Source: an uncultured Chloroflexia bacterium
GTDB lineage: Bacteria > Chloroflexota > Limnocylindria > Limnocylindrales > CSP1-4
Direction of reading: 5' to 3'
NCBI GenBank assembly: GCA_963813535.1
Contig: CAWEZH010000002.1
Location: 1,120,573 to 1,184,572, forward strand
DNA length: 64,000 bases
The notes below the pieces were generated by a model. It searched no databases. It saw only the letters and a program-made list of their open reading frames with translations, and was not told the DNA's origin. The translations under genes and the position numbers were made by a program. How positions within the stretch are numbered: the first letter of the stretch is position 1; the number at the start of each line of letters is the position of its first letter. Below, in pieces: positions 1 through 64,000 of the stretch.

Positions 1-129
1 CTGAGGGTCAGTTCCACGCGCCTGGCGCGTACTCCGGCTTCGATCGCTCGGCGGCCGGTACCGCGCCGGGAGTCATCCTTACCTATGTCGAGCGATTGAC
101 AGCCCGGTGCCTCCCGTACACTCGGCTCC

Positions 130-840
130 GTGTCCGAACCGGCGACTCCAGAGGGCTCGGCTGATGCCACCAACGAGGAGCGCGCTCTTGAAGAGCGGCG
201 TCGTCGTGACGAGCGAGTGCGGACCGTACAGACGATGCTTCTCTTCGCCTTCGTGGGGGCGGCCATCGCCATCTTCATCGCGGCGTTGGTTTGGCTTGGG
301 GTCCGATTCATCGGCGAGGCGCTCGTGCCCGCGGCGCTCATCGCCGCGATCGGCTTCCTCCTCGGTGAGGTCGTCCGGCTGGCGTTCGGAGAGATCCGGT
401 CGAGTCGGGACGAGGCGCGCCTTCGCGTGCGCGAGGCGGAGGAGCGAGCACGAGCGTGGCGGCTCGCCCTCCTCGCGGACGCGCAGCGGCTGGTGGAGCG
501 CGAACTGGATGCGATGCGGGCCCAAATCAACGGCGACACCCCGCCGGATCGTCCACGGCGGGCGACATACAGGCGGATCGACCGACTGGAGGCCGGCTCG
601 AGGATACGCAACGAGCTTGAGGCGCTCGCGACAAGGGTTTATCAGCCGGAGAAGGCCGGAACGAGGGACCAAGAACTCTTGACGGAACTCAACTTCAGCG
701 AAGATTGGATGACCACTGTGCTCCGCGTCCTGGAGGAACGCACCGTAGACAGTCAGTGGCCGAGTCGACTGGAGACCGTGGAAGTCGAGGTACCAAGAAA
801 CTACCAGGGATATGACGGGTTCAACGATCCTCCGGACTAA
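130..840 (+). CDS. hypothetical membrane/coiled-coil protein (GTG start)
   Basis: Plus frame has strong GC3 bias and two hydrophobic helices (LLFAFVGAAIAIFIAALVWL, ALIAAIGFLLG) followed by a charged coiled-coil segment. The overlapping minus-strand ORF 79..846 has poorer codon usage and is treated as a shadow. Confidence 0.5.
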   Translation: MSEPATPEGSADATNEERALEERRRRDERVRTVQTMLLFAFVGAAIAIFIAALVWLGVRFIGEALVPAALIAAIGFLLGEVVRLAFGEIRSSRDEARLRVREAEERARAWRLALLADAQRLVERELDAMRAQINGDTPPDRPRRATYRRIDRLEAGSRIRNELEALATRVYQPEKAGTRDQELLTELNFSEDWMTTVLRVLEERTVDSQWPSRLETVEVEVPRNYQGYDGFNDPPD

Positions 841-960
841 CGGCACTCACGTCACCGCCCCACCGTGACGGCTCGCGGCGATAGACAAGCGTTCGGATCG
901 CTCCCTACGTAGGGACCTGGGCCCCTCGCTGGCAGTCGGTAGCTCGTCGCCTCGAAATCG

Positions 961-1025
961 CCCCGGCTCCGGTCCCGGACCTTCGATCCCACCTCGGTGG
1001 CCATTCCGTCCGGGCCGACGGGGCA
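961..1025. repeat. interspersed ~65-bp GC-rich repeat, copy R1 (consensus CCCGGCTCCGGTCCCGGACCTTCGATCCCGC..GGCCAGTCGGTCCGGGCCGACCGGGCA)
   Basis: Near-identical sequence recurs at 1711, 2958, 7685, 8289 and, more divergently, 10066. It contains the perfect palindrome GGTCCCGGACC. It is intergenic, just downstream of the 130..840 gene and of the flp-like gene. Confidence 0.55.
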
Positions 1026-1122
1026 CCGCTTGGGCTTTCTGGTCGCCCAGTTCGTGCGACGTCGTACCCAACGACAGGCTCCGGCTCTGCCGGGGCCTTG
1101 TTGTCGTGAAGCGTTGGCTGAT

Positions 1123-1299
1123 CTAGACCGAGCGGCCGACCGTGCTCAGGATCGTGCTGACCTGGCTACCCAGAACGACGAGGGCGATGATGGCGATGAT
1201 GGCGATAAGCGCGAGGACGAGGGCATATTCGGCGAGGCCCTGGCCTTCGTCGTCGCGGCGGAGCGACCGGATGAGCGAGTAGACGTGCGTCATGGGCAT
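1123..1299 (-). CDS. Flp family type IVb pilin (58 aa; absent from the supplied ORF track because it is under 60 aa)
   Basis: Translation is MPMTHVYSLIRSLRRDDEGQGLAEYALVLALIAIIAIIALVVLGSQVSTILSTVGRSV. It carries the Flp-pilin signature G-x-G-x-x-EYAL followed by a hydrophobic helix. A GGAGAGAGGA Shine-Dalgarno sequence lies upstream and GC3 is high. Confidence 0.6.
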   Translation of the reverse strand: MPMTHVYSLIRSLRRDDEGQGLAEYALVLALIAIIAIIALVVLGSQVSTILSTVGRSV

Positions 1300-1417
1300 C
1301 CCGTGGTCCTCTCTCCTGCCGGTCGCTGGCGGTCACCCTCACGCTAGCCGCGACCCCGCGAATGGGCCATCCGTACTTAGGTCATGTGCAACGACGGCCA
1401 TCACGGTCGCGGCCGCT

Positions 1418-1694
1418 TTACGTTTCGATGTCGAAGCTGTCCGGCGACACGTCCAGCCATTGGGCGATCGCCGCCTTGGCAGCTTCCAGGGCGTCCCGGC
1501 GACTCGTCGCACTTACCGCCAGCCACGGTAGGGGCGTCGACGTACCAGCGGCCGTCCTGGGCGGTCGAGATGCGATATCCGGGTCGGTCGCCTCGAGCGA
1601 TCATCCGCCGGCTCGCCTGGGCCACTGCCTCCCGTTGACGCGCCTCGCTCATCCGTCGTGCCACCCGGCTTAGTCTGGGTGAAGCACCGTCACC
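1418..1694 (-). pseudogene. HicB-like (UPF0150 family) antitoxin-like ORF, internally frameshifted; no hicA partner
   Basis: Two minus-strand frames together read ...MIARGDRPGYRISTAQDGRWYVDAPTVAGG / SATSRRDALEAAKAAIAQWLDVSPDSFDIET*. This resembles the HicB core (beta-strand-rich N-terminus with a Y..G.Y/W...P.L.G motif, then EA..n.keAi..l). A 1-nt frame change is required near 1530. A partial second copy lies at 6827..6990. Confidence 0.35.
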
Positions 1695-1710
1695 CTAGCT
1701 TGTCAACCAG

Positions 1711-1781
1711 CCCGGCTCCGGTCCCGGACTTGCGATCCCGGTGTTCCCCCCGCCGGGCAGCTCGTCCGGGCCGTCCGGGCA
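1711..1781. repeat. interspersed GC-rich repeat, copy R2
   Basis: The sequence cccggctccggtcccggacttgcgatcccgg...gtccgggccgtccgggca matches R1, R3, R4 and R5. It lies immediately upstream of the small ORF at 1847. Confidence 0.55.
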
Positions 1782-1846
1782 ATCTATTGGGCTCATCGCG
1801 GTGCGAAGATGCCTCCGTCGGCGCAAGCAATCGGAGGTCGGGCGGC

Positions 1847-2101
1847 ATGAGCGACCAGCAGGCGGGGCCGAACGTCCGGCGCCTCGCGTTCTTCGAGGAA
1901 CTCAGCGGCATCACCTTTCAGTTCGGCGAGGAGCCGGACGGCCAGTGGACGGGCAGGGCGGACAGCAAACAGTGGACCGCGGCCCACGTCGAACGCGGAC
2001 CCGACGCGGAGGCCGCCGGCGCGAAACTCATCGCCTGGCTCGAGGAGAGCGGCGAGTTCCTGCCCGAGCCGCCCGACACCTTCTGGCCGTGGGCGCGATG
2101 A
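1847..2101 (+). CDS. small hypothetical protein (84 aa)
   Basis: ATG is preceded by a GGAGGT Shine-Dalgarno sequence 9 nt upstream. GC3 is high throughout and the ORF ends in TGA. Translation begins MSDQQAGPNVRRLAFFEELSGITFQFGEEPDGQW and no family was recognised. Confidence 0.5.
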   Translation: MSDQQAGPNVRRLAFFEELSGITFQFGEEPDGQWTGRADSKQWTAAHVERGPDAEAAGAKLIAWLEESGEFLPEPPDTFWPWAR

Positions 2102-2140
2102 CCCGCCCGCGGGCCGCGCGAAGTTCGCCTAAGGCAGTAT

Positions 2141-2356
2141 CTAGGGTCGGACGCGCTTCTCTCGCTGCGTGGCGATCCAGGCCCGGCTCGCCTCCCAGTA
2201 CGCCGACCCGCGCTCGATGCGGTCCCGCGCTGCCTGGACTTCCCACGCCGCGATCCAGGCGTCGGCCGTCGCCTCGGTCACGCTCCCGTCCTCGGCCCGA
2301 GGGCCCCGGCCAACGACTCTCTGGAGAAATGGCCGGGCCTCTTCATCGCTCCGCAC
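2141..2356 (-). CDS. small hypothetical protein (about 71 aa, GTG start; start uncertain, may extend upstream)
   Basis: High-GC3 frame reads VRSDEEARPFLQRVVGRGPRAEDGSVTEATADAWIAAWEVQAARDRIERGSAYWEASRAWIATQREKRVRP*. It lies downstream of the ABM-like gene in a different frame. Confidence 0.3.
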   Translation of the reverse strand: MRSDEEARPFLQRVVGRGPRAEDGSVTEATADAWIAAWEVQAARDRIERGSAYWEASRAWIATQREKRVRP

Positions 2357-2471
2357 CGGTCGTTGGTCCCGGTCCGGGCCGACCGGGTGGGGCGGGAGCC
2401 GGACCCGGCCGATGTCGAAAGCGTCGGGCGCGACTGCGAGCCAGTCGATATCAGCGCCCGTGCCTGTCCAC

Positions 2472-2885
2472 TCAGACCCGATCGGCCACGCTAACGCCAC
2501 CGGGGCTAGGCCGGACGAACCCCGCATTGAGCGGATGCACCGTGACTCGTGCGTCACCCAACAGGTGCGCTTTCTCGCGAAGCTGCGCCACGACCTCGTC
2601 CGTCGGATCCCCGTACACGTCGATCGACTGCAGGCGAACCAGATCAACGAAGTTCCGGAACGCCGGGCCGGCCACCCGGAAATGGGTCGCGAGCGACGCG
2701 GCGTCGGCATGAACGTGGACCACTGAGATCGTCCTGTGATCCTCGTCGAGATACGCGGCGTACGAGATGATCCGTGGCTCATCAGCCTCGACGAGGTCCA
2801 CTAGTTCGGTGATCCGCTTGGTCAGCTCACCGAGACGGCCCTCGACGATCTCGGAGCGGTCGACGTATACGATCGGACCAGACAC
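2472..2885 (-). CDS. ABM (antibiotic-biosynthesis-monooxygenase/Dabb-like) domain protein
   Basis: The 137-aa ORF has the pattern IVYVDRSEIVEG...ISYAAYLDEDHRTISVVHVHADAASLATHFRVAGPAFRNFV, typical of small ferredoxin-fold ABM proteins. Codon bias is good. Confidence 0.5.
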   Translation of the reverse strand: MSGPIVYVDRSEIVEGRLGELTKRITELVDLVEADEPRIISYAAYLDEDHRTISVVHVHADAASLATHFRVAGPAFRNFVDLVRLQSIDVYGDPTDEVVAQLREKAHLLGDARVTVHPLNAGFVRPSPGGVSVADRV

Positions 2886-2957
2886 AGCGACCTCCGTGCG
2901 CGCGATCGGACGTCACCAGAACGCGTGCGTGTAGAGGCATACTCCTACACCCACCCG

Positions 2958-3024
2958 ACCCGGCTCCGGTCCCGGACCGTCGATCCCGCTCCCGCGGCCA
3001 GTCGGTCCGGGCCGACCGTGGGCA
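2958..3024. repeat. interspersed GC-rich repeat, copy R3
   Basis: The sequence acccggctccggtcccggaccgtcgatcccgctcccgcggccagtcggtccgggccgaccgtgggca lies between two minus-strand genes. Confidence 0.55.
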
Positions 3025-3110
3025 AGACCCAGGCGCAGCATCCCCTCCTGCAGGCCTCGCGTAAGAGCCGTTTCCCGCCGACGACTTCGATATGTCTTTT
3101 CGAGCCCGCC

Positions 3111-3479
3111 TTACGCGCTCTCTACAGCGAGGGGTTCGAAGCTATATGTCCCAGTCCAATGCCATAAGCCGTCCGAATCCGCCGTAACGTTGGCGTGGGC
3201 CTCGAATCCAGCGAACTTCCCCGTCCCTCCCGAGAACGTCGCCGTCCCCTTATTGGCGGCAAGATCGAGTACGACGTGGCCCGTCGCAGTGTTGGCGGCT
3301 CCCGCGTCGAGGACGACGTCGGTGTCAAGAGTGCCCTCGCTCGCCGCCTCGGCGTAGATGACCTTCGCACCCGCTCCGATCTCGTCGAGGTTCGAGGAGG
3401 TGATCGTACAGAAGTCACCGGCCCGGCCCGTGTATTCCGAGCACTCTTTGGTGACCTGGAGATCCCCGCTGCGAGCCAT
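3111..3479 (-). CDS. hypothetical protein (122 aa, Gly/Thr/Ala-rich)
   Basis: The ORF begins MARSGDLQVTKECSEYTGRAGDFCTITSS... and has good GC3. The longer track ORF 3111..3791 has an improbable N-terminal extension. Confidence 0.5.
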   Translation of the reverse strand: MARSGDLQVTKECSEYTGRAGDFCTITSSNLDEIGAGAKVIYAEAASEGTLDTDVVLDAGAANTATGHVVLDLAANKGTATFSGGTGKFAGFEAHANVTADSDGLWHWTGTYSFEPLAVESA

Positions 3480-3747
3480 AGCGACCCTCCTTCTCGCAGT
3501 CCGTCGCCAATCAGCGCGACACCGGGACTCTACACCCGGTGCGTTGTGGGCCAGCCACGCGGATCTTGTCGCCCGCCATGACAGCCGAGGCAATCCCCTA
3601 CCTCGTTTGGAGACATCTGCCTTCAGCGGCGCGACACTGTGCAGACGTCTCACGTCGAGATGCTCTCGGGCCGCGCAAGAAGGACTAGGAGGCCCAGCAG
3701 GCGGCGGAGTCGCTCGTAGCCCAAGCCGAGCGACTCGGCGATGCGTG

Positions 3748-4020
3748 TCAGTAGATGCCCACGAACAACCGGCGCGGCGGTTCGTCAGCATCGAGGCCGG
3801 CGCTGAGGTCGGAACTGACCGGGTCGCCCGCGTCCCGCGGATCGATCACAACATGGTGCAGGCGCCAAAGGGCCTCCTGCTTTGGGTCGGTCGACCAAAC
3901 GTGCGAAAGACGTACCTGAGCTCCAAGCTGGGACACGTACTCGACTGTCATGACGAGCCACGGGTGCTCCCACGCACCGCTTGGCAGGAGCAGATCGCTG
4001 ACCTTGACGTATAGCTCCTC
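3748..4020 (-). CDS. small hypothetical protein; possible -1 frameshift at the 3' end continuing into an HTH-like segment
   Basis: The frame reads ...VDEELYVKVSDLLLPSGAWEHPWLVMTVEYVSQLGAQVRLSHVWSTDPKQEALWRLHHVVIDPRDAGDPVSS... A second frame downstream (3650..3750) reads LLTRIAESLGLGYERLRRLLG, suggesting an indel. Confidence 0.3.
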   Translation of the reverse strand, partial: EELYVKVSDLLLPSGAWEHPWLVMTVEYVSQLGAQVRLSHVWSTDPKQEALWRLHHVVIDPRDAGDPVSSDLSAGLDADEPPRRLFVGIY

Positions 4021-4157
4021 GTCTACGCCGGCAGCAATCGCTGCGAGGTTAGCGAGACGACGTGACGGCTACGTGGTCGGACTATCCTCCTGGCCAGTGG
4101 GCCATGGTGAGCATCCGGACGCAGCGCAGCATGCGGCCCGTCGCCAAGGAGTCTCGA

Positions 4158-4892
4158 ATGGGCACCCGCGGGGTCCTGTCCCTGATCATGTGCTTGCCGT
4201 TAGCGGGCTGCATGAACAGCACACCGAACCCGCCAGCCGGCCCAACGGCCGCGGCGATCGCGACGGTCGCGACGACGGCTTCGGTGCCCACCGCCGAAGC
4301 GACACCGACCACGACACCAGTGACGCCGAAGCCCGATCTGACCGCGGAGCCGACACCTCGGTGGTCGAAGCTCGAGCGGGCGATCCGGGACAACATTCGT
4401 GACGACGCGGCGGTGGGTTGCGCGCCGAGACGCCACGATCTCCCGCCGGGCACGGTCGCGGCCGTCGAGTGCAGGCCCGGCGTGGCCCTAGTCAGTCGTG
4501 TCGGCTTCTACCTCTTCGCCTCACCGGACGACGCTTTCGCTGTCTACCTCGACCGCGTCAAAGAACAGGGCTTGGCGCTGAACACCGAGCGAGGCCTTCG
4601 CGGCTGGGAACGCGCCATGTACATCTGTAGCGACGAGCAGTGCGCGGAGCGCGACGCCGGCTTCGTAAATAGCGACGGCTACGCCAACTATCGATCCGTC
4701 ATGGGCGCCATGTACATCGGCGTCTTGGGCACACGTGACGACATCGAAGACCTCAGGGGTTGGGCATGGGAGAGCCGCGAAGAATGTCCGCCGGGGCCGG
4801 ATACATGCGCGGTTCCAGAAAGCCCGAGCCTCTATTGCGACGGCTCGCGCGTCGCCGCCGACGCCTCGTGCGTTGAACCCGTCAGCGCCTAG
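4158..4892 (+). CDS. lipoprotein (Ser/Thr/Pro-rich linker, then a Cys-rich domain)
   Basis: An AAGGAG Shine-Dalgarno sequence lies 7 nt upstream of the ATG. The N-terminus MGTRGVLSLIMCLPLAGC contains an LAGC lipobox, followed by a PT-rich linker and a conserved-looking C-terminal domain with several Cys. Confidence 0.65.
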   Translation: MGTRGVLSLIMCLPLAGCMNSTPNPPAGPTAAAIATVATTASVPTAEATPTTTPVTPKPDLTAEPTPRWSKLERAIRDNIRDDAAVGCAPRRHDLPPGTVAAVECRPGVALVSRVGFYLFASPDDAFAVYLDRVKEQGLALNTERGLRGWERAMYICSDEQCAERDAGFVNSDGYANYRSVMGAMYIGVLGTRDDIEDLRGWAWESREECPPGPDTCAVPESPSLYCDGSRVAADASCVEPVSA

Positions 4893-5168
4893 GCGACCGG
4901 GCCCCCGCTGGACTGGAGTAGCCGCTAGGGCACGCAGATTTCGATGCCGACCTTGTATGCGCACCCACTGGATGACCAGGCCGCTAGAGACAGCAAGAAC
5001 ATGGCCGGCAGCGTCAGCAGCGTGAGCAGTCCGGCTACCAATGTCAGCCCGATAGCGGTGCGGTGCCCGGCACCGGAAGCCCCCGCGAGCGGGCCGGGCC
5101 GGCGTCGTCGCCGGCCGATGACCCTCGGGTCTACCTAGCGCGTTGAGGAGGCTCCACCTTGGCTGCGC

Positions 5169-5618
5169 CTACGGCACCCTCGTCGTCTCAACCGACACAT
5201 CAAACCACCCGACATCGGGGGCATAGTCCGTGGCAACCACCCGACCATCCTGGATCACCGACGCCCATACGTAGAAGGGCCGGTGCTCCAGGCTCATGCC
5301 GATCGTGCCAGTGGGCGTGTCCGACTCAAAGAAGAAGCGGCCATGAAACATTGCTTGAAAGCGGGTCTCGCCAACGTAGTCAGGGTCGCGTCCCTGTAGC
5401 GTCGTTCGACCAGTGTGGAGATCGGTGATCCACGTCCGATAGTGGTCCCAGCCCGCCACTGTCTCGGGCGTGTTGTCCTTCCCGACCCGCCGGTCGGGGA
5501 CGCCGTCGCGATCGTCATCAAAGACAACGCCATACGCGATCCACTGCTCGGTGGGATCCACGTCGGGTGGGAATTTGGGGAGTGTGAAATATAGCACCCG
5601 CCTCATACGAGCCCGCAC
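5169..5618 (-). CDS. hypothetical protein (149 aa)
   Basis: Intact ORF with good codon bias. Translation includes MRARMRRVLYFTLPKFPPDVDPTEQWIAYGVVFDDD... and no family was recognised. Confidence 0.5.
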   Translation of the reverse strand: MRARMRRVLYFTLPKFPPDVDPTEQWIAYGVVFDDDRDGVPDRRVGKDNTPETVAGWDHYRTWITDLHTGRTTLQGRDPDYVGETRFQAMFHGRFFFESDTPTGTIGMSLEHRPFYVWASVIQDGRVVATDYAPDVGWFDVSVETTRVP

Positions 5619-5643
5619 CTCCTGGATGTCGACCCATGGGAAG

Positions 5644-6189
5644 TCATCGGATCCGGTGTCGCCCGACGGATCGATGTGTCGGCCTGGCGGTGGCGCTAGG
5701 TAGCGTCGGTCCCCGAGATCTCTGCTTCACAAGGATCGGCACGAGGATCGCGCCTCCGGCGGGCTCGGTGCGAACCGGCGCGGGCCAGTCCTCCTTCAGA
5801 CTCGCCTCGGTCCACAGGATCGGCGTGGGCGTGGGGCTGGGCGTCGCCGTAGGCGTCGCGCTGGGGCCAACCTGGGCAGACTCGCTGGGATCCGCGCTTG
5901 GCGTCGGGCTCGGACCGCCGACCGCTGATGGGTCGGGCCGGTTCACGTAGTACAAGCCGCCGAGCGCAAGCACGGCGATGACCGCGGCCGCAACGACGCG
6001 GGCCGGCAGCGTCATGGTCGGGAGCCTCGCCGGGGCTGACCACCAGGCGAACCTACGGGGCTGCGGGCGCCCAGCGGCCACGGCCATGATCCGCTGATAG
6101 AGATCGTCCTCGCCGCCGACGTCGGCGGCGCGTTCTCGAAGCGCCGCGGCGAGGTCACTGGCGACGCTGTCCTGGCTGCGCCTAGTCAT
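5644..6189 (-). CDS. putative membrane-anchored anti-sigma factor
   Basis: It lies immediately downstream of the ECF sigma gene with a 4-nt overlap. It has an N-terminal cytoplasmic segment, one TM helix (VVAAAVIAVLALGGLYYV) and a PT-rich extracytoplasmic tail. The call rests on position and topology only. Confidence 0.5.
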   Translation of the reverse strand: MTRRSQDSVASDLAAALRERAADVGGEDDLYQRIMAVAAGRPQPRRFAWWSAPARLPTMTLPARVVAAAVIAVLALGGLYYVNRPDPSAVGGPSPTPSADPSESAQVGPSATPTATPSPTPTPILWTEASLKEDWPAPVRTEPAGGAILVPILVKQRSRGPTLPSATARPTHRSVGRHRIR

Positions 6190-6749
6190 GCTTGAGTCTC
6201 CAGAGCCCGATCTAGGGATTTGCGTGCGGCGTGAAGTCGCGACTTCGCCGTGCCCACCGGGATGCCGAGCCTATGAGCGATCTGTTCGAGCGGCTGATCC
6301 AGGAGGTGGTGCATGGCGAGGATCTGGCGATCTGCGATGGACAGTCGGTCGAAGGCCGCAAGGACGGCGGCTCGCTCCAGCGCCGCCGGGCCGGGATCGG
6401 CCTGCTGGAGGTCGGCGCCTTCGAGGGTGATCTCCCGCACGCGGCCTCGATTGCGGAGGTGGTCGCGGCAACGATTGGCGAGCACAGTGTTCAGCCAGGC
6501 GCTGAAGCGGCGATCGTCCCGCAGCCGAGGGAGATTGAGCCAGGCTGAAACGAAGGCCTCCTGCGTCGCATCGCGGGCATCGGCCTCATTGCGCAGGATC
6601 GACCGGGCCAGGCGCAGCATGTCGGGCAACCGGGCCGCCACAAGGGCGCCGAACGCCTCCGCGTCGCCGCGACGGGCTCGCGCCACGAGCGCGTCGTCAG
6701 CGGCGTCAGACCCGTTGTGCACGGTCTCTGTCAGTGCCACGGGAAGCAT
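6186..6749 (-). CDS. ECF (sigma-70 family, group 4) RNA polymerase sigma factor
   Basis: The N-terminus ARARRGDAEAFGALV is followed by region 2 (FVSAWLNLPRLRDDRRFSAWLNTVLANRCRDHLR) and region 4 (LSIADRQILAMHHLLDQPLEQIAHRLGIPVGTAKSRLHAARKSL). Confidence 0.85.
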   Translation of the reverse strand: MLPVALTETVHNGSDAADDALVARARRGDAEAFGALVAARLPDMLRLARSILRNEADARDATQEAFVSAWLNLPRLRDDRRFSAWLNTVLANRCRDHLRNRGRVREITLEGADLQQADPGPAALERAAVLAAFDRLSIADRQILAMHHLLDQPLEQIAHRLGIPVGTAKSRLHAARKSLDRALETQA

Positions 6750-6826
6750 GGTCGCGGCGGGAAAGGTTCCATGCTAGGTACGACGTCTGGCGAGTCGCCC
6801 GGGTTCGACCTGATTTGTGTTGTGTA

Positions 6827-6990
6827 GGGCGTCGACGTATCAGCGGCCGTCCTGACCGGGCATGAGGCGATATCCGGGGCGGTCGCCTCGAGCGATCATC
6901 CGCCGGCCAGCCTGGGCCGTGGCCTCCTGTTGTCGCCTCGCTCGTCCGTCGTGCCATGCGGTCAGTGTGGGGTGAGCGCGACACCAAGGC
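6827..6990 (-). pseudogene. partial second copy of the hicB-like segment (N-terminal portion only, in-frame TGA)
   Basis: About 85% identical to 1532..1700. It translates as MARRTSEA...QAGRRMIARGDRPGYRLMPGQDGR*YVDA, with a stop where copy A has Trp. Confidence 0.35.
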
Positions 6991-7071
6991 TGTCACCACC
7001 CCCAGGCGCGTGCCGCGCTTGTACGCTTGTAGCACCTCCTATTCGGCGGTCGTACTCATTTTCTGACACGG

Positions 7072-7614
7072 GTGGAGCCGGAGAGTGGTAACGCTGCCTT
7101 CCATTTCGCGTCATTGGATCGGATGGCGCTCATGGAACGATCGAGACCCACGCAACGTCGGTCCCGTCGAAGGTGGGTGCCGTGGCTCGTCGCGGCCGCG
7201 ATCGGTCTCGGCCTGATTGGTTACGGCTTCACATACGCTCCGCCGCCGACATCGCTCAGCTTGACCGGGAAGGTCTGGCAGTGGACTGCGTACGGCGATG
7301 ATTCCGGCACGGTCCCAATCGAGGATCCTGAGCGCTACACCATCGTCTTCAACGAAGATGGGACCGCGGTCGTCACGGCAGACTGCAATCGATCGCCGTG
7401 GAGTTACACGATCGCAGGGTCCTTCCTACGACCCACGATATGGCTGCAATCGCACGCGGAAGAATGGTCCCCGTGCGCGCCAGGCTCTAGGGCTCAGCTC
7501 TTTGTTGATCACCTGTGGCCGACCGACACATTCAGTGTCTCGGCCGATCGCCTGGAACTCGATCGGGACCACTACGGAATCAGTTGGGCCCTCACGCTCA
7601 AAGCGTCTCCCTGA
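7072..7614 (+). CDS. membrane-anchored META/HslJ-like (DUF306) domain protein
   Basis: One N-terminal TM helix (WLVAAAIGLGLIGYGF) is followed by a domain with YTIVFNEDGTAVVTADCNRSPWSYTIAGS. The start codon is uncertain (7072, or a later in-frame ATG in MALMERS...). Confidence 0.5.
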   Translation: MEPESGNAAFHFASLDRMALMERSRPTQRRSRRRWVPWLVAAAIGLGLIGYGFTYAPPPTSLSLTGKVWQWTAYGDDSGTVPIEDPERYTIVFNEDGTAVVTADCNRSPWSYTIAGSFLRPTIWLQSHAEEWSPCAPGSRAQLFVDHLWPTDTFSVSADRLELDRDHYGISWALTLKASP

Positions 7615-7684
7615 CGGCTCGAGCATTCGACCGGCGGGACATGGCGACACGTGTGGGACAACGGCCAACAGGTAGGGTGTCATC

Positions 7685-7758
7685 GCCCCGGCCCCGGTCC
7701 CGGACCTTCGATCCCGGCTATCCCCCCGCCGGTCAGTCGGTCCGAGCCAACCGAGGCG
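7685..7758. repeat. interspersed GC-rich repeat, copy R4
   Basis: The sequence ccccggccccggtcccggaccttcgatcccggctatccccccgccggtcagtcggtccgagcc lies directly upstream of the SnoaL-like gene at 7775. Confidence 0.55.
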
Positions 7759-7774
7759 ATCGGGAGGGTCCGCG

Positions 7775-8131
7775 ATGCTCCGAGCCGAGGAAGCCTACGA
7801 GGGATACGAGCGGGCGTGGAACGAGCCCGGGCGGGCGGCTGCTCTTCTCGAAAGGGTCTGGGCGCCGGAGGGTGTCTACGCCGACGACGACGTGCCAGAC
7901 GGTGTCGTCGGGCCCGTGGCGCTCGCCGCCCTCATCGTCGAGACACATAAGGCGCTGCCGGGCTTCCGGGTCTGGGCGACGAGCGGCCCGCGGATGCTTG
8001 CGGAGCGCATGGCGATCACCTGGGCGGGGGAAGGAGGCGACCCGCCGATCCCGCAGGCCGGCACCGATGTCATCGAGTTCGGCCCTGACGGCCGGATCAC
8101 CCGCATCACGGACGTGCTCGACATCGACTGA
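7775..8131 (+). CDS. SnoaL-like/NTF2-fold (ketosteroid-isomerase-like) protein
   Basis: The 118-aa ORF has the NTF2-like pattern (EEAYEGYERAWNEPG...; C-terminal GRITRITDVLD) and size of that fold. It is weaker than the paralogs at 9677 and 15702. Confidence 0.55.
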   Translation: MLRAEEAYEGYERAWNEPGRAAALLERVWAPEGVYADDDVPDGVVGPVALAALIVETHKALPGFRVWATSGPRMLAERMAITWAGEGGDPPIPQAGTDVIEFGPDGRITRITDVLDID

Positions 8132-8288
8132 CCAGGCCGGCGGAGACAGTCCGGCCTGGTGACGGCATCCAGGCGCAGATGGCGAGGATGGAAGCCAGAG
8201 GTATCACCGATACGGACGCGATGCTCGAGGACGCGGCCTGCTTTCTCCTTGGAGTCTAGTGTGCGGGCCGCGGCCGCTGGCCTGTCAG

Positions 8289-8355
8289 CGCCTCGGCTCC
8301 GGTCCCGGACCTTCGATCCCGCTTCGGCGGCCAGTCGCTCCGGGCCGACCGGGCA
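8289..8355. repeat. interspersed GC-rich repeat, copy R5
   Basis: The sequence cgcctcggctccggtcccggaccttcgatcccgcttcggcggccagtcgctccgggccgaccgggca is present here. Confidence 0.55.
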
Positions 8356-8497
8356 CTGCGCCTCAGCCAAACTTCGACCTAGACAATGCAAGCGGGCTAT
8401 CGACTTTCGGCGCGGCGCCGACACGTGGCCGATGACGCGAAAGAGGCGCGGATAGACAGGGGGTCTAAGCTGGTCGCACGTCACGGGGGACGTCGCG

Positions 8498-9362
8498 TTG
8501 CCGTCAAAGGAAACGCAGACGGGCGTGGGGATACTCATCGGCTTGGTCGTCCTCATCGCCCTCGCTCAACTTGTTATCGCCGCTCCGGCCTGGTCAGGCC
8601 CGGGACCTCGACCGGCGATCTTGGTCCCCCCCGTAGCCGGCGTCACGCCCGAGACGCCCACACCCGGGCGTGTTCCGTCCACTCCAGCGCCGGCCACTCC
8701 AGCCCCTGGCGTGGCCGTCGTTGAATTGACCCGGTCCACAGCGGACGCGGGACCGATTGATCTGCAAGCTGGCGGATCATCGTCACCGCCAGCGCCGACT
8801 CCGAGCGGCTTGGCGACGCCTGCCCCCTTGTCGTCACCGCCAGCGCCGACTCCGAGCGGCGTCGCGACGCCACCCCCCGGCGAGGTTTCCTTCCCGACTT
8901 CGCAGCCGACGCCGCCCGCGGCCTCGCCCACGCCCGACCCGACGCGGCCGCCATCGCCGCCACCGACTGCAGCACCGACCCACCAGCCCACGCGGGCGCC
9001 CACACCGCCGCCAACGCCGGCGCCGACGCCCAACCCAACGCCGGCGCCCACGCCCGCCCCAACACCGGATCCGACGCCGGCCCCGACACCGGATCCAACG
9101 CCGCCGCCGACGCCCGACCCAACGCCGGCACCGACACCCGATCCGACGCCGGATCCGACGCCGGCCCCGACACCGGATCCAACGCCGCCGCCGACGCCCG
9201 ACCCAACGCCGGCACCGACACCCGATCCGACGCCGGATCCGACGCCCGACCCGACGCCGGCCCCGACACCGGATCCAACGCCGGATCCGACACCCGACCC
9301 CAACGCCGGAACCGACACCCGATCCAACGCCGGATCCCACGCCCGAGCCGCAGCCCGGGTAA
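8498..9362 (+). CDS. secreted/membrane-anchored Pro-Thr-repeat protein, frameshifted near 9296 within the repeat (likely true stop at 9362)
   Basis: An N-terminal hydrophobic segment ([23 protein letters not shown]) is followed by about 40 PTP(D/A) units. A C-run (cgaccccaacg versus cgacccaacg) shifts the frame, and the +2 frame continues [20 protein letters not shown]. Confidence 0.55.
8900..9340. repeat. tandem degenerate 12-nt repeat (CCGACNCCGGAY)n encoding (PTPD/PTPA)n
   Basis: Directly visible in the sequence. The antisense and alternative frames give the spurious GSGVG-repeat and Arg-rich ORFs in the track. Confidence 0.8.
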
Positions 9363-9676
9363 CGTCGGTCCCCAGAACTGGGCCCGCTAGCCTTTCGACC
9401 GCCGCGGGTCCGGTCGACCGATGGTGTTCTGCAACCCTGGCGCGCGTACATCGCCCGGTCACCGGGGGCGCGTTGACGAAGCCATCGGTGATTGGGTCGG
9501 TTGCCCGGTGCGGCTAGGAAGTCGGAGTCATCGTCCGGGCCGTGGGTCTAACTTGACAGTGAGGCTTGCCGCGGTCGTCGTCCCAGGAGCGAGTCGCCAC
9601 CGATGATTGCCAAGCTCGGGGTACGGTCGCAAGATGACCGTCCGTCGCAGTCCGAACCACTGGGAGGAGCGGAGAG

Positions 9677-10066
9677 ATGGCGCATCCGAACGAGGATCTG
9701 GTCCGTCGCGGTTTTACGGCGTTCGGGACCGGAGACATCGCGACGCTAGGCGAGTTGTTCGCCGACAACATCGTCTGGCATGTCGGTGGACGCAGCCCGA
9801 TCACCGGGGATTACAAGGGCAAGGAACAGGTCTTCGGGTTTTTTGCCCAGCTCGCCGAACGGGCTGGGGGGACTTTCCGCCTTGACATCCACGACGTGCT
9901 GGCGAACGACGAGCATGTGGTCGCGCTGGTCAAGGCGACCGGGGAGCGCCAAGGGAAGACGCTGAACAACAACGGAGCGCAGGTCTTCCATGTGCAGGGT
10001 GGAAAGGTCACCGAGGTGTGGTTCCACCCGGACGACCAATACGCCGGCGACGACTTCTGGAGTTGA
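9677..10066 (+). CDS. SnoaL-like/NTF2-fold protein (paralog of 15702..16076)
   Basis: Translation includes LVRRGFTAFGTGDIATLGELFADNIVWHVGG..DEHVVALVKATGERQGKT...VFHVQGGKVTEVW, the characteristic SnoaL-like pattern. A GGAGCGGAGAGATGG-type Shine-Dalgarno sequence is present. Confidence 0.7.
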   Translation: MAHPNEDLVRRGFTAFGTGDIATLGELFADNIVWHVGGRSPITGDYKGKEQVFGFFAQLAERAGGTFRLDIHDVLANDEHVVALVKATGERQGKTLNNNGAQVFHVQGGKVTEVWFHPDDQYAGDDFWS

Positions 10067-10140
10067 CCCGGACCGAGCCAACTCTCGATCCCGGCTGCCA
10101 TCGCCGACGGCCGGTCAGTCAGCCCGGGCCGACCGGGGCA
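10066..10140. repeat. divergent copy R6 of the interspersed repeat
   Basis: It shares ctcgatcccggct...gccggtcagtc.gcccgggccgaccgggg with R4 and R5. It lies between the SnoaL-like gene and the tRNA fragment. Confidence 0.4.
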
Positions 10141-10215
10141 TTCATTGAGCAGTTAACAACGGGCACATCGCAGGGTGGCCCACTCACGGGAGCACGCCGC
10201 GTTGAGCCGGACATT

Positions 10216-10253
10216 TTAGAAGGCGCCTGCTCTGTCCACTGAGCTACGGGGAC
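10216..10253 (-). tRNA. truncated tRNA-Arg(TCT): 5' half only (acceptor 5' strand, D-arm, anticodon stem 5' strand and loop); 3' half absent
   Basis: The minus strand reads GTCCCCGTAGCTCAGTGGACAGAGCAGGCGCCTTCTAA. This is near-identical in architecture to bacterial tRNA-Arg(UCU) up to position 38, after which the complementary anticodon-stem strand, T-arm and acceptor 3' strand are missing. Confidence 0.6.
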
Positions 10254-10322
10254 GTCGTTAGCGCCTCAGCATACGCACGAAAACCGCCGGATCGACCTTG
10301 GCTCGTTGACGACCATCCGTGA

Positions 10323-10991
10323 TCAGGTCCTCTTGAATGTCCCGTCGCACGTCCGGTTCGTGGCATCAAGCACGTGAGTGAAGATCTTCTTGTTGTTATC
10401 CATGTCGTTATGCGGGACCCCGGGGTCCTCAAAGACGTGGCACGCGCCGCCATCGAGCCGCGATGAGTTGTTCGAGACGACACCATCGGTCCGGCTGTAG
10501 ATCGTGGTCCAGTAAACGTGGGTCGGCGTGTCGTCACCGGCATTGAGACTGCGCAGGAATGACCTCGACGGGCACATCTGGCCACCCTGCGACGAGAACA
10601 GCAGGCATGTCCTGAGTAGCCCGTACTGCGGGGTCCCAAGTGACACGTAGGTGTCGACTCTGGAGGTGCCGATCGTCTTGATGAAGTATCGAGCGCTCAG
10701 ACCGCCCATGCTCTGCGCCACGATGTCGACGTCATCCCAGCCTTTGCTGGTGATGAAGTCGCGGATCGCCTGGGCGTTCTTGATGTTGTCCTGGCCCGGC
10801 AACCGAATCGCTTCTGCCTGGCGGCCGGCGAGCCTGAAGCGGTCGATCATCTCGGCCCATGTCGACGGGCTACCTCGCCACCCATGGACGAGCAGCACCG
10901 GATCGTTCTTGGCGGCTGCCGCCGTGCTCGGCGCCATCGCGACTGCCAGGATTCCCAAGATCGGCACCAGGATCCACCGCGTCGCGCGCAT
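10323..10991 (-). CDS. secreted triacylglycerol lipase/esterase, lipase class 2 family (Bacillus LipA/EstA-like)
   Basis: A GGGGAGGGG Shine-Dalgarno sequence precedes the ATG. A signal peptide (MRATRWILVPILGILAVAMAPSTAAAA) is followed by VLLVHGW, the nucleophile elbow DIVAQSMGG, WTTIYSRTDGVV and SRLDGG. These match B. subtilis LipA blocks (VVMVHG, DIVAHSMGG, YTSIYSSADMIV, SRLDGA). Confidence 0.85.
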   Translation of the reverse strand: MRATRWILVPILGILAVAMAPSTAAAAKNDPVLLVHGWRGSPSTWAEMIDRFRLAGRQAEAIRLPGQDNIKNAQAIRDFITSKGWDDVDIVAQSMGGLSARYFIKTIGTSRVDTYVSLGTPQYGLLRTCLLFSSQGGQMCPSRSFLRSLNAGDDTPTHVYWTTIYSRTDGVVSNNSSRLDGGACHVFEDPGVPHNDMDNNKKIFTHVLDATNRTCDGTFKRT

Positions 10992-11172
10992 GTCGGCCCC
11001 TCCCCATTCGACGGTGAGCAGTACCGCGGAGGGTACCCGCACCCCGGCGTGGGTGGAATAGCACAGGTGACGCCACAGCGTGGCGTCGACGTTTCCGGCG
11101 GTACAGGCGTTCTAGGCCGCGCCGCTGACGGGGTACGCTACGGGCGTTGGGATCAAGAGCCGGGGAGGACCC

Positions 11173-11841
11173 ATGACCGACGAAAGCGCGCGCTCACGGC
11201 GCGCAGTCCTTGCTGCCGGTCTTGGTGGCGTAGCCGCGGCAGCAACCGCGGCCGTCATACGGCCTGCCGCGGCCCTCGGCGCCAACGGCGACAACGTCGT
11301 GCTCGGACAGGCAAATACGGCGACGGCGGCGACGGCGATCCAGAACACGGGGACGGCCGATCCGGACACGCTCGTGGTCGATAGCCAATCGGGCTTCGCT
11401 GTCATCGCGAGGAGCGAGGACGGAAGCGGCATCGAGGGCCAGGCCCCGAACGGGCTGGGCGTATCCGGACTCGGACAGGTCGGGGTCGTCGGGGAGGGAA
11501 CTGAATCGGGCGTTCGGGGCATCAGCTCCGGTAATGGGATCGGGGTTTTCGCGACGACGGAGACCGGGCTCGCACTCCTCGTCGACGGCAAGGTGGGCCT
11601 GACGCGGAGCGGCAGGGTCTCAGTCGCACGAGGCAAGGGATCCGTCGACATCACCATCCCCGGCGGCATCACCAGTCGGACGGTCGTCATGGCGACCCTC
11701 CAACGGTATCGCACCGGGGTCGCGATCGCGGGTGTCAACCTTAACTGGCCTAGCGCCGGCAAGGCCCGGATCTATCTCACGAAGATCCCGTCGACCACGA
11801 CGACGACGCCTGTCGCGTGGATCGCTACGGAACTCCCGTAG
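11173..11841 (+). CDS. Tat-signal secreted hypothetical protein
   Basis: A GGAGGA Shine-Dalgarno sequence precedes the ATG. The N-terminus contains SRRAVLAAGLGGVAAAATAA (twin-arginine motif plus h-region), followed by a Gly/Ala-rich beta-type domain. Confidence 0.6.
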   Translation: MTDESARSRRAVLAAGLGGVAAAATAAVIRPAAALGANGDNVVLGQANTATAATAIQNTGTADPDTLVVDSQSGFAVIARSEDGSGIEGQAPNGLGVSGLGQVGVVGEGTESGVRGISSGNGIGVFATTETGLALLVDGKVGLTRSGRVSVARGKGSVDITIPGGITSRTVVMATLQRYRTGVAIAGVNLNWPSAGKARIYLTKIPSTTTTTPVAWIATELP

Positions 11842-11953
11842 CGTTTCGCCGCCTCGCGCCCTTGGACGCAGCGAGCGCGTCCCCGGGCACTGCGATGCCG
11901 TTCCTCTGGTCGGACCCGACGTAGCCGCCGCGGGGCTTACCTGCGGCGCGGGT

Positions 11954-12187
11954 CAGTCGAGCTTCCCCGTCGCGATCCACCGGCCGAAGAGCTCGACCTT
12001 GTCGGACGACCAGCCGCCGTCACACGGCATCGTGCCCTGCCGGAGACGACCGAGGATCGCCTCGGCGTTCGACCGGACCGTCAACCTCCCAGAGATCGAA
12101 GGCGAAGGCCATGGATTCGCGGTCCCTGGGTCGAAACAGGGGCTTGATGTGCTGCGCGAAGCTGACCGGTCGATCGGCGTCTGCCAT
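11954..12187 (-). CDS. small conserved-looking hypothetical protein with an apparent 1-nt frameshift near 12070
   Basis: Frame A reads MADADRPVSFAQHIKPLFRPRDRESMAFAFDLWEVD. The +1 frame continues TVRSNAEAILGRLRQGTMPCDGGWSSDKVELFGRWIATGKLD*, and both halves have good GC3. Confidence 0.35.
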
Positions 12188-12282
12188 GGTCGCGGTGATC
12201 TCCTCGTGCTTCGATCTGGATGTTGAGAGCACCAGGCAGGGCGGTCAGGTTCTTCGCCGCCTGCCTGGTGCCTCGCTCAGGA

Positions 12283-13179
12283 CTAGGCGAACCGCTTGAC
12301 GAAGTCGAGCGCGGTCTGGGCGACCTCGCGCCAGCCGTGGTCGATGGTGAGGGAGTGGCCTCGGTTCGGGATCTTCACGATCTCCGTCACGCCGGGGTTG
12401 CGCTTCTGCCGCTTGTAGGCGGCGTCCGCGATCGCCCATGGCACCGTGTGGTCCTTCTCTCCCTCGATGATCAGCAGCGGGCCGCGGTCCGGGTTCTTCG
12501 TGTCCACCTTCGCTTCGGTCCACGGATTGAGGTTCGCGTTGCCCATCTGCGCGAGCGAGATCCCGGAGGCGGCGACATGGAACTTGTCGTAGAGCTCCAT
12601 GGCCTCATCCTCGTCCAGGTTGTTCGTCCAGGCGTATCGGAACTGGTCGAACGTGAGCGTCAGCGCGCGGCCGCGATTGCGCGGGTTGATCAGGAACGGG
12701 CCGGCCGACCTGAGCACCGACAGCGGCAGCGGCAGAACGCCACGGAAGACTCCCGGGTCGATCGCCACGGTGACCGCCGCGAGCCCCTGCCCCGCGAGCA
12801 TCTCCGCGAGCAGACCGCCCGTCGAGTGGCCCATGACCACTGGCTTCCTGTCGAGGGCACTGATGATCTGGGTCGTGTGATCGGCCACCTGCTTCAGGGT
12901 CTTGTTGGCGAGGACCTCGGGCTCCGCACGGGCTTCCTCGACGGTTTCGGGATCATCAGGCCAGTCTGGCGTCAGCGCGACGTACCCAGCTTCCTCGAAC
13001 AGCGCGGCCCAGTTGTCCCAGCTCGAGGGCAACAGCCACAGCCCGTGGATGAAGATCACCGGTGTCGCCGTGGTCGCGTTCGCGCGCTCGATCTGCTCGC
13101 GCTCGCGATCGGAGATCGTCGCGCCCTCTCGATCCTGAGGGGCCACGGGCAATTCGGCCTGTGCAGACGTCGTGTTCAT
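12283..13179 (-). CDS. alpha/beta hydrolase fold protein
   Basis: Translation contains VIFIHGLWLLPSSWDNW and the nucleophile elbow GHSTGG, plus C-terminal acid/His regions. Confidence 0.8.
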   Translation of the reverse strand: MNTTSAQAELPVAPQDREGATISDREREQIERANATTATPVIFIHGLWLLPSSWDNWAALFEEAGYVALTPDWPDDPETVEEARAEPEVLANKTLKQVADHTTQIISALDRKPVVMGHSTGGLLAEMLAGQGLAAVTVAIDPGVFRGVLPLPLSVLRSAGPFLINPRNRGRALTLTFDQFRYAWTNNLDEDEAMELYDKFHVAASGISLAQMGNANLNPWTEAKVDTKNPDRGPLLIIEGEKDHTVPWAIADAAYKRQKRNPGVTEIVKIPNRGHSLTIDHGWREVAQTALDFVKRFA

Positions 13180-13198
13180 CCTTCGACTCTCCTCTCGT

Positions 13199-13996
13199 CT
13201 AACGGGCAGCTGCCGCCGCCGGAACAGATGCGTTCTCTCGGAGCCAGTCGTCGAGACGGATCTCGCCGAGCGTCGCGTCCGGGCCCGGGACGAGCGTGCG
13301 CTCGGCCAGGGGAGCCCCGAAGTACCGCGCCTGCGGGTCCGTCAGGATCTCGCGCGGGTCGTCCTTCGCGCCAAGTACTCGCCGGATGAGCGTGTCGAGG
13401 CGGAACTGCTCCGGGCCGCCGACCTCGACGATCCGGTTCGCTGCGGTCCCTGTGGCAGCGCGAGCGACCGCCGCGGCAACGTCCTCGGCCGCCATCGGCT
13501 GGACCAGTGCCTCGGACAGGTGGATCGTGTCGCCATGCGTCGCGTCATCGGCGATCTTGTCCACGAACTCGAAGAATTGGGTGGCGTGGACGATGGTGTA
13601 GGGGATCGGCGACGTCTTGATCAGGGTCTCCTGGGTGAGCTTCGCCCAGAAGTAGCCGGCGATCGTCGTCGTCAGGTCGGCGCTCTGCGCCAGCTCCTTG
13701 GTGCCGACGACCGATAGGGCGACGTGGTGACCCACGCCGGCCTCCTCCTCGGCATCGCGAAGGTTGGTGGTCGACTTTCCGAAGAACTCGATGGCCGGAG
13801 CGAAGTCGAACGATGGTGAATTCGACACGTCAACCACGACTGAGGTGCCCTTGAGCGCTGCCGCGACCCCTTCGCCGGTGATCGTGTTGATGCCCAGCCT
13901 GGGCGATGCGGGGACGGTCTCGTGGCCGTCTTCCTCGAGCTTGGCGACGACCTTCGAGCCGATCAGCCCGGTGCCGCCGATGACGACGATCTTCAT
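13199..13996 (-). CDS. NAD(P)-binding NmrA/atypical SDR family oxidoreductase
   Basis: Start chosen at MKIVVIGGTGLIGSKVV, a Rossmann GxxGxxG motif. The 405-aa track ORF has a low-quality N-terminal extension that was rejected. Confidence 0.8.
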   Translation of the reverse strand: MKIVVIGGTGLIGSKVVAKLEEDGHETVPASPRLGINTITGEGVAAALKGTSVVVDVSNSPSFDFAPAIEFFGKSTTNLRDAEEEAGVGHHVALSVVGTKELAQSADLTTTIAGYFWAKLTQETLIKTSPIPYTIVHATQFFEFVDKIADDATHGDTIHLSEALVQPMAAEDVAAAVARAATGTAANRIVEVGGPEQFRLDTLIRRVLGAKDDPREILTDPQARYFGAPLAERTLVPGPDATLGEIRLDDWLRENASVPAAAAAR

Positions 13997-14803
13997 GAGG
14001 GGTTGCGTCCTTTCCGTGTCTGGGCGCGAAGGCAGTGGGTCGTCGTGGTAACGATGATCAGTGGCCTCACCCACCCTCTCGATCGGCGTGGCCCGCGGCA
14101 TCGGCCCGGAGACGGGTGTATGGGATGACACGGATCTCGAGCGAGGCAGGGGTGCCTGGCATCGAGTGGAGAACAGCGCTCCCCCATGCGTCCCGGCTCT
14201 CGCAAGGAAGGTGAGAAGGCGGTCCATCTCCGCGTCGCGCCCCACCAGGTGACCGGCTGGACGAGCGTCGCCTAGCCATGCCTCGCACTGGGGAGCGGGG
14301 GTTTCGAGCATGGAGCGCAGCGGTGCGGGTGGACTGACAGGTCCGCACGGCAAGTTTGGACCTTCGGCAGATGGCGGGCAAGCGCCCGACGCCGCGTTTG
14401 GAGTCGTCTGACCCAAGACGGTCGATCGACCCCGGCCAGGACCATGGCGGCATTAGACGAAGCTGTTCCGTCGACCGCTTGATGCGCCTCTTGACGTAGC
14501 CGCTGACTGCCTGGTCAGCACAGCGGTATCGCGCTCGGTCGATCGTTCCGATCTAGCCGCGCGGGTCGTCTGGGACGCGCAGCAGCCCGGTCGCGAACAT
14601 GGCGATGAGAACCGCCACGACCACGCATAGAGCGAGCGGAACTAGTACTTCACTCATGCCGGAATGGTGCCCGCGCGATCTGTCCGGCTCGTTATCGATG
14701 CGTTAGCGAACCGAGACGCAGCCATCCAAGCTGCGCGCTATCTGAGCGAACCGCACATGGATGCGGCGTCGTCATTCCGCCTCCGAGCGCGCTGACCTCG
14801 ATC

Positions 14804-15559
14804 TCAATACTCGCCGGCAAACACGCCGATGCGCTCGAACTCGAGCGGCACGTCGATGAGGATCAATTCGGCCCCGACGTTCGTCCGCAACGTCAGTTCG
14901 ACTGCGTCAGTCACCTTGAGGGCGTCCCCTGTCGCAAGGCGCTCTTCGTCGACCTCGATCCTTCCGTCGATGACATACAGGTAGCCGCCCCGACCTTTCC
15001 CGAACACGTGCTGTAACTCGGCGCGGTCGGTGAGGTGAGAGACGAGCGCCCGGGCGTCCTGCGCCAGGTCGAGCCCATCCGTCCCGGCCGGACCCATGAT
15101 CTGGAGCCAGCGATCCGTTCGGTCCTCGACCGTGTACTGGCGCTGCTGGACGCGGGTATCGAGGCCTCGGACGCCCGGCAGGATCCAGAACTGGATGAAC
15201 CGCAAGGGGTAGTCGGCCGAGCCGTTCTTCTCTGCGTGCTGATCGCCGCGATGGGAGAACGTCATCACCTGGGCTGCGCCGGGCTCGAGACGGCCGTTGT
15301 TGCCGAGCGAATCGGCGTGCAGGAAATGCCCCTCGACGACGTACGTCAGCGACTCGATGTCCTGGTGCGGGTGGAGTGGCCACTCGGCTCCGGCAATGAT
15401 CCGGTCGTCGTTGAACACGCGCAGCGCACCGACGCCCAGCTGCTCCGGATCGCGATACCGGTCGAACGAGAAGTGCCAGCGAGCGTCGAACCAGCCACCC
15501 TCCTCATGCCAGATCGAATCAGCCTCGCGGATCGCCACTGACCTGGTCGAGTTCTCCAT
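14804..15559 (-). CDS. pirin family (bicupin) protein
   Basis: Translation contains HPHQDIESLTYVVEGHFLHADSLGN....AAQVMTFSHRGDQHAE, a pirin metal-binding cupin motif. The length of 251 aa also fits. Confidence 0.85.
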   Translation of the reverse strand: MENSTRSVAIREADSIWHEEGGWFDARWHFSFDRYRDPEQLGVGALRVFNDDRIIAGAEWPLHPHQDIESLTYVVEGHFLHADSLGNNGRLEPGAAQVMTFSHRGDQHAEKNGSADYPLRFIQFWILPGVRGLDTRVQQRQYTVEDRTDRWLQIMGPAGTDGLDLAQDARALVSHLTDRAELQHVFGKGRGGYLYVIDGRIEVDEERLATGDALKVTDAVELTLRTNVGAELILIDVPLEFERIGVFAGEY

Positions 15560-15701
15560 CGTCGACCTCCTCTTCCTCTGCGCGCCGGGCTCACGGTCGT
15601 TTCGAAGCGGGCGATCCGTGGAGAGTACGCTGACCGTTACCGCATCGGGTCCGAGCCGCTGTCACCGCGGCGTGCCGACCCGGGCCGACGGAGGATGAAC
15701 C

Positions 15702-16076
15702 ATGAGTGAGCACCCGAACGCGGTCTTGGCCCGCCAGATAGCAGACGCGTTGAGTCGCGGCGACATGCAGGACGCGGCGGAATTCATTGCTGACGATGTG
15801 ATCTGGCACGAGATCGGCAGCGCTGCGCCGCTACGCGGGAAGGCCGCCCTGGCTGCACGCAGCGGCGGCGCTGTCGACTACGAGATCACCGGCACGATGC
15901 ACGACGTCGTCGCGAACGACGAGCACACCATTGTGTTGGTTGACGCCACCGCGACCCGCGGTGGCAAGACATTCAAGTACCGGACGGCTGAGATCTATCA
16001 CGTTCGAGACGGCAAGATCACGGAACGCTGGGCATTCTCAGACGACACCGCTGCCATCACAGCGTTCTTCGCGTAG
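15702..16076 (+). CDS. SnoaL-like/NTF2-fold protein (paralog of 9677..10066)
   Basis: Translation includes AVLARQIADALSRGDMQDAAEFIADDVIWHEIG...DEHTIVLVDATATRGGKT..EIYHVRDGKITERW. A GGAGGATGAACCATG-type Shine-Dalgarno sequence is present. Confidence 0.7.
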   Translation: MSEHPNAVLARQIADALSRGDMQDAAEFIADDVIWHEIGSAAPLRGKAALAARSGGAVDYEITGTMHDVVANDEHTIVLVDATATRGGKTFKYRTAEIYHVRDGKITERWAFSDDTAAITAFFA

Positions 16077-16111
16077 AGGAAAGCACGGCCCGCCGCTCAG
16101 GGGCCAACGCC

Positions 16112-17050
16112 CTATGACGTGTTGACCTGACCGGTCAGCAGCAGGTAGACGAGTGTGGCGATGAGCGCCACGAGGACGATGACCACCACCAGTCGAACGA
16201 ACAGATCGACCCTGCTCCGGGCACCAAGGAGGCGACCCGGCCGTTCTTGGTCGACGTGTTCGTCATCCGCACCGACGCTTGCAACCTGGGCGAGCGTGGC
16301 CTGCTGAGGCTTGAGATCCGCGAACTGCCTGATGGCATCGGGGTCCATGACGCCTACGGGAACAAGGGCCGCGGAGGCCACATCATCGGCCGCATCCGAG
16401 CTCGACAACTGTGCCATCGCATCAGCGCGTGCCGCCGACGCCACCTCTTCGACATGTGGCGGCTCCGGCAGCTGGCTCGCCAACTGCGCGATATCGGTCG
16501 GTTCCCGTTCGACGGCGAGGAGGCCGACAAAACGACCTAGCTCCGCCTGATACTCCTCGACCGCCTCGCTGGCCCCGGAGATCTCCCGCTCCACCAGGGC
16601 GTCGTGCTGGCGCAGGTGCCGTTCGAGGTCCGCCTGTCGTGCGAGGATCCGACTCTCAGTCTCCAGACGGAGTCGCTCGCTTTCGTCCGCCGACCAGGCA
16701 TGGATCTGGCCGACGTCCTCGTCCGCGAGCCGCCTCAACTCCTCGGCCTCTTTCGCGGCGCGGGTTCGTACCTTTTGGACATGTGCCTCGAGGCTGTTCG
16801 CCGCCTCGGCAGCGATCCGCGCACGCTCGCCCTCGGCGGCCGCCTGCATCTGTCGGGCGATCACGTGGAGGAACGTGGGGACGACTCCGGCTTCAGCCGC
16901 CTCGCCGCGACCCTCGCCTATGGCCGCCGATGACACGGAGCCAGATGTCTCGTCCGTCAGGTCTGCCGTCTTGACACTCCCAGCAGTCGACCGATCAGCC
17001 GTCCCGGCTGACTCGTCTTCCGGATGGGAATGCTGCGTCTCGTGCTGCAT
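16112..17050 (-). CDS. hypothetical coiled-coil protein with C-terminal TM anchor
   Basis: An acidic N-terminus and long Ala/Glu/Arg-rich predicted coiled coil end in a C-terminal hydrophobic helix (LFVRLVVVIVLVALIATLVYLLL). The ORF is intact. Confidence 0.5.
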   Translation of the reverse strand: MQHETQHSHPEDESAGTADRSTAGSVKTADLTDETSGSVSSAAIGEGRGEAAEAGVVPTFLHVIARQMQAAAEGERARIAAEAANSLEAHVQKVRTRAAKEAEELRRLADEDVGQIHAWSADESERLRLETESRILARQADLERHLRQHDALVEREISGASEAVEEYQAELGRFVGLLAVEREPTDIAQLASQLPEPPHVEEVASAARADAMAQLSSSDAADDVASAALVPVGVMDPDAIRQFADLKPQQATLAQVASVGADDEHVDQERPGRLLGARSRVDLFVRLVVVIVLVALIATLVYLLLTGQVNTS

Positions 17051-17230
17051 GGGATCCCCGAGATCTTGCGCGCGCGTCCAAAAACCCTACCAGTGTCTGG
17101 AGCCTGTAGGCAACGCCTAGCCACAAGGCGTGGTGCGGATAGGAACCACAGGCGGCCACGGGGAGACGCTGGTGACCGCCTCCATCATCGGTATCCCAAC
17201 TCCAGGCATGTCGTACGCTTGGGACTCCCT

Positions 17231-17865
17231 GTGGACCGCCATCACCTGCTCCATCGAGCCCTCCGTCTTTCCGTCCTGAGCATCGTGCTCGCCGGTCTGC
17301 TCGGTGGCACCGCTGTGGTCGTCGGGTTGACGACCGGCAGCCTGTCGCTGCTCGGCTTCGGACTCGACGCGGCGATCGACTCGGCCGCCTCGGTCGTCCT
17401 CGTCTGGCAATTCCGGACCGAGGTCCGTGAGCCGCATCGAGCGGAGCGCATCGAGCGGCTCGCCGAAGGCGCAGTCGGCATCGTGCTCCTCGTCCTCGCG
17501 ACATACCTCGCGGTGAGCGCGGTGAACGCCATCGTCGCGCATGCCCACCCCGAGTCGAGTCCGGTGCGGACCGCGCTGCTCGTTGCCGCGTCGTCGTCCT
17601 CCCGCCCCTCGCGCTTGCGAAGTACCGGGTCGCACGAGCGCTGGACAGCGGGGCCCTTCGGGCGGACAGCATCCTCACCGCCATCGCCGCACTGCTCGGG
17701 GCGATCGGTCTCGTCTCCCTGCTCGTCGACGAGCTGTTCCACGTCCCCTGGGGCGATGCCGTGGGCGCCCTCATCATCGCCGTGATCATCGCTCGCGAGG
17801 GCTGGTCCTCGATCCAGGCGATCCGAACGTCAGACCCGATCCTGCCACGCCGAAATAGGGTCTAG
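17231..17865 (+). pseudogene. cation diffusion facilitator (CDF) family transporter remnant: frameshifted near 17592 and lacking the C-terminal cytoplasmic domain
   Basis: After a GTG start the frame reads MDRHHLLHRALRLSVLSIVLAGLLGG..GSLSLLGFGLDAAIDSAASVVLVWQF, the CDF TM1-2 signature. Following a 1-nt deletion in gcgtcgtcgtc, the -1 frame continues VVVLPPLALAKYRVARALDSGALRADSILTAIAALLGAIGLV...IIAREGW*. This totals about 210 aa against about 300 expected. Confidence 0.5.
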
Positions 17866-17988
17866 TCCGGGGGCCCGTCGGTGTCATACCATCCGTCGCA
17901 CGCCGAGTCCGGACCAGGCGGGTATGGAGTCGACACCAGGGGGGAAACCGTGTCGCGACCGAAGTGGACGGGCGTGCCCGTCCCGAGC

Positions 17989-18996
17989 ATGAGGCGCCGC
18001 CCGAGCTGGCTCGCGCTGGCCGCCTCCCTCGTCTTCACCGCGTGTGGGCCCGGCCCGGCCGCGGTGGCGACGACGCCGCCGTCACCGACGACGAGCCCGA
18101 GCACGCCACCGGCCACCTCGGCGCCGCCGACGTCCACGCCGAGCGAGGCCGTCACGCCGACGCCGACGCCTGCTCCCGACGAGGTCCTCCTCGCTGCCGG
18201 CGACATCGCAGCGTGCAGCAAGGAGGGCAATTCGGCCACGGCGGCGATCCTCGCGCGCTACCCGGACGCGACAGTGCAGACGCTCGGGGACAACGCCTAC
18301 GACAAGGGGACGCCCCGGCAGTTCGGGTGCTACGACGACACGTGGGGCGTCGCCCTCGACCGGACCCATCCCGCGCTGGGTGGCCACGACTACATGACCG
18401 AGGCGGCGGCCGGCTACTTCGGGTATTTCAAGGACGTCCTAAAGCCGTTCGCGCCGACCGGGACCGACCCGACCATGGGCTGGTACGCCTACGACCTCGG
18501 TGCGTGGCGGATCATCGTGCTCAACTCGATCTGCGATCGGATCGGCGGCTGCGACGCGGCATCCAAGCAGGTCGCCTGGCTACGGACGGAGCTTGCCGAG
18601 CATCCGGCCCGCTGCTCCCTCGCGGTCATCCATAACCCCCGCTTCAGCTCGGGGCGCAAGGAGAACGAACCCAGGGTCCAGGTGCTGTGGGAGGAGCTGC
18701 ACGCAGCCGGTGCGGAGATGGTCCTCAGCGGCGACAACCACACCTACGAACGGCTGGCGCCGATGACCCCGGCCGGCGAGCGTGACGCGACCGGGATCCG
18801 CCAGTTCGTCGTCGGGACCGGTGGCCGCAGCCACTACAGCTTCGCGGACGGCGCGATCCACCCGAACACCGAGACCGGCGACGATCAGACATACGGCGTC
18901 CTCATGCTGACGCTCGGTGCCGACGGCTATGCGTGGGAATTCCTGCCGGAAGCCGGCAAGTCGTTCACGGATACGGGCTCCGAAGCCTGCCACTGA
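17989..18996 (+). CDS. lipoprotein metallophosphoesterase (calcineurin-like phosphoesterase)
   Basis: The N-terminus MRRRPSWLALAASLVFTACG is a signal peptide with lipobox, followed by a PT linker. Metallophosphatase motifs are present: GDIAAC, GDNAYD, GGHDY, SGDNHTYER. Confidence 0.7.
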   Translation: MRRRPSWLALAASLVFTACGPGPAAVATTPPSPTTSPSTPPATSAPPTSTPSEAVTPTPTPAPDEVLLAAGDIAACSKEGNSATAAILARYPDATVQTLGDNAYDKGTPRQFGCYDDTWGVALDRTHPALGGHDYMTEAAAGYFGYFKDVLKPFAPTGTDPTMGWYAYDLGAWRIIVLNSICDRIGGCDAASKQVAWLRTELAEHPARCSLAVIHNPRFSSGRKENEPRVQVLWEELHAAGAEMVLSGDNHTYERLAPMTPAGERDATGIRQFVVGTGGRSHYSFADGAIHPNTETGDDQTYGVLMLTLGADGYAWEFLPEAGKSFTDTGSEACH

Positions 18997-19518
18997 ACGG
19001 GTCGCGATCGTCGCCGAACCTGTCAGCTACATGAACGGCCGGCTGCACACGGTCATCGTGGATAGGTATTCCGCCGTATTCCCGTACGGACGTTCACTTT
19101 CATAGCCTTCGCAAAGACCCGGCTCGCTCTTCCCCCTGGCGATCCGGGTCTGCTGATCTCGACGGGCCTCGGCGCGCTGGTCGCGCCGGGGCCCGTCGGC
19201 TCGAACAAGGAAAAGGTCCGAGGTGGCCCCTTCGCCGGCGATGCCGGACGGCGGGGACGGGGCCGAGCGCCGACCGGACGCCACGGAGTCGACCGAGACC
19301 GTCTCCCTGGCTCCCGGGACCATCGCTCGGTTCCGCGTGATCCTCGGACCCACGGCTAGGGTACGCCACGAGCGCGGCGTGGCCAACCCATGAGGTGTGT
19401 GAGGGGCCGGTCGAGGGGGACCTTCGGGGGAGGACGGAGCCTCCATGGCCCAGTGCTACACTCCGCCACCTGTCGCGCCGACCGGGATCGGTGCGAGTGA
19501 TAGAGGACCGATCCGCCC

Positions 19519-20919
19519 ATGACGGCCGGACCGACTCGCGCGCGAACGCCCACCGCCGCGCAACAGCTGGCCCTGGACCTGCCGGTCTCGCTGCCGGCCA
19601 TCGAGATCGAGCCCGAATGGAAGGCCCAGCAGCGCCTGTGGGGCCATTCGTTCCATCCGATGTGCTCGTATCTCGCCAGCTTCCCAGCCGCGCTGGCGCA
19701 TGCCTTCATCGCCCGCTATTCGCGTCCGGGTGACGTCGTCCTCGATCCGTTCTCGGGTCGCGGCACCACGCCGTTGCAGGCATGCGCCGAGGGTCGCATC
19801 GGCGTCGGCAACGACCTCAATCCCTTCGCCCACCTCCTGACGGCGTCCAAGGTCGAGCCGGCCACGCGACCCGCCGCGATGACCCGGCTGACCCAGCTCC
19901 GACTGGGCTGGAACGCGGACGCCGAGGCGTGGGTCGCGCTCGCCCGGCGCGTCACCGCCGATCCGACCGCCAGTCGTGTGCCGGTCGCTGGTTCGGGTCG
20001 TGGCCCCACCGATGGGTCGGAGGCCGTGCCGGTCGAGGTCGCCCTGGCCTTCCACCCCGACACGCTCGGCCAGCTCCTGTTCGTCCGCTCCGAACTTCGT
20101 CTCGACGACCGGACGGACCGGTTCCTCGCGGCCGCCATCACCGGCATCCTCCACGGCAAGAGCGCAAGCTACCTGTCGGAGCTGATGCCGAACACGTTCA
20201 GCATGGCCCCGCGCTACGTGCGCGACTTCGCCGCTCGCACCTCGTTCAGTTCGCCGCGCCGCGACGTCTTCGACGGCCTGACCTCGAAGGTCGGCCGCCT
20301 CTACCGCCAGGCCGGCCCGTTCACGGAGGGCGTCGCGCTGCTGGGCGACGCCCGTGATGTCGCGCCACGCGTGCGCGCCGCGCTTCGGGCCCAAGGCCGC
20401 CCCGATCGAGCCCGGCTCGTGGTGACCTCCCCGCCGTACCTACGGGTCGTCAAGTACGGCTACTACAACTGGCTGCGGACGTGGTTCCTCGGTTTCGACG
20501 CGAAGGACATCGACGCGACCCTGGACGATGCGCATCACCGCGAGCCGTATCTCGCGTTCCTGCGCGACGTGCTGGCCGACATGCGCGAGGTCCTGACGGA
20601 CGACGCCGTGGTCGTGCTCGTCATCGGCGATGTCGAGACGGACCGTGGCCGCCGGATCAAGGGCGGTGTCGGCCTGGCGGAACGGGCATGGGAGCTCGCG
20701 GCCGAGCCCGAGGGCTATCGACTCGCCGGGGTCGCACTCGACGACGTCGCGGCCGTCCGCAAGATGACCAAGCTATGGGGCGACGAGGCTGGTCGAGCGA
20801 CCAAGACTGACCGGATCCTCGTGCTGGGCGCGACCGAATCGGGTCGTCGACGGGCCCTTGCCGGCGCGTCGCTGGACATCGACTGGACCTGGCCGCCGAG
20901 GGCCCTGCGCGGGATCTGA
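19519..20919 (+). CDS. putative SAM-dependent DNA methyltransferase (N4-C/N6-A type, motif I before motif IV, i.e. alpha-like order); orphan
   Basis: Motif I VVLDPFSGRGTT occurs at aa 70-84 and motif IV VVTSPPYLRV at about aa 302, with a roughly 220-aa intervening region (candidate TRD). No restriction endonuclease-like ORF is adjacent. Confidence 0.5.
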   Translation: MTAGPTRARTPTAAQQLALDLPVSLPAIEIEPEWKAQQRLWGHSFHPMCSYLASFPAALAHAFIARYSRPGDVVLDPFSGRGTTPLQACAEGRIGVGNDLNPFAHLLTASKVEPATRPAAMTRLTQLRLGWNADAEAWVALARRVTADPTASRVPVAGSGRGPTDGSEAVPVEVALAFHPDTLGQLLFVRSELRLDDRTDRFLAAAITGILHGKSASYLSELMPNTFSMAPRYVRDFAARTSFSSPRRDVFDGLTSKVGRLYRQAGPFTEGVALLGDARDVAPRVRAALRAQGRPDRARLVVTSPPYLRVVKYGYYNWLRTWFLGFDAKDIDATLDDAHHREPYLAFLRDVLADMREVLTDDAVVVLVIGDVETDRGRRIKGGVGLAERAWELAAEPEGYRLAGVALDDVAAVRKMTKLWGDEAGRATKTDRILVLGATESGRRRALAGASLDIDWTWPPRALRGI

Positions 20920-20961
20920 GTCCGCCGCTCGTCCACCAGCCATACGCCACGTCGGTCGTGA

Positions 20962-23145
20962 ATGCCCTCGTCTACGATTGCCCACGTGACGCCCCAACCC
21001 CGGATCCGCCGCGGCGTCCTCGCGTTGGTCGCGGCAGCACTGCTGGCGGCCGCCGGCTCGTCGATCGCGATCGCCGAGGAGGTCATGCGTCTCGAGGGGC
21101 CCGTGACCGATACGGCCGGCGCCCTCGATGGTCGCGTCGCCGATGTCGAGGGAGCGATCGACCGCACGCTCGACGATCACGGTGTCCAGGTCTTCGTCCT
21201 CTTCGTCCGGACGACCGGCGATGTGCAGATGGCCGACTACGCCCAGGGAACCGCCGACGTCAATTCGCTCGGCGTCGACGATGCGCTGTTGGTCGTGGCG
21301 ATGGACGACCGGACCGACTACATCTGGGTGTCCGACAGCCTCGACGAGATCACCGACGACGAGCTCGACACGATCCTCGTGGAGGAGCTGGAACCGCGGC
21401 TGCGCGATGGCGACGCTCCCGGGGCCGCGGTCGCAGCGGTCGAGGCTCTCGGCGTCGCAGCGGACTCCCCTGCCCCGACCGACGGGCCGTTCGTGCCCGG
21501 GCCCGTGTCACCGGTGCCGACGGCCGAACCGGGCGGCGGTGAGACGGGCGGCGGCGGGATCGGGGTCGGGGCGATCATCGGCGCGATCCTGCTGGCGGGC
21601 GGGGGCTTCCTGGTCTACCGCTGGTGGCAGGCTCGACGCACCCCGGCTGCAGCGGCCGGGACCGGCCTGCCGACAGCGCCTGCGCCAGCCGATCTCAGCG
21701 GCCCAGCGCTCCGGCAGCGAGCGAATGCCCTGCTCATCGCGACCGACGAGCGGGTCCGCGACGCTCGCCAGGAGATCGACTTCGCCGAGGCGCAGTACGG
21801 GCCCGAAGCGGTCGGCGAGCTGCGGGACGCGGTCGCGGATGCCGCGAACGAGCTCGCGGCCTCGTTCACGCTGCGCCAGCGGCTCGACGACGACCAACCC
21901 GAGGACGACGCGGCCCGCGACGCCATGATGCGCGAGATCGTGGAGCGGACCACCCGGGCGCACGAGCGGCTCGACGCCGAGACGGGTCGTATCCGACAGC
22001 TGCGCGATCTCGAGCGAGACGCCCCGGCCACGCTCGTCGAGCTCCCCGCGCGGATCGAGGCGGTCGAGGATCGGCTACCCGCTGCCCGGTCCACGCTCGA
22101 CGGTCTGCGCTCCTACGCCGAGTCGGCGTGGCAGCCCGTCGGCGGCCACATCGAGGAAGCCGAGAAGGGGCTGGCCGGTGCCCGCACTGCGGTCACCGTC
22201 GGCAGCGCGGCGATGGCCCGCAACGATCGCCCGGACGTCGCGGTCGCCACGCGCGAGGCCCTCGAAGGCGTGACCGGGGCAGCCCAGCTACTGGACGCGA
22301 TCGAGGTGCTGCGAGCGACCATCGCCGAGGCGGAGCAGCGCCTGCCGACGGAGCTGGCCGACGCCGACCGGGACCTCCGCGACACACGGACCGCCCTCGC
22401 TGAACTGGGCCAGCTCGACCCAGGGGTCGCGGGGCGCGTCCGCGAGGCGGAACGGGCGATCGATCAGGCCCACGAGGCGTCGAGGGAGCAGCCCGTTGAC
22501 CCCGTCCGCGCTCTCCAGCTCGCGACCGACGCACATCGCATCGCCGACGCGGTGCTCGTCGCCGCGCGCGACGCGGCCGCCGCGAACGACCGCCTGGAGG
22601 CCGCGGCCGACTCGTCCATCAAGACCGCATCGACCGAATACGACCGAGCCGCCACGTTCATCGCCTCGCGTCGCCGAGGTGTCGGCGAGGGAGCACGGAC
22701 CCGCCTCGCCGAAGCCCGGCGACATCTCGACGCGGCGGCGGCCGTTGCCCCCAGCGATCCGCAGGCGGCGGTCGAGGGGGCGCGCCGCGCGCAGCAGCTC
22801 GCGAACGACGCGTACCGGCTCGCGTCCTCCGACTTCTCGGACTGGGACCAGGGTGGACCCGGCTGGGGCCAGCGGGGCGGGACGAGCGACGGCGACGCGA
22901 CCGCAGACATCCTCGGTCAGATCCTGGGTGGGGTGATCGGCGGGGTGATCCGCTCGGGTGGTGGCGGTGGCTGGGGTGGGTCACCGTGGGGCGGCCCCGG
23001 TCGCAGCGGCGGCGGAGGCGGCTTCCCGGACCTCGGCGGACTCGGCGGTGGCTGGGGACAGGGCGGCGGATTCGGGACCGGCGGGTTCGGGGGCGGTGGT
23101 GGCGGCGGAGGCGGTGGTGGTCGTGGGCGCGGTGGGCGCTGGTGA
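20962..23145 (+). CDS. TPM-domain (TLP18.3/Psb32/MOLO-1 phosphatase-like) membrane protein with long coiled-coil and Gly-rich C-terminus
   Basis: A signal/TM segment is followed by a TPM-like segment (VQVFVLFVRTTGDVQMADYAQ...DALLVVAMDDRTDYIWVSDSL) and a central TM helix (GAIIGAILLAGGGFLVYRWW). A roughly 400-aa Ala/Arg/Glu coiled coil and a GGGGWGG low-complexity tail complete the protein. Confidence 0.7.
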   Translation: MPSSTIAHVTPQPRIRRGVLALVAAALLAAAGSSIAIAEEVMRLEGPVTDTAGALDGRVADVEGAIDRTLDDHGVQVFVLFVRTTGDVQMADYAQGTADVNSLGVDDALLVVAMDDRTDYIWVSDSLDEITDDELDTILVEELEPRLRDGDAPGAAVAAVEALGVAADSPAPTDGPFVPGPVSPVPTAEPGGGETGGGGIGVGAIIGAILLAGGGFLVYRWWQARRTPAAAAGTGLPTAPAPADLSGPALRQRANALLIATDERVRDARQEIDFAEAQYGPEAVGELRDAVADAANELAASFTLRQRLDDDQPEDDAARDAMMREIVERTTRAHERLDAETGRIRQLRDLERDAPATLVELPARIEAVEDRLPAARSTLDGLRSYAESAWQPVGGHIEEAEKGLAGARTAVTVGSAAMARNDRPDVAVATREALEGVTGAAQLLDAIEVLRATIAEAEQRLPTELADADRDLRDTRTALAELGQLDPGVAGRVREAERAIDQAHEASREQPVDPVRALQLATDAHRIADAVLVAARDAAAANDRLEAAADSSIKTASTEYDRAATFIASRRRGVGEGARTRLAEARRHLDAAAAVAPSDPQAAVEGARRAQQLANDAYRLASSDFSDWDQGGPGWGQRGGTSDGDATADILGQILGGVIGGVIRSGGGGGWGGSPWGGPGRSGGGGGFPDLGGLGGGWGQGGGFGTGGFGGGGGGGGGGGRGRGGRW

Positions 23146-23236
23146 CGACCGTCGCGCGGTCATCCCCTTTGCGCTGGCCGACACGTGGGCCGTACCGTAG
23201 CGGTCCACCCAGCCCGATCCTTGGAGAGACAGACCG

Positions 23237-23950
23237 ATGGCACAGAGCTCGATCCTCGGCCGCATCAGCCAGCTGATCCGCGCCAACGTCAACGCCATCC
23301 TCGACAGCGCCGAGGATCCGGAGCGGATGCTCGACCAGCTCGTGCGCGACTTCACGGACAACATCGCCGAAGCCGAGGACGCCGCCGCCCAGACGATCGG
23401 GAACCTGCGGCTGCTGGAGGACGACGCGAAGGAGGCGCGTGCCGCCTCTGCCGAGTGGCTCGACAAGGCCAAGGCCGCGTCACGTCGTGCGGACGAGCTC
23501 CGAGCCGCCGGCAATACGGCCGAGGCGGATCGGTTCGACGACCTGGCCAAGATCGCCATCCGTCGTCAGGTCAGCTACGAGAGTCAGACGAAGACGCTCG
23601 ACACCCAGATCGCCGGGCAGACAGAGCTCGCCGACAAGCTCAAGGACGGCCTCAACAAGTTGCGCGTGAAACGCGAGGAGTTGGTGCAGAAGCGAGACGA
23701 GCTGGTGGCGCGAGCCAAGATGGCGCAGGCCCAGTCGACCGTCCAGGAGACCCTCCAGAGCGTGTCGGTCCTCGATCCGACGAGCGAGCTGTCGCGCTTC
23801 GAGGAGAAGGTCCGGCGCCAGGAGGCGCAGGTCCGCGGGCGTGAGGAAGTCGCTGCTTCGTCCATCGACGAGCAGTTTGAATCGCTCGAGTCCGAAGAGG
23901 ACGAGCAGGAGGTCGACGCGCGACTCGCGGAGCTCAAGTCGGGCGGCTGA
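23237..23950 (+). CDS. pspA: PspA/IM30 family protein (phage shock protein A-like)
   Basis: The N-terminus MAQSSILGRISQLIRANVNAILDSAEDPERMLDQLVRDF is the canonical PspA/Vipp1 start. The 237-aa protein is all-helical and coiled-coil. Confidence 0.85.
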   Translation: MAQSSILGRISQLIRANVNAILDSAEDPERMLDQLVRDFTDNIAEAEDAAAQTIGNLRLLEDDAKEARAASAEWLDKAKAASRRADELRAAGNTAEADRFDDLAKIAIRRQVSYESQTKTLDTQIAGQTELADKLKDGLNKLRVKREELVQKRDELVARAKMAQAQSTVQETLQSVSVLDPTSELSRFEEKVRRQEAQVRGREEVAASSIDEQFESLESEEDEQEVDARLAELKSGG

Positions 23951-24003
23951 CATGCTCGAGCGGACGGCTGCACGCCACTGAGGTCGCCCGCCATAATCCG
24001 GTC

Positions 24004-24231
24004 ATGCAGCAGATGTACGACCCGTCGGACCTCGCATCGATGGATCCGCTGGTCCTGATGAAGAACCTCGATCACGTCCGGATGACGAGCCGTCGGCTGT
24101 CGTACATCCTCCAGCAGCAGGTCCACCTCTATACGCCCGAGGCGAATCAGCTTCGCGAGCAGATCGACCGCTATGTCGAGGCGGAGCGCCAGATCGAGGG
24201 CGAGATGGCGAGGCGCGTCATCCGCGCCTGA
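24004..24231 (+). CDS. small hypothetical protein (75 aa) downstream of pspA
   Basis: Intact ORF with acceptable GC3. It is followed by a strong hairpin terminator. Confidence 0.4.
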   Translation: MQQMYDPSDLASMDPLVLMKNLDHVRMTSRRLSYILQQQVHLYTPEANQLREQIDRYVEAERQIEGEMARRVIRA

Positions 24232-24259
24232 CGAACGGGAAACGGGCTAGACGAACGAA

Positions 24260-24283
24260 GACCCCGCCGATCCCGGCGGGGTC
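24260..24283. terminator. hairpin GACCCCGCCG-atcc-CGGCGGGGTC between convergent genes (bidirectional terminator candidate)
   Basis: A perfect 10-bp inverted repeat with a 4-nt loop is followed by TTCGCAAT on the plus strand. It lies between the 24231 (+) and 24306 (-) gene ends. Confidence 0.5.
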
Positions 24284-24305
24284 TTCGCAATGAGTGCGGT
24301 GCCGG

Positions 24306-24689
24306 TCAAGCCCCGGCGGGCACCGCGGCGAAGCGGATAGGCCGCTCGCCTCGTCCCTCAGGCGCCGACTCCTCGTCGGCCGTACCCACGCCCTCGATAC
24401 CCGGTTCGGCGGGCGTGATCACCACGGTCACGGGCCGACGGAGCGCCTGCTCCTCGGCGACGATCCCGCGCACCATCGCAGCCAGGGCCGGCATGTCGGA
24501 TAGCCCGAAACCGATCCCGTGTGCGGCCAGGTCCTCGACTCCGAGACCTCGGAACAGGCCGCGCGCTGCGACAGCGCACATCTCGTCATAGAGCTCCGGC
24601 CAACCTACACGTCGGCGCCGGTAGCAGAAATGGATGAACTCGGCCGCATCCGGGTCTGGGACTCCGGTGGCGGCGCTGAGCGGTTCCAT
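24306..24689 (-). CDS. conserved hypothetical protein (127 aa)
   Basis: Start chosen at MEPLSAATGVPDPDAAEFIHFCYRRRRVGWPELYDEMCAVAARG. The 211-aa track ORF has a low-complexity N-terminal extension that was rejected. Confidence 0.5.
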   Translation of the reverse strand: MEPLSAATGVPDPDAAEFIHFCYRRRRVGWPELYDEMCAVAARGLFRGLGVEDLAAHGIGFGLSDMPALAAMVRGIVAEEQALRRPVTVVITPAEPGIEGVGTADEESAPEGRGERPIRFAAVPAGA

Positions 24690-24989
24690 CGATGGCGGAC
24701 CCTCCCTTCCGGCGGGCAGCTGTCGACCCTGACACAGGTCGGTGCCGCGTCCTCGCCGTACGACGGCAACACGAAACCAGGCCCGGCCAGCGGTCGTGTC
24801 GGGAACCGCCTCCCGGACGGTGGTCCTGGTGCCCGGTGCCGCTCCGTGGGGGCCACGACGACCGGGGTCGCGCCATCGTAGGCGTCCGAGGGACAGGCCG
24901 GAAGGGGGCTTGTCCACGAGTTCATCCACGAAGTTTTCCACACCCCGGCGCGGGGCTAGAACGGGCGTGCGGAACGAGCGTGAACCGGT

Positions 24990-26048
24990 TCAGGCCGCCC
25001 GGCGCGACAGCCCCAGCCCCGGCCGGTCGGCCAACCGCCAGCGCTTGTCGGGCCCGAGGTCCAGACCTTCGAAGGGGTCGTCCGCGAGCAACAGGTTGCC
25101 GTCGAGATCGACCCAGTCGGCCAGAGACGCGACGACCGCGGACGCGGCGATCCCGACCGATGTCTCCTCCATGCAGCCGAGGAACGTCCGGAAGCCGAGC
25201 TCACGTGCTCGCTCCAGCATGTCGCGGGCGGGGCCGATGCCGCCGCACTTGGCGAGCTTGACATTCACCCCGGCGACCACCCCGACGAGTGCGTCGAGGT
25301 CCTCGGGCAGTACGCACGACTCGTCCGCGACGATGGGCAGCGCCGACCGCTCCTGCAGCCATGCCAGATCCCGGTATGCCCGGGCAGGGAACGGTTGCTC
25401 GATGAGCTCCACGCCAAGGTCGACGAGCTCGGGCAGCAACGCCTCGGCATCGGCCCGCGTCCAGCCGGTGTTCGCGTCCACGCGGATCGGCCCGGCGAAT
25501 ACCTCGCGCACGGCCCGCAGGGTCGCCAGGTCCGATGGCCCGCCGACCTTGATCTTCAGGGCAGGGAAATCGCCGGCACGCTTCGCGCGCTCGGCCACGA
25601 CCGCAGGCTCGTCGATGCCGATGGTGAAATCCGTCGGCGGCAGGTCCGCCGACAGCCCCAGGAGCTGGTAGACGGGGACTGCCGCGACCTTGCCGGCGAG
25701 GTCGTGCAGCGCGATGTCGATGGCGCACTTGATCGCGCCATGACCACGGATGGCGGCGTCCATGACCGAGCGGGCGGCCGCCAGGCCGTCGCTCGTGGGA
25801 TCGACGTCGGCCGACTCGAGCGCCGACAGCAACTCCGGCCCGACCACCGCCATGGTCTGGGGCGTCTCGCCGTAGAACCGGTCCGGGTACCCCTCCCCCA
25901 CGCCGCTGACATCCGGGGATCGTTCATCGCGCAGCTCGACGATGACGGTCGTGACACGGAGACCTTCGCCGTGGTCCGACCGCGCGATCCGGAACGGATC
26001 ACGGAGCCGGAGCGACAGGACCTCGTGGCGAAGACTCAGCCGACCCAT
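24990..26048 (-). CDS. enolase-superfamily dipeptide epimerase (L-Ala-D/L-Glu epimerase-like; mandelate racemase/muconate lactonizing enzyme family)
   Basis: Metal-binding and catalytic blocks are present: KIKVG, IRVDANTGW, ELIEQP, ADES, KLAKCGG. The start at MGRLSL overlaps the stop of the upstream DUF1611 gene by 13 nt. Confidence 0.75.
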   Translation of the reverse strand: MGRLSLRHEVLSLRLRDPFRIARSDHGEGLRVTTVIVELRDERSPDVSGVGEGYPDRFYGETPQTMAVVGPELLSALESADVDPTSDGLAAARSVMDAAIRGHGAIKCAIDIALHDLAGKVAAVPVYQLLGLSADLPPTDFTIGIDEPAVVAERAKRAGDFPALKIKVGGPSDLATLRAVREVFAGPIRVDANTGWTRADAEALLPELVDLGVELIEQPFPARAYRDLAWLQERSALPIVADESCVLPEDLDALVGVVAGVNVKLAKCGGIGPARDMLERARELGFRTFLGCMEETSVGIAASAVVASLADWVDLDGNLLLADDPFEGLDLGPDKRWRLADRPGLGLSRRAA

Positions 26049-27121
26049 GGGAGCTCGTCGACGGCATCCCGGATCGCGGGCCACAGGCGGTCCGCACCGA
26101 AGCGTACCGGATCGTCGGCCGGCAGGCCGGTCTCCGCCGAGATCCGGGCGATCGCCTCGCGCGCCTCGTCGTCGGCGGCGAAGAGCGACGTGTTCAGGGC
26201 GATCGCGACAACCTTCGACGGAGCGACCATCGCGGCGATCCGCTCATGCAGCTCGATGAACGGCGGCAGCTCGGCGATCGGGAACGAGGCCTCGGGCAGA
26301 TGGTCGAAGTCGTGCTCGCGCTGCCCCGGCTTGTGGACGAGGACCATCGCGTGTGGCGTCGCCCCGTGGATGAGGCCCATCGTCACGGCGCTGTACGCCG
26401 GATGATCGATCGACCCCTGGCCCTCGACGAACACCCAATCGCCACGGCTCTCGCCCTGCTCGACGAGCCATTCGACGGTGCCGTTCGTGAAGTCGCTGAT
26501 GACCCGATCGACGGCCACGCCCCAGCCCTCGATCATCATCCCGGTCTGGCCCGTGGGGACCATCACGGCCGACGCGCCGTCGCCTCGGGCCGAAGCCACC
26601 AGCTCGAGGGCGACCGACATCTTGCCGATCGCGCAGTCCGTGCCGACCGTCAGGATCACCCGCTTGCCCGGCAGGTGCCGACGCCCGACCGCCGTCTCCA
26701 TCCGGTCCGGCGGTCGTCGATAGTCGATCAGTCGCGTGCCGGCGGACTGCGCGGCGGCAGCGAAATCGGGGTCATCGCTGAGGAACTGGTGCAAGCCCGA
26801 GTGGATATCGAGTCCTGCCCGGATCGCCTCCAGGATGGTCGCCCGCCACGCGGACGGCAGCTTGCCACCGGTCGGGGCGATGCCGATCAGCAGGCCGTCC
26901 GGGCGGACGGATCCATCGAGCGCCTCGGCAAGTGTCCCGACGAACGGGATGTCGAAGGCCGGCAGGAACTCGCGCAGGTTCCGGCCCGCCATCGTCGAGT
27001 CGAGGATGGCCACGATCGTGTCCCGGCCATAGCGGATGACACCCATCGCGGTCTTCGCATCGTGGATGCCGAACTGCCCCTCGGTGAGGACCACGAGACG
27101 GCGCGGCTCGGTCGGCAGCAT
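26036..27121 (-). CDS. DUF1611 domain protein (P-loop-like N-terminal Rossmann domain)
   Basis: Translation contains LVVLTEGQFGIHDAKTAMGVIRYG....GIAPTGGKLP and the conserved C-terminal half. The family is classically operonic with a dipeptide epimerase, as it is here. Confidence 0.8.
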   Translation of the reverse strand: MLPTEPRRLVVLTEGQFGIHDAKTAMGVIRYGRDTIVAILDSTMAGRNLREFLPAFDIPFVGTLAEALDGSVRPDGLLIGIAPTGGKLPSAWRATILEAIRAGLDIHSGLHQFLSDDPDFAAAAQSAGTRLIDYRRPPDRMETAVGRRHLPGKRVILTVGTDCAIGKMSVALELVASARGDGASAVMVPTGQTGMMIEGWGVAVDRVISDFTNGTVEWLVEQGESRGDWVFVEGQGSIDHPAYSAVTMGLIHGATPHAMVLVHKPGQREHDFDHLPEASFPIAELPPFIELHERIAAMVAPSKVVAIALNTSLFAADDEAREAIARISAETGLPADDPVRFGADRLWPAIRDAVDELPWVG

Positions 27122-27188
27122 CGGCGCAGTCTACGGAAACGAGAACGCCCCCGGGGCGCGGTCCGGGGGCGTTGGGATCAGGCGGGTT

Positions 27189-27265
27189 TGGTACCGCATA
27201 CCGGATTCGAACCGGTGATCTCCGCCTTGAGAGGGCGGTGTCCTGGGCCTCTAGACGAATGCGGC
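27189..27265 (-). tRNA. tRNA-Glu (anticodon CTC), 77 nt with encoded CCA
   Basis: The minus strand reads GCCGCATTCGTCTAGAGGCCCAGGACACCGCCCTCTCAAGGCGGAGATCACCGGTTCGAATCCGGTATGCGGTACCA. It has a 7-bp acceptor stem (G1-U72 wobble), an anticodon loop CTCTCAA, and a T-loop GGTTCGAATCC. Confidence 0.9.
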
Positions 27266-27342
27266 GCCGGCCGTCGGGTGGAGGCCACCACGACGGCCGA
27301 CAGGATACCAGAGGAGGCGAGCCCGGGGTCCGGGCCCGGCCG

Positions 27343-29439
27343 TCAGTCTTCCTTCAGGATGTAGAACCCATCGACGGCAACGGTCGGTCGCCCGCTCGTG
27401 CCGACGACCACGATCCGCAGTGAATGCGAGCCGTCCCGGACGTCCGCAGCCCAGACGATGTCCCGGGCCCTGAACGTCGCGGAATGCATGTCGACGGTGG
27501 CGACGTGCCTCCCGTCGAGGTAGATGCGCGCCTGGCCACGGGTGGGACCGGTCGGGCCCTCCCAGGCCACCGCGGTGCCGCTGAACTTCAGCGTCCCGTT
27601 CGCGCTACGCGCGTTCGAGCTGTGCGCTCGCCGGCCGGTGTACTGGGTGTGGGACGCGTAGGTCCACGTCCCTGCCCACTTGATCGCACTTGCCGAGTCG
27701 GAGTAGGCGGTAGCGATCATCGTCCTCGAGGATCGCCAGTCGCCGACCGTCCCGTCCTGGTCGATCGCGCGGACGCGATACCGGACTTGGGATCCGGACG
27801 GCACGTTCAGCCGAGCGTAGCTCAGCGTCGGCGTGCCGAGAGCGACCCGGCTCCAATCGCCATCGCCGTGGCGGACCTCCAGCTGGTAGGCCTTCAGCCC
27901 TGCGTCGGTCGACTCGAGGTCCCAGTCGACCAGCACCGGCACACCGGACATCGGTGCCGTCGACGCCGCGGAGAGGGCGATGAGCGGACGCGTGGTCTCC
28001 GGCTGCGCGTTCGACTGCGGGCGCGGTGCCGGCGTGGGTGTCGGGGTCGGTGCTGACGTCGGCTCGGGAGTCGGCGCCTCCGTGGGTTCGGGCGTGTCGG
28101 TCGGAGCCGGCGGGCCGCCCGCTCCATCCGGCGTGGCCGTCGGTGTGCTGGTGGGAACGGCCGTCCCGACCGGGGTCGGGGCAGCGGTCGGCGTTGGAGT
28201 CGGCGTCGGGGTCGCCGTCGCCGTGGCCCTTGCCGTCGGTGTCGGGGTCGGTGTCCGGGTGGGCGTCGCGGTCGGTGCCGCCGTCGGCGGCGGCGTCGCA
28301 GGCGGCAGGGTCGGAGCGGGCACCGGCGGGGCGCCGGCACCGGCGGGCCCGTACAGCCAGTCGGTGAAGCCGAAGTTCTTGCCGCCTCGTGCCGGGGCAG
28401 CCGTCTTGTACGCGGTCCCGTAGCGGCGATCGATCAGCCAGGTCTGCCATTCGTCATCGCCTGTCGCGGCCCAGTGCGCCTTCTCATACAGGAAGCGCGC
28501 CGCGCGCAGGAGGGCCTTGTCCGACCATGCCCAGGCGTCATAGCCGTTGGCACGCAGGATCTCGGCCTGGAGGACGGCACCTTGCATGCCCTCCCATGGG
28601 TAACCCGTGCTGGCGGGCGGCCATCGCAGCGCACCGCCACGACGCATGTCGTCGGGGATGACGCCGTCGATGCTGATGCCGCTCTTCGTGCACCCGACCG
28701 GGTTGATGCCGACCGGCTTCGAGGTGTCGCATTGCCAGCTCAACTCGCCGTACGAGAAGCCGGCGTACGCGGTCCGGTCGCCGAGCCAGCCGCGGAACAC
28801 CTGGGCGGTGCGCGCGAGCTGCGCGCTGTCGCCGAGGTACGCCGCGATCGCCGCCCGGGATGCGCCCGCGTGAGTGCCCCAATTGTTCGGGCGTTCCTCA
28901 TGCGTGTTCACGAGCGTGCGTCCCGAGAGCGACTCGGTCAGCAGCGATCGGAGCCAGGGGCGGAACGTGTTCTGCTCGAACGACGGGTCGACCGCGCCGA
29001 GGTCGATGAAGTCCGCGGCGAGCACGTAGCCGGGCAGATTCCGCCCGAGCGCGAGGGTCCGGCCACCGTTCTCGCTATTGACGGCCGCCCTCAGTGCCGA
29101 CAGCACATCAGAGCGGTACGAGGCGACGCCGGTGCGAGCGAATACGAGTGCCTTGGCGAAGGTCGTCTGGTCGGCGGACTCGTCCTGGTTGGAGATGTCC
29201 GGCGTGCCGATCGATGAGTCGGCTCGGGCCTTGAGCGCCGCCCACGCGGCTCCGCTCGTCGGTCGCGAGAGAAGCTCGGATCGCGACATCAGGATGTAGT
29301 CGGTCGCGGCGGAGGTGGGGCTGAGACGGGCGATGGCCAGGATCGACCCGATGGCTACAGCAAGAGCCAGGAGAGTGACGATCAGCGAAGGGATGGTCCG
29401 GCGAGACGCCCACTGGGCGCCGATCGAAACCGCCGACAT
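27343..29439 (-). CDS. secreted polysaccharide lyase, alginate-lyase-like (alpha/alpha toroid) with PT-rich linker and FN3-like plus C-terminal beta domains
   Basis: A GGAGAGGAG Shine-Dalgarno sequence precedes a signal/TM segment (LIVTLLALAVAIGSILA). The N-terminal domain has NNWGTHAGASRAAIAAYLGD, reminiscent of the alginate-lyase NNHSYW block. A TPTPTPT linker and C-terminal beta-rich domains (YQLEVRHGDGDWS...) follow. Confidence 0.6.
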   Translation of the reverse strand: MSAVSIGAQWASRRTIPSLIVTLLALAVAIGSILAIARLSPTSAATDYILMSRSELLSRPTSGAAWAALKARADSSIGTPDISNQDESADQTTFAKALVFARTGVASYRSDVLSALRAAVNSENGGRTLALGRNLPGYVLAADFIDLGAVDPSFEQNTFRPWLRSLLTESLSGRTLVNTHEERPNNWGTHAGASRAAIAAYLGDSAQLARTAQVFRGWLGDRTAYAGFSYGELSWQCDTSKPVGINPVGCTKSGISIDGVIPDDMRRGGALRWPPASTGYPWEGMQGAVLQAEILRANGYDAWAWSDKALLRAARFLYEKAHWAATGDDEWQTWLIDRRYGTAYKTAAPARGGKNFGFTDWLYGPAGAGAPPVPAPTLPPATPPPTAAPTATPTRTPTPTPTARATATATPTPTPTPTAAPTPVGTAVPTSTPTATPDGAGGPPAPTDTPEPTEAPTPEPTSAPTPTPTPAPRPQSNAQPETTRPLIALSAASTAPMSGVPVLVDWDLESTDAGLKAYQLEVRHGDGDWSRVALGTPTLSYARLNVPSGSQVRYRVRAIDQDGTVGDWRSSRTMIATAYSDSASAIKWAGTWTYASHTQYTGRRAHSSNARSANGTLKFSGTAVAWEGPTGPTRGQARIYLDGRHVATVDMHSATFRARDIVWAADVRDGSHSLRIVVVGTSGRPTVAVDGFYILKED

Positions 29440-29731
29440 GATGCTCCTCTCTACCTGGACGCCGTCGGGGGACGGCGAACGAAGGCTGTCCGGGCGTGAC
29501 GGGGTCACGACCCGGATATGTCCAGGGAGCTTGGAGATCCGTGCCAGAGCGGCACGGGGATGGGGGCCGGCGGCCGGTCGTCAGTGAGCGCGGCGATCGG
29601 ACGCCGTTGGGGGACTCCCTGCGTGGGTGATTGTGGCAGACATCACAGTCGCGTGTCCCCGGCGCACCATGCGATAACAACCGCACGACGGCCTTTTCGG
29701 TGCCTGCACGCACCACAAAGGCCTCATTTCG

Positions 29732-30622
29732 CTAAAGCCGGTGCGTCTCCAGGAACGTCCTGACGGCTTCGGCCACCTGCTGGTAGCTCTGCTCGCCATG
29801 GATGAGACCGAAGTGCGAATGGGCACCGAATGGCTCGAAATCCGAGTCCAGCCACTCGGCGAGCCGCTCGGCATCGTCGAGCGTCGTGAACCGATCGAGG
29901 CCACCCGCGATCACCAGTCGGGGCACTTCCGACACGACCCGGCGGTCGACCGGGATGCCGGCGATGACCTGGCGTCGGGCGGCGCCGGACTCGTGCGGCT
30001 TCTGGCCGAGGAGGTGCTGGATGCGCAGCACGTCAGCCAGGGTGAGATCGCGGTCGTCGCGCAGCCGTCGCTCCGGTAGGGTCTCCCACCCGATCACGCT
30101 GCGGCCATAAACCTCGGGGATCTCGCGCAGCTCGAACGGTCTGGCAGGTGGCCGCAACTCGCGCGGCATCTGCGGGGCGATGAGGACGAGGCCCGAGATC
30201 GCCACGCGCTCGGCAGCCTTGAGCGCCAGGAGACCCCCCATCCCGTGCCCGATGGCGACGGTCGTCGGCCCGAGCCGGTCGAGCGCCGCGACGACGTCCT
30301 CGAGGTAGGTGTCGAATGACAGCGTCGTCGGGTCCGCGGTCAGGGACCAGTAGTGATTTCGCAGATTGACCGCGTGGCCCTCCCAGCCGCGACCCGCGAA
30401 GTACCCGAGGAACCGCTCCCACACCCACGAGCCGGCGAGCTCGCCGTGGACGAACATCAGCGGCTTGCGACGCGACCGCCGCTCCGGCAGCCACGACTCG
30501 ATATAGATGCCCCGATCGTGCAGCTCGATCTCATCCTTCCGGACGGGGCGGCCGTTCGCCGGCGGCGATTGGGTGCGGCTCAGGAGCGGTTCGGGCATCG
30601 CGTCGGGCATGCGGCTCACCAT
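29732..30622 (-). CDS. alpha/beta hydrolase fold protein
   Basis: Translation contains LMFVHGELAGSWVWERF and the nucleophile elbow GHGMGG. The start MVSRMPDAMP overlaps the upstream stop in an ATGGTGA junction. Confidence 0.7.
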   Translation of the reverse strand: MVSRMPDAMPEPLLSRTQSPPANGRPVRKDEIELHDRGIYIESWLPERRSRRKPLMFVHGELAGSWVWERFLGYFAGRGWEGHAVNLRNHYWSLTADPTTLSFDTYLEDVVAALDRLGPTTVAIGHGMGGLLALKAAERVAISGLVLIAPQMPRELRPPARPFELREIPEVYGRSVIGWETLPERRLRDDRDLTLADVLRIQHLLGQKPHESGAARRQVIAGIPVDRRVVSEVPRLVIAGGLDRFTTLDDAERLAEWLDSDFEPFGAHSHFGLIHGEQSYQQVAEAVRTFLETHRL

Positions 30623-31950
30623 TCGTGCGGGTTGATGACCAGGCCGGTCAGGGCCTTGGGATAGAAGTAGGTCGATTTCTGCGGCATCACGTCGCCCTCG
30701 CGGGCGACCGCCTCGATCGCGGCGACCGGTGTCGGCTCGAGAAGGAACGCGGCATCGACTCCCTCGCCGGCATCGACGGCGGCGATCGCCTCCGCCTCCG
30801 ATTTCGTATAGGTGATGGCACCCGCCGTCACGGCCTCGGCATCGATGCCGGCCAGCTGCTCCAGTGCCACACCGAGCATCGTCACGTCGAGCGACCGTAG
30901 CGCATCGCCGCCCGGCGGGAGAAGCGGCTCGAACGCGTCGCGACGAGCAGCGAGGATGGAACCGCCCGATCGTGTCCACAGACCGAACCATCCCCGGCCG
31001 CCAATGTCCTCGGCGCTTCGGTCGCCACCGGATAGCGCTGCGGTCAGCTCTTCGGGCGACGCGACCGGTGTCACGTCGAACAGCTCGCGCGCGCGCGACG
31101 GAAGCTCGGCCGCGGCGTCCTCGCCGATGCCGCGCACTAGTCGGTGGGTCGGCAGGACCGTGAGCTCCTGGCCGCGCGCCTCGAGCATCAGCGCCAGGAC
31201 GTAGTCGAACGGCGGGTCCTCGTCACACGACCGCGTCATCCGTCGCTCGTCCCGATAGCGAAGCGCCGTCTCGTAGCGGTGATGGCCGTCCGCGATGGTG
31301 ATCGGTCCCGTGGAGGCGGCCCCGAGCAATGCTCCTGCGACGATGCTCGCCGGACCGTCGCCTGACGCCGGCAGTGCCCACATCCGGTGGCCGACTCCAT
31401 CGTCATCGGTCACGTCGACGTCGGGGGGTCCGGCGGCCACCGCCGCGAGCCGCTCCCCTGTCCCGACGTCCGGGTCGTCGAAGAGGACCACGACGGGACT
31501 GGTGTTCACCCCCGTCGCCCGGAGCAGCTTGTACCGGTCCTCCTTCGGGCCACTGAGCGTCCGCTCGTGCGGCAGCACCCCCGACTCGGGTCCGTAGGGC
31601 TCCAGCCCGAGCCGAGCGAAGAACCCTCGCTGGACCCGATCGGTGACGGTCCCGGGGACGCGATAGCGCTGTTCGTAGACGTACACGGACGGGTGGGGAT
31701 CCTTGCGCAGGGTCCCATCGGAGCGCCATGTCGCGAGCGTTCGGGCCGCGCGACGGTAGCGATCATCCGGGCCGTCGCCCAGCTCGTCGGCGGGCAGGTC
31801 GAGGCGGACGACGTTGGCCGGATGGCGGGCCACGAGCCGGGCACGCGTCTCCGGATCGATCACGTCGTACGGCGGCGCCATCACTGCAGCGAGGTCGCCC
31901 ACGCTCGACGGCTCGTAGCGCAGGGCGCGGAAAGGTCGGAGGTCGGGCAC
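30616..31950 (-). CDS. DUF1015 family protein
   Basis: A GTG start gives VPDLRPFRALRYEP, the typical DUF1015 N-terminus. The C-terminus ends MPQKSTYFYPKALTGLVINP. The 650-aa track ORF has an implausible N-terminal extension. Confidence 0.8.
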   Translation of the reverse strand: MPDLRPFRALRYEPSSVGDLAAVMAPPYDVIDPETRARLVARHPANVVRLDLPADELGDGPDDRYRRAARTLATWRSDGTLRKDPHPSVYVYEQRYRVPGTVTDRVQRGFFARLGLEPYGPESGVLPHERTLSGPKEDRYKLLRATGVNTSPVVVLFDDPDVGTGERLAAVAAGPPDVDVTDDDGVGHRMWALPASGDGPASIVAGALLGAASTGPITIADGHHRYETALRYRDERRMTRSCDEDPPFDYVLALMLEARGQELTVLPTHRLVRGIGEDAAAELPSRARELFDVTPVASPEELTAALSGGDRSAEDIGGRGWFGLWTRSGGSILAARRDAFEPLLPPGGDALRSLDVTMLGVALEQLAGIDAEAVTAGAITYTKSEAEAIAAVDAGEGVDAAFLLEPTPVAAIEAVAREGDVMPQKSTYFYPKALTGLVINPHEW

Positions 31951-32136
31951 GGATCCTTCGGGATGACGGCACGCAGCCTGCGGCTCTGGGGACCGCCTCA
32001 TCGTACGATACGTCCCGTACGGACGGGGACGGGCTGTCGGCGCCCCGACAACCTGCCCATCGGACGCAACTTTCACCGTGGGTCGGGCGTCCTTGCTGCG
32101 TCCATCCTCCCGCCTGACGGCAGCATCGGAGTCCGC
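31951..32136. promoter_or_regulatory. divergent intergenic region between the DUF1015 (-) gene and the ABC/MoxR cluster (+)
   Basis: A 186-bp gap flanked by divergent starts. No specific -35/-10 could be assigned by eye in this GC-rich DNA. Confidence 0.3.
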
Positions 32137-34632
32137 GTGTCTCATCAACGCTCGACGAGAGTCCCGGTCGCCGCGCGCCTGTTGCGCGTCGTGGCGGCAG
32201 CCGCCCTCGTCGGTGCGCTCGTCGGGCTCCCGGGCGGCGTCAGCGCGGCACCGTTCGCCGCGGTCACCCCGCCACCTGGTCTCACGATGGAGGCGACTGT
32301 CCTCCTCGACGGTCACGCACGCGTCGGGGCATGGATGGCCATCGACGTCCGCCTCAAGAACGACGGGCCGCCCATCACCGGTGAGCTGCGGCTCACCGGT
32401 GGGACGCAGGGCCGGACCCGGTTCGGGACCCTGGTCGAGGCACCCACCCAGTCGGACCAGACCCATCGCCTGTACGCCCAGCCACCGGGCTTCGGGCGCG
32501 AACTCGAGATCAGCCTCGTGAGCGGCGCCGACACGATCGCCACGACCAAGGCGGCCTTCACGATCCACGACGGGACCCAGATGGTCGTCGCCATCGTGGC
32601 CGAGCGACCCGGCGACGTCATCGGCGATCTCGACCTGCTGCCCAACGTCAACAACGTCAAGCCGTTGACCGTCGGCCTCGACCCGGCCGACCTGCCGACC
32701 CGCGTCGAGGCGTGGAGCGCGGTGGACCGGCTGATCTGGCAGGACGTCGATTCGAACCAGCTCAGCCCCGAGCAGCTCGATGCGATCCGCGGCTGGGTCG
32801 CCGGCGGTGGACGGCTGATCATCGCCGGTGGGACGGCCGGACCATCCAGCCTGTCGGCGTTCCCCGACGCGATCCTGCCCTATCGCCCGACGACGACCAC
32901 CGATGTCGCACCCTCGTCACTCGTCGCGCTGCTCGGCGAGCTGCCCGACGGGGCGACCGACCTTCCGGCCCTGTCTGGGGAGCTCATCGCGGGCCGGTCG
33001 CTCGCCACGGTCGGCGGCGAGACGGTCGCCGCGGAACGAACGTATGGCGCCGGAGCGGTCACCATCATCGGCTTCGATCCGACGACGCGCTGGCTCACCG
33101 GCACGAGCATCGCCGAGGGGCTGTGGCGGCGCCTGATCCCGACCCGAGCCGCGGGTACGGCGACGACCGGCGACGACAGCCAGATCGTCCAGGCTGCTGC
33201 GCAGCTCCCCTCGCTCGCCCTGCCGCCGGTCGGTGGGCTCGTGGGACTGCTCGCGGTGTACATCCTGCTGATCGGGCCGATCAACTACTTCGTGCTCAAG
33301 CGTCTCGACAAGCGCGAATGGGCGTGGGTGACGATGCCGGTGCTGATCGTGACCTTCGCGGCCGTCGCGTACGGCGTCGGGTCCGCCCTGCGCGGCAGCG
33401 ACATCATCGTCAACGAGGCCGCGATCGTCCGCGGTGCCCCAGGCGTCACCGAGGGTCTCGCCCAGACGTATCTCGGTGTCTTCTCACCGACCCGCGGCGC
33501 GTACCAGCTGCGCATCCCGGGTGGCGCGCTGCTGTCGTCGCCGACCAATGGCGACTTCATCGGCGACGGCACGGCAGCAAGCCTCGACGTGCTCCAGGGC
33601 GATCCGTCCCGCGTCCGCGACCTCAGCGTCGGCTTCGGCTCGTTGCGCACGATCCGGGCCGAGAGCTCGGTGAAGACCGTCCCCCTCGTCCAGGCCGACC
33701 TTCGCCTCGAGGATGGCCGGCTGCGGGGCACCGTGACGAATGCCTCGGAGGAGGTCCTCCAGGCACCTGCCGTCGTGCTCGGTGGCACGGTCGCCAAGCT
33801 GTCCGACATGGCTCCCGGCCAGACCGTGAACGTCGACGTCGCGCTCCAGGCCATCCAGCAGGGTCAGCAGCTGTCGGACAAGATCGTCGGCCCGCTGTTC
33901 TTCGGCGATCCGCGGCAGGCGGGTGAGGGTTCGGCCCGCCAGTACGCCCGCCACACCATCATCGACCAGCTCACGTTCGACCCGAACTGGGGGTTCACGG
34001 GCCAGTTGCCGGCCGACGGCGCCGTCGTGCTGGCGTGGTCCGATCGCGAGCTCCTGCCGGTCGAGATCGAGGGGCAGGTCGCTCGCCGCACCGCCAACGT
34101 CCTGTGGTTCCTGCCGGCCGACATCTCGGTCAGTGGCAAGACCACGTTCCGCCAGGATCTGCTGCGGAACACGGTCGTGTCCAGCGATGCCGCGTTCTTC
34201 AACAAGGACCCGTTCAACATCAGCTTCGGAAAGGGCAAGGCCGAACTGTCCTATCGACCCATCTCCTTCGAGGGCACGATCGATACCAGCCAGCTGGCGA
34301 TGGGCTTCAACTTCGGGGAGTTCGGCGTCCCGATCGATCCCAAGCCCATCAAGCCGCTCGACACGATCCCGGTCGCGTGTGGCGACAAGCCCGTCGCAGG
34401 GTGCGTCCAGGCGGTGTTCGACGGTATGCCCGAGGTCGAGCTGTACGACCTGACGACTGCCGCCTGGCGGCGTCTCCCGCACCTGGCGAGCGGCTCACGC
34501 TACGCGGTGGCCGACCCAGCGAACTACGTCGACAAGACGACGGGCACGGTCCTTGTGCGCTTCATCAATGATTCCGGAGACTGGGTCGGTTTCAATCTCG
34601 ACCTCTCGATCACCGGGGATATCCGACCATGA
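32137..34632 (+). CDS. large exported protein with signal peptide and internal TM pair; putative GldG-like ABC-transporter auxiliary component (first gene of cluster)
   Basis: A GTG start gives VSHQRSTRVPVAARLLRVVAAAALVGALVGLPGGVSA, a signal peptide. An about 520-aa beta-rich ectodomain (...GWVAGGGRLIIAGGTAG...) is followed by two TM helices (LVGLLAVYILLIGPINYFV / WAWVTMPVLIVTFAAVAYGV) and a second ectodomain. It overlaps the ABC ATPase start by 4 nt. The family assignment is inferred from context. Confidence 0.5.
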   Translation: MSHQRSTRVPVAARLLRVVAAAALVGALVGLPGGVSAAPFAAVTPPPGLTMEATVLLDGHARVGAWMAIDVRLKNDGPPITGELRLTGGTQGRTRFGTLVEAPTQSDQTHRLYAQPPGFGRELEISLVSGADTIATTKAAFTIHDGTQMVVAIVAERPGDVIGDLDLLPNVNNVKPLTVGLDPADLPTRVEAWSAVDRLIWQDVDSNQLSPEQLDAIRGWVAGGGRLIIAGGTAGPSSLSAFPDAILPYRPTTTTDVAPSSLVALLGELPDGATDLPALSGELIAGRSLATVGGETVAAERTYGAGAVTIIGFDPTTRWLTGTSIAEGLWRRLIPTRAAGTATTGDDSQIVQAAAQLPSLALPPVGGLVGLLAVYILLIGPINYFVLKRLDKREWAWVTMPVLIVTFAAVAYGVGSALRGSDIIVNEAAIVRGAPGVTEGLAQTYLGVFSPTRGAYQLRIPGGALLSSPTNGDFIGDGTAASLDVLQGDPSRVRDLSVGFGSLRTIRAESSVKTVPLVQADLRLEDGRLRGTVTNASEEVLQAPAVVLGGTVAKLSDMAPGQTVNVDVALQAIQQGQQLSDKIVGPLFFGDPRQAGEGSARQYARHTIIDQLTFDPNWGFTGQLPADGAVVLAWSDRELLPVEIEGQVARRTANVLWFLPADISVSGKTTFRQDLLRNTVVSSDAAFFNKDPFNISFGKGKAELSYRPISFEGTIDTSQLAMGFNFGEFGVPIDPKPIKPLDTIPVACGDKPVAGCVQAVFDGMPEVELYDLTTAAWRRLPHLASGSRYAVADPANYVDKTTGTVLVRFINDSGDWVGFNLDLSITGDIRP

Positions 34633-35591
34633 GCGAGATCGTCCGCACCGACGGCCTGGTCAAGCGCTATGACGGCACGCTGGCCGTCGCCGGCGTCGAC
34701 CTGTCCGTGGAGTCCGGCGAGATCTTCGGACTGGTCGGCCCCAACGGCGCGGGCAAGACGACCACGCTGCGCATCCTTGCGACGCTCCTCGCCCCGTCGG
34801 CCGGTACCGCAGAGATCGCCGGGATGTCGGTGACCCGGAACCCGGACCATGTCCGCCGCGTCATCGGGTTCATGCCGGACGCGTTCGGTGTCTACGACGA
34901 CATGAAGGTCTGGGAGTACCTCGATTTCTTCGCTCGCTGCTATGGCATCCCTCCGGCCGCGAGACGTCGGGTGATCACCGACCTGCTCGAGCTGGTCGAC
35001 CTAGCCGCGAAGCGGGATCAGTACGTCCAGACGCTGTCGCGCGGCATGCAGCAGCGACTGTGCCTCGCCCATGCGCTCGTCCACGATCCGCAGGTGCTGC
35101 TCCTCGACGAGCCTGCCTCGGGCCTCGATCCTCGGGCCCGGGTCGAGCTGCGCGAGCTGCTGCGGGAGCTCCGCGCGATGGGCAAGACGATCCTCATCAG
35201 CAGCCACATCCTTCCCGAGCTCGAGGAGCTGTGCACCAGCGTCGCGATCATCGATCGCGGCCAGGTGCTGGCCCAGGGTCGGGTCGCCGAGATCGAGAAG
35301 CGCCTCCGCTTCGGGGCGGTGCTCCGGGTGAAGGTGCTCCTCGAGGGCGAGGCCCTCGAAGCCGCGCGCGAGCGGCTCGCGGCCGACGCCGATGTCGCTT
35401 CCGCCGTGGTGCTCGAGGACGGCACGATCGAGCTCGGGTTCCGCGGCGATGACGAGGCGACTGCCCGCTTGCTGGCATCATCGGTGGCGTCCGGCATGCC
35501 GGTCGTGAGCTTCTCCCGGGCGGCAAGCGACCTCGAGGAGCTGTTCCTGCAGGTCACATCCCCCGACCAAGAACCCGTCGCCGCGGCGTAG
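34629..35591 (+). CDS. ABC transporter ATP-binding protein (ABC-2/GldA/NosF-like subfamily)
   Basis: Walker A GPNGAGKTT, Q-loop, signature LSRGMQQRL, Walker B LLLDEPASGLD and the H-loop SSHIL are all present. Confidence 0.9.
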   Translation: MSEIVRTDGLVKRYDGTLAVAGVDLSVESGEIFGLVGPNGAGKTTTLRILATLLAPSAGTAEIAGMSVTRNPDHVRRVIGFMPDAFGVYDDMKVWEYLDFFARCYGIPPAARRRVITDLLELVDLAAKRDQYVQTLSRGMQQRLCLAHALVHDPQVLLLDEPASGLDPRARVELRELLRELRAMGKTILISSHILPELEELCTSVAIIDRGQVLAQGRVAEIEKRLRFGAVLRVKVLLEGEALEAARERLAADADVASAVVLEDGTIELGFRGDDEATARLLASSVASGMPVVSFSRAASDLEELFLQVTSPDQEPVAAA

Positions 35592-35600
35592 GAGCGCGAT

Positions 35601-36774
35601 ATGGCCGAGATCACCGCCGCGCCGCCCCGACCGACAGGCCCGCGTTTCGGCGCGTTCGCACGCACGGTCGGAGGCATCGCCGCGATCGGCGTCAAGGAGC
35701 TCCGCGGGCGGATGCGCGGCCGGCGCGCCTTCGTGATCCTCACCATCTATCTGCTGCTGCTTGCCGGCTTCGCGCTCATGGTCGAGCGGGTCATGGAAAC
35801 GATGTTCGAGAACCCGTTCGCCGGGACGTCGGCGACGGCCAGCCCGACCATCGGCCAGGGCATCTTCGCGGCACTGCTGCTCCTGATGACCCTCCAGGTC
35901 GTCTTCCTGGCGCCGGCATCGACCGCGGGCGCGATCTCGCTCGAGCGCGAGAAGCAGACCCTCGAATTGCTCACCACGACGCCCATCAGCTCGCTGGCGA
36001 TCGTCGTCGGCAAGCTGCTGTCGGCACTCGTCTACGTGTTCCTGCTCATCGCCGCGTCTATCCCGTTGATGGCAGTGGTCTTCGTCTTCGGTGGTGTCGG
36101 CCCCGAGGACGTCGTCCGCGGCTACATCGTGCTGATCGTCACCGCACTCGGCCTGGGCTCGTTCGGGTTGCTCTGCTCCAGCATCGTCAAGCGGACGACG
36201 GCAGCCACCGCCATCACGATCTTCGGCGTCCTCGCGATCACGATCGGGACGGTGTTCCTGCTGGTCTTCTGGCAAGCGATGGGCTCGTTCGATGCGAACG
36301 GGAACCGGCGGCCCGGTCCGCTCGGCATCCGGACGCCCACGCCGCTCGCCTGGGTCAACCCCTTCATGGCGCAGCTCGACGTGCTGTGCGGTACCGAATT
36401 CGACGTTCGGCGGCGGATGGTGCGGCGTCGTCAACGGTTTGGTGCCGACGACCGACGGTGTCGTCTTCAACGACGGGGGCGGGGGCGTCCCCATGCCGGC
36501 CCCGATGCCGGTCGCGATCCCCGAGAAGGGCATGATGCCGGGCGCGGACGGCGCGGCCGTCATCGACGACGTCGGGGTGGCACGTGAGTTCGCCCCCGGC
36601 GACGTCGTGGCCGAGCAGCCGTTCGGCGTCCAGCGCGACACCCTGTGGACCAAGACCGTGGCGATGTGGCTCGGACTGTCGGTCCTGTTCCTGGTGCTCT
36701 CGGTCCAGGCGGTCTCGCCGACGCGGCGATGGCGGATCCGGCGCCCCTCGAGACACCGGAGTTCGCCGTCATGA
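35601..36774 (+). CDS. ABC-2 family permease (GldF/NosY-like, 6 TM), apparent frameshift near 36400 then a C-terminal extension with a 7th helix
   Basis: Frame 1 gives six TM helices up to ...AWVNPFMAQLDVLCGTEF. The +2 frame continues GGGWCGVVNGLVPTT...TVAMWLGLSVLFLVLSVQAVSP and ends at 36774, overlapping the next ATG in an ATGA junction. The rest of frame 1 is Arg-rich nonsense. Confidence 0.6.
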
Positions 36775-38690
36775 CGCTCGGACTCCGCCAGGTCGCGAGC
36801 TGGCCGGCACGTTGGCGGACGCCGACGGAACCGGTCGTGGAGCCGCCCGACCCGCGCCAGGCGCTGTCGGGCCCGCTCGATCCGTCGCTCGAGGCGATCC
36901 GCGCCGAATTGGCGTCGCATCGTCGCCGGTTGTGGACACGCCGCATCGTGCGTCGCACGTGGATGGCGGTCGCCGCGATCGCCATCGGCGAAGCCGCGCT
37001 GTGGACGGTGGCCCGGTTCGTACCCCTCGAGGCAGCCCCGATCATCGCGGCCGCCATCCCCATGGCGGTGGCGCTGGTCCTGCTCGTGTTCGTCCTTCGC
37101 GCACGGCCGTCGCTCGGTGCGACCGCCCTGGCAGTCGACGTCGAGGGCGGCCTTGGCGACCGCGTCTCGTCGGCGCTGGAGCTGGCGGTCGGGTTCCCCG
37201 GATCAGCCACCCCACCCGCCGACGACCTCGATCTGGACGCGTCGGTCGCTGCCGTCGATGAGCTCGCCGAAACGGATCGATTCGTCCGCCGACAGCGGCG
37301 CGACGCACTCACGAAGTTGCGGACGGCGCCGGCACTGTTCAAGCCGCGCTTCTCTCGTCATCCGGCGCTCGCCGCCCTGGTGGCGGTCGCGCTGCTCGTG
37401 CCGGTCCTCGTCCTGCCGAACCCTCAGTCCGCGGTCCTCGCCCAGCAGCGGGATGTCCGCGAGGCCGCGGCTCGCCAGGCGGATCGGCTCGACGTCATCG
37501 CCCGCGATCTCGAGGACAAGGGCCGGACCGCGGAGGATCCACGCACCCGCCTTGCGGAGGAGCTGCGCGAACTGGCTCGTCGACTTCGCTCGCAGCCCGA
37601 CGACCTTGCTGCCAACCTTCGCCAGCTCGGTGCCGTCGAAAGCGACATCCGGGCGCGCATCGACCCCGCGACAGAGCAGCGCGCCTCGGCGATGACCTCG
37701 CTCTCGCGCTCGCTGTCACGCGCTGCGACCGCCAACCCTGACGCCAACCGCGACGGTGATCCGCAGAAGACACGCGAGGATCTCGACAAGCTCGGTGACA
37801 AGCTCGACGAGATGACCGACGCGGAGCAGCGCGAGCTGGCGCGGCAGCTGGCCGAGATGCAGTCGACCGCTTCGAGCGCCGACGGCGGCGCGGCCACCGC
37901 TCTCCGGGATGCGGCCCAGAGCCTCGCCCAGGGGGACACGGCCGGCGCCAAGTCCGCACTCGATCGGCTGGGCGAGGCCATGACCGGGACACAGGCGAAT
38001 GTCGATACCAACCGCGATCTGGCCGAGGCGGCGTCGCGCCTTCAGGACGCCCGCCGGGACCTGGCCGATGCCGGGCAGCAGGGGCAGGGCCAGCAGGGGC
38101 AGGGCCGGCAGGGTCAGGGCCAAGGTCAAGGCCAGGGCCAGGGGCAGGGTCAAGGCAGCCCGCAGCCGAGCGGGCAAGGTCAGGGTCAAGGGCAAGGTCA
38201 GGGGCAAGGCCAGGGTCAAGGGCAAGGCCAAGGACAAGGTCAGGGTCAAGGGCAAGGCCAAGGACAAGGTCAGGGGCAAGGCCAAGGCCAAGGACAAGGT
38301 CAGGGTCAGGGCCAAGGGTCCATCGGTGGTGGCGGCTCGAACGCCCGATCGCTGGGCCAGGGCACGGGCGGCAATGCGCGGCCCGGTGCGCCGACCGGTG
38401 CCAACCGCGCCGCGCAGCTCGGCGAGGACCTGTCTTCGGTCTTCGCGCCGTTCGACCGCGTCGGCAAGCCCGGCGATCCCTCGTACGTCGCAGGGACCGG
38501 TGGCGATGGCCAGACCCAGCAGGGAAATGGCGTCGGTTCCGGCACCAACAACGGCGTGCTGACGCCGTACCAGCAGGTCTACACCGACTTCCAGGACTAC
38601 GCACAGACGTCCCTCGACCGCGGCTACGTGCCGCTGTCGATCAAGGACTACGTGCGCGACTACTTCAGCTCGCTCGACCCGTCCAACTGA
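36772..38690 (+). CDS. membrane-anchored coiled-coil protein with a (QG)n low-complexity tract
   Basis: Translation starts MTLGLRQV.. and has two TM helices (WMAVAAIAIGEAALWTVARF / PIIAAAIPMAVALVLLVFVL), then a third (ALAALVAVALLVPVLVL). A long Ala/Asp/Arg coiled coil follows, then about 45 QG dipeptides and a conserved C-terminus ending ...YVPLSIKDYVRDYFSSLDPSN. Confidence 0.6.
38076..38318. repeat. tandem hexanucleotide repeat (CAGGGN/CAAGGN)n, about 40 units, encoding (QG)n
   Basis: Directly visible and near-perfect. It also generates the long spurious antisense ORFs 37495..38604 and 37716..38747. Confidence 0.85.
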
Positions 38691-38730
38691 GGTCGCCGAC
38701 CCGTGGTCGGTGGCCGGATCCGGAGGCTTC

Positions 38731-39744
<1,014 letters not shown>

Positions 39745-39754
39745 TTCCGCGGCC

Positions 39755-40735
39755 ATGACCGAGCGAGCGAGCCTCGATCCGGAGGCCGCGCCGACGGGCG
39801 GTGTCGCCACGCCGGCCCGGGCCGGGGAGCGCCAGCCGTTCCTGCCGAGCGAGGTCGACCCGACCGTCTTCGACGAGGCGTTCCTGCGCCAGCTCGAGCG
39901 GCTGCTGCTGATCATGCGCTCGCCCGTACGCGGCGGCCTGAAGGGCGGCCGGCGCAGCGTCAAGCGCGGCCAGTCGGTCGAATTCGCGGACTACCGCGAA
40001 TACACGCTGGGCGACGACCTGCGCCAGCTCGACTGGAACGTCTACGCCCGCCTGGAGCGGCTCTTCGTGAAGTTGTTCGTCGAGGAGGAGGACGTGACCG
40101 TCACGCTCCTCATCGACGCGTCGGCCTCGATGGCGACGGGCCACCCGTCGAAGCTCGTGTTCGCGAAGCGGGCGGCCGCGGCACTCGGCTACATCGGTCT
40201 GGCCAGTGAGGATCGCATCGCCGTCAGCGCGCTCAGCGGGCGCGTCGCGCGTCGCCGCGCTGCGCTTCGGGGGTCCGGCCGGGTCTTCCGGCTCCTCGGT
40301 GACCTATCCGCCATCGAACCGGCCGCCGGCGTCACCGACCTCGTGGCGGCCGCCCGCCACGCGGCCGCCCAGCTCCATGGCCGCGGCGTCATCGTGCTGC
40401 TGAGCGATCTGCTCGACCCGGGTGCCGACCGGGTGATCCGCGAGCTGGCAGCGACCGGGTCAGAGCTGATCGTGCTGCACGTGCTCTCGCCCGACGAGCT
40501 CGATCCCGTACTCGAGGGCGACCTCCGGCTGGTCGACACCGAGACGGACGAACGCGTCGACATCACCGCGGACCTGGCCACGATCGATGCGTACAAAACG
40601 CGACTGGCGGAGTGGAAGGCGTCGTTCGCTGATCTCGCCGCCCGTCGCCAGGCGAGCTACGTCGACCTCCCGTCGGACGTGAACCTCGCCGACCTGATGT
40701 TCGCCGAGCTCCGGCGCCGGCGCGTGCTCGGGTAG
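39755..40735 (+). CDS. DUF58 domain protein (vWA-fold, MoxR partner)
   Basis: Translation contains GQSVEFADYREYTLGDDLRQLDWNVYARLERLFVKLFVEEEDVTVTLLIDASASM, the hallmark DUF58 block. It lies immediately downstream of moxR. Confidence 0.85.
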   Translation: MTERASLDPEAAPTGGVATPARAGERQPFLPSEVDPTVFDEAFLRQLERLLLIMRSPVRGGLKGGRRSVKRGQSVEFADYREYTLGDDLRQLDWNVYARLERLFVKLFVEEEDVTVTLLIDASASMATGHPSKLVFAKRAAAALGYIGLASEDRIAVSALSGRVARRRAALRGSGRVFRLLGDLSAIEPAAGVTDLVAAARHAAAQLHGRGVIVLLSDLLDPGADRVIRELAATGSELIVLHVLSPDELDPVLEGDLRLVDTETDERVDITADLATIDAYKTRLAEWKASFADLAARRQASYVDLPSDVNLADLMFAELRRRRVLG

Positions 40736-40744
40736 CGGCCACAC

Positions 40745-42874
40745 ATGCCGTTCGCCACCCCGCTCGCGCTGCTCGGCCTGCTGTTCGTACCGGCGGTCAT
40801 CGCCATGTACCTGCTCAAGCTGCGCCGTGACGAGGCCGTCGTGCCGTCGACGCTCCTGTGGACGCGCCTCGTGGCCGACGTGGAGGCGAACGCCCCGTGG
40901 CAACGCCTGCGGCGGAGCCTCCTGCTGCTCCTGCAGTTGCTGCTGGTGATCGCGCTCGCGCTCCTCGCTGCCCGTCCGTTCCTCGAGCGGCCGGCCGGGC
41001 TCGCGCGCGACATAGTCCTCGTCATGGACACGTCGGCCAGCATGGCCGCCACGGACGTCGTCCCGGATCGGCTGACTGCCGCGAAGCAGGTCGCCATCGA
41101 GGCCCTCAAGGACCTGCCGACCGGCGGCAAGGTCAGCCTGATCGCCGCGGACCGGACGGCCCGGATCGTGGTGAACGAGTCGAGCGACCTCGCGCGTGTC
41201 CGGCAGGCCATCGAGTCGATCCCGGTCACGAAGAGCCGCGGCGACCTCGGAGATGCGCTGGAGCTGGCGTCGAAGCTGGCCGCGAGATCCGGTGACGCAC
41301 AGGTGCTCGTCGCGACCGATGCGGCGCTGGCGAGCAAACCGACCGGGCGCGTGGCGGCGCCGGTCAAGGTGCTGTCGGTCGGTCGTGAACGGAAGAATCA
41401 GGCGATCGTCGCGCTCGCGGTCAGGACGTCGCCGTCGGCCGTGACGCGTTCCGTCTTCGTCAGCGTCGCGAATCTCGATCTCGACGCGGCCAGCCGCCGC
41501 CTGGAGGTGTGGGGCGACGACCGATTGATCGAGGTCCGCGACGTGCAGCTCGATCCGCAGCGCCGGGCCGACGTGATCATCGACGACCTGCCACGCGACG
41601 TCGCGACCGTGGAAGTCCGCCTCGTCGGATCGGATCCGTCGATCACGGCGCCGCCCGACCAGCTCACCGTCGACGATCGCGCGTGGGCGGTCATCCCGCC
41701 CGATCGCCAGCGGCTGATCCTCGTGGTCGGGCCCGGCGACCCGTACCTCGAGACCGCGCTGTCGTTCCTGCCCGATGTCGAGCTGTACGGCGTGACGCCG
41801 GCAGAGTACGGACCGGCGACGGAGCGCACGGACGGACGGCCGTGGGACCTCGTGATCTTCGAGGACTACCTGCCGGCGACGCTGCCCAGGACGCCCGTCC
41901 TCGCCATCGCACCCCCGCGCACGAGCCCGCTCGGTGATGTGTCCGGCACGCTGAAGGATCCGGGCATCGGGTCGCTCGATCCCGACGAGCCGGTCCTCCG
42001 CTACGTCGACCTGTCCACGACCCACATCGCCGAGGCGGTCAAGCTCGCGGCGCCCACCTGGGCCCGGACGATCGTGCCCGGCCCACGTGGCGCGCCATTG
42101 TTGTACGCCGGGACGCGCGACGGGATCAACAGTGCCGTCCTCGCGTTCGAGCCGCGACGCTCCGACCTGCCGCTGCAGGTCGCGTTCCCGATCCTGCTCG
42201 CCAATCTGACCGGCGAGCTGCTCGGGTCGTCGACCGGACCGAGCGAGGCGGTCGACCCGGGCACGCCCGTCGAGCTGCACATCCCCGCGGGCGCCGTCGG
42301 ACTGACCGTCATCGGCCCCGACGGCGCGACCACCCGGATGGCGCCGAGCTCGACGGCGGAGGGCAGCTCCGCAGTCACGTTCGCGGCCACCGACCTGCCC
42401 GGCATCTACACGGTGACGCCGATCCCCGATCCCGATGCCTCGCCCGAGACGAGCGCCGGTGCGCCGTCGAGTGGCGCCGCCTCCCCTGTCGCATCGGCGA
42501 CGCCGCGGCAGACGGGCGGAGCGGCTGCAAGCCCGTCCGGGTCGCCGGCCGTCCAGGATCCGATGGCGCCCGTGCGCTTCGTCGTCGACCTGTTCGACGT
42601 CGACAAATCGACGATCGCACCCGGCAGCGCCGCGACCATCGAGGTGCTCGGGACGACCGGCGGCGCGGAGTCACCCCAGCCCGGGGCGAGCGCTGCACCG
42701 GGCACGCCGGTGACGGAACGACCCACCACCCGCGACGAGCTGTGGGTGCCGATCGTCCTGCTGATCCTTACCGTGTTGTGCGTCGAGTGGGCGCTCTTCC
42801 ACCGTGACGGCCTGATCCGGCTCCGCCGGCTCCTCGGCGATCGGCTGGCGCGTGGCACCGGGACGGGTCCCTGA
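40745..42874 (+). CDS. BatA-like membrane protein: aerotolerance-regulator N-terminal domain + vWA (MIDAS) domain + long extracytoplasmic region + C-terminal TM
   Basis: The N-terminus MPFATPLALLGLLFVPAVIAMYLLKLRR....LLWTRL is BatA_N-like. The vWA MIDAS motif DTSASM is present, and a C-terminal TM helix (LWVPIVLLILTVLCVEWALF) follows. Confidence 0.75.
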   Translation: MPFATPLALLGLLFVPAVIAMYLLKLRRDEAVVPSTLLWTRLVADVEANAPWQRLRRSLLLLLQLLLVIALALLAARPFLERPAGLARDIVLVMDTSASMAATDVVPDRLTAAKQVAIEALKDLPTGGKVSLIAADRTARIVVNESSDLARVRQAIESIPVTKSRGDLGDALELASKLAARSGDAQVLVATDAALASKPTGRVAAPVKVLSVGRERKNQAIVALAVRTSPSAVTRSVFVSVANLDLDAASRRLEVWGDDRLIEVRDVQLDPQRRADVIIDDLPRDVATVEVRLVGSDPSITAPPDQLTVDDRAWAVIPPDRQRLILVVGPGDPYLETALSFLPDVELYGVTPAEYGPATERTDGRPWDLVIFEDYLPATLPRTPVLAIAPPRTSPLGDVSGTLKDPGIGSLDPDEPVLRYVDLSTTHIAEAVKLAAPTWARTIVPGPRGAPLLYAGTRDGINSAVLAFEPRRSDLPLQVAFPILLANLTGELLGSSTGPSEAVDPGTPVELHIPAGAVGLTVIGPDGATTRMAPSSTAEGSSAVTFAATDLPGIYTVTPIPDPDASPETSAGAPSSGAASPVASATPRQTGGAAASPSGSPAVQDPMAPVRFVVDLFDVDKSTIAPGSAATIEVLGTTGGAESPQPGASAAPGTPVTERPTTRDELWVPIVLLILTVLCVEWALFHRDGLIRLRRLLGDRLARGTGTGP

Positions 42875-45858
42875 TGGGCGTCAGCTTCGATACACCGCTC
42901 GCGCTGCTGCTCCTCATCCCGTTGCTCGGGCTCACGGGCGCCCTCTATCTGACCGCGCGACGGCGCGTCGGCGTGGGCCGGCGCAGGATCGCCCTGGTCG
43001 TGCGGACGGTGCTGCTGACGGCGCTGGTCCTCGCCCTCGCCGGGTTCCGACTGGTGCTCCCGGTGGACCGGCTCGCCACGGTGTTCGTCGTCGACCTGTC
43101 CGATTCGGTCGGCAACGCCGGCCGTGAGGACGCGCTGGCGTTCCTGCGCGAGACGCTCGTGGAGATGCCCGAGGGCGACGTGGCGGGCATCGTCGCGTTC
43201 GGCAAGCAAGCGCTCGTCGAGCGACTGCCGTCAGAGGTCGCCGAGATCTCGAGACTGGCGTCGACGCCGGTCACGTCGGCGACCGACATCGGCGGTGCGC
43301 TTCGGCTGGCCACCGCGCTCTTCCCCGACGATGCCCAGAAGCGGATCGTGCTGCTGTCGGACGGCAACGACACGACCGGTGGCGGGCAGGCCGAGGCCGC
43401 CCTGGCCGCGACGCGCGACATCCGCATCGAGACGCGCATCATCGGGCTCGGGCCGGGCGACGAGGTCCTCGTCGAGCGCGTCATCACGCCTGCGACGGCC
43501 AGCCTCGGAGAGTCGATCGAGGTGGCGGCAGACATCCGCTCGTCGGTCCGGCAGCAGGCGACCGTGCGCCTGTTCGCGAGTGGCGAGAACGTGGCCACCG
43601 AGCGCGTCACGCTCGAAGCCGGGGTCACCCGTGTGACCTTCGACGTGACGCCCGAGGAGGCTCGGTTGCACACGTTCCGGGTCGTGGTCGAGGCCGGCCG
43701 CGACACGTTCAGCCAGAACGATCGTGCCGACTCCGTGACGATCGTGAAGGGTGAGCCACGCACGCTCGTCCTGGCCGGCGACGAGATCGTGGCCGACGAG
43801 CTGGTCGCGGCGCTGACCAAACAGCGCCAGAAGGTCGACACCATCGTCCCGGAGGCCCTGCCGACCGACTTCGCTGACCTGGCGACCTACGACAGCATCG
43901 TCCTGGTCGACGTCCCGCGGACCCGACTGTCGGACCGCCAGCTCGGTGCGCTCCAGGTGTTCGTGCGGGACATCGGCAAGGGCCTGGTGATGATCGGCGG
44001 CCCCGATTCGTACGGCGCCGGCGGCTACCAGAAGACGCCGCTCGAGGAGACGCTTCCGGTCGACATGGGCGTGCGCGACCGGCAGAAGCAACCCGACGTC
44101 GCGCTCGTCGTCGTGATCGACCAGTCCGGCTCGATGGACGCGTGTCACTGCAACTCGTTCAACGGTGGCGCGGGCGGCGGCACGGGCATCGGTGGGGTCC
44201 GCAAGGTCGATATCGGCAAGGAGGCGATCCTGCGGGCGGCCGCCGCACTCACCGAGCGCGACGAGCTCGGCGTGGTGTCGTTCAACGAGCAGGCCCACTG
44301 GGTCGTGAAGACGCAGCCGCTGGGTGGTGTCGGCGACCTGCAGGGCAAGATCGCGGACATCCAGCCGCTGGGGCAGACCAACATCTTCGCGGGTCTCGAA
44401 CAGGCCGTGGAGTCGCTCGAGGACGCCACGGCGACCCGGCGGCACATCATCCTGCTGACCGATGGTTGGTCGAGCTCGGGGCAGTACGACGAGATCCTCG
44501 GGCGCATGAAGGCCGCCGGGATCACGCTCTCGACGGTCGGCGCGGGCGGCGGCTCCAACCCCTTCCTGCAGGGGCTCGCGCAGCAGGGTGGCGGCCGCTT
44601 CTACGACGCGGCGAACCCGGCCAGCATCCCGGACATCTTCCTCAAGGAGACCCAGCAGGTCTCTGGCCAGCAGATCATCGAGGAGCCGTTCTTCCCCATC
44701 TTGACCTCGTCGTCGCCGATCCTACGCGGCCTCGATGACGGGTTGCCCCGGCTGCGCGGCTACAACGGCACGACCGCCAAGCCGGCGGCCCAGACCGTGC
44801 TGGTCACGGGTCGCGACGACCCGCTCCTGGCCCAGTGGCAGTACGGGCTCGGCCGATCGGTGGCGTGGACGTCGGACTCGACCGGGCGCTGGGCGCGGGA
44901 CTGGCTCGGCTGGGACGGCTTCTCGCGCTTCTTCAGCCAGCTCGTCTCATGGACCTTCCCGGGCGAAGAGACGGGCGGGATCGAGGCCGCGTTCGACACC
45001 CAGGGCGGTCAGACGACGCTCCACGTCGAGAGCGTGGAGGCGGATGGCTCGCCGCGCGACTTCTACTCGACCACCGCGGTCGTCGTCGGCCCCGACTTCA
45101 CGACCGCCGACGTCGACCTCGTACAGGTCGCGCCGGGCGTGTACGAGGTCCCGCTCGGCGAGATCGATTCCGGCGCGTACGGCGTCCGGATCACCCAGAC
45201 ACGACCCGGCTCGACGCCGCTCGGTCGAACCGTCGGATTGGTCGCCCCGACCGCGGCCGAGTACAGGCTGCTGGGCACCAACGAGCCGCTCCTGACGTCG
45301 CTCCGCACCGCGACCGGCGGAAGCGAGATCGAGACCCCGCTCGACCCCTGGATCCACGACCTGCGAACCACGTCCCGCTCGACCGACCTGTGGCCGTTGC
45401 TCCTGGTCCTCGCCCTGGTCCTCTGGCCGCTCGACATCGCCCTGCGGCGTGTCTCGGTCGGGCGGCGGGAGTTCGCAGCAGCGGGCGCGTGGGTCCGCGC
45501 CGTGCCGCGGCGACGGCGCACCACCGCGGCCCGGACCGCGACAAGCGAAAGCATGCTCGCGACGCGCGCACGCGCGACCTCGGAGGAGACACGATCCGCG
45601 CTGCGTCGCACACCCGATGCGGACGCCGCGCAGCCCGCAGCGACGGCGACACTCCCGGCGCCGGCGACACGCGCCGCGGCGCCATCGGTCGCACCTTCAT
45701 CGCCGGCGGCCGCTACCCCCGCACCGGCTGCCGACGCGGCACCATCGACCGCGGCACCACCTGCCCCTCCGGCTACGCCGGCCCCAGGACCCGCGGCGCC
45801 GGCTCCCGACACCCTTGCGCGTCTGCGTGACGCGAAGCGCCGCGCCCGCGAACGCTAG
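42874..45858 (+). CDS. BatA-N-terminal + double vWA domain membrane protein with C-terminal TM and Ala/Pro-rich tail
   Basis: The N-terminus MGVSFDTPLALLLLIPLLGLTGALYLTARRR is followed by two MIDAS motifs (VDLSDSVGN; VIDQSGSMDACHC). A C-terminal TM helix (LWPLLLVLALVLWPL) is followed by a low-complexity AAPAP tail. The start overlaps the upstream stop by 1 nt. Confidence 0.7.
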   Translation: MGVSFDTPLALLLLIPLLGLTGALYLTARRRVGVGRRRIALVVRTVLLTALVLALAGFRLVLPVDRLATVFVVDLSDSVGNAGREDALAFLRETLVEMPEGDVAGIVAFGKQALVERLPSEVAEISRLASTPVTSATDIGGALRLATALFPDDAQKRIVLLSDGNDTTGGGQAEAALAATRDIRIETRIIGLGPGDEVLVERVITPATASLGESIEVAADIRSSVRQQATVRLFASGENVATERVTLEAGVTRVTFDVTPEEARLHTFRVVVEAGRDTFSQNDRADSVTIVKGEPRTLVLAGDEIVADELVAALTKQRQKVDTIVPEALPTDFADLATYDSIVLVDVPRTRLSDRQLGALQVFVRDIGKGLVMIGGPDSYGAGGYQKTPLEETLPVDMGVRDRQKQPDVALVVVIDQSGSMDACHCNSFNGGAGGGTGIGGVRKVDIGKEAILRAAAALTERDELGVVSFNEQAHWVVKTQPLGGVGDLQGKIADIQPLGQTNIFAGLEQAVESLEDATATRRHIILLTDGWSSSGQYDEILGRMKAAGITLSTVGAGGGSNPFLQGLAQQGGGRFYDAANPASIPDIFLKETQQVSGQQIIEEPFFPILTSSSPILRGLDDGLPRLRGYNGTTAKPAAQTVLVTGRDDPLLAQWQYGLGRSVAWTSDSTGRWARDWLGWDGFSRFFSQLVSWTFPGEETGGIEAAFDTQGGQTTLHVESVEADGSPRDFYSTTAVVVGPDFTTADVDLVQVAPGVYEVPLGEIDSGAYGVRITQTRPGSTPLGRTVGLVAPTAAEYRLLGTNEPLLTSLRTATGGSEIETPLDPWIHDLRTTSRSTDLWPLLLVLALVLWPLDIALRRVSVGRREFAAAGAWVRAVPRRRRTTAARTATSESMLATRARATSEETRSALRRTPDADAAQPAATATLPAPATRAAAPSVAPSSPAAATPAPAADAAPSTAAPPAPPATPAPGPAAPAPDTLARLRDAKRRARER

Positions 45859-45885
45859 CCGGCGAACACAATCCCGGCCCGCGGG

Positions 45886-48193
45886 TCAGCGGCGCGCCAG
45901 ACCGTGGCCCGGCGGTAACTCCTCGATCTCCGGCATCGACGCATCGTCCAGGATGCCCATCGACCACGCGGTCGCCTCGACGCCGCCGCCTCGATTCCGA
46001 CCCGCCGCGGCCAGCCCACGGGCGGCCACGACGCCGAGCAGTGTGAGCGCTGCGATGAGGGCCCACGGGAACTGGCGGTAGTCGACGCCACCGACGACCG
46101 AGAACTCGCCGATCGAGGTGTTGCCCGACACGTCTGTAGCCGTGAGCCGGATCATCTGCGGCCATGGCGCAAGGCGCGTGACCACGGTGAACCGGCCGCG
46201 GTCATCGACCTCGAGGGGGCCGGCGCCGTCGATGCCGACCGTGGAACCGGGTTCGGCGCGGCCGGGGAGTCGTGCGAGGAACGGCCAGACCGGGTTCGTG
46301 AACGGCGTCTCGAGGTTGAGCGTCGGCCCGACCGCATCGCGGGCGATCGTGCGGACCACCGGGAACCCGACCTCACCCCAGTCGTTGACCGGGACGACCC
46401 GCATCGCCCACCGCGTCGTCGAATCGGTCCCCGTTCGACGGATCGCCCCGAGCTCGAGCGTCGTGAACGAGCCGTCGCGACCCGACTCGTTGCCCGGCGG
46501 GACGGGGACGCGCACGGTGCGCACGACGCCGTCGCCGTCGGGTGCCTCGAGCAGGCCCTCGATCTTCGAGGGCGCCACGTCCGCACCCTCCTCGCCCTCG
46601 GCGAGCGGCGCGATGCTGACGAACATGCGCGTGCCGGTGAAACCCGGGAGGATCGTGCTGCCATCGCTCGCCGTGGCCGCCTCGATGGTCGCCTTGGGCG
46701 ACGGGAAATCCTGGAAGTAGACGACGTCGCTGCCGCGCACCTCGGAGAGCACGAACGGGGTAGATGGCCCGTGCCGCCACCAGCCGGCGGGCCCCGCTGC
46801 CAGTGGCGTCGGGCTGGTCGGCAGCCCGACCGCCGGATCCCACCCGACACCGGCCGCGATCAATCCGGCACGCCGGCCTTCGATCGGCATCGCCGCCGCG
46901 AGACGCGTCGCGACCCAGGTCGCACCCTCGCGGAGATCGGCGACTCCGCACGGCAGGATGGCCCCCGGCATGACCAGGTCGGGACAGGCATCGTCGGCGA
47001 TCGCCCCGAACCAGGCACTCGACAGGCCGTGGACCAGGACATCGGTCGTGGCCGAGGAGGTCAGCAGGTCCCATCGGTCGCCGGCCAGCGCCCGTCGATC
47101 GAGGCTCGTATGGTCGCTGCCGACGAACCGGCCGTCGGCCGAGCGGTGGAGGCGTTCGGCATGCAGGCCGTCCGGGGAAAGCCAGCCGATGCGATCCGCA
47201 TCCCCCGACGCGCCCGCGTCCGGACCCGCAACGAGCGGGATCGTGGGTCCGTCGAACAGCCGCTCCGGCTCGCCCCCCGCGGCGTCCACCACCGCGAGAC
47301 CCTCCGCCAATGAAGCCAGGGCGTGGTCCGGACCGTCCTCCTCGCTGCCCAGTCGGATCGGCGGCGGGATGATCGTCAGGTCGCGCGACGCCCCGAGTTC
47401 TGCGACCGTCGTCTCGGTCCCGTCGCGCAGACGGACGGCGACCAGCCGCGACTGACCTGGCCCGCCGGGCGGGCACTGTGCCGATGCATTGACCAGCAGG
47501 TCGTCGCCCGGGGCGCCGTCCCAGCGTCCGATGACCCCTCGACCCAGCCGGCCAGGCATGTCGATGGAGCGACGGACGGCCGCTGTCGCCGAGTCGAGCA
47601 CCAGCAACGAGGTCGTGCCGCACGAGCCGCTCGCATCGAATGACGGACGCAGCCCGAGCACGATCTCGTTCGTGCCGAGCCCGTCGACGTCGGCTGCACC
47701 GGCATCCTCGATCGCCTGGTCGATCCGCCCGCGGCCTGTCTGGACCAGCGTGGGCGCGCCCGCCTCCTCGCGCACCTCGATGCCGACGACGATCGCGTGC
47801 GCCGGTTCCCGGCGCGTTCATCGGGCTCGTGCCGATCAGAGCGAACCGGTCATCACCGAGGCCGACCAGCCAGCGCGCGTCGAGATCGTCGCGCTCGAGA
47901 TCGACGTCGAGGACGGTGATCCTCTCCCAGGAGCTCGCACGGCGAAGGATCGACAGGCGCGCCATGGTCGGCGTCAGCCGCTCGTCGTCGAGGACGAGCA
48001 GCATCGGGGTGGTCCCCTGCGGAGCACCGTCCGTCGGGCCGAGGACGGCCATGTCGGCCATGGGCGACTCGAGTCGGCTCGCCACCGGGGACGATCCGGC
48101 GCCGGCCGCAGCCGGAACGACACCGGCGGCCAGGGCGATGCCCAGCACGGCGGCCCAGATGGACGAGCGTGGCGGTCGGTTCGCAGCGGTCAT
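45886..48193 (-). CDS. large secreted protein with signal peptide and C-terminal TM anchor; apparent 1-nt frameshift near 47800
   Basis: The N-terminal 130 aa (MTAANRPPRSSIWAAVLGIALAAGVVPAAAG...LIGTSPMNAPGTG) are in the 48193 frame. The remaining 629 aa, in the 47775 frame, are beta-rich and end ...FPWALIAALTLLGVVAARGLAAAG. The frames meet at ggaaccggcgcacgcgatc. Confidence 0.5.
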
Positions 48194-48259
48194 GGCAGCC
48201 TCAGCCGCGCCATCGTACCCCTGCCGGCGCGCTCAGCCGCCCGGTGCTAGCCTCGGGCC

Positions 48260-48718
48260 GTGGCATCCCATCGCTCCATCGCGGCGTGCCTCGTCGCGCT
48301 GGTCCTCGTTGGCGCCTGCGGCACGATCTCCACGACGCCGCCGGCACCGACCCCGGCGGACTTCCAGGGCATCGCGGCGGAGCTGTCGAAGCGGGACATC
48401 GCCCTCGACACGCTCGTTTCGGGCGACGCCGGGTGCGACGACCCCACGCTCATCCAGACCGCGATCGGATTCGACGCTTCCGGGATCGACCAGGCCGACC
48501 CGATCCGCATCCACATCTACATCTTCAGGAACCGCGCATCGTTCGAGAAGCTGCGGGCCACGATCGACAGCTGCGCCCGTGCGTTCGTGACTGATCCGCA
48601 GACATTCGAGACCGTCGAGCAGTCGCCGTTCGTGCTCGCCGGGCAGGGTCCCTGGGCGCCCGGGTTCGAAGCCGCCGTCCGCGACGCACTGGAGGTCGCC
48701 GCCGGCACAGGGGACTAG
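48260..48718 (+). CDS. lipoprotein (152 aa)
   Basis: A GTG start gives (M)ASHRSIAACLVALVLVGACG with an LVGAC lipobox, followed by a small alpha/beta domain. Confidence 0.6.
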   Translation: MASHRSIAACLVALVLVGACGTISTTPPAPTPADFQGIAAELSKRDIALDTLVSGDAGCDDPTLIQTAIGFDASGIDQADPIRIHIYIFRNRASFEKLRATIDSCARAFVTDPQTFETVEQSPFVLAGQGPWAPGFEAAVRDALEVAAGTGD

Positions 48719-48807
48719 CGGGACTAAGGTCCGGGGCACCTCCTTCCCATCGTCGATGGGACGTCCGACCCACGGTCCGGTCGGGCACTGACCGGGATGC
48801 TGGCGTC

Positions 48808-49539
48808 ATGCCCACCGCCCTGCGACCGGCCCGGTCGCTGCTGGCTCTTGCGCTCGTCGCCAACCTCGTCGCGGTCAGCGCCCCGACCGCGGCCCTCGGC
48901 GGTGAGCGCGCCTTCGACATGGGCGCTGCATCCTCCCCTGCGTCGCGCATCGCGACCCCTGCCGACAGCGCGGATCGTGCGGCAGCGGCGCGAGCGCGCA
49001 CCGTCGCGACCGCACCCAGCCGCCCGCGGATGGTCGCGGTCCCAGCCGACTGGACAGCCCGCCCCAAGACCTCGGTACCCCAGCCGAAGCCGACGACGGT
49101 GTCGAAGGAGACCGTATCGAGCGGATCGACGAAGAGCGGCACGCTCCGAGGTCGCAACCACGTCTGGATCCCGGCGCTCGGCATCGATCGGTCCGTGTCG
49201 GGCTACGCCTGCTCGTCGTCGTACTACCCGGGCAACCGCGTCTACCGCTGGGGGTGCGCCGGAGGCAACAACGTCTACCTGTTCGGTCACGCCCACAGCG
49301 TGTTCAAGCCGCTTCACGACGCCTACGTCCGGGGCCGGCTCCGCAAGGGGATGAAGGTGTTCTACGCCGGAGCCAACGGCAGGGTCGCCGCCTATGCCGT
49401 GTCCTGGTGGCGGCTCACGACGCCCGAGGATGGCGCGTGGGCCTATGCCGGCCAGTCCCGCCCCAGGTTGACGCTGCAGACCTGCGTCGGGGCGCGGAGT
49501 CAGTACCGCCTGATCGTTCGGCTCGCCAAGATCGGATAG
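48808..49539 (+). CDS. sortase family transpeptidase (class F/E-like)
   Basis: A signal/TM segment is followed by the catalytic triad context: His in VYLFGHAHS, Cys in LTLQTC, and Arg in YRLIVRL. These match the sortase TLxTC and downstream Arg signature. Confidence 0.65.
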   Translation: MPTALRPARSLLALALVANLVAVSAPTAALGGERAFDMGAASSPASRIATPADSADRAAAARARTVATAPSRPRMVAVPADWTARPKTSVPQPKPTTVSKETVSSGSTKSGTLRGRNHVWIPALGIDRSVSGYACSSSYYPGNRVYRWGCAGGNNVYLFGHAHSVFKPLHDAYVRGRLRKGMKVFYAGANGRVAAYAVSWWRLTTPEDGAWAYAGQSRPRLTLQTCVGARSQYRLIVRLAKIG

Positions 49540-49549
49540 GGGGGTCCTC

Positions 49550-49582
49550 GGGCTGAGGGAACGCAGGAGCTTTCCTCAGCCC
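49550..49582. terminator. inverted repeat GGGCTGAGG-N15-CCTCAGCCC between convergent sortase (+) and acyl-CoA dehydrogenase (-) genes
   Basis: A 9-bp perfect stem has a long loop and no obvious T-tract, so it is only a candidate. Confidence 0.35.
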
Positions 49583-49593
49583 TCGGAGAGTTA

Positions 49594-50748
49594 CTACACG
49601 ACTCTGAGGCCCAGGATCTGCCGGGCGATCACCAGTCGCTGGACCTGGCTCGTGCCCTCTCCGATCTCGGTCAGCTTGGCGTCGCGCATGTAGCGCTCGA
49701 CCGGGTAGTCCGTGGTGTAGCCGTAGCCGCCGTGGATCTGGATGGCCGCGTTCGTGGCACGCGAGCTGACCTCGGAGGCGAACAGCTTGCCCTCTGCGGC
49801 GACGAGACCGTAGTCGCGCCCCTGGTCCTTGAGCCAGGCGGCCTTCCAGACGAGCGAACGGGCGGCTTCGATCTCGGTCGCCATGTCGGCGACCATGAAC
49901 GCGACACCCTGGAAGCTGCCGATCGGACGGCCGAACTGCTCACGGGTCTGGGCGTACGGGATGCTCGCGTCCAGCGCGGCCTGTGCCAGCCCGACCGCCA
50001 AGGCCCCGATCGAGATCCGCCCGCCGTCGAGGATCTTGAGGAAGGTCCGGAAGCCGTCGCCCTGCGCTCCGAGCAGGTTGTCCGCCGGGATCCGCGCCGA
50101 GTCGAACCGGAGCTCGCCGGTCGCCGACGCATGCAGGCCCAGCTTGTCCTCGAGCCGCCCGACGCTGAACCCGGGCGTGTCGGCGGGGACGATGAAGGCG
50201 CTGATCTCGGCGTCGCCCTTGTCCGTCGTGCCGGTCTTCGCGGTCACGACGTACGTGCCGGCGTGTCCGGCGTTCGTGATGAAGCGCTTCGCACCGTCGA
50301 GGACCCAGCAGTCGTCCTCGAGCCGTGCGGTCGTGCGCGTGCCACCCGCATCAGAGCCGGCCCCGGGTTCGGTCAGGCCGTACGCACCGAGGACCTTGCC
50401 GCTCGCCATCGGGACGAGGAAGAGCTGCTTCTGCTCGTCGGTACCGGCGAGATGGAGCGGGCCGCAACCGAGGCTGGTGTGGGCCGCGACGATCAGCCCG
50501 AGCGAGCCCCACACCCGGCCGATCTCCTCGACCGCGATCGCGTAGGCCAGCGTGTCGAGCCCGGCCCCGCCCTCGTCCTCGGGGATCGGGATGCCCAGCC
50601 AGCCGAGCTCGCCGATGCGCCGCACGATCTCGGTCGGGAACCGGCGCTCTCGCTCGTGCTCCTCGACGACCGGCGCGACCTCGGTCGTCATGAAGTCCCG
50701 GATGGTGTCGCGCAGGAGCGTGTGCTCCGGAGCGAGGTCGAGGTCCAT
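49594..50748 (-). CDS. acyl-CoA dehydrogenase
   Basis: Start chosen at [12 protein letters not shown] and substrate blocks are present ([33 protein letters not shown]) and the catalytic Glu lies in the ...TEIGEGTS region. The 255-aa N-terminal extension of the track ORF was rejected. Confidence 0.9.
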
Positions 50749-50805
50749 CGCTCCGAGCCTATCACCGCAGCATGCCTCGGGTCCCGGTGCTAGCCTTCCC
50801 GGACG

Positions 50806-51567
50806 ATGTCCGAGCCGCGCAGCGCCCCGGGGGCGCCGGCCACCCCGCCCGCCCCGGGTCCCGCGAACGACCGCGGCCGGATCGACGCCGCTGAGATCGC
50901 CGCGGGCACGATGGCCGGTGCGATCGGCGGCTCCTCCGCTCTTCGCCGGAACCTGCTGGTCATGTTGCGACATGAGGGTCCCTCCGCCCCTGAGGACCTC
51001 GCGACAGCACTCGGCGCGAGCCGGACGGGTGTGCTCCAGCAGCTCCACGCGCTGGAGACTGCCGGCCTGGTCAGCCGACGTTCGGTGCGCCATGGCGTCG
51101 GACGGCCGCGCCATGTGTATGACGTGACCGACGCGGCGCAGGAACTGTTCCCGACCAACTACGACGGCCTCGCCTTGGGGTTGCTCGCCGCCATCCGGGC
51201 GATCGGCGGCGACGCGCTCGTGGATGACGTGTTCGACGAACGGCGGCGTACGACGGAGACCCGCGTACGGCAGCGCCTGTCCGAACGACTCCCAGCCGAC
51301 GCGTCGGTCGAGGATCGCGCCCGTGAGCTGGCCGTCATCCAGGACGAGCAGGGCTATCTCGCCGAAACGCTCGTCGGCGCCGACGGCGTGCTCCGGCTCG
51401 TCGAGCGGAACTGTGCGATCCACCACATCGCCGCCGACACGGCGGCCGCCTGTCGTGCCGAGCTGGACCTGTTCCGGGACATCCTCGGCACCGACGTCCA
51501 ACGCGAGACGCACATCGCGGCGGGCGACCGCTGTTGCACGTACCGCATCGGGAGCGCGACCGACTGA
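50806..51567 (+). CDS. winged-helix transcriptional regulator (ArsR-like HTH, COG2345-type architecture); start uncertain
   Basis: An HTH segment [44 protein letters not shown] is followed by a Cys-containing C-terminal domain (..[18 protein letters not shown].. CCTYRI). It is divergent from the acyl-CoA dehydrogenase gene. Confidence 0.55.
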
Positions 51568-51752
51568 CGTCGGTGACCGAGAGCACCGTCTGTGTGCGAA
51601 CCGGCTCGACGCGTCTATCCGTACTAGGTAACAATCGGGACCATCGTCCGACCACGAGGTCGGGCAACGTCCGTTGCATGACGGGGGAGCACGGATGCCG
51701 GCTGCATGACGCGGGTCTCGTGCGCGCCCGGCGGACCGCGCCGAGCTGAGGG

Positions 51753-52805
51753 TTAGGCCTCTTCGCGCTCCACGACCCCGCGGGAGGCGGGCGCGAGCCG
51801 GGGCTGCGGAACGTCGGACACATTCGGCACGAACGACGCGGCAAGCGACGTGGCGGCGGCCGTCTCCTGGTCCTCGGCCGACAGGATGCCCAGCCGGCCG
51901 AGCGTCGCCATCTCGTCGCGGATGTACGTCTTGAGCATCTCCGGGCCGTCGGTGTTGATGGTGAACCGGATGCCGTTGCGCCGGAACGTATCGAAGATCC
52001 AGCGGAACTCGTCCCAGCCGGACACGACCTTCGTGTTGAGATTGGACGTCGGGCAGATCTCCAGCACGATGCCGCGCTCGCGGATCATCTCCATCGCGCG
52101 CGGATCGTAGGCGGCCTTCACGCCATGGCCGATACGATCGGGTTCCAGCAGTTCGACGACGCGGGCGATCTCGTCGACCGGGCCGGCTTCACCGGTGTGG
52201 ACCGTGATCCCGAGGCCGAACTGGCGGGCTCGGCGGAACAACCGGCGATAGTCGGCGACGCGGAAGGTCGACGCCTCCGGCCCGGCGATATCGATCCCGA
52301 CCACGCCACGGTCCCGCCAGCTGATGGCCTTCTCCGCGATGATCTCATTCAGCTCGAACGGGAATGCGCGATCGAGGCAGAAGATGAGCCCGGGTTTGAC
52401 CGGGTACTCGAGCGTGGCCTTGTCCATGCCCCGGAGCGCCGCCGCGATGATGTGGTCGAGATCCTGCTCGCCACCGCGGTTCCTCTTCATCGGGTTGAAG
52501 CGGAGCTCCATCGTCGTGATGTTGTTCTTGCGGTAGGCACCGCCGACCACTTCGTACACGGCTCGTTCGACCGCGATCGGCGAGCTCTGGATGAGCTCGG
52601 TCCAGTGGAAGAGCTGCAGGTAGCCGTCGAAGCTCTGGGAGCGCTTCGAGACCGTGATCATGTCCCGGAACTCCCAGTAGTCCTTGGTCGGCAACTTGAT
52701 GCCCTGGGCGTGTGCGATGCCCCACATGATCGCCGGGGTCACGGCGCCGCCGAGATGGCAGTGCAGCTCTGCGAGCGGGACCTTGCGAGCGAGCTGTCGG
52801 ACCAT
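51753..52805 (-). CDS. adenosine/adenine deaminase family metallo-dependent hydrolase
   Basis: Motifs present are [10 protein letters not shown] (HxH metal ligands), VHTGEAG (catalytic Glu/His) and FTINTDGPE (terminal Asp). Confidence 0.8.
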
Positions 52806-52849
52806 GCCCCGAGGATAGCGTCAGGCGCCGTCGGGTGTGGCCACCTGGG

Positions 52850-53575
52850 TCACTGGCAGAGCGGCAGGTACTTCTCGCCGTCGCGTCGTACCAGCTGGAC
52901 GGTCAGGCCGCCTTTGGATGTGAACGTCGCCCGATCCGGGTCGAGGACGTTCAGGGTCCCCTGAGCGGCGTTGATCGCATCCGGATGGTCGCCGTCCACC
53001 GGACCGACCGGATCCCACCACGAACCGTCGGCGTCGATCCCGCTCCAGAGGCCGCAATGGCCGAGCGAGTACGGCCGCGCGCCAGCCGAGACGGGCGGCT
53101 GGGTCGATGGTCCGACGAGCACGCCGAACGCGTCCTGCTGCGCGAAGGTGAGCCGGGCGTCGTCGGCGGCCGCCGTCACGTGGTATGACAGCGCGCCGGC
53201 TCCGGCCTCGATGGTGATGTCGCCCTGCGGTCGTGCGACGAGTGACGTGGCGCATGGCCCCCCGTCCGGGCACCCGAACGGTCCGACCTGGACGTATCGC
53301 GCGGCGGTCCCGGCGGGCACGATCTCGCCCACTTCGGCGACGAGCCGGCGACAGTCATCGGCGCCCACGCCGATGCAGGCTGTCGGGACGCTACCCAGGT
53401 CGATACCGCTCGACTCCGCTGATGCCGAAGTCGAGGCCGATGGTGATGGCTCGGTCGCGAGTGGTGTCGGCGCCTGGATCGACGAGTTCGATGGCGAGGC
53501 CGTTGAGGTCGCGCAGGCGCCGGCGATCAGCGCGGAGAGGGCGGCCAGGAGGGCGGCACGCAAGGGTCGTGGCAT
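52850..53575 (-). CDS. lipoprotein (241 aa)
   Basis: The N-terminus MPRPLRAALLAALSALIAGACAT contains an LIAGAC lipobox. A Ser/Thr/Pro linker precedes a Cys-containing domain. Confidence 0.55.
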   Translation of the reverse strand: MPRPLRAALLAALSALIAGACATSTASPSNSSIQAPTPLATEPSPSASTSASAESSGIDLGSVPTACIGVGADDCRRLVAEVGEIVPAGTAARYVQVGPFGCPDGGPCATSLVARPQGDITIEAGAGALSYHVTAAADDARLTFAQQDAFGVLVGPSTQPPVSAGARPYSLGHCGLWSGIDADGSWWDPVGPVDGDHPDAINAAQGTLNVLDPDRATFTSKGGLTVQLVRRDGEKYLPLCQ

Positions 53576-53623
53576 GCCGCCGGGACGTCGCGACCGATCC
53601 GTCGGTTCCGGGTCGACCCGAGA

Positions 53624-54649
53624 TCAGCCGGCGAGTGGGACGACGCGCCCTTCGTCATCGATGGTGGCCCGGCGGCGACGCTTGAGCTCTGCGTCGGGGA
53701 CCTGGTCCCGCGCGTGATAGCTGGAGCGGACGAGCGGGGCCGACTCGACGTGCTTGAAGCCGAGCGCCAGCGCCGCTGCCTTCATCTCGGCGAACTCGTC
53801 GGGATGGTAGTAGCGCTCCAGTGGAAGGTGCTGCATCGACGGTCGCAGGTACTGGCCGACGGTCAGGATGTCGACGTCGTTCTCGCGTAGCGCCTCGAAT
53901 GCCTCCTGGAGCTCGTCGCGCGTCTCACCGAGGCCGACCATGAGGCTCGACTTGGTGTGCACCGGGTAACCGATCTCGCGCGCCATCTCCTTGGCCCGCC
54001 GAAGCACGTAGAGGCTGCGGTCCCAGCGCGCCCGCTTGCGCACCGGCTTCTGGAGTCGGCGGACCGTCTCGAGATTGTGGTTGAGGATGTCCGGCCGCGC
54101 ATCCATGACCGTCCGCAGCCGATCGTCGGAGCCGTCGAAATCCGGGATGAGGACCTCGATGCCCATGCCGGGACTTCGTTCGCGCATGCAGCCGATGGTC
54201 TCGGCGAAGATCCGCGACCCGCCGTCGGGCAGGTCATCTCGAGCGACACTGGTCACGACGACGTGTTCGAGACGCATCGCGGCCACGGCCTCGGCGACCC
54301 GGCGCGGCTCGTCGTCGTCGAACCAGGTGGGGCGACCCGTCTTGACGGCGCAGAACCCGCAGGCACGGGTGCAGGTATCGCCGAGGATCATGATCGTGGC
54401 GGTGCGCTGATCCCAGCATTCCCCGATGTTCGGGCAGTGCGCCTCCTCGCAGACGGTGTTGAGCTGGAGGCCGCGGAGCAGGCGCTTCAGGTCCTGGAAG
54501 TTGTCGCCCGACGGCACCCGAGCGCGGATCCAATCCGGATGGCGGCGAAGCGGCGTGACCGATCCACCCATCGCGATCGAATCCGGGGCGGGCGCCGGAT
54601 GGCGCCCACCGCTGGACGGGGGCTCGAACATCGGAAGCTCACGGGCCAT
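53624..54649 (-). CDS. lipA: lipoyl synthase
   Basis: The N-terminal cluster motif CEEAHCPNIGEC and the radical-SAM motif CTRACGFCAV are present, with downstream conserved blocks (VVVTSVARDDL, NHNLETV, KSSLMVGLGET). The 481-aa track ORF is over-extended at the N-terminus. Confidence 0.9.
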   Translation of the reverse strand: MARELPMFEPPSSGGRHPAPAPDSIAMGGSVTPLRRHPDWIRARVPSGDNFQDLKRLLRGLQLNTVCEEAHCPNIGECWDQRTATIMILGDTCTRACGFCAVKTGRPTWFDDDEPRRVAEAVAAMRLEHVVVTSVARDDLPDGGSRIFAETIGCMRERSPGMGIEVLIPDFDGSDDRLRTVMDARPDILNHNLETVRRLQKPVRKRARWDRSLYVLRRAKEMAREIGYPVHTKSSLMVGLGETRDELQEAFEALRENDVDILTVGQYLRPSMQHLPLERYYHPDEFAEMKAAALALGFKHVESAPLVRSSYHARDQVPDAELKRRRRATIDDEGRVVPLAG

Positions 54650-54684
54650 GGCGCGAGTGTAGTCCCGTTCGGATCCGTCCACGG

Positions 54685-55131
54685 TCAGGTGGCCGGAGGA
54701 CCGGATGGCGCATGGAACTGGCTCGAGATCGCCGCGCCGACGCGATCGCCGTCCAGATCGAGGAGGACCAGGTACCAGTCGGCTGCGGCCTCGAACGCCG
54801 GCCGGCGCGCCTCGTCGATATCGTCGACCGGCATGCTCAGCTTCAGCCCATCGCGGCTCGGGTAGCTCCCCATGAACTCGCAATCCCCGCCGGGCGTCCA
54901 GCCGACACGCTCGGCGGCCCCGTCCGGGAGTCGTGGCGGCTGGGCGGGGCAGAGGTAGACCGCCGAGATATCGGCGAACCAGCCGGGAGCATCGAGCTCG
55001 ACCGTCGCCGGGGTCGTCCAGATATGCAGGTTCACCGGCGTGCCGAAGTCGAGTGACCCCGGCCCGCACCCGCCGGCGACGAGGGCGATCCCGAGCGCTG
55101 CGGCGACGAGCGGTCTGCGCTCAGCGCCCAT
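54685..55131 (-). CDS. lipoprotein (148 aa)
   Basis: The N-terminus MGAERRPLVAAALGIALVAGGCG contains an LVAGGC lipobox. It overlaps the upstream gene end by about 10 nt. Confidence 0.5.
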   Translation of the reverse strand: MGAERRPLVAAALGIALVAGGCGPGSLDFGTPVNLHIWTTPATVELDAPGWFADISAVYLCPAQPPRLPDGAAERVGWTPGGDCEFMGSYPSRDGLKLSMPVDDIDEARRPAFEAAADWYLVLLDLDGDRVGAAISSQFHAPSGPPAT

Positions 55132-56092
55132 CGAACGTCGCCCGGAGACCGCTCGCCAGATCCCGCGGCGCGTACCCGAGCTCGGTGGCGGCCTTGGCCG
55201 ACGAGCCCCAGAACGTGACGCCGATCGCGGATCGGGCCACCTCGCCGAGGTCGTCGGGGAGGCCCATCGAGCGTGCCAGCGCCGCAGGGGCGCGCGCGCC
55301 GAGTCGGACCATCCCGGTCGGGATCTCGAGGCGCGGCAGCGTCCGGCCGCCGAGCCGGGCGGCCATCTGCATCGCGTCGCGCAGCTTCATGTTCTGCCCG
55401 CCGAGGAAGTACGGCTCGCCGATGCGGCCGCGGTCCAGCGCCGCGACGATCCCGGCCGCGACGTCGTCCACGAATACGGGCGAGATGCCCAGGTCCGCCA
55501 GGACCAGGTACCGCAACGTTCCGTCGTAGGCGCCCTTGAGCTGTTGCCCGATGGCCGAATGGTCGTTCGGGCCGTACGTCGTACCGGGCATGGCGATCAC
55601 GATCCGGGCACCCCCGCCGATGCGTTCCTGGACGGCGCGGTGGGCCAGGTACTTCGTCTCGTCGTAGTAGCTGAGGAACCCCTCCGACAGGTCCCGTCGG
55701 TAGCGCTCGTCGACGATGCGCCCGTGCGTGTTGCCGGCCACGTTGATCGTCGAGATCGCCACCAGACGGTCGAGCCCGGCGGTCGCGAACGCGTCGAGGA
55801 CGCGGTGCGTCCCGCCGACGTTCGCGTCGTGCATCGCGGGGCGCTCGCTCGCCGGGATCCCGACCCGGTAGATACCGGCGAGGTGGATGGCGGCATCGGT
55901 GCCACGCATCGCGTCGACGATCGCCGCCGTCCGCGACAGGTCGCCCTCTCGCACATCGACGCCCATCGCGGCGAGCGGCTCAGCGCGCTCGAGGTCCCGG
56001 ACGACCGCCGTGACCCGGTCGCCACGGGCCATCAAGCGCCGGACGACGGCCTCACCGATGAACCCCGATCCGCCAGTGACGAATACACGCAT
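55121..56092 (-). CDS. NAD-dependent epimerase/dehydratase family (extended SDR) protein
   Basis: The Rossmann motif MRVFVTGGSGFIGEAVVRRL is present, with a YxxxK-type catalytic region (YDETKYLAHR). Confidence 0.8.
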   Translation of the reverse strand: MRVFVTGGSGFIGEAVVRRLMARGDRVTAVVRDLERAEPLAAMGVDVREGDLSRTAAIVDAMRGTDAAIHLAGIYRVGIPASERPAMHDANVGGTHRVLDAFATAGLDRLVAISTINVAGNTHGRIVDERYRRDLSEGFLSYYDETKYLAHRAVQERIGGGARIVIAMPGTTYGPNDHSAIGQQLKGAYDGTLRYLVLADLGISPVFVDDVAAGIVAALDRGRIGEPYFLGGQNMKLRDAMQMAARLGGRTLPRLEIPTGMVRLGARAPAALARSMGLPDDLGEVARSAIGVTFWGSSAKAATELGYAPRDLASGLRATFDGR

Positions 56093-56132
56093 CAGGCGAG
56101 GGCCCCCGAGAGCGGGACGACGCCCTCAGCGT

Positions 56133-57647
56133 TCAGTAGATCGGCGTGTCCGGCCCGACCGCCTCGAGCCACGCCTTGATATCGCGAAGCAGCGCGGCAC
56201 CGCCCGCGCCGTCATTCGCCCGGTGGTCGACGCCGAGGACCATGTTCATGATCGGGCGGATGGCGATGACGTCGCCGTCGGGGGTCGACTGCACGACCGG
56301 ACGCTTGGTGATCGCCTCCATGGTCACGATCCCGACCTCGGGGACATTGAGGATCGGCATGACCAGGTTCGTGCCGAGGTAGCCGGTGTTGTCGACGGTG
56401 AACGTGCCACCTCCGAAGTCGTCGACTCGGAACTTGTTGGCGCGTGCCCGGTTGGCGACGTCGGTGATGGCGACGTTCAGGCCATGGATCGAGAGCGTGT
56501 CCGCGTCGCGGATGACGGGCACCAGCAGGCCGTCGTCCACGGCCACGGCCACGCCGATATTGATCCTGCGCTTGGCGAGCAGGCCCTCCTCGGTCCAATT
56601 GGCGTTGAACGTCGGATTGCGCTTCAGCGCTTCCGCCGCGGCCTTCACGACGAACGGCACGTAGCTGAGCGAGATGCCTTCCTTCGCCTGATACGCCTTC
56701 TTGGCGGCCTCACGGGCAGCCATGAGACGCGTCACGTCGACCTCCATCTGGACGTAGGCGTGGGGCGCCTGGAGGGCGCGCGTCATCTGGGCCGCGATGC
56801 CCTTGCGCATCTGGGTCATCGGCAGGAGGACTTCGTCGGCGCCTTCCGGGAAGTCGACGGTCGCGGCCGTCGGCATCGCGGATCGCTGGGCCGTGGCAGG
56901 CGCCGGGGCAGCTGCCGGTTGCGCCGCGCTCGGGCCGGCCTGGGCGGGCGCCGTAGCGGGCTTCGCCGCCGGGGCGGGTGCGGCGCCACCCGTCCGGATC
57001 GTCTCGACCACGGCGAGCACGTCGTCCCGGGTGATGCGCCCGCCTCCGCCAGTGCCGACGATCTGCTCGGCACTCAAGCCGTGCTCGCGGAGCAGCCGCC
57101 GAACAGCGGGCGTCATGCGCGCATCGGCATCGCCCTGGGCCGTCGGTGGGGCGGCCGTGGCGGCGGCAGCCGGGCGTTCGGCCGCGGGGGCGGATGCGCT
57201 CGGCGCCATGCCGGAGGGCGCCGACGCGGCCGCGGTTGCCCCGGCGGACGAGCCGTTCGCGGATTCGTCCGAACCGGCTGGTCCCTTCGTGTCGACCGGG
57301 GCCGGATCGTCGGCGGCGGGCTTCGCAGTGTCCTTTGCAGCATCCGGCTCGACCGGTGCGGCCTTGGCCTCGGCAGGCTGTGCGCCGTCGGCCGATGCGC
57401 CGTCGTCGGCCGTCTCGATGACCGCGATCTCCGCGTTGTTCGGGACCGTGGCGCCTTCCTCGGCCAGGATCTCCTTGAGGACGCCCTCGAACGGCGACGG
57501 GACCTCGGCGTTGACCTTGTCGGTGATGACCTCGAGCAGGGGCTCGTACTTGTCGACATGGTCGCCGGGCTGCTTGAGCCACTTGCCGATCGTCCCCTCG
57601 GCGACGCTCTCGCCGAGTTGGGGCATCGTCACCTTCGCCACGTTCAC
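56133..57647 (-). CDS. dihydrolipoamide acyltransferase (E2 component of a 2-oxoacid dehydrogenase complex)
   Basis: The lipoyl domain (VTMPQLGESVAEGTIGKWL...EVITDKVNAEV) is followed by an Ala/Pro linker and the E3-binding domain (TPAVRRLLREHGLS...GTGGGGRITRDDV). The catalytic domain ends ...DHRANDGAGGAALLRDIKAWLE. The GTG start has an AAGGAG Shine-Dalgarno sequence. Confidence 0.9.
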   Translation of the reverse strand: MNVAKVTMPQLGESVAEGTIGKWLKQPGDHVDKYEPLLEVITDKVNAEVPSPFEGVLKEILAEEGATVPNNAEIAVIETADDGASADGAQPAEAKAAPVEPDAAKDTAKPAADDPAPVDTKGPAGSDESANGSSAGATAAASAPSGMAPSASAPAAERPAAAATAAPPTAQGDADARMTPAVRRLLREHGLSAEQIVGTGGGGRITRDDVLAVVETIRTGGAAPAPAAKPATAPAQAGPSAAQPAAAPAPATAQRSAMPTAATVDFPEGADEVLLPMTQMRKGIAAQMTRALQAPHAYVQMEVDVTRLMAAREAAKKAYQAKEGISLSYVPFVVKAAAEALKRNPTFNANWTEEGLLAKRRINIGVAVAVDDGLLVPVIRDADTLSIHGLNVAITDVANRARANKFRVDDFGGGTFTVDNTGYLGTNLVMPILNVPEVGIVTMEAITKRPVVQSTPDGDVIAIRPIMNMVLGVDHRANDGAGGAALLRDIKAWLEAVGPDTPIY

Positions 57648-57768
57648 TGCTCCTTCGCAGGGGATCGTCGTCTCGCGACCGGTCTAGTGTCGCCCATCCG
57701 CGGGATGCCGGTCGAGTGGGCAGGCGGCCGGTCCGACGACCAGCGGCGCCTGTAGGGTATCGGTCGAG

Positions 57769-60564
57769 ATGGACCCGGCCGCCCGCGTCCTGCGCGTCCT
57801 GTCGATACGGCCCGGCGAGGGACGGGTTGTCGGCGGTGTGGCGATGCTGTTCGCGGTGCTCGAAGCGGCACGCGGATTCGGAGAGGTCGGCGCTGACTCC
57901 CTGGTGCTGGGCCAATACGGCCCGGACGCGCTTCCGACCACCCTGCCGTACCTCTTCATCGGCCTCGGCGTCACGAGCTTCCTGGTATCGCTCGGGTATG
58001 CGGCGGCCCTGGGCCGCCTGCCACGGATCCCGCTGTTCATCGGCATCGTCACCGGCATCGCGTTGCTCCTCGTGGCGGAACGTGTCGGACTGGCGGCCGG
58101 CAGGACCGAACTCGTGCCCGTGATCTGGCTCACGGTCTTCGCATCGAGCGCGATCAACCTCACCATCGCCTGGACGGTGAGCGGAGCGTCCTTCGACGCG
58201 AGGCAGGCAAAGCGACTGTTCCCGCTCCTCACGAGCGCAGCGATCGTCGGGAGTTTCTCGGGAACCCTGGCGGCAGGGCCGATCGCGCATGCCTCCAGCG
58301 TCGAGACCCTTGTGGTCGTCCAGTCCGCGTTCCTCGGACTTGCCGCCGTGCTGCTCGCGCGACTACCCCGTCCCCGGACGCGGCGGTCGGCGGCCGGACG
58401 CGGAGCGTCGGTCGTGGCGGACCTGCGGGTCGGCTTCGACACGGTGGCCCGCTCGCCGTTGATGCGGCTCGTGGCGGTGGCCTACGTGCTGCTCGCCATC
58501 CTCCTCTTCTCGGTCTCGTTCCCGTTCCTCATCGCGGCGTCGCGCGAGTTCCCGGACAAGGTCGAACTGGCCACCGCTCTCGGGTTGCTGTCGACCGCGG
58601 TCACGGCCACGTCATTCGTCCTGTCGCTCGTCGTCGCGAACCGGCTCTATGCGCGTTTCGGGATCTCGGCCGGAGCACTCCTTCAGCCGATCGTGTACGT
58701 GCTGGGGTTCGCGACATGGCTCCTGCAGTTCTCGTTCGCCACCGCGGCTGCGTTCCGATTCGGCCAGCAGGTCACCCAGCGTGGTATCTCCAACGCAGCC
58801 TGGAGCGCGTTCTACAACGTCGTCCCGGCCGATAGACGCGCCCAGGTGCTCGGCTTCATCGACGGCGTCCCCGGGCAGGTCGGGACCGTTCTCTCCGGCA
58901 TCCTGCTGCTCCTCACCGCCGGTCTTAGCGGGTTGGAGCCGGTCTTCTGGCTCGGGATCGGGACCGCCGTCATCGCGACGCTCGTGGTCATCCAGATACG
59001 ACGGCGGTATGCGGAAAGCCTTCTGACCGCCCTGCGATCGGGGCTCGCCGAGCAGGTCCTCGAAGGTGGACCCGGCCTGCCCGCGGCACTCGACCGCCCC
59101 GACGTCCGTGGTGTGCTGCTCACTGCGCTGAGCGACGCCGACCCCCACACCCGGAGGCTTGGCGTGGCGCTCCTCGGTCGCGCGGATGTGCTTCGACCAG
59201 ACGAGCGGGACCTCGTGGCTGCTCTCGGTGACGACCCGTCACCGCGCGTCCGCGCGGAGGTTGCTGCAGCGCTGGCGGGCGATCCCGCCGACACTCGTCC
59301 CGGCGTCCTCATCGCCGCCTTGCTCGACGCGGAGTCGGACGAGTCGCGGATGGCCGGTCTCGATGCCGCGGCACGCGTCCCCGACCGTGTGTCATCCGAC
59401 GACCTGCGCGGTTTCCTTGACGATCCGTCGCCGGGTGTCCGCGCTGCAGCCATTCGGGCTCTGGCCGTCCGACCCGATGAGGCTACGGTCGTTCCGACGG
59501 CGATGCTCGTCGACGCGCTCGATGACGACGCCTACCTCGTCCGTTCGGCCGCCTCGTCGGCGCTCGCGGCGCGGGCCGACGGACGAGCGGCGGTGATCCA
59601 TGCGCTCGACGTGGGATCTGAGCGAGCGCAGGACGCGGCGCTCCTTGCGCTCACCGGCCGTGCCGGCGATGTCCAGGCGGATCTCCTTTCGTGGGCCAGC
59701 GTCCAGATCGAGCGGGCGGAAGCTCTCCATCGAGCGCATGGATCGGTGGCGGCGCTCCCCGAGCGGACCCCCGTCGGCGCCTTCCTCGAAGCCGTGGTCG
59801 CCCAACGAGCTCGACGGGCCGAGGACCGGGCGATCGCCGTCGTCGTCGCCGTCGGCGCGCCGGCAGCCGGGGGACTCATGCGCCGATCCCTGCGCTCGAG
59901 CGATCAGGATGCCCGGGCACAGGCCATCGAGGCCCTTGATTCCCTGGGTGACCGGCGGCTCGGTCGCGCCCTCTCGGCCTGTCTCGAAGCGGCGGCCGAA
60001 CCGTCACGGATCGACCCCATCGAAACACTCGACCGGCTGGCGTACGACGACGATCGCTGGATCGCCATGCTCGGTCGGGCGGTCCGTGCCACGCTGACGA
60101 CCCGTAGCGAGGACGATACGGCCATGACCCAGGGCGACGGCGCGTCGGGCGAGATCGAGACCATGCTGCTCCTTCGTCGAGTGCCGTTGTTCGCGGGTCT
60201 CGAACCGGAGGACCTACAGCGGGTCGCGATGGTGGCGATGGAGCGCGACTACCCGTCCGGGTCGGCGCTCGTGCGCGAGGGGGAGATCGGGGACGAACTG
60301 GTCGTGATCGTCGAGGGGGCCGTGCGCGTCGTCCAGGCGACGCCCGATGGCGAGGAGCGATTCATCCGGAGCTACGGTGCCGGCGAACATGTCGGCGAAC
60401 TTGCCGTCCTGCGCGACCGGCCGCGGGTCGCCACGGTCATCGCCGACGGCGACGTCCGGGGCCTCGTGCTCGGTGGGGACGCCCTGCGCGCGATCCTGCG
60501 TGAACGGCCCGAGGCGGCGATGGCGATGCTTGCCACCCTCGCGGAGCGCATCTCGACCCAGTAG
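57769..60564 (+). CDS. multidomain membrane protein: 12-TM transporter-like domain (MFS/TLC-like) + HEAT/PBS-lyase-like repeats + C-terminal cyclic-nucleotide-binding domain
   Basis: The first ~430 aa are 12 hydrophobic helices. The middle has repeated DDPSPRVRAEVAAALAG / DDPSPGVRAAAIRALA / DDDAYLVRSAASSALAA HEAT-like units. The C-terminus has RRVPLFAGLEPEDLQRVA...GEIGDELVVIVEGAVRV...GAGEHVGELAVLRDRPRVATVIA, the cNMP-binding beta-roll with its phosphate-binding cassette. Confidence 0.7.
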   Translation: MDPAARVLRVLSIRPGEGRVVGGVAMLFAVLEAARGFGEVGADSLVLGQYGPDALPTTLPYLFIGLGVTSFLVSLGYAAALGRLPRIPLFIGIVTGIALLLVAERVGLAAGRTELVPVIWLTVFASSAINLTIAWTVSGASFDARQAKRLFPLLTSAAIVGSFSGTLAAGPIAHASSVETLVVVQSAFLGLAAVLLARLPRPRTRRSAAGRGASVVADLRVGFDTVARSPLMRLVAVAYVLLAILLFSVSFPFLIAASREFPDKVELATALGLLSTAVTATSFVLSLVVANRLYARFGISAGALLQPIVYVLGFATWLLQFSFATAAAFRFGQQVTQRGISNAAWSAFYNVVPADRRAQVLGFIDGVPGQVGTVLSGILLLLTAGLSGLEPVFWLGIGTAVIATLVVIQIRRRYAESLLTALRSGLAEQVLEGGPGLPAALDRPDVRGVLLTALSDADPHTRRLGVALLGRADVLRPDERDLVAALGDDPSPRVRAEVAAALAGDPADTRPGVLIAALLDAESDESRMAGLDAAARVPDRVSSDDLRGFLDDPSPGVRAAAIRALAVRPDEATVVPTAMLVDALDDDAYLVRSAASSALAARADGRAAVIHALDVGSERAQDAALLALTGRAGDVQADLLSWASVQIERAEALHRAHGSVAALPERTPVGAFLEAVVAQRARRAEDRAIAVVVAVGAPAAGGLMRRSLRSSDQDARAQAIEALDSLGDRRLGRALSACLEAAAEPSRIDPIETLDRLAYDDDRWIAMLGRAVRATLTTRSEDDTAMTQGDGASGEIETMLLLRRVPLFAGLEPEDLQRVAMVAMERDYPSGSALVREGEIGDELVVIVEGAVRVVQATPDGEERFIRSYGAGEHVGELAVLRDRPRVATVIADGDVRGLVLGGDALRAILRERPEAAMAMLATLAERISTQ

Positions 60565-60573
60565 AGTCGGCCC

Positions 60574-63210
60574 GTGGTCGACATCGAGGCCGGTCGGCGC
60601 GCACTACCGACCGGGACGGTCACCTTCCTGCGAACGGACGTCGAGGGGTCGATGGGACTCGCCCGCGCCCTCGGTCAGGGCTGGGATGCGGTCAATGCCA
60701 CGCACATGGGCATCCTCCGGAAAGCCGTCGATGAGCACGGCGGCATCAGCGTCCGCACCGAGGGCGACGCGATGTTCGCGGTCTTCCCGGAGGCGAGAGC
60801 CGCGGTCTCAGCCGCGATCGCCGCGCAGCGCGGTCTCGTGACCCACGAGTGGCCGGCCGGAGCGGACGTACGCGTCCGGATGGGTCTCCACTCGGGCGAG
60901 GCCTACCTGGCCGGTGACGACTACGGCGGTTTCGAGGTGAGCCGTGCCGCACGGATCGCCGGCGCCGGTCACGGTGGCCAGATCGTGCTCTCCGAGACGA
61001 CCCGTGCGCTGGTCGCAGACGCGCTGCCCGATGGCGTCGAGGTCCATGACCTCGGTCGTCATGCCCTCCGGGACGTCCCACGTCCGGAACACCTCTTCCA
61101 ACTGGACGCCCCGGGTCTGCCGACGCAGTTCCCGCCGCTGCGGTCCGGGTCGGCGACCGTCGGCGACCTGCCGTCCCGACTGACGAGCTTCATCGGACGC
61201 GACGCCGAACTCGACGAGCTGGCCGACCTGCTCACGGAACGGCGGCTCGTCACGCTCACGGGGCCGGGCGGCATCGGCAAGACCAGCCTGGCCGTCGAGA
61301 CGGCGCGCGCGGTGGCGGATCACTCCCCTGACGGGGCGTGGTTCGTGCCGCTGGCCGATGTCGAGGACCCTGCCGACGTCAGGTCGATCATCGCTCGCGC
61401 GATCGGCCTGCACGACGGTCCCGGCCGACCAGCCGCGGAGGGACTCGCACCGTATCTTGCCGATCGCTCCGTACTGCTCGTCATCGACAACTTCGAGCGG
61501 CTGCTGGACGCGGCAGGTGACGTCGCCGACATCCTCGAGGCGTCGCCCCGGTCGCGCATCCTCGTGACGAGCCGCGCCCCGCTGCGGATCGCCGGCGAAC
61601 AGGAGTATCCCGTGCCGAGTCTTGGCGGGGACTGCGCGCGGCTGTTCACGGAGCGCGCCCGGTCCGTGCGGCCGGGCTGGGAGCCCCCTGCCGACGATAC
61701 CGTCGTGGACGAGGTCTGCTCGCTCCTCGATCGACTGCCGTTGGGCGTAGAGCTCACCGCGGCGCGCGTCGCGCTCCTTCCGCTGACGGCGATCCGCGAT
61801 CGCCTCCGCGCACAACTGCCACTGCCCGGGTCAGGTCCACGCAATGTGCCCGATCGGCAGCGGACGCTGGCGGGGGCCATCGCCTGGAGCCACGATCTGC
61901 TCCCGACCGACCTGCAACGCGTCCTGCATGACCTCGCGGTCTTCGACGTCGGCTTCGAGTACGAGCAAGCAGCGCAGGTCGTCGAACCACCGGCCGACGG
62001 TGGCGACGTCCTCGACCACCTGGCGACGCTCGTCGACCAGAGCCTGATCAGGCGCGACGCGAGTGAGAACGGCATCCGGTTCGAGATGCTCGAGACCATC
62101 CGAGCCTTCGCGCTCGAGCGTCTCCGGGCGGAAGATCGCGAGACGGCAGTCCGGCGCCGGCACGCGCTCGCCTACCTCGCTCTGGCCGAAGCCGCTGCGC
62201 CGAACCTGCCCGGATCCGATCAGCCGCGGTGGCTCGACCGGCTGACCATCGACTATGCGAACCTGCGGTCCGCGATCCGCTGGAGCATCGACGCCGGAGA
62301 GGTCGAGCTGGCGCTCCGCTTCGTCGCCGCGATGTGGCGTTTCTGGCAACAGGATGGACGGCTCGTCGAAGGCACCGACCTTGCGGAGGAGGCCCTCGCC
62401 ATGCCCGGCGCGGATCAGGCGACGCCAGGTCGATTGGCCGCGCTCGGGGCCGCCGGCGGGATCGCCTACTGGCACGGACGTCGGGGCGACTCGACCCGGT
62501 ACTACAAGGAGCAGCTCACGCTCGCCCGGCAGCTGGGGGATGTCGCGGCGGAGGCCGACGCGACCTGGAATCTCGCGTTCGAGCCCTATGTCGCCGGCGA
62601 CTTCGACGGTGCAGCCCAGATGGTGCTCTCCGCCCGCGGCATGTTCGAACGGATCGGCGACGAGCGCGGCGTCGCGCGGGCGGACTGGTCGATGGTGACC
62701 GTAGCCTCGGGAGATCACCCGGGGGTGGGCGGACTGGAGACTCTTGAGTCGCTCAATGAACGGTTCGAACGGCTCGGCGATACCTGGTACGCGTTCCAGA
62801 ACTACATGAGCATCGCATGGGTCTACTACTCGGCAGACGACGTTGCGGGGGCCAGTCGCTGGTTCGTCCGTGCCCTGGTCGGCTCGCGTTCGCTCCGAGA
62901 CGTGACTGGAACCACCATCGCGATCCCGCTTGCGGCGTTGCTGGCGCTCGAGGCCGACCGCCCGGAGGACGCTGCGACACTCCTCGGATCCGCGGACCAC
63001 CTGAGCGAGCTGTACGGCGTGAAGGCGCCGCTGGGTCTGCGCGAGTTGCTTGGCGTGAGCGATCCGCAGGGTCGGGCGCTCGCCGCGCTCGGCCAGGAGC
63101 GATACCAGGAGGCTTTCGATCGGGGGCGCCAGATGACGCTCGATCAGACGGTCGAACGCATCGTCCGCATGCAGGACGAGGCCTGGGGACCTGGCGAGAC
63201 TGCTGGTTGA
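60574..63210 (+). CDS. class III adenylate/guanylate cyclase fused to a STAND-type NTPase (NB-ARC/AAA) and helical repeat (TPR-like) domain
   Basis: The cyclase core reads VTFLRTDVEGSMGLARALG...EGDAMFAVFPEA...VRMGLHSGEAYLAGDDYGGFEVSRAARIAGAGHGGQIVLSE. It is followed by the P-loop LTGPGGIGKTSLA, Walker B LLVIDNFERL, and a C-terminal helical repeat region. The start lies 10 nt after the previous gene. Confidence 0.8.
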   Translation: MVDIEAGRRALPTGTVTFLRTDVEGSMGLARALGQGWDAVNATHMGILRKAVDEHGGISVRTEGDAMFAVFPEARAAVSAAIAAQRGLVTHEWPAGADVRVRMGLHSGEAYLAGDDYGGFEVSRAARIAGAGHGGQIVLSETTRALVADALPDGVEVHDLGRHALRDVPRPEHLFQLDAPGLPTQFPPLRSGSATVGDLPSRLTSFIGRDAELDELADLLTERRLVTLTGPGGIGKTSLAVETARAVADHSPDGAWFVPLADVEDPADVRSIIARAIGLHDGPGRPAAEGLAPYLADRSVLLVIDNFERLLDAAGDVADILEASPRSRILVTSRAPLRIAGEQEYPVPSLGGDCARLFTERARSVRPGWEPPADDTVVDEVCSLLDRLPLGVELTAARVALLPLTAIRDRLRAQLPLPGSGPRNVPDRQRTLAGAIAWSHDLLPTDLQRVLHDLAVFDVGFEYEQAAQVVEPPADGGDVLDHLATLVDQSLIRRDASENGIRFEMLETIRAFALERLRAEDRETAVRRRHALAYLALAEAAAPNLPGSDQPRWLDRLTIDYANLRSAIRWSIDAGEVELALRFVAAMWRFWQQDGRLVEGTDLAEEALAMPGADQATPGRLAALGAAGGIAYWHGRRGDSTRYYKEQLTLARQLGDVAAEADATWNLAFEPYVAGDFDGAAQMVLSARGMFERIGDERGVARADWSMVTVASGDHPGVGGLETLESLNERFERLGDTWYAFQNYMSIAWVYYSADDVAGASRWFVRALVGSRSLRDVTGTTIAIPLAALLALEADRPEDAATLLGSADHLSELYGVKAPLGLRELLGVSDPQGRALAALGQERYQEAFDRGRQMTLDQTVERIVRMQDEAWGPGETAG

Positions 63211-63235
63211 CCGCGGGAATATCCTCGCCTCACTG

Positions 63236-63703
63236 ATGGATCTGCTGACGGGCAACCTCGGTCTTCTGGTCCCCCTCGCGGGGTTCTTGCTCCTGCTCCT
63301 CGCCGCTGCGATCACCATCCGCCTGAGTCGGGGGGAGAGCGAGGCCGTAGCGCGGTGGCGCTATCGAGAACGGCGTCATGACGTGCCGCGGCATCGGGAG
63401 CCGCGCCAGGAAGTGCCGGTCCCGGAGCAAGCACGCCCATATGCCGGTCCGCTGGCGGCGCGACGGATGGCACGCCTTCTCATAGGTACCGCGATCGTCC
63501 TGCCGATCCTTACCTTCTTTGCGTGGATCGCTCAGCCCGGTTTCACCGGGGGGCCGATGTTCTACGAGGCCCCGTGGTACGAGGCGGCGCTGCCGTGGGC
63601 GGCTGCCGCGGGTTACCTGTTCGGGCTCGGCTGGATGATCCGGATCTACCGGGCGGATCCCGAGCCGGATCGCGGGACCTGGCGCTATCGCTCCGAGGCC
63701 TGA
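63236..63703 (+). CDS. hypothetical membrane protein (155 aa, 3-4 TM)
   Basis: Hydrophobic helices (LLVPLAGFLLLLLAAAITI; LLIGTAIVLPILTFFAWIA; AAAGYLFGLGWMIRIY) are present and the ORF is intact. Confidence 0.5.
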   Translation: MDLLTGNLGLLVPLAGFLLLLLAAAITIRLSRGESEAVARWRYRERRHDVPRHREPRQEVPVPEQARPYAGPLAARRMARLLIGTAIVLPILTFFAWIAQPGFTGGPMFYEAPWYEAALPWAAAAGYLFGLGWMIRIYRADPEPDRGTWRYRSEA

Positions 63704-63804
63704 GGCTCCTCCGGGGCCTGTGCCACTGAACCTGCACGCCATTCGTGCCATATGTGCAAGAGGCGCACCGTCGGCCCGCTGAGTTCGCCGGCTCGGTTCT
63801 CGCG

Positions 63805-63870
63805 TGCATCGTCATGCAGCCGCACATGCGGTGGTGACCACGTCCATGCGCTCTGATGCATCGTCATGCA
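63805..63870. promoter_or_regulatory. two copies of the inverted repeat TGCAT-CGTC-ATGCA, 52 bp apart (plus partial GATGCA-type half sites to 63925); candidate operator sites
   Basis: Identical 14-mers lie at 63805..63818 and 63857..63870, downstream of the last gene, in otherwise non-coding sequence near the window end. Confidence 0.3.
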
Positions 63871-64000
63871 GTCGCACGCACCTGAGCCGGCGCGTGGATG
63901 CATCCCAAGGTGCGCCGGATGCACATACGGCCCGATCGCGGGCGTGGGGCCGGGAGCTGACGCGCGACGGGAGCTGAACATGAACGCGACGCCCTCGGTG

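Follow-up and report, generated by a model that had tools for sequence, protein, structure and literature searches.

What is the short GC-rich repeat that recurs at the left end of this locus, and to what kind of DNA does it belong? An earlier note on the window (the whole stretch of 64,000 nucleotides analysed here) had reported six intergenic copies confined to the first 10 kb. It had offered a REP/MITE-like mobile repeat, a family of small-RNA or terminator elements, or binding sites of one regulator as possible identities.

Copies and fold of the hairpin in the window

The 25-nt core CTCCGGTCCCGGACCTTCGATCCCG, searched with up to three mismatches, matched the + strand at 967, 1716, 2964, 7692 and 8297 and had no match in 100 shuffles of the sequence. 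A covariance model was made from these five copies and run unfiltered over all 64 kb on both strands. It recovered the five at 79-90 bits, followed by a sixth match at 10061-10144 (24.5 bits, E 0.002). Nothing convincing was found by the model in the rest of the window on either strand, the next-best match being 20 bits at 46185, and the other 54 kb hold no hairpin copies. In total the window has six copies, five of them strong and one decayed; every copy is on the + strand and lies before position 10,145. The six interspersed copies are real, discrete and structured; the coordinates given for them earlier were correct within a few bases, and by our own gene calls all are intergenic. The copies and one remnant are as follows.

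960..1024, + strand: hairpin copy 1 (covariance model 89.7 bits; RNA fold -37.2 kcal/mol, z -2.2), with a short apical stem CCAC/GUGG, flanked by convergent genes
1668..1780, + strand: hairpin copy 2 (hairpin 1710-1780) with its conserved ~40-nt leader, which reads ...TTAGTCTGGGTGAAGCACCGTCACCCTAGCTTGTCAACCA (84 bits; fold -49.7 kcal/mol, z -5.8); long apical stem; upstream flank homologous to that of L057_5805
2349..2394, + strand: internally deleted copy remnant, a portion of the 5' arm joined onto the 3' arm (exact GTCCGGGCCGACCGGG at 2372; 14.5 bits, weak)
2958..3021, + strand: hairpin copy 3 (86.2 bits; RNA fold)
7640..7756, + strand: hairpin copy 4 (hairpin 7686-7756) with leader ...CAGGTAGGGTGTCATCG (79.3 bits); long apical stem; ribosome-binding site and ATG of a 118-aa ORF 13 nt past the copy
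8291..8354, + strand: hairpin copy 5 (88.4 bits); ~130 nt upstream conserved with L057_1567 and ~1 kb downstream with L052_1860
10066..10138, + strand: decayed copy 6 (24.5 bits, E 0.002, alignment); 5' arm gone, internal loop (CGATCCCGG...CAGTC) and 3' arm retained

The repeat is a single, long, imperfect hairpin of 65-75 nt. From its base upward it has the stem CCCCGG/CCGGGG, a bulge CUC, the stem CGG/CCG, single bulged U and A, the stem CCCGGAC/GUCCGGG, a conserved internal loop (..CGAUCC / CCAG..) and a variable apical stem-loop. On folding, all five good window copies adopt this same structure. The two separate hairpin blocks described earlier are in fact its 5' and 3' arms. The perfect palindrome GGTCCCGGACC, which had been ascribed to every copy, is present in four of the six and missing at 1711 (...GGACT) and at 10066, where the 5' arm is lost. 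The second block is exact in the copy at 2958 only and near-exact in the others, and is not a hairpin by itself.

Across the family the 3' boundary of the hairpin is razor sharp, and a conserved ~40-nt leader precedes roughly one-third of copies, or 40% when judged by eye. The apical stem occurs as 76 distinct sequences among 117 with pairing kept (MFE -4.5 kcal/mol, against -1.5 in shuffles). Covariation is weak because the stems are conserved in sequence, and the asymmetry of G-U over A-C in the stems is marginal (69 vs 44). No Rfam family matches the hairpin, and the family is previously undescribed.

The tRNA-Arg island and its strain variants

Window positions 1-10282 are the distal part of a tRNA-Arg(TCT) island that lost its integrase. 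GC is 0.65-0.68 in the island against 0.70-0.72 across the remaining window, coding-potential scores are low, most cargo has no Pfam match, and no integrase gene lies in the window's part of the island. The tRNA was placed with the help of a near-identical strain, L078 (98-99% identical to the window), in which an intact tRNA-Arg(TCT) stands ~2.66 kb left of window position 1, with one more hairpin between the tRNA and that point. The following features belong to the island.

1..10282, no strand: distal ~10.3 kb of a ~13-kb composite island (from relatives' tRNA, GC, coding potential and Pfam)
2141..2280, - strand: C-terminal remnant of a ~73-aa protein family (motif ...ETAERWCDAWE...YW..GW.WI..ER)
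3632..4042, no strand: strain-specific segment of 411 nt (breakpoints against L078, L079 and L080)
10139..10215, + strand: spacer of 77 nt from the last hairpin to the att core (82.7% over 75 nt with L076)
10216..10282, - strand: distal att repeat, nt 1-37 of tRNA-Arg(TCT) and ~29 nt of upstream flank

The att repeat extends from the tRNA 5' end to the anticodon loop and is not a functional tRNA; ARAGORN calls no tRNA at 10216..10282. Against the intact tRNA-Arg(tct) of L078 it has 100% identity across 38 nt, and against a second fragment in that strain 97% across 67 nt. The motifs TGAGCAGTTAAC and CACTCACGGGA of the spacer recur in the corresponding spacers of L081 and L076. This context, a tRNA-Arg 5'-half fragment 77 nt past the last copy and a mobile island making up the 10 kb, had been missed in the earlier note.

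In place of 3632..4042 the near-identical strains L078, L079 and L080 have a 768-nt segment, on which lie an extra hairpin, an ORF of ~150 aa and a second 5'-half repeat of tRNA-Arg; the att repeats of L078 stand in tandem. The extra hairpin lies at 7600-7673 of L078, and the variant segment begins exactly at its 5' base. The ~73-aa family, which has no Pfam or PHROG match, recurs in 10 island loci, and in every one its genes are antiparallel to the hairpins.

The family, its polarity and its attachment sites

Beyond the window, ~190 further copies were found in related genomes and metagenomes: genome loci totalling 558 kb held 95, and metagenome loci totalling 266 kb held 96. The repeat is a discrete element and not a fragment of longer unrelated conserved sequence. 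The family is lineage-specific, almost all copies being in MAGs of Limnocylindria-type Chloroflexota and in soil or sediment metagenomes. Copies share one orientation in 45 of 46 multi-copy loci (20/21 genome loci, 25/25 metagenome contigs), as they do in the window. This orientation is independent of neighbouring genes: many copies adjoin a convergent gene at its 3' end, and cargo ORFs show no common direction with the hairpins, 51% of coding sequence being on the hairpin strand. GC-skew showed no relation to it either. In some arrays the hairpins are only ~230-340 nt apart. Hairpin identity is 0.80 inside an array and equals that between genomes (0.79), which argues for independent acquisition; arrays are sets of diverse variants, not local duplicates. 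Similarity among hairpins follows neither the upstream nor the downstream flank.

The hairpin family belongs to tRNA-integrating mobile elements of these Chloroflexota. A tRNA gene is present in 20 of 56 family loci and in 1 of 19 control loci, and in 21-22 of 23 tRNA-bearing loci the 5' end of the hairpin is toward the tRNA, so that the hairpin points away from it. Hairpin-bearing islands of 1-7 kb are bounded by tRNA-half direct repeats of 34-60 nt. Downstream of hairpins, tRNA halves occur in excess. Elements are polar, with the hairpin 5' end toward the tRNA/integrase end and the 3' end toward the distal att repeat, and this polarity tracks the att site on either side of tRNA genes. Either half of the tRNA can be used for integration, the 3' half or the 5' half (5' end to anticodon loop). 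Where att arms are recognisable, which is the case after only ~6-8 of 200 hairpins, the hairpin stands at their outer edge, ~80-100 nt before the tRNA-derived core. Several islands have the order hairpin, 2-7 nt, two element-specific direct repeats, ATAGGGGCGCACGAC and tRNA 3' half. The island of L009 holds a foreign tRNA fragment.

The link to an integrase was seen on the phage-like IMG/VR contig L081, which also carries genes for an HK97-type capsid and a tape-measure-like protein. Its order is hairpin (followed by TCTCTTTTTG), 89 nt, tRNA-Met 5' half, 130 nt and a Xer-like tyrosine integrase of 310 aa (Phage_integrase 1e-31). Truncated homologues of this integrase adjoin the tRNA in L032 and L046. 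Eight integrated elements with close relatives of it have no hairpin; the integrase, therefore, does not need the hairpin. Among 109 element-locus proteins of at least 230 aa, no transposase or other recombinase family occurred in two or more.

A proposed polar junction site, its rivals and known systems

Same-direction arrays between island cargo genes make the hairpin look like a junction site through which such islands are built, and not an ordinary repeat. Our tentative reading, to which a probability of roughly 0.45 is given, is that the hairpin may serve the tRNA-integrating elements as a polar site for junction formation or recombination, acting in cis and working in an attC-like manner that we infer. 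Cargo modules would be joined, lost and reshuffled at the hairpin as a DNA junction in cis. The recombination partner would be a folded strand or directly repeated copies, and the reaction would be catalysed by a recombinase of the host or by the Xer-like tyrosine integrase that the element encodes. The outcome would be co-oriented arrays filled with unrelated hairpin variants and unrelated cargo, since recombination of this kind keeps direct site orientation. The hairpins do separate cargo modules, and some copy pairs have only the upstream flank in common, others only the downstream one. An 875-nt module common to two arrays of one MAG (L015/L033) aligns from the hairpin onward; near-identity starts ~40 nt past the hairpin and ends at a half-hairpin 3' base. 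Homology blocks between islands start or stop at hairpins, though only approximately, block ends falling near hairpin arms at 0.27 against 0.13 expected, a twofold excess. No circular junctions or clean cassette presence/absence variants were seen, and no recombination event at a hairpin was caught directly. Counting against the junction site are also the merely approximate block boundaries, the cargo that is not co-oriented, the hairpin-free elements with a related integrase, the rarity of att arms, the copies with a TAnnnT box, the weak covariation with its marginal G-U asymmetry and a hairpin similarity that tracks neither flank.

That box belongs to an explanation at the RNA level, which we consider unlikely. 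The leader would be a promoter with a -10 box TAnnnT (typically TAGGCT) and the hairpin the transcript 5' end. There it would either serve the gene behind it, which in the phage-like element is the integrase, as a 5' stabilising or regulatory stem, or form a stand-alone ~70-nt RNA terminating at the hairpin base; array layout and polarity would be by-products of island assembly. The box lies 5-11 nt upstream of 30 of 89 copies, or of 40% when judged by eye, at a fixed distance in the leader consensus, and a co-oriented gene follows 19 of the 30 copies with it but 20 of the 59 without, which favours a promoter or RNA role in at least some family members. In keeping with this, several copies (window copy 4, for example) have a ribosome-binding site and start codon directly behind them, the 3' edge is sharp and the conserved 5' region fuzzy, as expected of a promoter and short RNA, the apical stem changes sequence yet stays paired, and the L081 module is directed toward attP and integrase with its TCTCTTTTTG behind it. 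However, the leader is missing from roughly 60-65% of copies, no sigma-70-type promoter or U-tract terminator was called at any window copy, and the G-U excess over A-C is weak. With an orientation unrelated overall to flanking genes, many copies at convergent 3' ends and no Rfam match, the terminator or small-RNA identity proposed earlier fits poorly. A transcription unit also leaves unexplained the fixed att-site polarity in more than 20 independent islands, and binding sites of one regulator would equally leave polarity relative to the tRNA attachment site unaccounted for.

Somewhat less probable still is a hairpin confined to the edge of attP, one per element at the outer edge of the att arm, as an insulator, terminator or architectural element at which no recombination occurs. 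Repeated integration at one tRNA would displace older elements outward, where they would decay, hairpins being their most durable relics, and the same accretion logic has been described for tycheposon islands (10.1101/2020.12.28.424599). The hairpin-spacer-core order in L081, the window, L076, L018, L055, L120, L145 and L153 agrees with it, as do the tandem att repeats of L078, the foreign tRNA fragment within the L009 island and the varied hairpins inside single arrays. For each recognisable att core or arm, however, there are more than 10 hairpins, and the L032 island has three hairpins but just one att pair and one remnant of an integrase. Arrays spaced at ~230-340 nt and related integrative elements lacking the hairpin also speak against it, and the window copy beside an intact att repeat is the most decayed, the opposite of hairpins outlasting cores. 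Improbable is a selfish repeat of the MITE, REP or PATE kind, non-autonomous, spread by a transposase encoded elsewhere and accumulating in islands because insertions are tolerated in them. The arms could serve as inverted repeats of a short, intergenic, multi-copy element, and strand-specific orientation with no target-site duplications at the copies would suit single-strand transposition of the IS200/IS605 type. Against this, no empty sites were found, no transposase or recombinase family recurs in the element loci, and polarity follows the att site on both tRNA sides rather than replication direction, with no GC-skew link. Array copies have diverged from each other as far as from those of other species, and therefore no recent local burst took place. 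IS200/IS605 derivatives have LE/RE pairs, whereas each unit here has one hairpin whose 3' edge coincides exactly with the base of the stem.

Among known systems, REP/BIME sequences with RAYT and IS200/IS605-derived palindromes are short, GC-rich, extragenic and strand-specific and lack target duplications, all of which holds for the hairpin. REPs are 20-40 nt long, with a conserved GTAG-type head, and are dispersed genome-wide in hundreds, typically as inverted pairs. The hairpins, by contrast, are longer single units in direct arrays found only in att-bounded islands, and no RAYT or TnpA gene was seen with the elements. A REP/MITE identity fits poorly: the copies are confined to tRNA-linked islands, strictly polar and not dispersed genome-wide, and have no GTAG-type head. 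Lambda sib/tI is a hairpin beside the phage attP, in the integrase gene 3' region. Both are conserved stem-loops just outside the att arm that integration separates from or joins to the integrase gene; unlike sib/tI, the hairpin is upstream of the integrase and points at it, is multi-copy and is absent from closely related elements.

Integron attC sites resemble the repeat in being imperfect hairpins, 60-140 nt long, in which some bases are bulged and the terminal stem-loop varies. Integron arrays and CALINs (attC clusters without integrase) likewise have co-oriented sites between ORF-sized, mostly orphan cargo, diverse site variants per array and one sharp site edge, and the hairpin arrays, as CALINs, often have no integrase nearby. 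The defining feature of attC is a conserved AAC/GTT triplet in the R''/R' boxes (PMC4889954). Its absence from the hairpin, whose stem base is CCCCGG/CCGGGG, rules out attC itself. Unlike integrons, the arrays are tRNA-anchored with tRNA-half repeat boundaries, their cargo genes point either way relative to the sites, the sole linked recombinase is the 310-aa Xer-like integrase and not IntI, and recombination at the site is putative. Classical tRNA islands are likewise tRNA-anchored and built by serial integration. Prochlorococcus tycheposons form such islands, newer elements pushing older ones outward; their description includes no conserved hairpin, the word occurring 0 times in its text (10.1101/2020.12.28.424599). 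In tycheposons as in the present islands an intact tRNA marks one end and partial tRNA repeats lie inside and at the opposite end; fragmented integrases, variable cargo and atypical composition are shared as well. The hairpin islands differ in that a polar hairpin punctuates their cargo and that the tRNA 5' half can also be used for integration.

Copies, structure and spread of the hairpin

With up to three mismatches allowed, the 25-nt repeat core was matched five times in the window (967, 1716, 2964, 7692 and 8297, all on the + strand), and none of 100 shuffled sequences gave any match. A covariance model made from these five copies was run without filters on both strands of all 64 kb. The five copies were recovered at 79–90 bits together with a sixth, decayed copy at 10061-10144 (24.5 bits), and no credible match was obtained past 10,145. 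The confinement of six repeats to the first 10 kb, described in an earlier note, thus stands, with five strong copies and one decayed. A weak remnant of the hairpin with an internal deletion lies at 2349-2394.

The two palindromic blocks that had been seen in each copy are present; they are not separate hairpins but form the opposite arms of a single long, imperfect hairpin.

Parts of the hairpin, from base to tip
Basal stem: CCCCGG/CCGGGG
Above the basal stem: bulge CUC, then stem CGG/CCG
Middle part: bulged U and A, then stem CCCGGAC/GUCCGGG
Internal loop: conserved CGAUCC and CCAG
Tip: apical stem-loop, variable between copies yet paired (CCGC/GCGG, CCAC/GUGG, or longer CCGGY/RCCGG)

The bulges CUC, U and A are conserved among the hairpins. 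The apical stem-loop varies from 4 to 29 nt, with 76 distinct sequences among 117, and the apical segment folds at -4.5 kcal/mol compared to -1.5 for shuffles. The 3′ edge is very sharp, with no information content left four bases past GTCCGGGCCGACC; on the 5′ side conservation declines gradually. A conserved leader of ~40 nt (consensus gATAAGtCtgcGgTAAGCggCGACaGCTAGGCTGtCAcgG) precedes about 40% of the copies as judged by eye. In a stricter test, a TAnnnT box was found 5–11 nt upstream of the hairpin in 30 of 89 copies, and the strictest criteria retained the leader in 20 of 176. The unpaired, conserved CTTCGATCCCG of the internal loop (for example window 8312-8321) resembles the T-loop and T-stem of tRNA (TTCGAATCCCG) with one base missing, a likeness that may be coincidental.

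Family loci were collected by an exact-pattern scan of one genome per species. This gave 77 loci, the majority from "uncultured Chloroflexia" (Microflora Danica) and Candidatus Limnocylindrales MAGs. The covariance model found 95 copies in the 558 kb of these genome loci and a further 96 in metagenome contigs from soil and sediment (266 kb). The repeat is a discrete, lineage-specific family with copies outside the window. The small-RNA family considered earlier found no counterpart in Rfam, where only tRNA-Glu reached the gathering threshold in the window and the top sub-threshold match on a hairpin copy was sul1 (20.9 bits, threshold 36.2). No described family matching the hairpin was found, and a literature search returned nothing on integrative elements of Limnocylindria.

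Double changes occurred at nine stem pairs of the alignment, with most cells identical; covariation is weak because the stem sequences are near-invariant. G-U pairs were only marginally in excess of A-C (69 vs 44), with one column driving the excess, and the proposal that covariation supports an RNA was rejected. The 5′ and 3′ triplets that define hairpin subfamilies are tightly linked (CTT-TCG, TCG-CCT/CCC, CCG-CCC). Exchange within the hairpin is therefore rare, and crossover there was rejected as an explanation. Identity between copies of one array (0.80) equalled that to copies in other species (0.79), so the arrays are made of independently acquired variants and not of local duplications. 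Dense arrays often contain half elements and decayed copies.

Polarity and tRNA-anchored islands

Hairpin polarity is a property at the DNA level, unrelated to the genes. Most copies are intergenic (95 of 101) and their flanking genes are arranged in mixed layouts (same/same 25, opposite/opposite 22, convergent 22, divergent 12); 51% of coding sequence is on the hairpin strand. Loci with several copies were co-oriented in 45 of 46 cases (20 of 21 genome loci, 25 of 25 metagenome contigs), as is the window array, with spacings of 0.23–4.7 kb. The mean GC skew of the hairpin strand was -0.002 ± 0.002 over 54 loci. Skew is therefore not linked to the hairpin, and replication-strand bias was rejected as the source of polarity.

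The organising principle of the arrays is a tRNA attachment site. A tRNA gene was present in 20 of 56 family loci compared to 1 of 19 control loci. The 5′ end of the hairpin faces the tRNA in 21–22 of 23 cases, because two placements occur: 3′ of the tRNA in the same orientation (17 loci), or 5′ of it in the opposite orientation (the strain group of the window and the loci L032, L046, L065 and L042). In most tRNA loci, a 34–60-nt direct repeat of the tRNA closes a hairpin-bearing island of 1–7 kb. The repeat is the 3′ part of the tRNA, or the 5′ part when the hairpins lie 5′ of it. tRNA halves are enriched 77–160 nt downstream of hairpins. In islands 3′ of the tRNA, two element-specific direct repeats come within 2–7 nt after several hairpins and are followed by ATAGGGGCGCACGAC and then by the tRNA 3′ half, an arm-type-site grammar. 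The smallest islands (loci L002, about 1 kb, and L009, 1.9 kb) contain fragments of other tRNAs, which points to mosaic origins. In L009, a tRNA-Arg(TCG) island, the 3′ end of another tRNA (T arm GTAGGTTCGAATCCTAC and CGCCGGAGCCA) lies at 1225-1280, read on the - strand, ~60 nt past a hairpin, and is evidence that modules travel between different tRNA sites.

Three contigs of related strains matched window 1-3631 and 4043-10938, L078 and L079 at 97–99% and L080 at 93–98% identity. L078 and L079 have an intact tRNA-Arg(TCT), which in L078 is 2.66 kb to the left of the window start and separated from it by one extra hairpin. A partial repeat of this tRNA lies at the other end.

Attachment repeat at the distal island end
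10216-10282, - strand: nucleotides 1–37 of tRNA-Arg(TCT) (5′ end to anticodon loop) with ~29 nt of upstream flank; a 38-nt exact repeat, 67 nt with the flank

ARAGORN called no tRNA at these positions. An island bounded by an intact tRNA and a partial direct repeat is thus found for window 1-10282 when the intact tRNA is read in the 98–99% identical L078. With the strain tRNA-Arg to its left and the 5′-half repeat at its end, window 1-10282 is the distal portion of a composite island of ~13 kb. The related strains carry a second tRNA-Arg 5′-half repeat at a place where the window has 411 nt of unrelated sequence (3632-4042), and their variant segment starts at the exact 5′ base of an extra hairpin. 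The window segment matched only locus L026, too weakly to give it an identity.

The window island has lower GC and weak coding scores, and its cargo is mostly orphan genes, with an ECF sigma factor and SnoaL-like and META-domain proteins. GC is 0.65–0.68 in window 1-17000 compared to 0.70–0.72 elsewhere in the window, and coding-potential scores are far lower in the first 10 kb. Just beyond the att repeat lies a lipase-like gene (10323-11042) whose DNA is matched at 93% within another island (L057, 3396-4159). Because of this match and the low GC up to 17000, the variable region may reach past 10.3 kb.

Several small genes were also noted. A protein family of ~73 aa (PERIFEARRAAVRN...ETAERWCDAWE...YW.AGW.WI..ER) recurs in 10 island loci.

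Members of the ~73-aa family
Window 2141-2280, - strand
Loci L005, L008, L017, L033, L035, L052, L053, L060, L069

Its recurrence in islands, antiparallel to the hairpins in 11 of 11 cases, suggests a backbone gene of the mobile element; no Pfam or PHROG match was obtained. The same databases gave no match for the MIARGDRPGYR-type protein, of which two decayed gene copies, 86% identical, lie at 1532-1641 and 6827-6936 (MIARGDRPGYR...DGRW.VDA...), and whose intact relatives of ~60 aa adjoin hairpins in the loci L057, L063 and L074. A 58-aa hydrophobic ORF at 1123-1299 (- strand), Flp-type-pilin-like by eye (...GQGLAEYALVLALIAIIAI...), has an empty precomputed Pfam record, and an identical protein occurs in four contigs. 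A 364-nt stretch of the first ORF (363-726) is missing from L079 and L080 and kept in L078. At 8498-9362 (+ strand), a Pro/Thr/Asp-rich ORF is made of 12-nt periodic repeats, with long ORFs on the opposite strand as well, and its reading frame may shift near 9300; ~1 kb from hairpin copy 5 into this gene (8294-9332) is 74% identical to locus L052. Tandem GGNCAR units with 6–18-nt periods at 38082-38339 encode a Gly/Gln-rich repeat.

Module junctions and the integrase link

In tRNA-integrating mobile elements, and in those of their islands that have lost the integrase, the repeat is a polar hairpin component that marks the boundaries of modules and the att arm's outer edge. Among copy pairs with one flank in common, 18 BLAST pairs shared only the upstream and 7 only the downstream flank, with none in both lists. 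Hairpin identity was 0.78 in the 17 upstream-sharing and 0.79 in the 7 downstream-sharing pairs used for the comparison, equal to background, and inheritance of the hairpin with one flank (cassette ownership) was rejected. Two arrays of a single MAG share an 875-nt methyltransferase module. The aligned stretch opens at a hairpin, becomes near-identical ~40 nt beyond it and stops exactly at the 3′ base of a half hairpin. Homology blocks end close to hairpin arms at twice the frequency of random positions.

In the viral collection the sole hit was L081, a 9.8-kb phage-like contig that encodes an HK97-type capsid and has a tape-measure-like gene. Small ORFs are followed by the hairpin, 89 nt, a reversed tRNA-Met 5′ half, 130 nt, and a gene for a Xer-like tyrosine integrase of 310 aa; no other intact integrase was linked to a hairpin. 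The window repeats this order and polarity with copy 6, a 77-nt spacer and the 5′ half of tRNA-Arg, and the spacers have motifs in common. Integrase remnants, truncated homologues of that of L081, adjoin the tRNA in the sister islands L032 and L046. No tblastn match to this integrase was found in the window or L078, nor any Phage_integrase among the called genes of L078–L080.

A simple attP role of the hairpin is opposed by several observations: recognisable att arms follow only 6–8 of 200 hairpins, eight integrated elements with 73–78% identical integrases, all beside a tRNA, have no hairpin, and L032, which has a single att pair, carries three hairpins. The hairpin is also missing from the viral relatives L083 and L084 and was rejected as an obligatory attP part of this integrase family. 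A recurrent recombinase beside the repeats was likewise rejected: no integrase or transposase family appeared in two or more of 109 proteins of at least 230 aa (25 commonest Pfam families listed), and ten island genes checked singly gave one truncated serine-recombinase domain (locus L043) and nothing else of the kind.

The L081 integrase family is very large (6046 database proteins at E <= 1e-40). In all eight loci L206–L213 the integrase gene starts ~130 nt from, and divergent to, a tRNA gene (Lys-TTT or Met-CAT). Integration duplicates the tRNA 5′ half in L206–L208; the repeat was not found in the other five.

Interpretation and comparison with known systems

We infer, tentatively and with a probability of about 0.45, that the hairpin is a cis-acting DNA junction or recombination site at which cargo modules would be gained and shuffled, in an operation analogous to that of attC, though it does not belong to that class. 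An unlikely elaboration would make the hairpins the sites of a second, independent gene-cassette system, in which tRNA-integrating elements use a Xer-like tyrosine recombinase to take up and rearrange cargo modules at a folded non-attC hairpin and so build polar, tRNA-anchored cassette arrays in an uncultured Chloroflexota class.

The main rival, unlikely in our judgement, is a module that acts at the RNA level. It draws on the fixed distance of the TAnnnT box from the hairpin and on the co-oriented gene that follows 19 of 30 box-bearing copies compared to 20 of 59 others; the near-invariant stems do not lend it covariation. Pure accretion, with the hairpins as its relics, fits the data less well and is improbable, and a selfish repeat, which also fits less well, is very improbable.

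Limnocylindria are abundant uncultured bacteria of soil and freshwater, and to our knowledge nothing is known of their gene exchange. The covariance model and the att grammar provide a sequence handle to find islands and delimit their modules, and to ask whether cassette-style gene capture arose outside integrons. A recombination site would give Xer-like recombinases a new class of substrate, and an RNA would be a new mobile regulatory module; both can be tested directly in existing soil metagenomes and metatranscriptomes.

As for known elements, the terminator reading of the earlier note was not borne out: no intrinsic terminator was called at any window copy, a T-run follows only the L081 copy, and orientation is independent of genes. 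Its REP/MITE-like repeat did not survive either. For a MITE, the longest flanking direct repeats of 151 copies equalled re-paired controls, giving no target-site duplication, and collinear alignments of about 200 loci, a limited data set, contained no empty-site polymorphism. REP/RAYT elements are 20–40-nt palindromes with a conserved 5′ tetranucleotide, found genome-wide in inverted pairs and accompanied by a RAYT gene, whereas the present units are of 65–75 nt, form only direct arrays and are confined to islands; no recurrent transposase was seen in the loci (109 proteins of at least 230 aa, 25 commonest Pfam families listed), and REP/RAYT was rejected. The hairpin arms may be similar to Streptomyces TraB recognition sequences, and the hairpin may resemble pSAM2 arm-type sites or CRISPR-repeat mimics.

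Integron attC sites are defined by conserved R′′/R′ boxes with an AAC...GTT triplet at the hairpin base (PMC4889954). Like them, the present element folds into an imperfect hairpin in which some bases are extrahelical and the terminal structure varies, and it forms same-direction arrays with cassette-sized spacing. In contrast to the AAC...GTT boxes, its base is CCCCGG...CCGGGG with no conserved GTT at or after the 3′ edge, and its neighbours are mixed in orientation (51% coding on the hairpin strand) whereas cassette ORFs share the direction of their attC and an IntI gene heads the array. IntI was not identified among the 109 proteins of at least 230 aa scanned (25 commonest Pfam families listed, so that a lone match may have escaped notice), and membership of attC was rejected on these grounds. 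Accretion of islands at tRNA genes is known, for example in tycheposons (10.1101/2020.12.28.424599), and the island logic seen here matches it. What that description lacks is a conserved, polar hairpin placed between pieces of the cargo.

Follow-up and report, generated by a model that had tools for sequence, protein, structure and literature searches.

Within a 64,000-nucleotide stretch (hereafter, the window) of contig CAWEZH010000002.1 from an uncultured Chloroflexia bacterium, we confirmed six frame switches in coding sequence. Five of them (5726, 12078/9, 17590/1, 36399, and 47800) very probably represent residual long-read consensus errors of one or two bases, as judged from alignments with related assemblies and orthologs. 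The remaining one, in a PT-repeat protein (site 1), was set apart, since another assembly has the extra base too. We infer that the lesions originated in consensus calling and not in the DNA. The biology behind the frame switches is ordinary.

Frame switches in the window

The preliminary description of this DNA had counted at least six genes that switch frame. Five of the six sites that it listed are real in the sequence, the one in the open reading frame (ORF) at 3748..4020 was not confirmed, and we added one unlisted frameshift at ~5726, the seventh site overall (Table 1). The density of ~1 per 10 kb given at that time agrees with our finding of ~1 confirmed lesion per 10.7 kb.

Table 1. 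Genes with a confirmed frame switch and positions of the lesions in the window.
Site	Feature	Position	Strand	Remark
5726	Gene of a 339-aa membrane-anchored protein	5169..6189	-	Unlisted frameshift; one extra base at 5715-5729
5726	Zone with the extra base of the 5169..6189 gene	5715..5729		T at 5726 missing from L002
1	PT-repeat protein ORF as assembled	8498..9517	+	Conserved reading stops at 9362
1	C-run CCCC with the extra base	9298..9301	+	Present in L002 too
2	Small conserved ORF, 78 aa repaired	11953..12187	-	2-bp deletion between 12078 and 12079
3	Short CDF-type cation transporter, 212 aa repaired	17231..17865	+	1-bp deletion between 17590 and 17591
4	ABC-2 permease, 390 aa repaired	35601..36774	+	One extra T at 36399-36400
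5	Large secreted/anchored protein, 768 aa repaired	45886..48193	-	One extra base at 47800

Frame switches were scanned with a codon-model Viterbi procedure, in place of a sliding GC3 frame plot, which gave too noisy a signal. Further same-strand changes in the Viterbi path, at 2512, 26050, 30622, 38037-38301, 53403, and 54710, corresponded to ordinary gene boundaries (2512, 53403, and 54710 among them) or to repeat-composition effects. Candidates at 26050/25918, 37407, 38037-38301, and 59572 turned out to be places where a relative is broken and the window intact, or effects of GQ-repeat composition. An indel at 17230, considered as a second frameshift of the CDF gene, was dropped, as the frames do not join. 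The possible switch in the minus-strand ORF 3748..4020 was not confirmed. Its weak coding score is ambiguous between the strands and mirrors the plus strand, a profile search gave no Pfam match, and no usable homolog was found, the only metagenome match being the antisense shadow of an unrelated PLP-enzyme gene.

Conservation of the repaired frames and selection on the genes

The comparison with orthologs that had been proposed as a check was run, and the fused frames are conserved among homologs. Homologs that extend across the repaired junctions number in the hundreds, and the repaired frame is the conserved one.

The gene with the unlisted frameshift encodes an N-terminal segment, a transmembrane helix, a PT-rich linker, and a conserved C-terminal domain. 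As assembled, it forms two ORFs of 181 and ~149 aa, with the Viterbi frame switch at 5720/5721. Deletion of any single base within 5715-5729 produced one continuous ORF. Seven homologs (316-354 aa) can be aligned with it over the full length, and invariant residues flank the junction on both sides.

The switch placed at ~12070 in the small conserved ORF is real; the lesion lies on the minus strand and, as a loss of two bases, disagrees with the earlier statement that all indels are of ±1. Three related MAGs (L006, L007, and L008), more distant than the assemblies at 96-98% identity, read through this site and carry the ORF intact (GACGA[TC]GTTCGATCG versus GACG--GTCCGGTCG in the window).

The CDF switch expected at ~17592 corresponds to the loss of the A of CGATCG, which is retained in the assembly L084 at 96.4% identity (GCGATCGTC versus GCG-TCGTC in the window). 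This gene had been regarded as truncated and thus as a real pseudogene, a view that our results contradict. The repaired protein matches Pfam Cation_efflux (PF01545) over profile positions 2-189 of 198 (E = 3.6e-17), as compared to positions 2-113 for the unrepaired one. More than 100 homologs, 193-230 aa long, align with it at 89-100% coverage, and an intact 211-aa copy was found at 97% identity. Canonical CDFs have a C-terminal cytoplasmic domain that is missing from the repaired protein and likewise from these homologs. Judged from such alignments, the gene is a complete member of a family whose proteins are short by nature (~210 aa).

The extra T in the ABC-2 permease confirms the switch indicated at ~36400. 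The assembly L083 (98.4% identity) reads GAA-TCG at this place, versus GAATTCG in the window. An intact 390-aa protein (P0001) is 99% identical to the repaired permease, and alignments with more than 100 homologs (367-408 aa) extend over 91-100% of the query. The switch at ~47800 in the secreted protein likewise comes down to one extra base, missing from L001 (97-98% identity) as well as from L087 (97.5%), which is a scaffold of an unrelated project. L087 differs from the window by 112 substitutions over 4,437 bp, and its sole gap is at 47800. Four independent orthologs, each of exactly the repaired length, span the junction unbroken.

Assemblies at 96-98% DNA identity thus carry sites 3 to 5 unbroken, the respective lesions being missing from L084, L083, and L001/L087; the lesion at 5726 is missing from L002, and that at site 2 from the three MAGs. 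The truncated products as assembled (328, 629, and 181 aa) occur in exactly one contig among ~15 billion proteins.

Next, we evaluated selection on the interrupted genes, for which the neutral expectation of the nonsynonymous fraction is 72%. Synonymous and nonsynonymous differences amounted to 19/1 in the ABC-2 permease, 13/2 in the CDF transporter, and 22/14 in the secreted protein, and to 235/34 in intact control genes (nonsynonymous 34/269). Nonsynonymous differences thus made up 1/20, 2/15, and 14/36 for the ABC-2, CDF, and secreted-protein genes, respectively, and purifying selection was evident downstream of each shift too. Relaxed selection, with a nonsynonymous fraction near 0.72, was not found in any of these three genes. 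Nor did a search for signs of decay (shared lesions, further lesions, or truncation) detect more than one private lesion per gene, site 1 being the sole shared one.

The extra base at site 1 recurs in another assembly

The frame switch at ~9296 in the PT-repeat protein, described as lying in a C-run, was confirmed, with the extra base placed in the run at 9298-9301. An otherwise 12-nt repeat array shows a single 13-nt spacing at 9262->9275. Three-frame translation revealed that upon removal of one base, the PT frame ends in '...PEPQPG*' with the stop at 9360-9362; in the ORF as assembled, the final 72 codons are read through out of frame. GACCCCAACG occurs with the identical frame switch in the window and in L002 (97% identity), so that the absence from independent assemblies observed for the other lesions does not extend to this extra C. 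Its occurrence in two assemblies is not explained by random consensus error.

Two readings apply to site 1: a systematic error specific to its tandem-repeat context, or a real but tolerated change confined to the last ~20 residues. The second option, in which the PT array gained a true +1 insertion in an ancestor, shared between strains and replacing the last ~20 residues by read-through sequence, is plausible, if somewhat short of probable. The identical sequence and frame switch in both assemblies are consistent with it, and only a short C-terminal stretch of a low-complexity repeat protein is hit, so the change could be tolerated. It is opposed by a more distant ortholog on a SPAdes-style, short-read-type contig (P0242), which ends in '...PTPAPTPPG*' immediately past the repeat, as in the repaired frame, and by the non-coding appearance of the read-through tail (GC1/2/3 = 0.65/0.75/0.72). 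In addition, the PT array is error-prone in such assemblies, as seen in L002 and P0241, and the window and L002 may share a platform and hence one systematic error.

Sister assemblies carry similar lesions

Related assemblies are broken by private indels at positions where the window is intact. In L083, these gene-breaking indels lie at 25918, 37407, the GQ repeat, 41195, and 42056, and in L001 at 61472, 59572, 57392/57232, 54696, and 49115, the one at 54696 fusing a lipoprotein ORF to LipA. L002 shows many such private breaks, and L084 (Logan) has one gene-splitting indel, at 16655. Indels of a length other than a multiple of three fell mostly within genes (9/10 versus L083 and 12/19 versus L001). 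Syntenic flanks were sought in genome contigs and not found, only a ~2-kb cassette being common, and exact-product look-ups of 12283-13179, 34629-35591, 9677-10066, 23237-23950, and 3111-3479 gave no match.

The closest genomes are MAGs of the MFD catalogue, recorded as 'uncultured Chloroflexia' and with contigs named in the Flye style. This catalogue is Nanopore-only, assembled by Flye --meta with one round of Medaka polishing (PMC12313526), and indels that fragment gene calls persist in Nanopore bins below ~40x (PMC9262707). Together with the 2-Mb size of the source contig, these relatives point to Nanopore as its sequencing platform. The window is part of a 2,039,081-bp contig in the MAG of a high-GC, Limnocylindria-like member of the Chloroflexota, built, most likely, from Nanopore reads alone. 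Errors of one or two bases would remain after a long-read metagenome assembler and polisher at modest coverage or with mixed strains, and gene callers would then cut each intact gene into two ORFs; in the organism, the affected genes themselves would be functional.

Thus, the preference of the preliminary description for assembly or MAG-consensus indels over independent pseudogenization gains support from the private lesions, the conserved fused frames, purifying selection, the breaks in sister assemblies, and the Nanopore-only relatives. Site 1, which is shared, stands apart.

Sequence context and other explanations

To place the lesions in their sequence context, we considered them together with the single-base indels between assemblies. 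Only site 1 lies within a run (4 bases); the other five lesions stand at run length 1-2, and none of the 79 runs of at least 5 bases in the window, including the 14 of at least 6, is affected. The 32 inter-assembly single-base indels distribute over run lengths 1 (23), 2 (7), 3 (1), and 4 (1) and show no stronger association with runs than a base picked at random. This location outside homopolymers is unlike the textbook Nanopore error and speaks against an artefact.

Following the idea of a methylation motif, we found no enrichment of GATC near the indels (9/33 versus 0.18 expected, p = 0.13). Among the ten motifs tried, GGCC (16/33 versus 0.18, p = 8e-5) and CCGG (p = 0.007) were enriched.

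Genuine, very recent frameshifts, in a strain or population with broken copies that reflect incipient pseudogenization or a mutator lineage, are an unlikely explanation for the whole set, although any single site may be a real private mutation. The lesions do stand in the deposited sequence and are reflected in the gene calls of the source contig, site 1 is common to a second assembly, and L084 has a gene-splitting indel as well. However, sites 2 to 5 and 5726 are found in no relative at 96-98% DNA identity, both halves of the genes are under purifying selection, and there are no in-frame stops or truncations besides, the CDF gene being full length. Moreover, an equal or higher load of other private breaks would be needed independently in every sister long-read assembly. 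Mutation-accumulation studies show that natural indels favor runs, yet 23/32 here lie outside any run. If the frameshifts were real, private and very recent non-homopolymer mutations would stand at a high load of ~1 per 10 kb in this soil lineage and its sisters, in genes that had been subject to purifying selection until very lately, which we consider very unlikely; such a load would call for an unusual mutational process, or else for a population structure in which gene inactivation is tolerated on a wide scale. In a milder variant, only the shared site-1 insertion is real and has remodelled the C terminus of a PT-repeat surface protein.

Homopolymer errors, which the preliminary description had suggested, fare worse. 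Classical run-length errors, as produced by 454, Ion Torrent, or older Nanopore chemistry, would fit site 1, where the C-run counts 3 versus 4 bases. They are hardly credible for the set as a whole, given the run lengths at the other five lesions, the untouched long runs, and the 23/32 inter-assembly indels at run length 1; a 2-Mb soil-type metagenome contig is also unlikely to be a 454-era product. Regulation by programmed ribosomal frameshifting, transcriptional slippage, or phase variation has a negligible probability: apart from the tandem repeat and short C-run at site 1, nothing specific suggests it, the orthologs keep to one frame at these places, the contexts have no slippery motif in common, and the shifts differ in direction and size (+1, -1, and -2).

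Discussion

Residual consensus error, our preferred reading for the five private lesions, has a practical rather than a biological value. About one in ten genes in the window is mis-called, that is, split or truncated, through single-contig indels. Work that builds on this MAG and its sister long-read assemblies, be it annotation, pangenome analysis, pseudogene counting, or metabolic inference, would therefore overstate gene loss. As the residual errors are not bound to homopolymers, homopolymer-aware fixes would miss them, and polishing has to be guided by a reference or by short reads. With the repaired coordinates, six proteins are recovered.

Genes with programmed +1 or -1 frameshifts, such as prfB, dnaX, and those of IS3-family transposases, have sites that are conserved in orthologs and carry slippery motifs. 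The window genes resemble these in that one protein is derived from two overlapping frames, but the orthologs of the window genes are in a single frame. The window also resembles pseudogene-rich, decaying genomes, such as that of Mycobacterium leprae or those of recently host-restricted bacteria, in having several frameshifted genes at ~1 per 10 kb. Genome decay, however, leaves lesions that are shared among close relatives, several per gene, along with truncations and relaxed selection, while the lesions described here are single and, site 1 aside, private, in genes with a low nonsynonymous fraction. Published accounts of Nanopore errors stress homopolymers, whereas the indels observed here are overwhelmingly outside runs. 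In other respects, the residual indels of Nanopore-only genomes and metagenomes, as revealed by IDEEL-type tests, offer a close parallel: isolated indels of 1-2 bp cut intact genes, the lesions vary among assemblies of the same species, and the relatives come from a Flye and Medaka catalogue.

Frame switches and the reading frames they interrupt

The preliminary description had listed six genes that each change frame once, an observation that proved largely right: three-frame translations confirmed five of the six. The exception was the ORF at 3748..4020 on the minus strand, for which a family search gave no match and a homolog search no real homolog; its coding potential was weak and mirrored on the opposite strand. 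A Viterbi scan, using a codon-usage model trained on the window's long genes, independently found the switches at sites 2-5. It also flagged a seventh frameshift, missing from that list, where any single-base deletion in 5715-5729 fuses two ORFs to give a 339-aa reading frame. The related contig L002 is continuous across this site, and seven homologs (316-354 aa) align along the whole repaired product, with invariant residues flanking the junction on either side. A frame change in the long Gly-Gln (GQ) dipeptide repeat of a 639-aa protein was a false signal of the scan, caused by the repeat's codon usage; the repeat differs in length between the window and L083 by several 12-16 nt blocks.

Window coordinates of the features and of private breaks in related assemblies (for sites 2-5 and the seventh frameshift, frame-switch points of the Viterbi scan)
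Feature	Position	Detail
Site 1, PT-repeat protein	9298-9301	extra C in C-run
Site 2, small conserved ORF (-)	12069/70	two bases common to L006, L007 and L008 (three MFD MAGs) absent
Site 3, CDF transporter	17589/90	A of CGATCG missing, present in L084
Site 4, ABC-2 permease	36404/5	GAATTCG, GAATCG in L083; one extra T
Site 5, secreted protein	47800/1	one surplus base at 47800 vs both L001 and L087
Seventh frameshift, gene 5169..6189 (-)	5720/5721	
About 70-nt element	959-1029, 1711-1777, 2956-3026, 7687-7753, 8289-8359	also L085 (related species' contig) 1862-2096
Direct repeat, two copies	1532-1641, 6827-6936	110 nt, 86% identity
About 2-kb cassette	11886-14000	NmrA-like gene, alpha/beta-hydrolase, small ORF
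N6_N4 DNA methyltransferase gene	19519-20919	
tRNA gene (-)	27192-27265	sole Rfam match within the window
GQ-repeat protein	36771-38690	
Insertion in L001	51701	5.1 kb (L001 11106-16241); NTP_transf_5 gene, ABC transporter fragments
L083 breaks	25918, 37407, GQ repeat, 41195, 42056	ENA ERZ25039588 contig_11029, 2.0 Mb; 98.4% identical to window
L001 breaks	61472, 59572, 57392/57232, 54696, 49115	L001 and L002: ENA ERZ25039576 contig_37405; 94-98% identical
L002 breaks	many	
L084 break	16655	Logan contig; 96.4% identical
L087		scaffold, unrelated ENA project; 97.5% identical

It is the fused frames that homologs conserve. Once repaired, the ABC-2 permease has 390 aa, and over 100 homologs between 367 and 408 aa long match it with 91-100% coverage; an intact copy among them is 99% identical. 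The secreted protein has 768 aa after repair, a length shared by four independent orthologs, two from JGI/IMG and two from ENA, in which the frame is continuous across the junction. The CDF gene had been set apart as truncated and probably a real pseudogene. This did not hold, because the repaired product (212 aa) matches the lengths of more than 100 homologs (193-230 aa, coverage 89-100%) and spans positions 2-189 of the 198-position Cation_efflux profile, as against 2-113 unrepaired.

At site 1, the PT array has a 12-nt period with a single 13-nt step (9262->9275), and removal of one base lets the PT frame reach "...PEPQPG*". In a more distantly related ortholog, from a contig of SPAdes style, the same kind of ending comes straight after the repeat. 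This lesion is not private, since L002 shares the extra C and the frame switch. It may be a systematic error induced by the repeat context; otherwise it is a real insertion, common to both assemblies and of little consequence.

Repeats and a cassette in the window

The first 8.4 kb hold five copies of a dispersed G+C-rich element of about 70 nt. One long hairpin is predicted per copy (z-scores -1.3 to -5.8), Rfam gave no match to the element, and it looks like a REP/MITE-type intergenic repeat. L002 matches the 110-nt direct repeat at both window positions. The cassette occurs at 85-93% identity in several Chloroflexia MAGs with flanks that are not syntenic, and the 97%-identical L002 lacks the portion with the hydrolase and small ORF (11886-13195); sequence comparison suggests that it is mobile or recently transferred. 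The L001 insertion is a strain-specific island.

Sequence context of the indels

The lesions had been described as all +/-1 indels typical of homopolymer errors. Site 2 contradicts the first part, because the window lacks two bases there. As to the second, the lesions are not homopolymer errors: a run is affected only at site 1, where it is 4 bases long, the 79 runs of at least 5 in the window are all free of lesions, and for 23 of 32 single-base indels between assemblies the base was outside any run. Between L087 and the window, 112 substitutions across 4,437 bp accompany a sole gap, at 47800. Around site 2, the 2-bp deletion and two substitutions fall inside 10 nt. Against L084, the window has a compensating -1/+1 pair at 17537-17541, spaced by 4 nt, which leaves the CDF frame unbroken and alters two residues (AIVAHAHPE vs AIVSAAHPE); L002 is a hybrid of both states, with its frame broken there. 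Clustering of this kind resembles local problems in the consensus more than slippage.

Enrichment of GATC near indels was sought and none was found. Among 33 small indels separating the window from L083, L001, and L084, 16 had GGCC no more than 10 nt away (18% expected, p about 8e-5) and 14 had CCGG nearby (22% expected). Short G/C doublets may account for this, or an effect on basecalling linked to methylation.

Assembly indels or gene decay

In the entire protein collection, the as-assembled truncated products (328, 629, and 181 aa) were confined to a single contig, and none of the relatives searched shared lesions 2-5 or the seventh, at 5726. Relative to 96-98% identical genomes, synonymous/nonsynonymous changes numbered 19/1 in the ABC-2 permease, 13/2 in CDF, and 22/14 in the faster-evolving secreted protein. 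All three are well under the neutral expectation of 72% nonsynonymous and similar to intact control genes (235/34), and the low share persists downstream of each frameshift. Sister assemblies carry private gene-breaking indels of their own where the window is intact. Non-3n indels between near-identical genomes fall mostly inside genes (9 of 10 vs L083; 12 of 19 vs L001), a pattern that selection would not leave.

Window G+C is about 70%, and several of its genes have homologs whose annotation reads Candidatus Limnocylindrales/Limnocylindria. By exact matching, the window's gene products lie on one contig of 2,039,081 bp, present in NCBI and ENA. The nearest genomes found were MAGs labelled "uncultured Chloroflexia", which bear MFD isolate names and whose contigs are named in Flye style. 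The frameshifts themselves are nothing biologically novel. Privacy, selection, sister-assembly breaks, indel distribution, and provenance agree with the earlier proposal of assembly or MAG-consensus indels rather than decay, which these lines of evidence support well, short of proof. MAGs in the MFD catalogue come from Nanopore data alone, with Flye --meta --nano-hq as the assembler and a single round of Medaka polishing, and the catalogue's authors checked low-coverage MAGs for Nanopore-associated errors (PMC12313526). For Nanopore bins below about 40x, short-read polishing has been reported necessary, as indels fragment gene calls (PMC9262707).

Follow-up and report, generated by a model that had tools for sequence, protein, structure and literature searches.

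An orphan 5' half of a tRNA-Arg(TCT) gene was found in the window, i.e. the whole stretch of 64,000 nucleotides analysed in this study. We consider it probable, at roughly 70%, that this fragment is the displaced 5' part of the chromosomal tRNA-Arg(TCT) gene and forms the edge of an island of about 13 kb inserted at the anticodon loop. The half gene itself is confirmed on the minus strand at 10253..10216, where the 38-nt string GTCCCCGTAGCTCAGTGGACAGAGCAGGCGCCTTCTAA was located by a string search of the window. The string is unique within the 64 kb, even when up to three mismatches are allowed, with no match expected by chance. It is identical at 38 of 38 positions to the first 38 nt of the intact 76-nt tRNA-Arg(TCT) genes from 25 reference genomes of related Limnocylindria-type Chloroflexota. 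The fragment, referred to as F1, is a terminal one starting at the tRNA 5' end and not an internal piece, and is composed of the acceptor 5' strand, the D-arm, the anticodon-stem 5' strand and the anticodon loop.

No tRNA was called at F1 by ARAGORN or by Rfam at the gathering threshold. With the sequence truncated at the break, positions 1-37 of 71 of the Rfam tRNA model align with 19.4 bits (E=0.035), a score below the gathering score because only half a gene is present, as expected. The full identity to the intact genes is stronger evidence for F1 than the Rfam score. After the break the tRNA reads GCGCAAGG..., whereas the window reads AATGTCCGG..., and the anticodon-stem 3' strand is not kept after the loop. 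All DNA alignments to the relatives (25/25) end at window position 10216, where the anticodon loop has its 3' edge. Since the foreign sequence begins with AA, the breakpoint can be placed only to within 2 nt (36/37 to 38/39). No homology to the tRNA, the relatives or the hairpin repeat described below was found for the sequence just past the break, 10146..10215. A 3' tRNA half was found nowhere in the 64-kb window by pattern search, by a search with up to three mismatches or by blastn-short, which returned chance matches of 11 nt or less only.

These results bear out the original prediction of a 5' half of tRNA-Arg(TCT) on the minus strand, followed by complete divergence and lacking a 3' half. 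It had also proposed that alignment with relatives would locate the breakpoint, and homology does stop exactly at the anticodon loop. A 3' half within a few hundred bp, or a match no better than chance, would have spoken against it; there is no 3' half within that distance, and chance falls far short of explaining the similarity to tRNA-Arg.

The promoter-like region kept upstream of F1 has TTCGTGCGTATGCT in register with TTCGTGCGTAnACT of the relatives. Ungapped comparison to five to six relatives gives 21-27 matches over 45 positions, with about 13 expected by chance. By a PWM of the relatives' upstream regions, the window upstream region ranks first of 127,910 45-mers, a top rank that is not significant because its lead is only 0.4 bit. 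Upstream regions are not conserved across all relatives.

Table 1. Coordinates of features in and around the island of the window.
Feature	Position	Strand	Remark
Island part within the window	1..10215, ~10.2 kb of ~12.9-13.2 kb		Absent from the relatives' tRNA neighbourhoods; collinear with L031
Membrane protein	130-840
Five other strong hairpin copies	950-1035, 1699-1791, 2947-3028, 7675-7768, 8280-8361	+	All inside the island
Flp-like pilin	about 1060-1245	-
Polymorphic module site	3632..4042, 411 nt		Replaced in L031 by unrelated 768 nt
149-aa ORF	5169-5618
ECF sigma factor	6186-6749
META-domain protein	7072-7614
SnoaL-like gene cassette	9595..10082 (ORF 9677-10066)	+	92-93% identical to metagenome contigs L029 and L030
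Hairpin repeat R6	10065..10150	+	Most diverged of six strong window copies; directly after the SnoaL stop codon
Unique sequence just past the break	10146..10215, ~70 nt	-	Island-side arm of the junction; kept at L031 F1
Orphan F1, displaced 5' tDNA fragment (probable)	10216..10253	-	tRNA positions 1-38
Promoter-like upstream region kept with F1	10254..10299	-	Moderate evidence
Variable region, promoter side of F1	10300..17880		Outside the island
Conserved block U	17881..27265		In relatives 0.1-3.3 kb upstream of intact tRNA-Arg(TCT)

The tRNA locus in relatives and in contig L031

The relatives display a common order of block U, intact tRNA-Arg(TCT) and block D, and the tRNA gene is kept in all of them (25/25). 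Genes of block U encode a methylase-like protein, a TPM-domain protein, PspA, an enolase-superfamily enzyme, DUF1611 and tRNA-Glu(CTC) at 27189-27265. Block D is common to 16 of the 18 loci and begins 20-500 nt past the tRNA. In 16-17 relatives U and the tRNA are directly followed by D, which represents the empty site. Comparison with the relatives finds block U present in the window and block D absent from it, and the island (1..10215) is absent from the tRNA neighbourhoods of the 25 relatives. The variable region on the promoter side of F1 encodes a class-2 lipase (10323-10991, minus strand), a 222-aa secreted ORF, an alpha/beta-hydrolase, an NmrA-like protein, a pirin and a SnoaL-like protein, and scattered homologues of these genes occur at the same position in some relatives (L008, L010 and L013). 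A 15-nt duplication of the tRNA 3' end, together with an ORF, was observed in another relative (L024); read by eye from its translation, the ORF may encode an IS481-like DDE transposase.

Contig L031 belongs to the same species but was assembled independently from another sample; it is 94-99% identical to and collinear with the window. F1 is found there at 5357-5394 on the plus strand, as the same fragment in the same context. An intact tRNA-Arg(TCT) gene is located at 18630-18705, also on the plus strand (ARAGORN; Rfam 65.3 bits), 13,235 nt from F1 and in the same orientation, with the fragment upstream. Past this gene come gene X (ending ...TIRQTPLD before the stop) and then block D, for which 17 relatives have a match. 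Position 1 of the window falls at L031 15970, and the island of the window is collinear with L031 5395-15970. Judged from L031, the intact gene would be located about 2.66 kb past window coordinate 1. Window 1-10215 would therefore be most of the island of about 13 kb, and only the orphan is visible because the window ends about 2.7 kb before the regenerated gene. No tRNA was found in window 1-10215, and the L031 island has no free-standing tRNA, its sole tRNA being that of the junction. The far end of the island in the window's own genome is inferred to match that of L031. A complete, functional tRNA-Arg(TCT) gene is expected just outside the left edge of the window, and the genome is thus not to be scored as one without tRNA-Arg(UCU).

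A second orphan, F2, was discovered in L031 at 11662-11727, 6.3 kb past F1, and comprises the upstream region and tRNA positions 1-38. It is carried by the 768-nt replacement at the polymorphic module site, together with a hairpin repeat and a membrane ORF of 162 aa. The last tRNA nucleotide is the same in F1 and F2 (...TTCTAACT), but the sequences that follow differ, a pattern to be expected if several events used a single crossover point. The segment from -1 to about -28 upstream of F1 is also present at F2, and that from about -1 to -23 is common to the intact L031 gene. The F1 upstream region resembles the native upstream of the relatives more than that of the intact L031 gene does, by a modest difference. 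Orphan and intact gene share a block of 38 nt at full identity or of 53 nt at 92%; the duplicated unit measures 38-67 nt. The F1 junction is near-identical in the two assemblies, with TTCTAA followed by CTGTCCGG in L031 and by AATGTCCGG in the window.

Content of the island and hairpin repeats

Besides the genes in Table 1, the island part of the window encodes further SnoaL-like proteins. GC content is 0.65-0.70 in the island versus 0.70-0.75 in the core, and GC3 is also lower; gene calling based on GC3 is weakly discriminating in this region of about 68% GC. Six-frame Pfam scanning of window 1-10215 and of the island parts present only in L031 detected no integrase, recombinase, transposase or phage domain at E<=0.01, and the ECF sigma factor was recovered in the window island as a positive control. 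Likewise, the Pfam annotations of L031 gene calls include no integrase, recombinase or transposase. No remnant of an integrase, for which the original prediction had proposed to search, was found. In the viral collection, no relatives of three island proteins were found, and a phage origin of the island was rejected. Homologues of island genes in the more distant genomes L032-L034 are found in other contexts, with neither tRNA-Arg(TCT) nor integrase. Screening with the junction string and with an orphan-only pattern (position 39 not G) revealed orphan-type sequence in no viral contig and in no metagenome contig besides L031; a 2-nt difference of the sister strain just past the break is part of the reason why the junction-string search was empty.

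The edge of a genomic island, as predicted earlier, is supported by L031 and the relatives. The pseudogene-rich surroundings that were part of the same claim are not; most of the neighbouring genes look intact, and Pfam gives no support to the hicB-like fragments, the CDF remnant or the AfsR/LuxR remnant described there. The flanks of the SnoaL-like gene in L029 and L030 are unrelated to the window, and close relatives of the flanking lipase and SnoaL genes (L026-L030) have only the genes themselves in common with it. Neither of the two flanking proteins had an exact entry in the protein collection, which does not include the source genome. A segment of about 25 nt following the lipase gene is duplicated on both sides of F1. 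The two window copies match marginally (z about 5, with one shuffle tying the score), and the duplication, considered as the signature of an insertion of about 830 bp, does not fit a single clean event.

The hairpin repeats are imperfect, on the same strand, about 70-85 nt in size and often right after stop codons. In L031 there are eight strong copies, none of which lies outside the interval from F1 to the intact tRNA. Two module boundaries fall at hairpin bases. Gene orientations in the island are mixed, and one stretch of 4.7 kb is without the repeat. The hairpin after the SnoaL-like gene is not conserved with the gene between contigs. Neither RYYYAAC nor GTTRRRY boxes were found in the hairpin consensus, and Rfam gave no match. 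The original prediction placed the tRNA fragment next to R6; the repeat is real, but it is not at the breakpoint, and the 65-70 nt of unique sequence between the two led us to reject R6 as an object inserted at the break.

Origin of the half gene

Under the favoured reading, F1 would still be joined to the ancestral-type promoter region and would mark the promoter-side, attL-like boundary of the island. The island would have brought its own copy of the tRNA 5' part, together with about 20-25 nt of upstream sequence. Fusion of this island-borne copy to the original 3' half would have regenerated a complete gene at the far boundary by block D. The mode would be a reversed-orientation (5'-fragment) tDNA integration, putatively performed at the anticodon loop by a tyrosine-type site-specific recombinase which has since been lost or is supplied in trans. 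The second orphan inside the L031 island shows an insert built in at least two steps, or a tandem islet pair. Counting against this reading, no recombinase gene was found in the island, its far end is seen in L031 only, and neither an excised form nor an attP is known. The attL has no usual inverted-repeat core because the anticodon-stem 3' strand is not retained. Moreover, the promoter-side flank from 10.3 to 17.8 kb varies as much as the island does, and general turnover at a hot spot could account for part of the pattern.

Such turnover is the basis of an explanation that we regard as unlikely though conceivable, namely accretion at a hot spot without a dedicated integrase. A second copy of the promoter and 5' half would have arisen by local duplication, or through homologous or illegitimate recombination with DNA coming in from relatives, and accessory modules would have accumulated between the copies with hairpins or short duplications as substrates. 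This would conform to the lack of a recombinase in the island, the strong mosaicism with sharply bounded gene units in unrelated contexts (lipase in L026, SnoaL in L029 and L030), the doubled segment of about 25 nt around F1, the module replacement within the species and the equal variability of the promoter-side flank. However, F1 and F2 stop at the same nucleotide, a classic anticodon-loop crossover, and continue into different DNA, and regeneration of the intact gene is precise, with D immediately next to it; both would be rare by random breakage. It is improbable, though a degree less so than the explanations that follow, that the island is no decayed classical element but a cassette platform docked at the anticodon loop of tRNA-Arg(TCT), where small modules are exchanged by a site-specific system at the hairpins of about 70 nt, like non-canonical attC, and F1 and F2 are by-products of successive dockings. 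If true, it would be an integron-like system anchored on a tRNA gene in an uncultured Chloroflexota lineage.

The scar was originally attributed to either integration or deletion, and the empty site (U-tRNA-D) and the intact gene of L031, 13.2 kb on and abutting D, favour integration. A deletion or rearrangement with a breakpoint inside the tRNA, by which the 3' half and D were lost or moved and no island was gained, would account for their absence when the window alone is considered, and the loss of the tRNA might be tolerated since AGA codons are rare (4 of 506 Arg codons). It is very improbable, as L031 has the intact gene and D collinear 13.2 kb downstream and no relative has lost the gene. 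Still less probable is a non-restoring integration of the tRNA-dependent lysogeny type, in which a short anticodon-loop core is used, the host gene is destroyed and an element-borne tRNA-Arg(TCT) compensates. The anatomy of attL is the same, with host promoter, 5' part to the loop and foreign DNA without reconstruction there (PMC10865867). But orphan and intact gene share 38-53 nt or more and not 8-10 bp, the intact gene at the other junction is fused to native D and so the target was regenerated, and the island has no integrase, phage gene or free-standing tRNA, and no relatives were found in the viral collection; L031 largely refutes this type. An assembly chimera, joining two unrelated sequences at the tRNA, might be suspected from a source that is probably a metagenome-derived genome and from an exact junction string found in neither of two metagenome scans, yet there is scarcely any chance of it given that L031, from another sample, has the same orphan, both flanks and the near-identical junction. 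A split or intron-containing gene, whose functional 5' half is spliced to a 3' half in cis or trans, would be in line with the retained promoter-like region and with a break at the anticodon loop, near where introns canonically lie. We give it almost no weight: there is no 3' half within 10 kb downstream and no match to Rfam group I or group II introns, the sister strain has a complete uninterrupted gene, and a convergent protein gene begins 150 nt downstream of the break.

With the 5'-fragment integration as the preferred reading, one boundary of a flexible island of about 13 kb would be fixed in an uncultured soil Chloroflexota of the Limnocylindria type. The tRNA-Arg(TCT) gene would serve as a hot spot of insertion in this lineage, by the less common mode in which the 5' half is displaced together with its native promoter. 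In annotation, this would account for an essential tRNA gene that looks broken. With no integrase, a second fragment inside it and hairpins confined to it, the island may provide a concrete case for island accretion and decay. The type of scar is known though uncommon, and nothing here overturns current understanding.

Comparison with known systems

In the Islander collection, 159 of 3919 islands (about 4%) have a 5' fragment, and 2083 anticodon-centred attP sites were reported (PMC4383910). Recombination at the 5'-distal side of tDNA is known but rare (PMC6563490), and elements with reversed target orientation were described by Zhao & Williams 2002, cited in PMC6563490. The present locus matches the 5'-fragment islands of Islander in having an end fragment, upstream of and in the same orientation as an intact, regenerated cognate gene (in L031), an insert of 13 kb between them (2-200 kb in Islander), an empty site, and a crossover at the anticodon loop. 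As in reversed-orientation islands, the native promoter stays with the fragment, and the upstream of the regenerated gene differs. Unlike in Islander, which formally requires a tyrosine integrase (PF00589) in the island, no integrase is present here. Other differences from its 5'-fragment islands are the internal second 5' fragment in the sister strain (tandem or accreted), the anticodon-stem 3' strand not duplicated at attL, a cargo of small accessory genes and hairpins in place of phage or conjugative genes, and the host, an uncultured Chloroflexota (Limnocylindria-type).

The tRNA-dependent lysogeny of actinobacteriophages (Guerrero-Bustamante & Hatfull 2024) uses a core of 8-10 bp, never regenerates the gene and requires a separate phage tRNA and an adjacent integrase (PMC10865867). 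Similar to it, one junction here consists of host promoter and tRNA 5' part followed by foreign DNA, the copy being non-functional. In contrast, orphan and intact gene have 38-53 nt or more in common here, the other junction carries a regenerated gene, and neither a short core without functional tRNA nor an integrase by attP with a separate tRNA was found. Integron arrays and CALINs, the latter being clusters of attC sites that lack an integrase, also have small genes interspersed with same-strand imperfect hairpins, here of 70-85 nt and often after stop codons. The island differs from them by its mixed orientations, its repeat-free stretch of 4.7 kb and the lack of IntI (optional for CALIN) and of attC boxes (R''/R') with a bulged hairpin. 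An IS or transposon would leave a target duplication of 2-15 bp, whereas the duplicated unit is 38-67 nt and no transposase was found. The locus is also distinct from intron-containing or split tRNA genes, with no 3' half in the 64 kb and no Rfam intron family.

CIME-type elements of Streptococcus ICEs are integrase-less derivatives which undergo tandem accretion at one att site. The island is unlike them in its target, the 5' side of the tRNA, and in having no transfer or mobilisation genes and no parent element with an integrase identified. Like CIME, it is recombinase-less DNA flanked by att/tDNA direct repeats, and its additional internal att copy points to several integrations, one after another, at a single site.

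Half a tRNA-Arg(TCT) gene at a synteny break

The 38-nt fragment F1 in the window spans the acceptor 5' strand, the D-arm, the anticodon-stem 5' strand and the full anticodon loop CT-TCT-AA, and occurs only once in the window even at three mismatches (chance expectation 0). ARAGORN, and Rfam at the gathering threshold, called tRNA-Glu(CTC) at 27189-27265 as the sole tRNA of the whole window, with no intact tRNA-Arg(TCT) in 64 kb. A permissive Rfam scan of 9000-11500 revealed neither a tRNA nor an intron family. When the stretch was cut at the break so that the Rfam tRNA model could accept truncated matches, positions 1-37 of 71 were aligned (19.4 bits, E=0.035). A tRNA 3' half is absent not only from the neighbourhood of the fragment but throughout the 64-kb window. 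The original prediction of half a tRNA-Arg(TCT) gene is borne out by the relatives. Scanning with the 38-mer, one genome per species, yielded 25 loci, mostly labelled Chloroflexota, Candidatus Limnocylindrales or uncultured Chloroflexia, with one short contig labelled Gemmatimonadaceae. On these labels the organism is no actinomycete, contrary to what the gene names in the original prediction had implied. At each of the 25 loci a full-length tRNA-Arg(TCT) gene (76 nt) begins with exactly the 38 nt of F1 and then reads on as GCGCAAGGTCGCAGGTTCGAATCCTGCCGGGGACGCCA.

Alignment with the relatives, proposed as the way to locate the breakpoint, placed it at window 10216, where 25 of 25 DNA alignments terminate exactly; at their opposite end they reach no further than 28 nt before the tRNA start. 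Since the post-break sequence starts with AA, the position carries an uncertainty of up to 2 nt. Block U, conserved in relatives on the upstream side of the tRNA, is present in the window with its relative orientation kept, at a spacing from the tRNA of 7.6 kb versus 0.1-3.3 kb in relatives. Homologues of a few genes of this window spacer were found at matching positions in three relatives (L008, L010, L013). Block D, the conserved downstream DNA, begins 20-500 nt after the tRNA and is common to 16 of 18 relatives; no part of it is present in the window. Judged from these sequence comparisons, the break is a synteny breakpoint. In another relative (L024, 3151-4553), the ORF directly downstream of the intact tRNA-Arg(TCT) was read by eye as a putative IS481-like DDE transposase, and past this ORF 15 nt of the tRNA 3' end are found duplicated; here the same locus has been hit in another manner.

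Coordinates of tRNA features, conserved blocks and hairpin repeats
Sequence	Feature	Position	Strand	Remarks
Window	Orphan tRNA-Arg(UCU) 5' half, F1	10253..10216	minus	reads GTCCCCGTAGCTCAGTGGACAGAGCAGGCGCCTTCTAA
Window	~70-nt imperfect hairpin repeat, six strong copies	950-1035, 1699-1791, 2947-3028, 7675-7768, 8280-8361, 10065-10150	+	
Window	Block U	17.9-27.3 kb		methylase-like protein, TPM-domain protein, PspA, enolase-superfamily enzyme, DUF1611, tRNA-Glu
Relatives	Block D			small membrane protein ending IPRxIRQTPLD, DUF5666 protein, GT2 glycosyltransferase, two amino-acid permeases
L031 (same species)	Orphan F1	5357-5394	+	flanks on both sides as in window
L031	Second orphan, F2	11662-11727		97% identical to window 10282-10216
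L031	Intact tRNA-Arg(TCT)	18630-18705	as F1	ARAGORN; Rfam 65.3 bits vs gathering score 29
L031	Hairpin repeats	5459-16941		n=8, all between F1 and intact tRNA
L033 (different species)	Hairpin repeats	7719-7804, 8809-8899		n=2, adjoining homologous gene module

A same-species contig with the intact gene

By homology search, a protein 99% identical to that of the island ORF 5169-5618 turned up on an ENA contig of 112 kb that stems from a different sample. The 20.4 kb surrounding this protein's gene (L031) align collinearly with the window and are 94-99% identical to it. An assembly chimera is ruled out by the recurrence of F1, with both flanks, in this independent sample; at the junction, TTCTAA is followed by CTGTCCGGCTCAAC in L031 and by AATGTCCGGCTCAAC in the window. 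The intact tRNA-Arg(TCT) of L031 is followed on its 3' side by gene X, whose product ends in TIRQTPLD, and then by block D matching 17 relatives. In L031, F1 and the intact gene are separated by an insert of 13,235 nt. Window position 1 corresponds to L031 15970, which places the intact gene about 2.66 kb past the left edge of the window. Position 38 of the L031 gene is G (loop CTTCTAG), against A in the 25 relatives and in both orphans; either a genuine variant at the edge of the crossover or an error of long-read assembly could account for this.

F2 sits within a 768-nt segment of L031 (11572-12339) that stands in place of window 3632-4042. This is a within-species allelic replacement with sharp boundaries: the L031 segment carries F2, a 162-aa membrane ORF and a hairpin repeat, and the window has 411 nt of unrelated DNA.

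Common to F1 and F2 are tRNA positions 1-38, preceded by about 28-45 nt of upstream sequence and, in L031, followed by an extra CT. The intact L031 gene equals the orphans exactly over -1 to +37 and is 92% identical to them over about 53 nt, reaching back to about -16 to -23 (...CTGAGGCGCT...), farther upstream of which they diverge. The orphans' TTCGTGCGTATGCT is in register with TTCGTGCGTAnACT of several relatives. The 45 nt upstream of F1 agree with 5-6 relatives at no fewer than 20 positions (24-27 at most; chance about 13), and the upstream of the intact gene reaches at least 20 matches with one relative only. These counts suggest that a native-type promoter stays with the displaced fragment and that the upstream of the regenerated gene is partly different. 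The upstream difference is modest and lies in the direction predicted by an integration model.

Island content, hairpin repeats and mosaic surroundings

GC content is lower in the island, the accessory insert between F1 and the intact gene (0.65-0.70 vs 0.70-0.75), and its GC3 is weaker. The region had been called pseudogene-rich; this finds no support: the genes for SnoaL, lipase, alpha/beta-hydrolase, NmrA-like protein, pirin, ECF sigma factor and META-domain protein look intact, and Pfam gave no matches for the supposed hicB, CDF and AfsR/LuxR remnants. AGA accounts for 4 of 506 Arg codons, rare but present, consistent with the need for an intact tRNA-Arg(TCT) gene.

Six strong hairpin copies were found in the 10.2 kb of island in the window; the remaining 53.8 kb has no comparable copy and one weak match. 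In both strains the copies share one strand and stay within the island. The hairpins frequently sit just 3' of stop codons, for two module boundaries the distance to a hairpin base is at most about 10 nt, and no Rfam family matched. They could possibly be terminators, REP-like elements or recombination sites. The orphan had been placed next to one copy, R6. That copy is real (10065-10150), but 65-70 nt of unique DNA separates it from the break, and R6 was rejected as the inserted object.

The immediate surroundings of the fragment are, on sequence similarity, a mosaic. The lipase unit (window 10274-11042) shares 95% identity with contig L026, where no tRNA-Arg(TCT) follows, and the SnoaL unit (9595-10082) shares 92-93% identity with L029 and L030, where it stands between unrelated flanks. 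A segment of about 25 nt following the lipase stop is found at 10300-10323 and 9467-9492 (minus strand), the copies about 830 nt apart and flanking the SnoaL, hairpin and half-tRNA segment on both sides. L026 (915-968) has a single copy, running on as the sequence after the second window copy. The duplication looks like an insertion or gene-conversion trace, not reducible to one clean event.

Several further features were observed. Window 11886-13195 (1.3 kb, with an alpha/beta-hydrolase gene at 12283-13179) is missing from L031 and is an indel in the variable DNA that flanks the fragment on its promoter side. Homologues of ORF 5169-5618 lie 180-380 nt from tRNA-Pro(TGG) (L033 10001-10700) and tRNA-Arg(CCT) (L034 10001-10856), and form four tandem paralogues after an ECF sigma/anti-sigma pair in L032 (10001-13467); this module seems prone to tRNA-adjacent flexible DNA. 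A small minus-strand island ORF at about 1060-1245 (...GQGLAEYALVLALIAIIAIIALVVLG...), read by eye as a putative Flp-family pilin-like protein, shows 82% DNA identity to a gene in L030. Long tandem repeats of 12-nt period occur at 8877-9355, a Pro/Thr/Asp-rich stretch of ORF 8498-9517 partly similar to L020, and at 38082-38339, with CAA/CAG/GGN-type codon units, predicted Gly/Gln-rich in the frame of the repeat.

Probable integration, its alternatives and known systems

The 5' fragment lies upstream of the intact gene in shared orientation, separated from it by an insert in the range of a few to tens of kb; the intact tDNA adjoins native downstream DNA, relatives have the empty site, and the crossover falls in the anticodon loop. 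This configuration is the signature defining tDNA islands, of the reversed, 5'-fragment type. The core of the original prediction, that integration left a scar where a decayed island ends, is thus supported by the orphan, insert and intact gene of L031 together with the empty site of the relatives. The window fragment would be the attL-like displaced 5' portion of the tRNA-Arg(TCT) gene, and F2 would reflect integration twice in succession, or else islets paired in tandem.

Scans of every island frame, covering the window part and the L031-only parts, turned up no domain of an integrase, another recombinase, a transposase or a phage, and no integrase remnant was seen either; the ECF sigma factor was recovered as positive control for the window-part scan. 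The L031 gene-call annotations also list none of these functions. The tRNA 5' half is in no viral contig searched, and no viral relatives of three island proteins were found. The island is therefore either an old immobilised remnant or moved in trans. The missing recombinases would also suit accretion at a hot spot without a recombinase, a serious though unlikely rival. Against it, F1 and F2 stop at one and the same nucleotide and then run on differently, which argues for a defined crossover point and not random breakage. An integron-like reading of the hairpin repeats is highly improbable because they lack attC core boxes and the post-SnoaL hairpin is not kept with the SnoaL gene between contigs.

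The feature is of a known kind, and this example of it is new and in some respects unusual. Islander counts 159 islands bearing a 5' fragment versus 3760 bearing a 3' fragment, together with 2083 attP sites centred on the anticodon; by its rule, 5' fragments must lie upstream of the tDNA (PMC4383910). In the 'tRNA-dependent lysogeny' system, attL looks identical to the window junction (PMC10865867). The likeness lies in this attL anatomy; membership is excluded, as the shared block here is long and the gene is regenerated.
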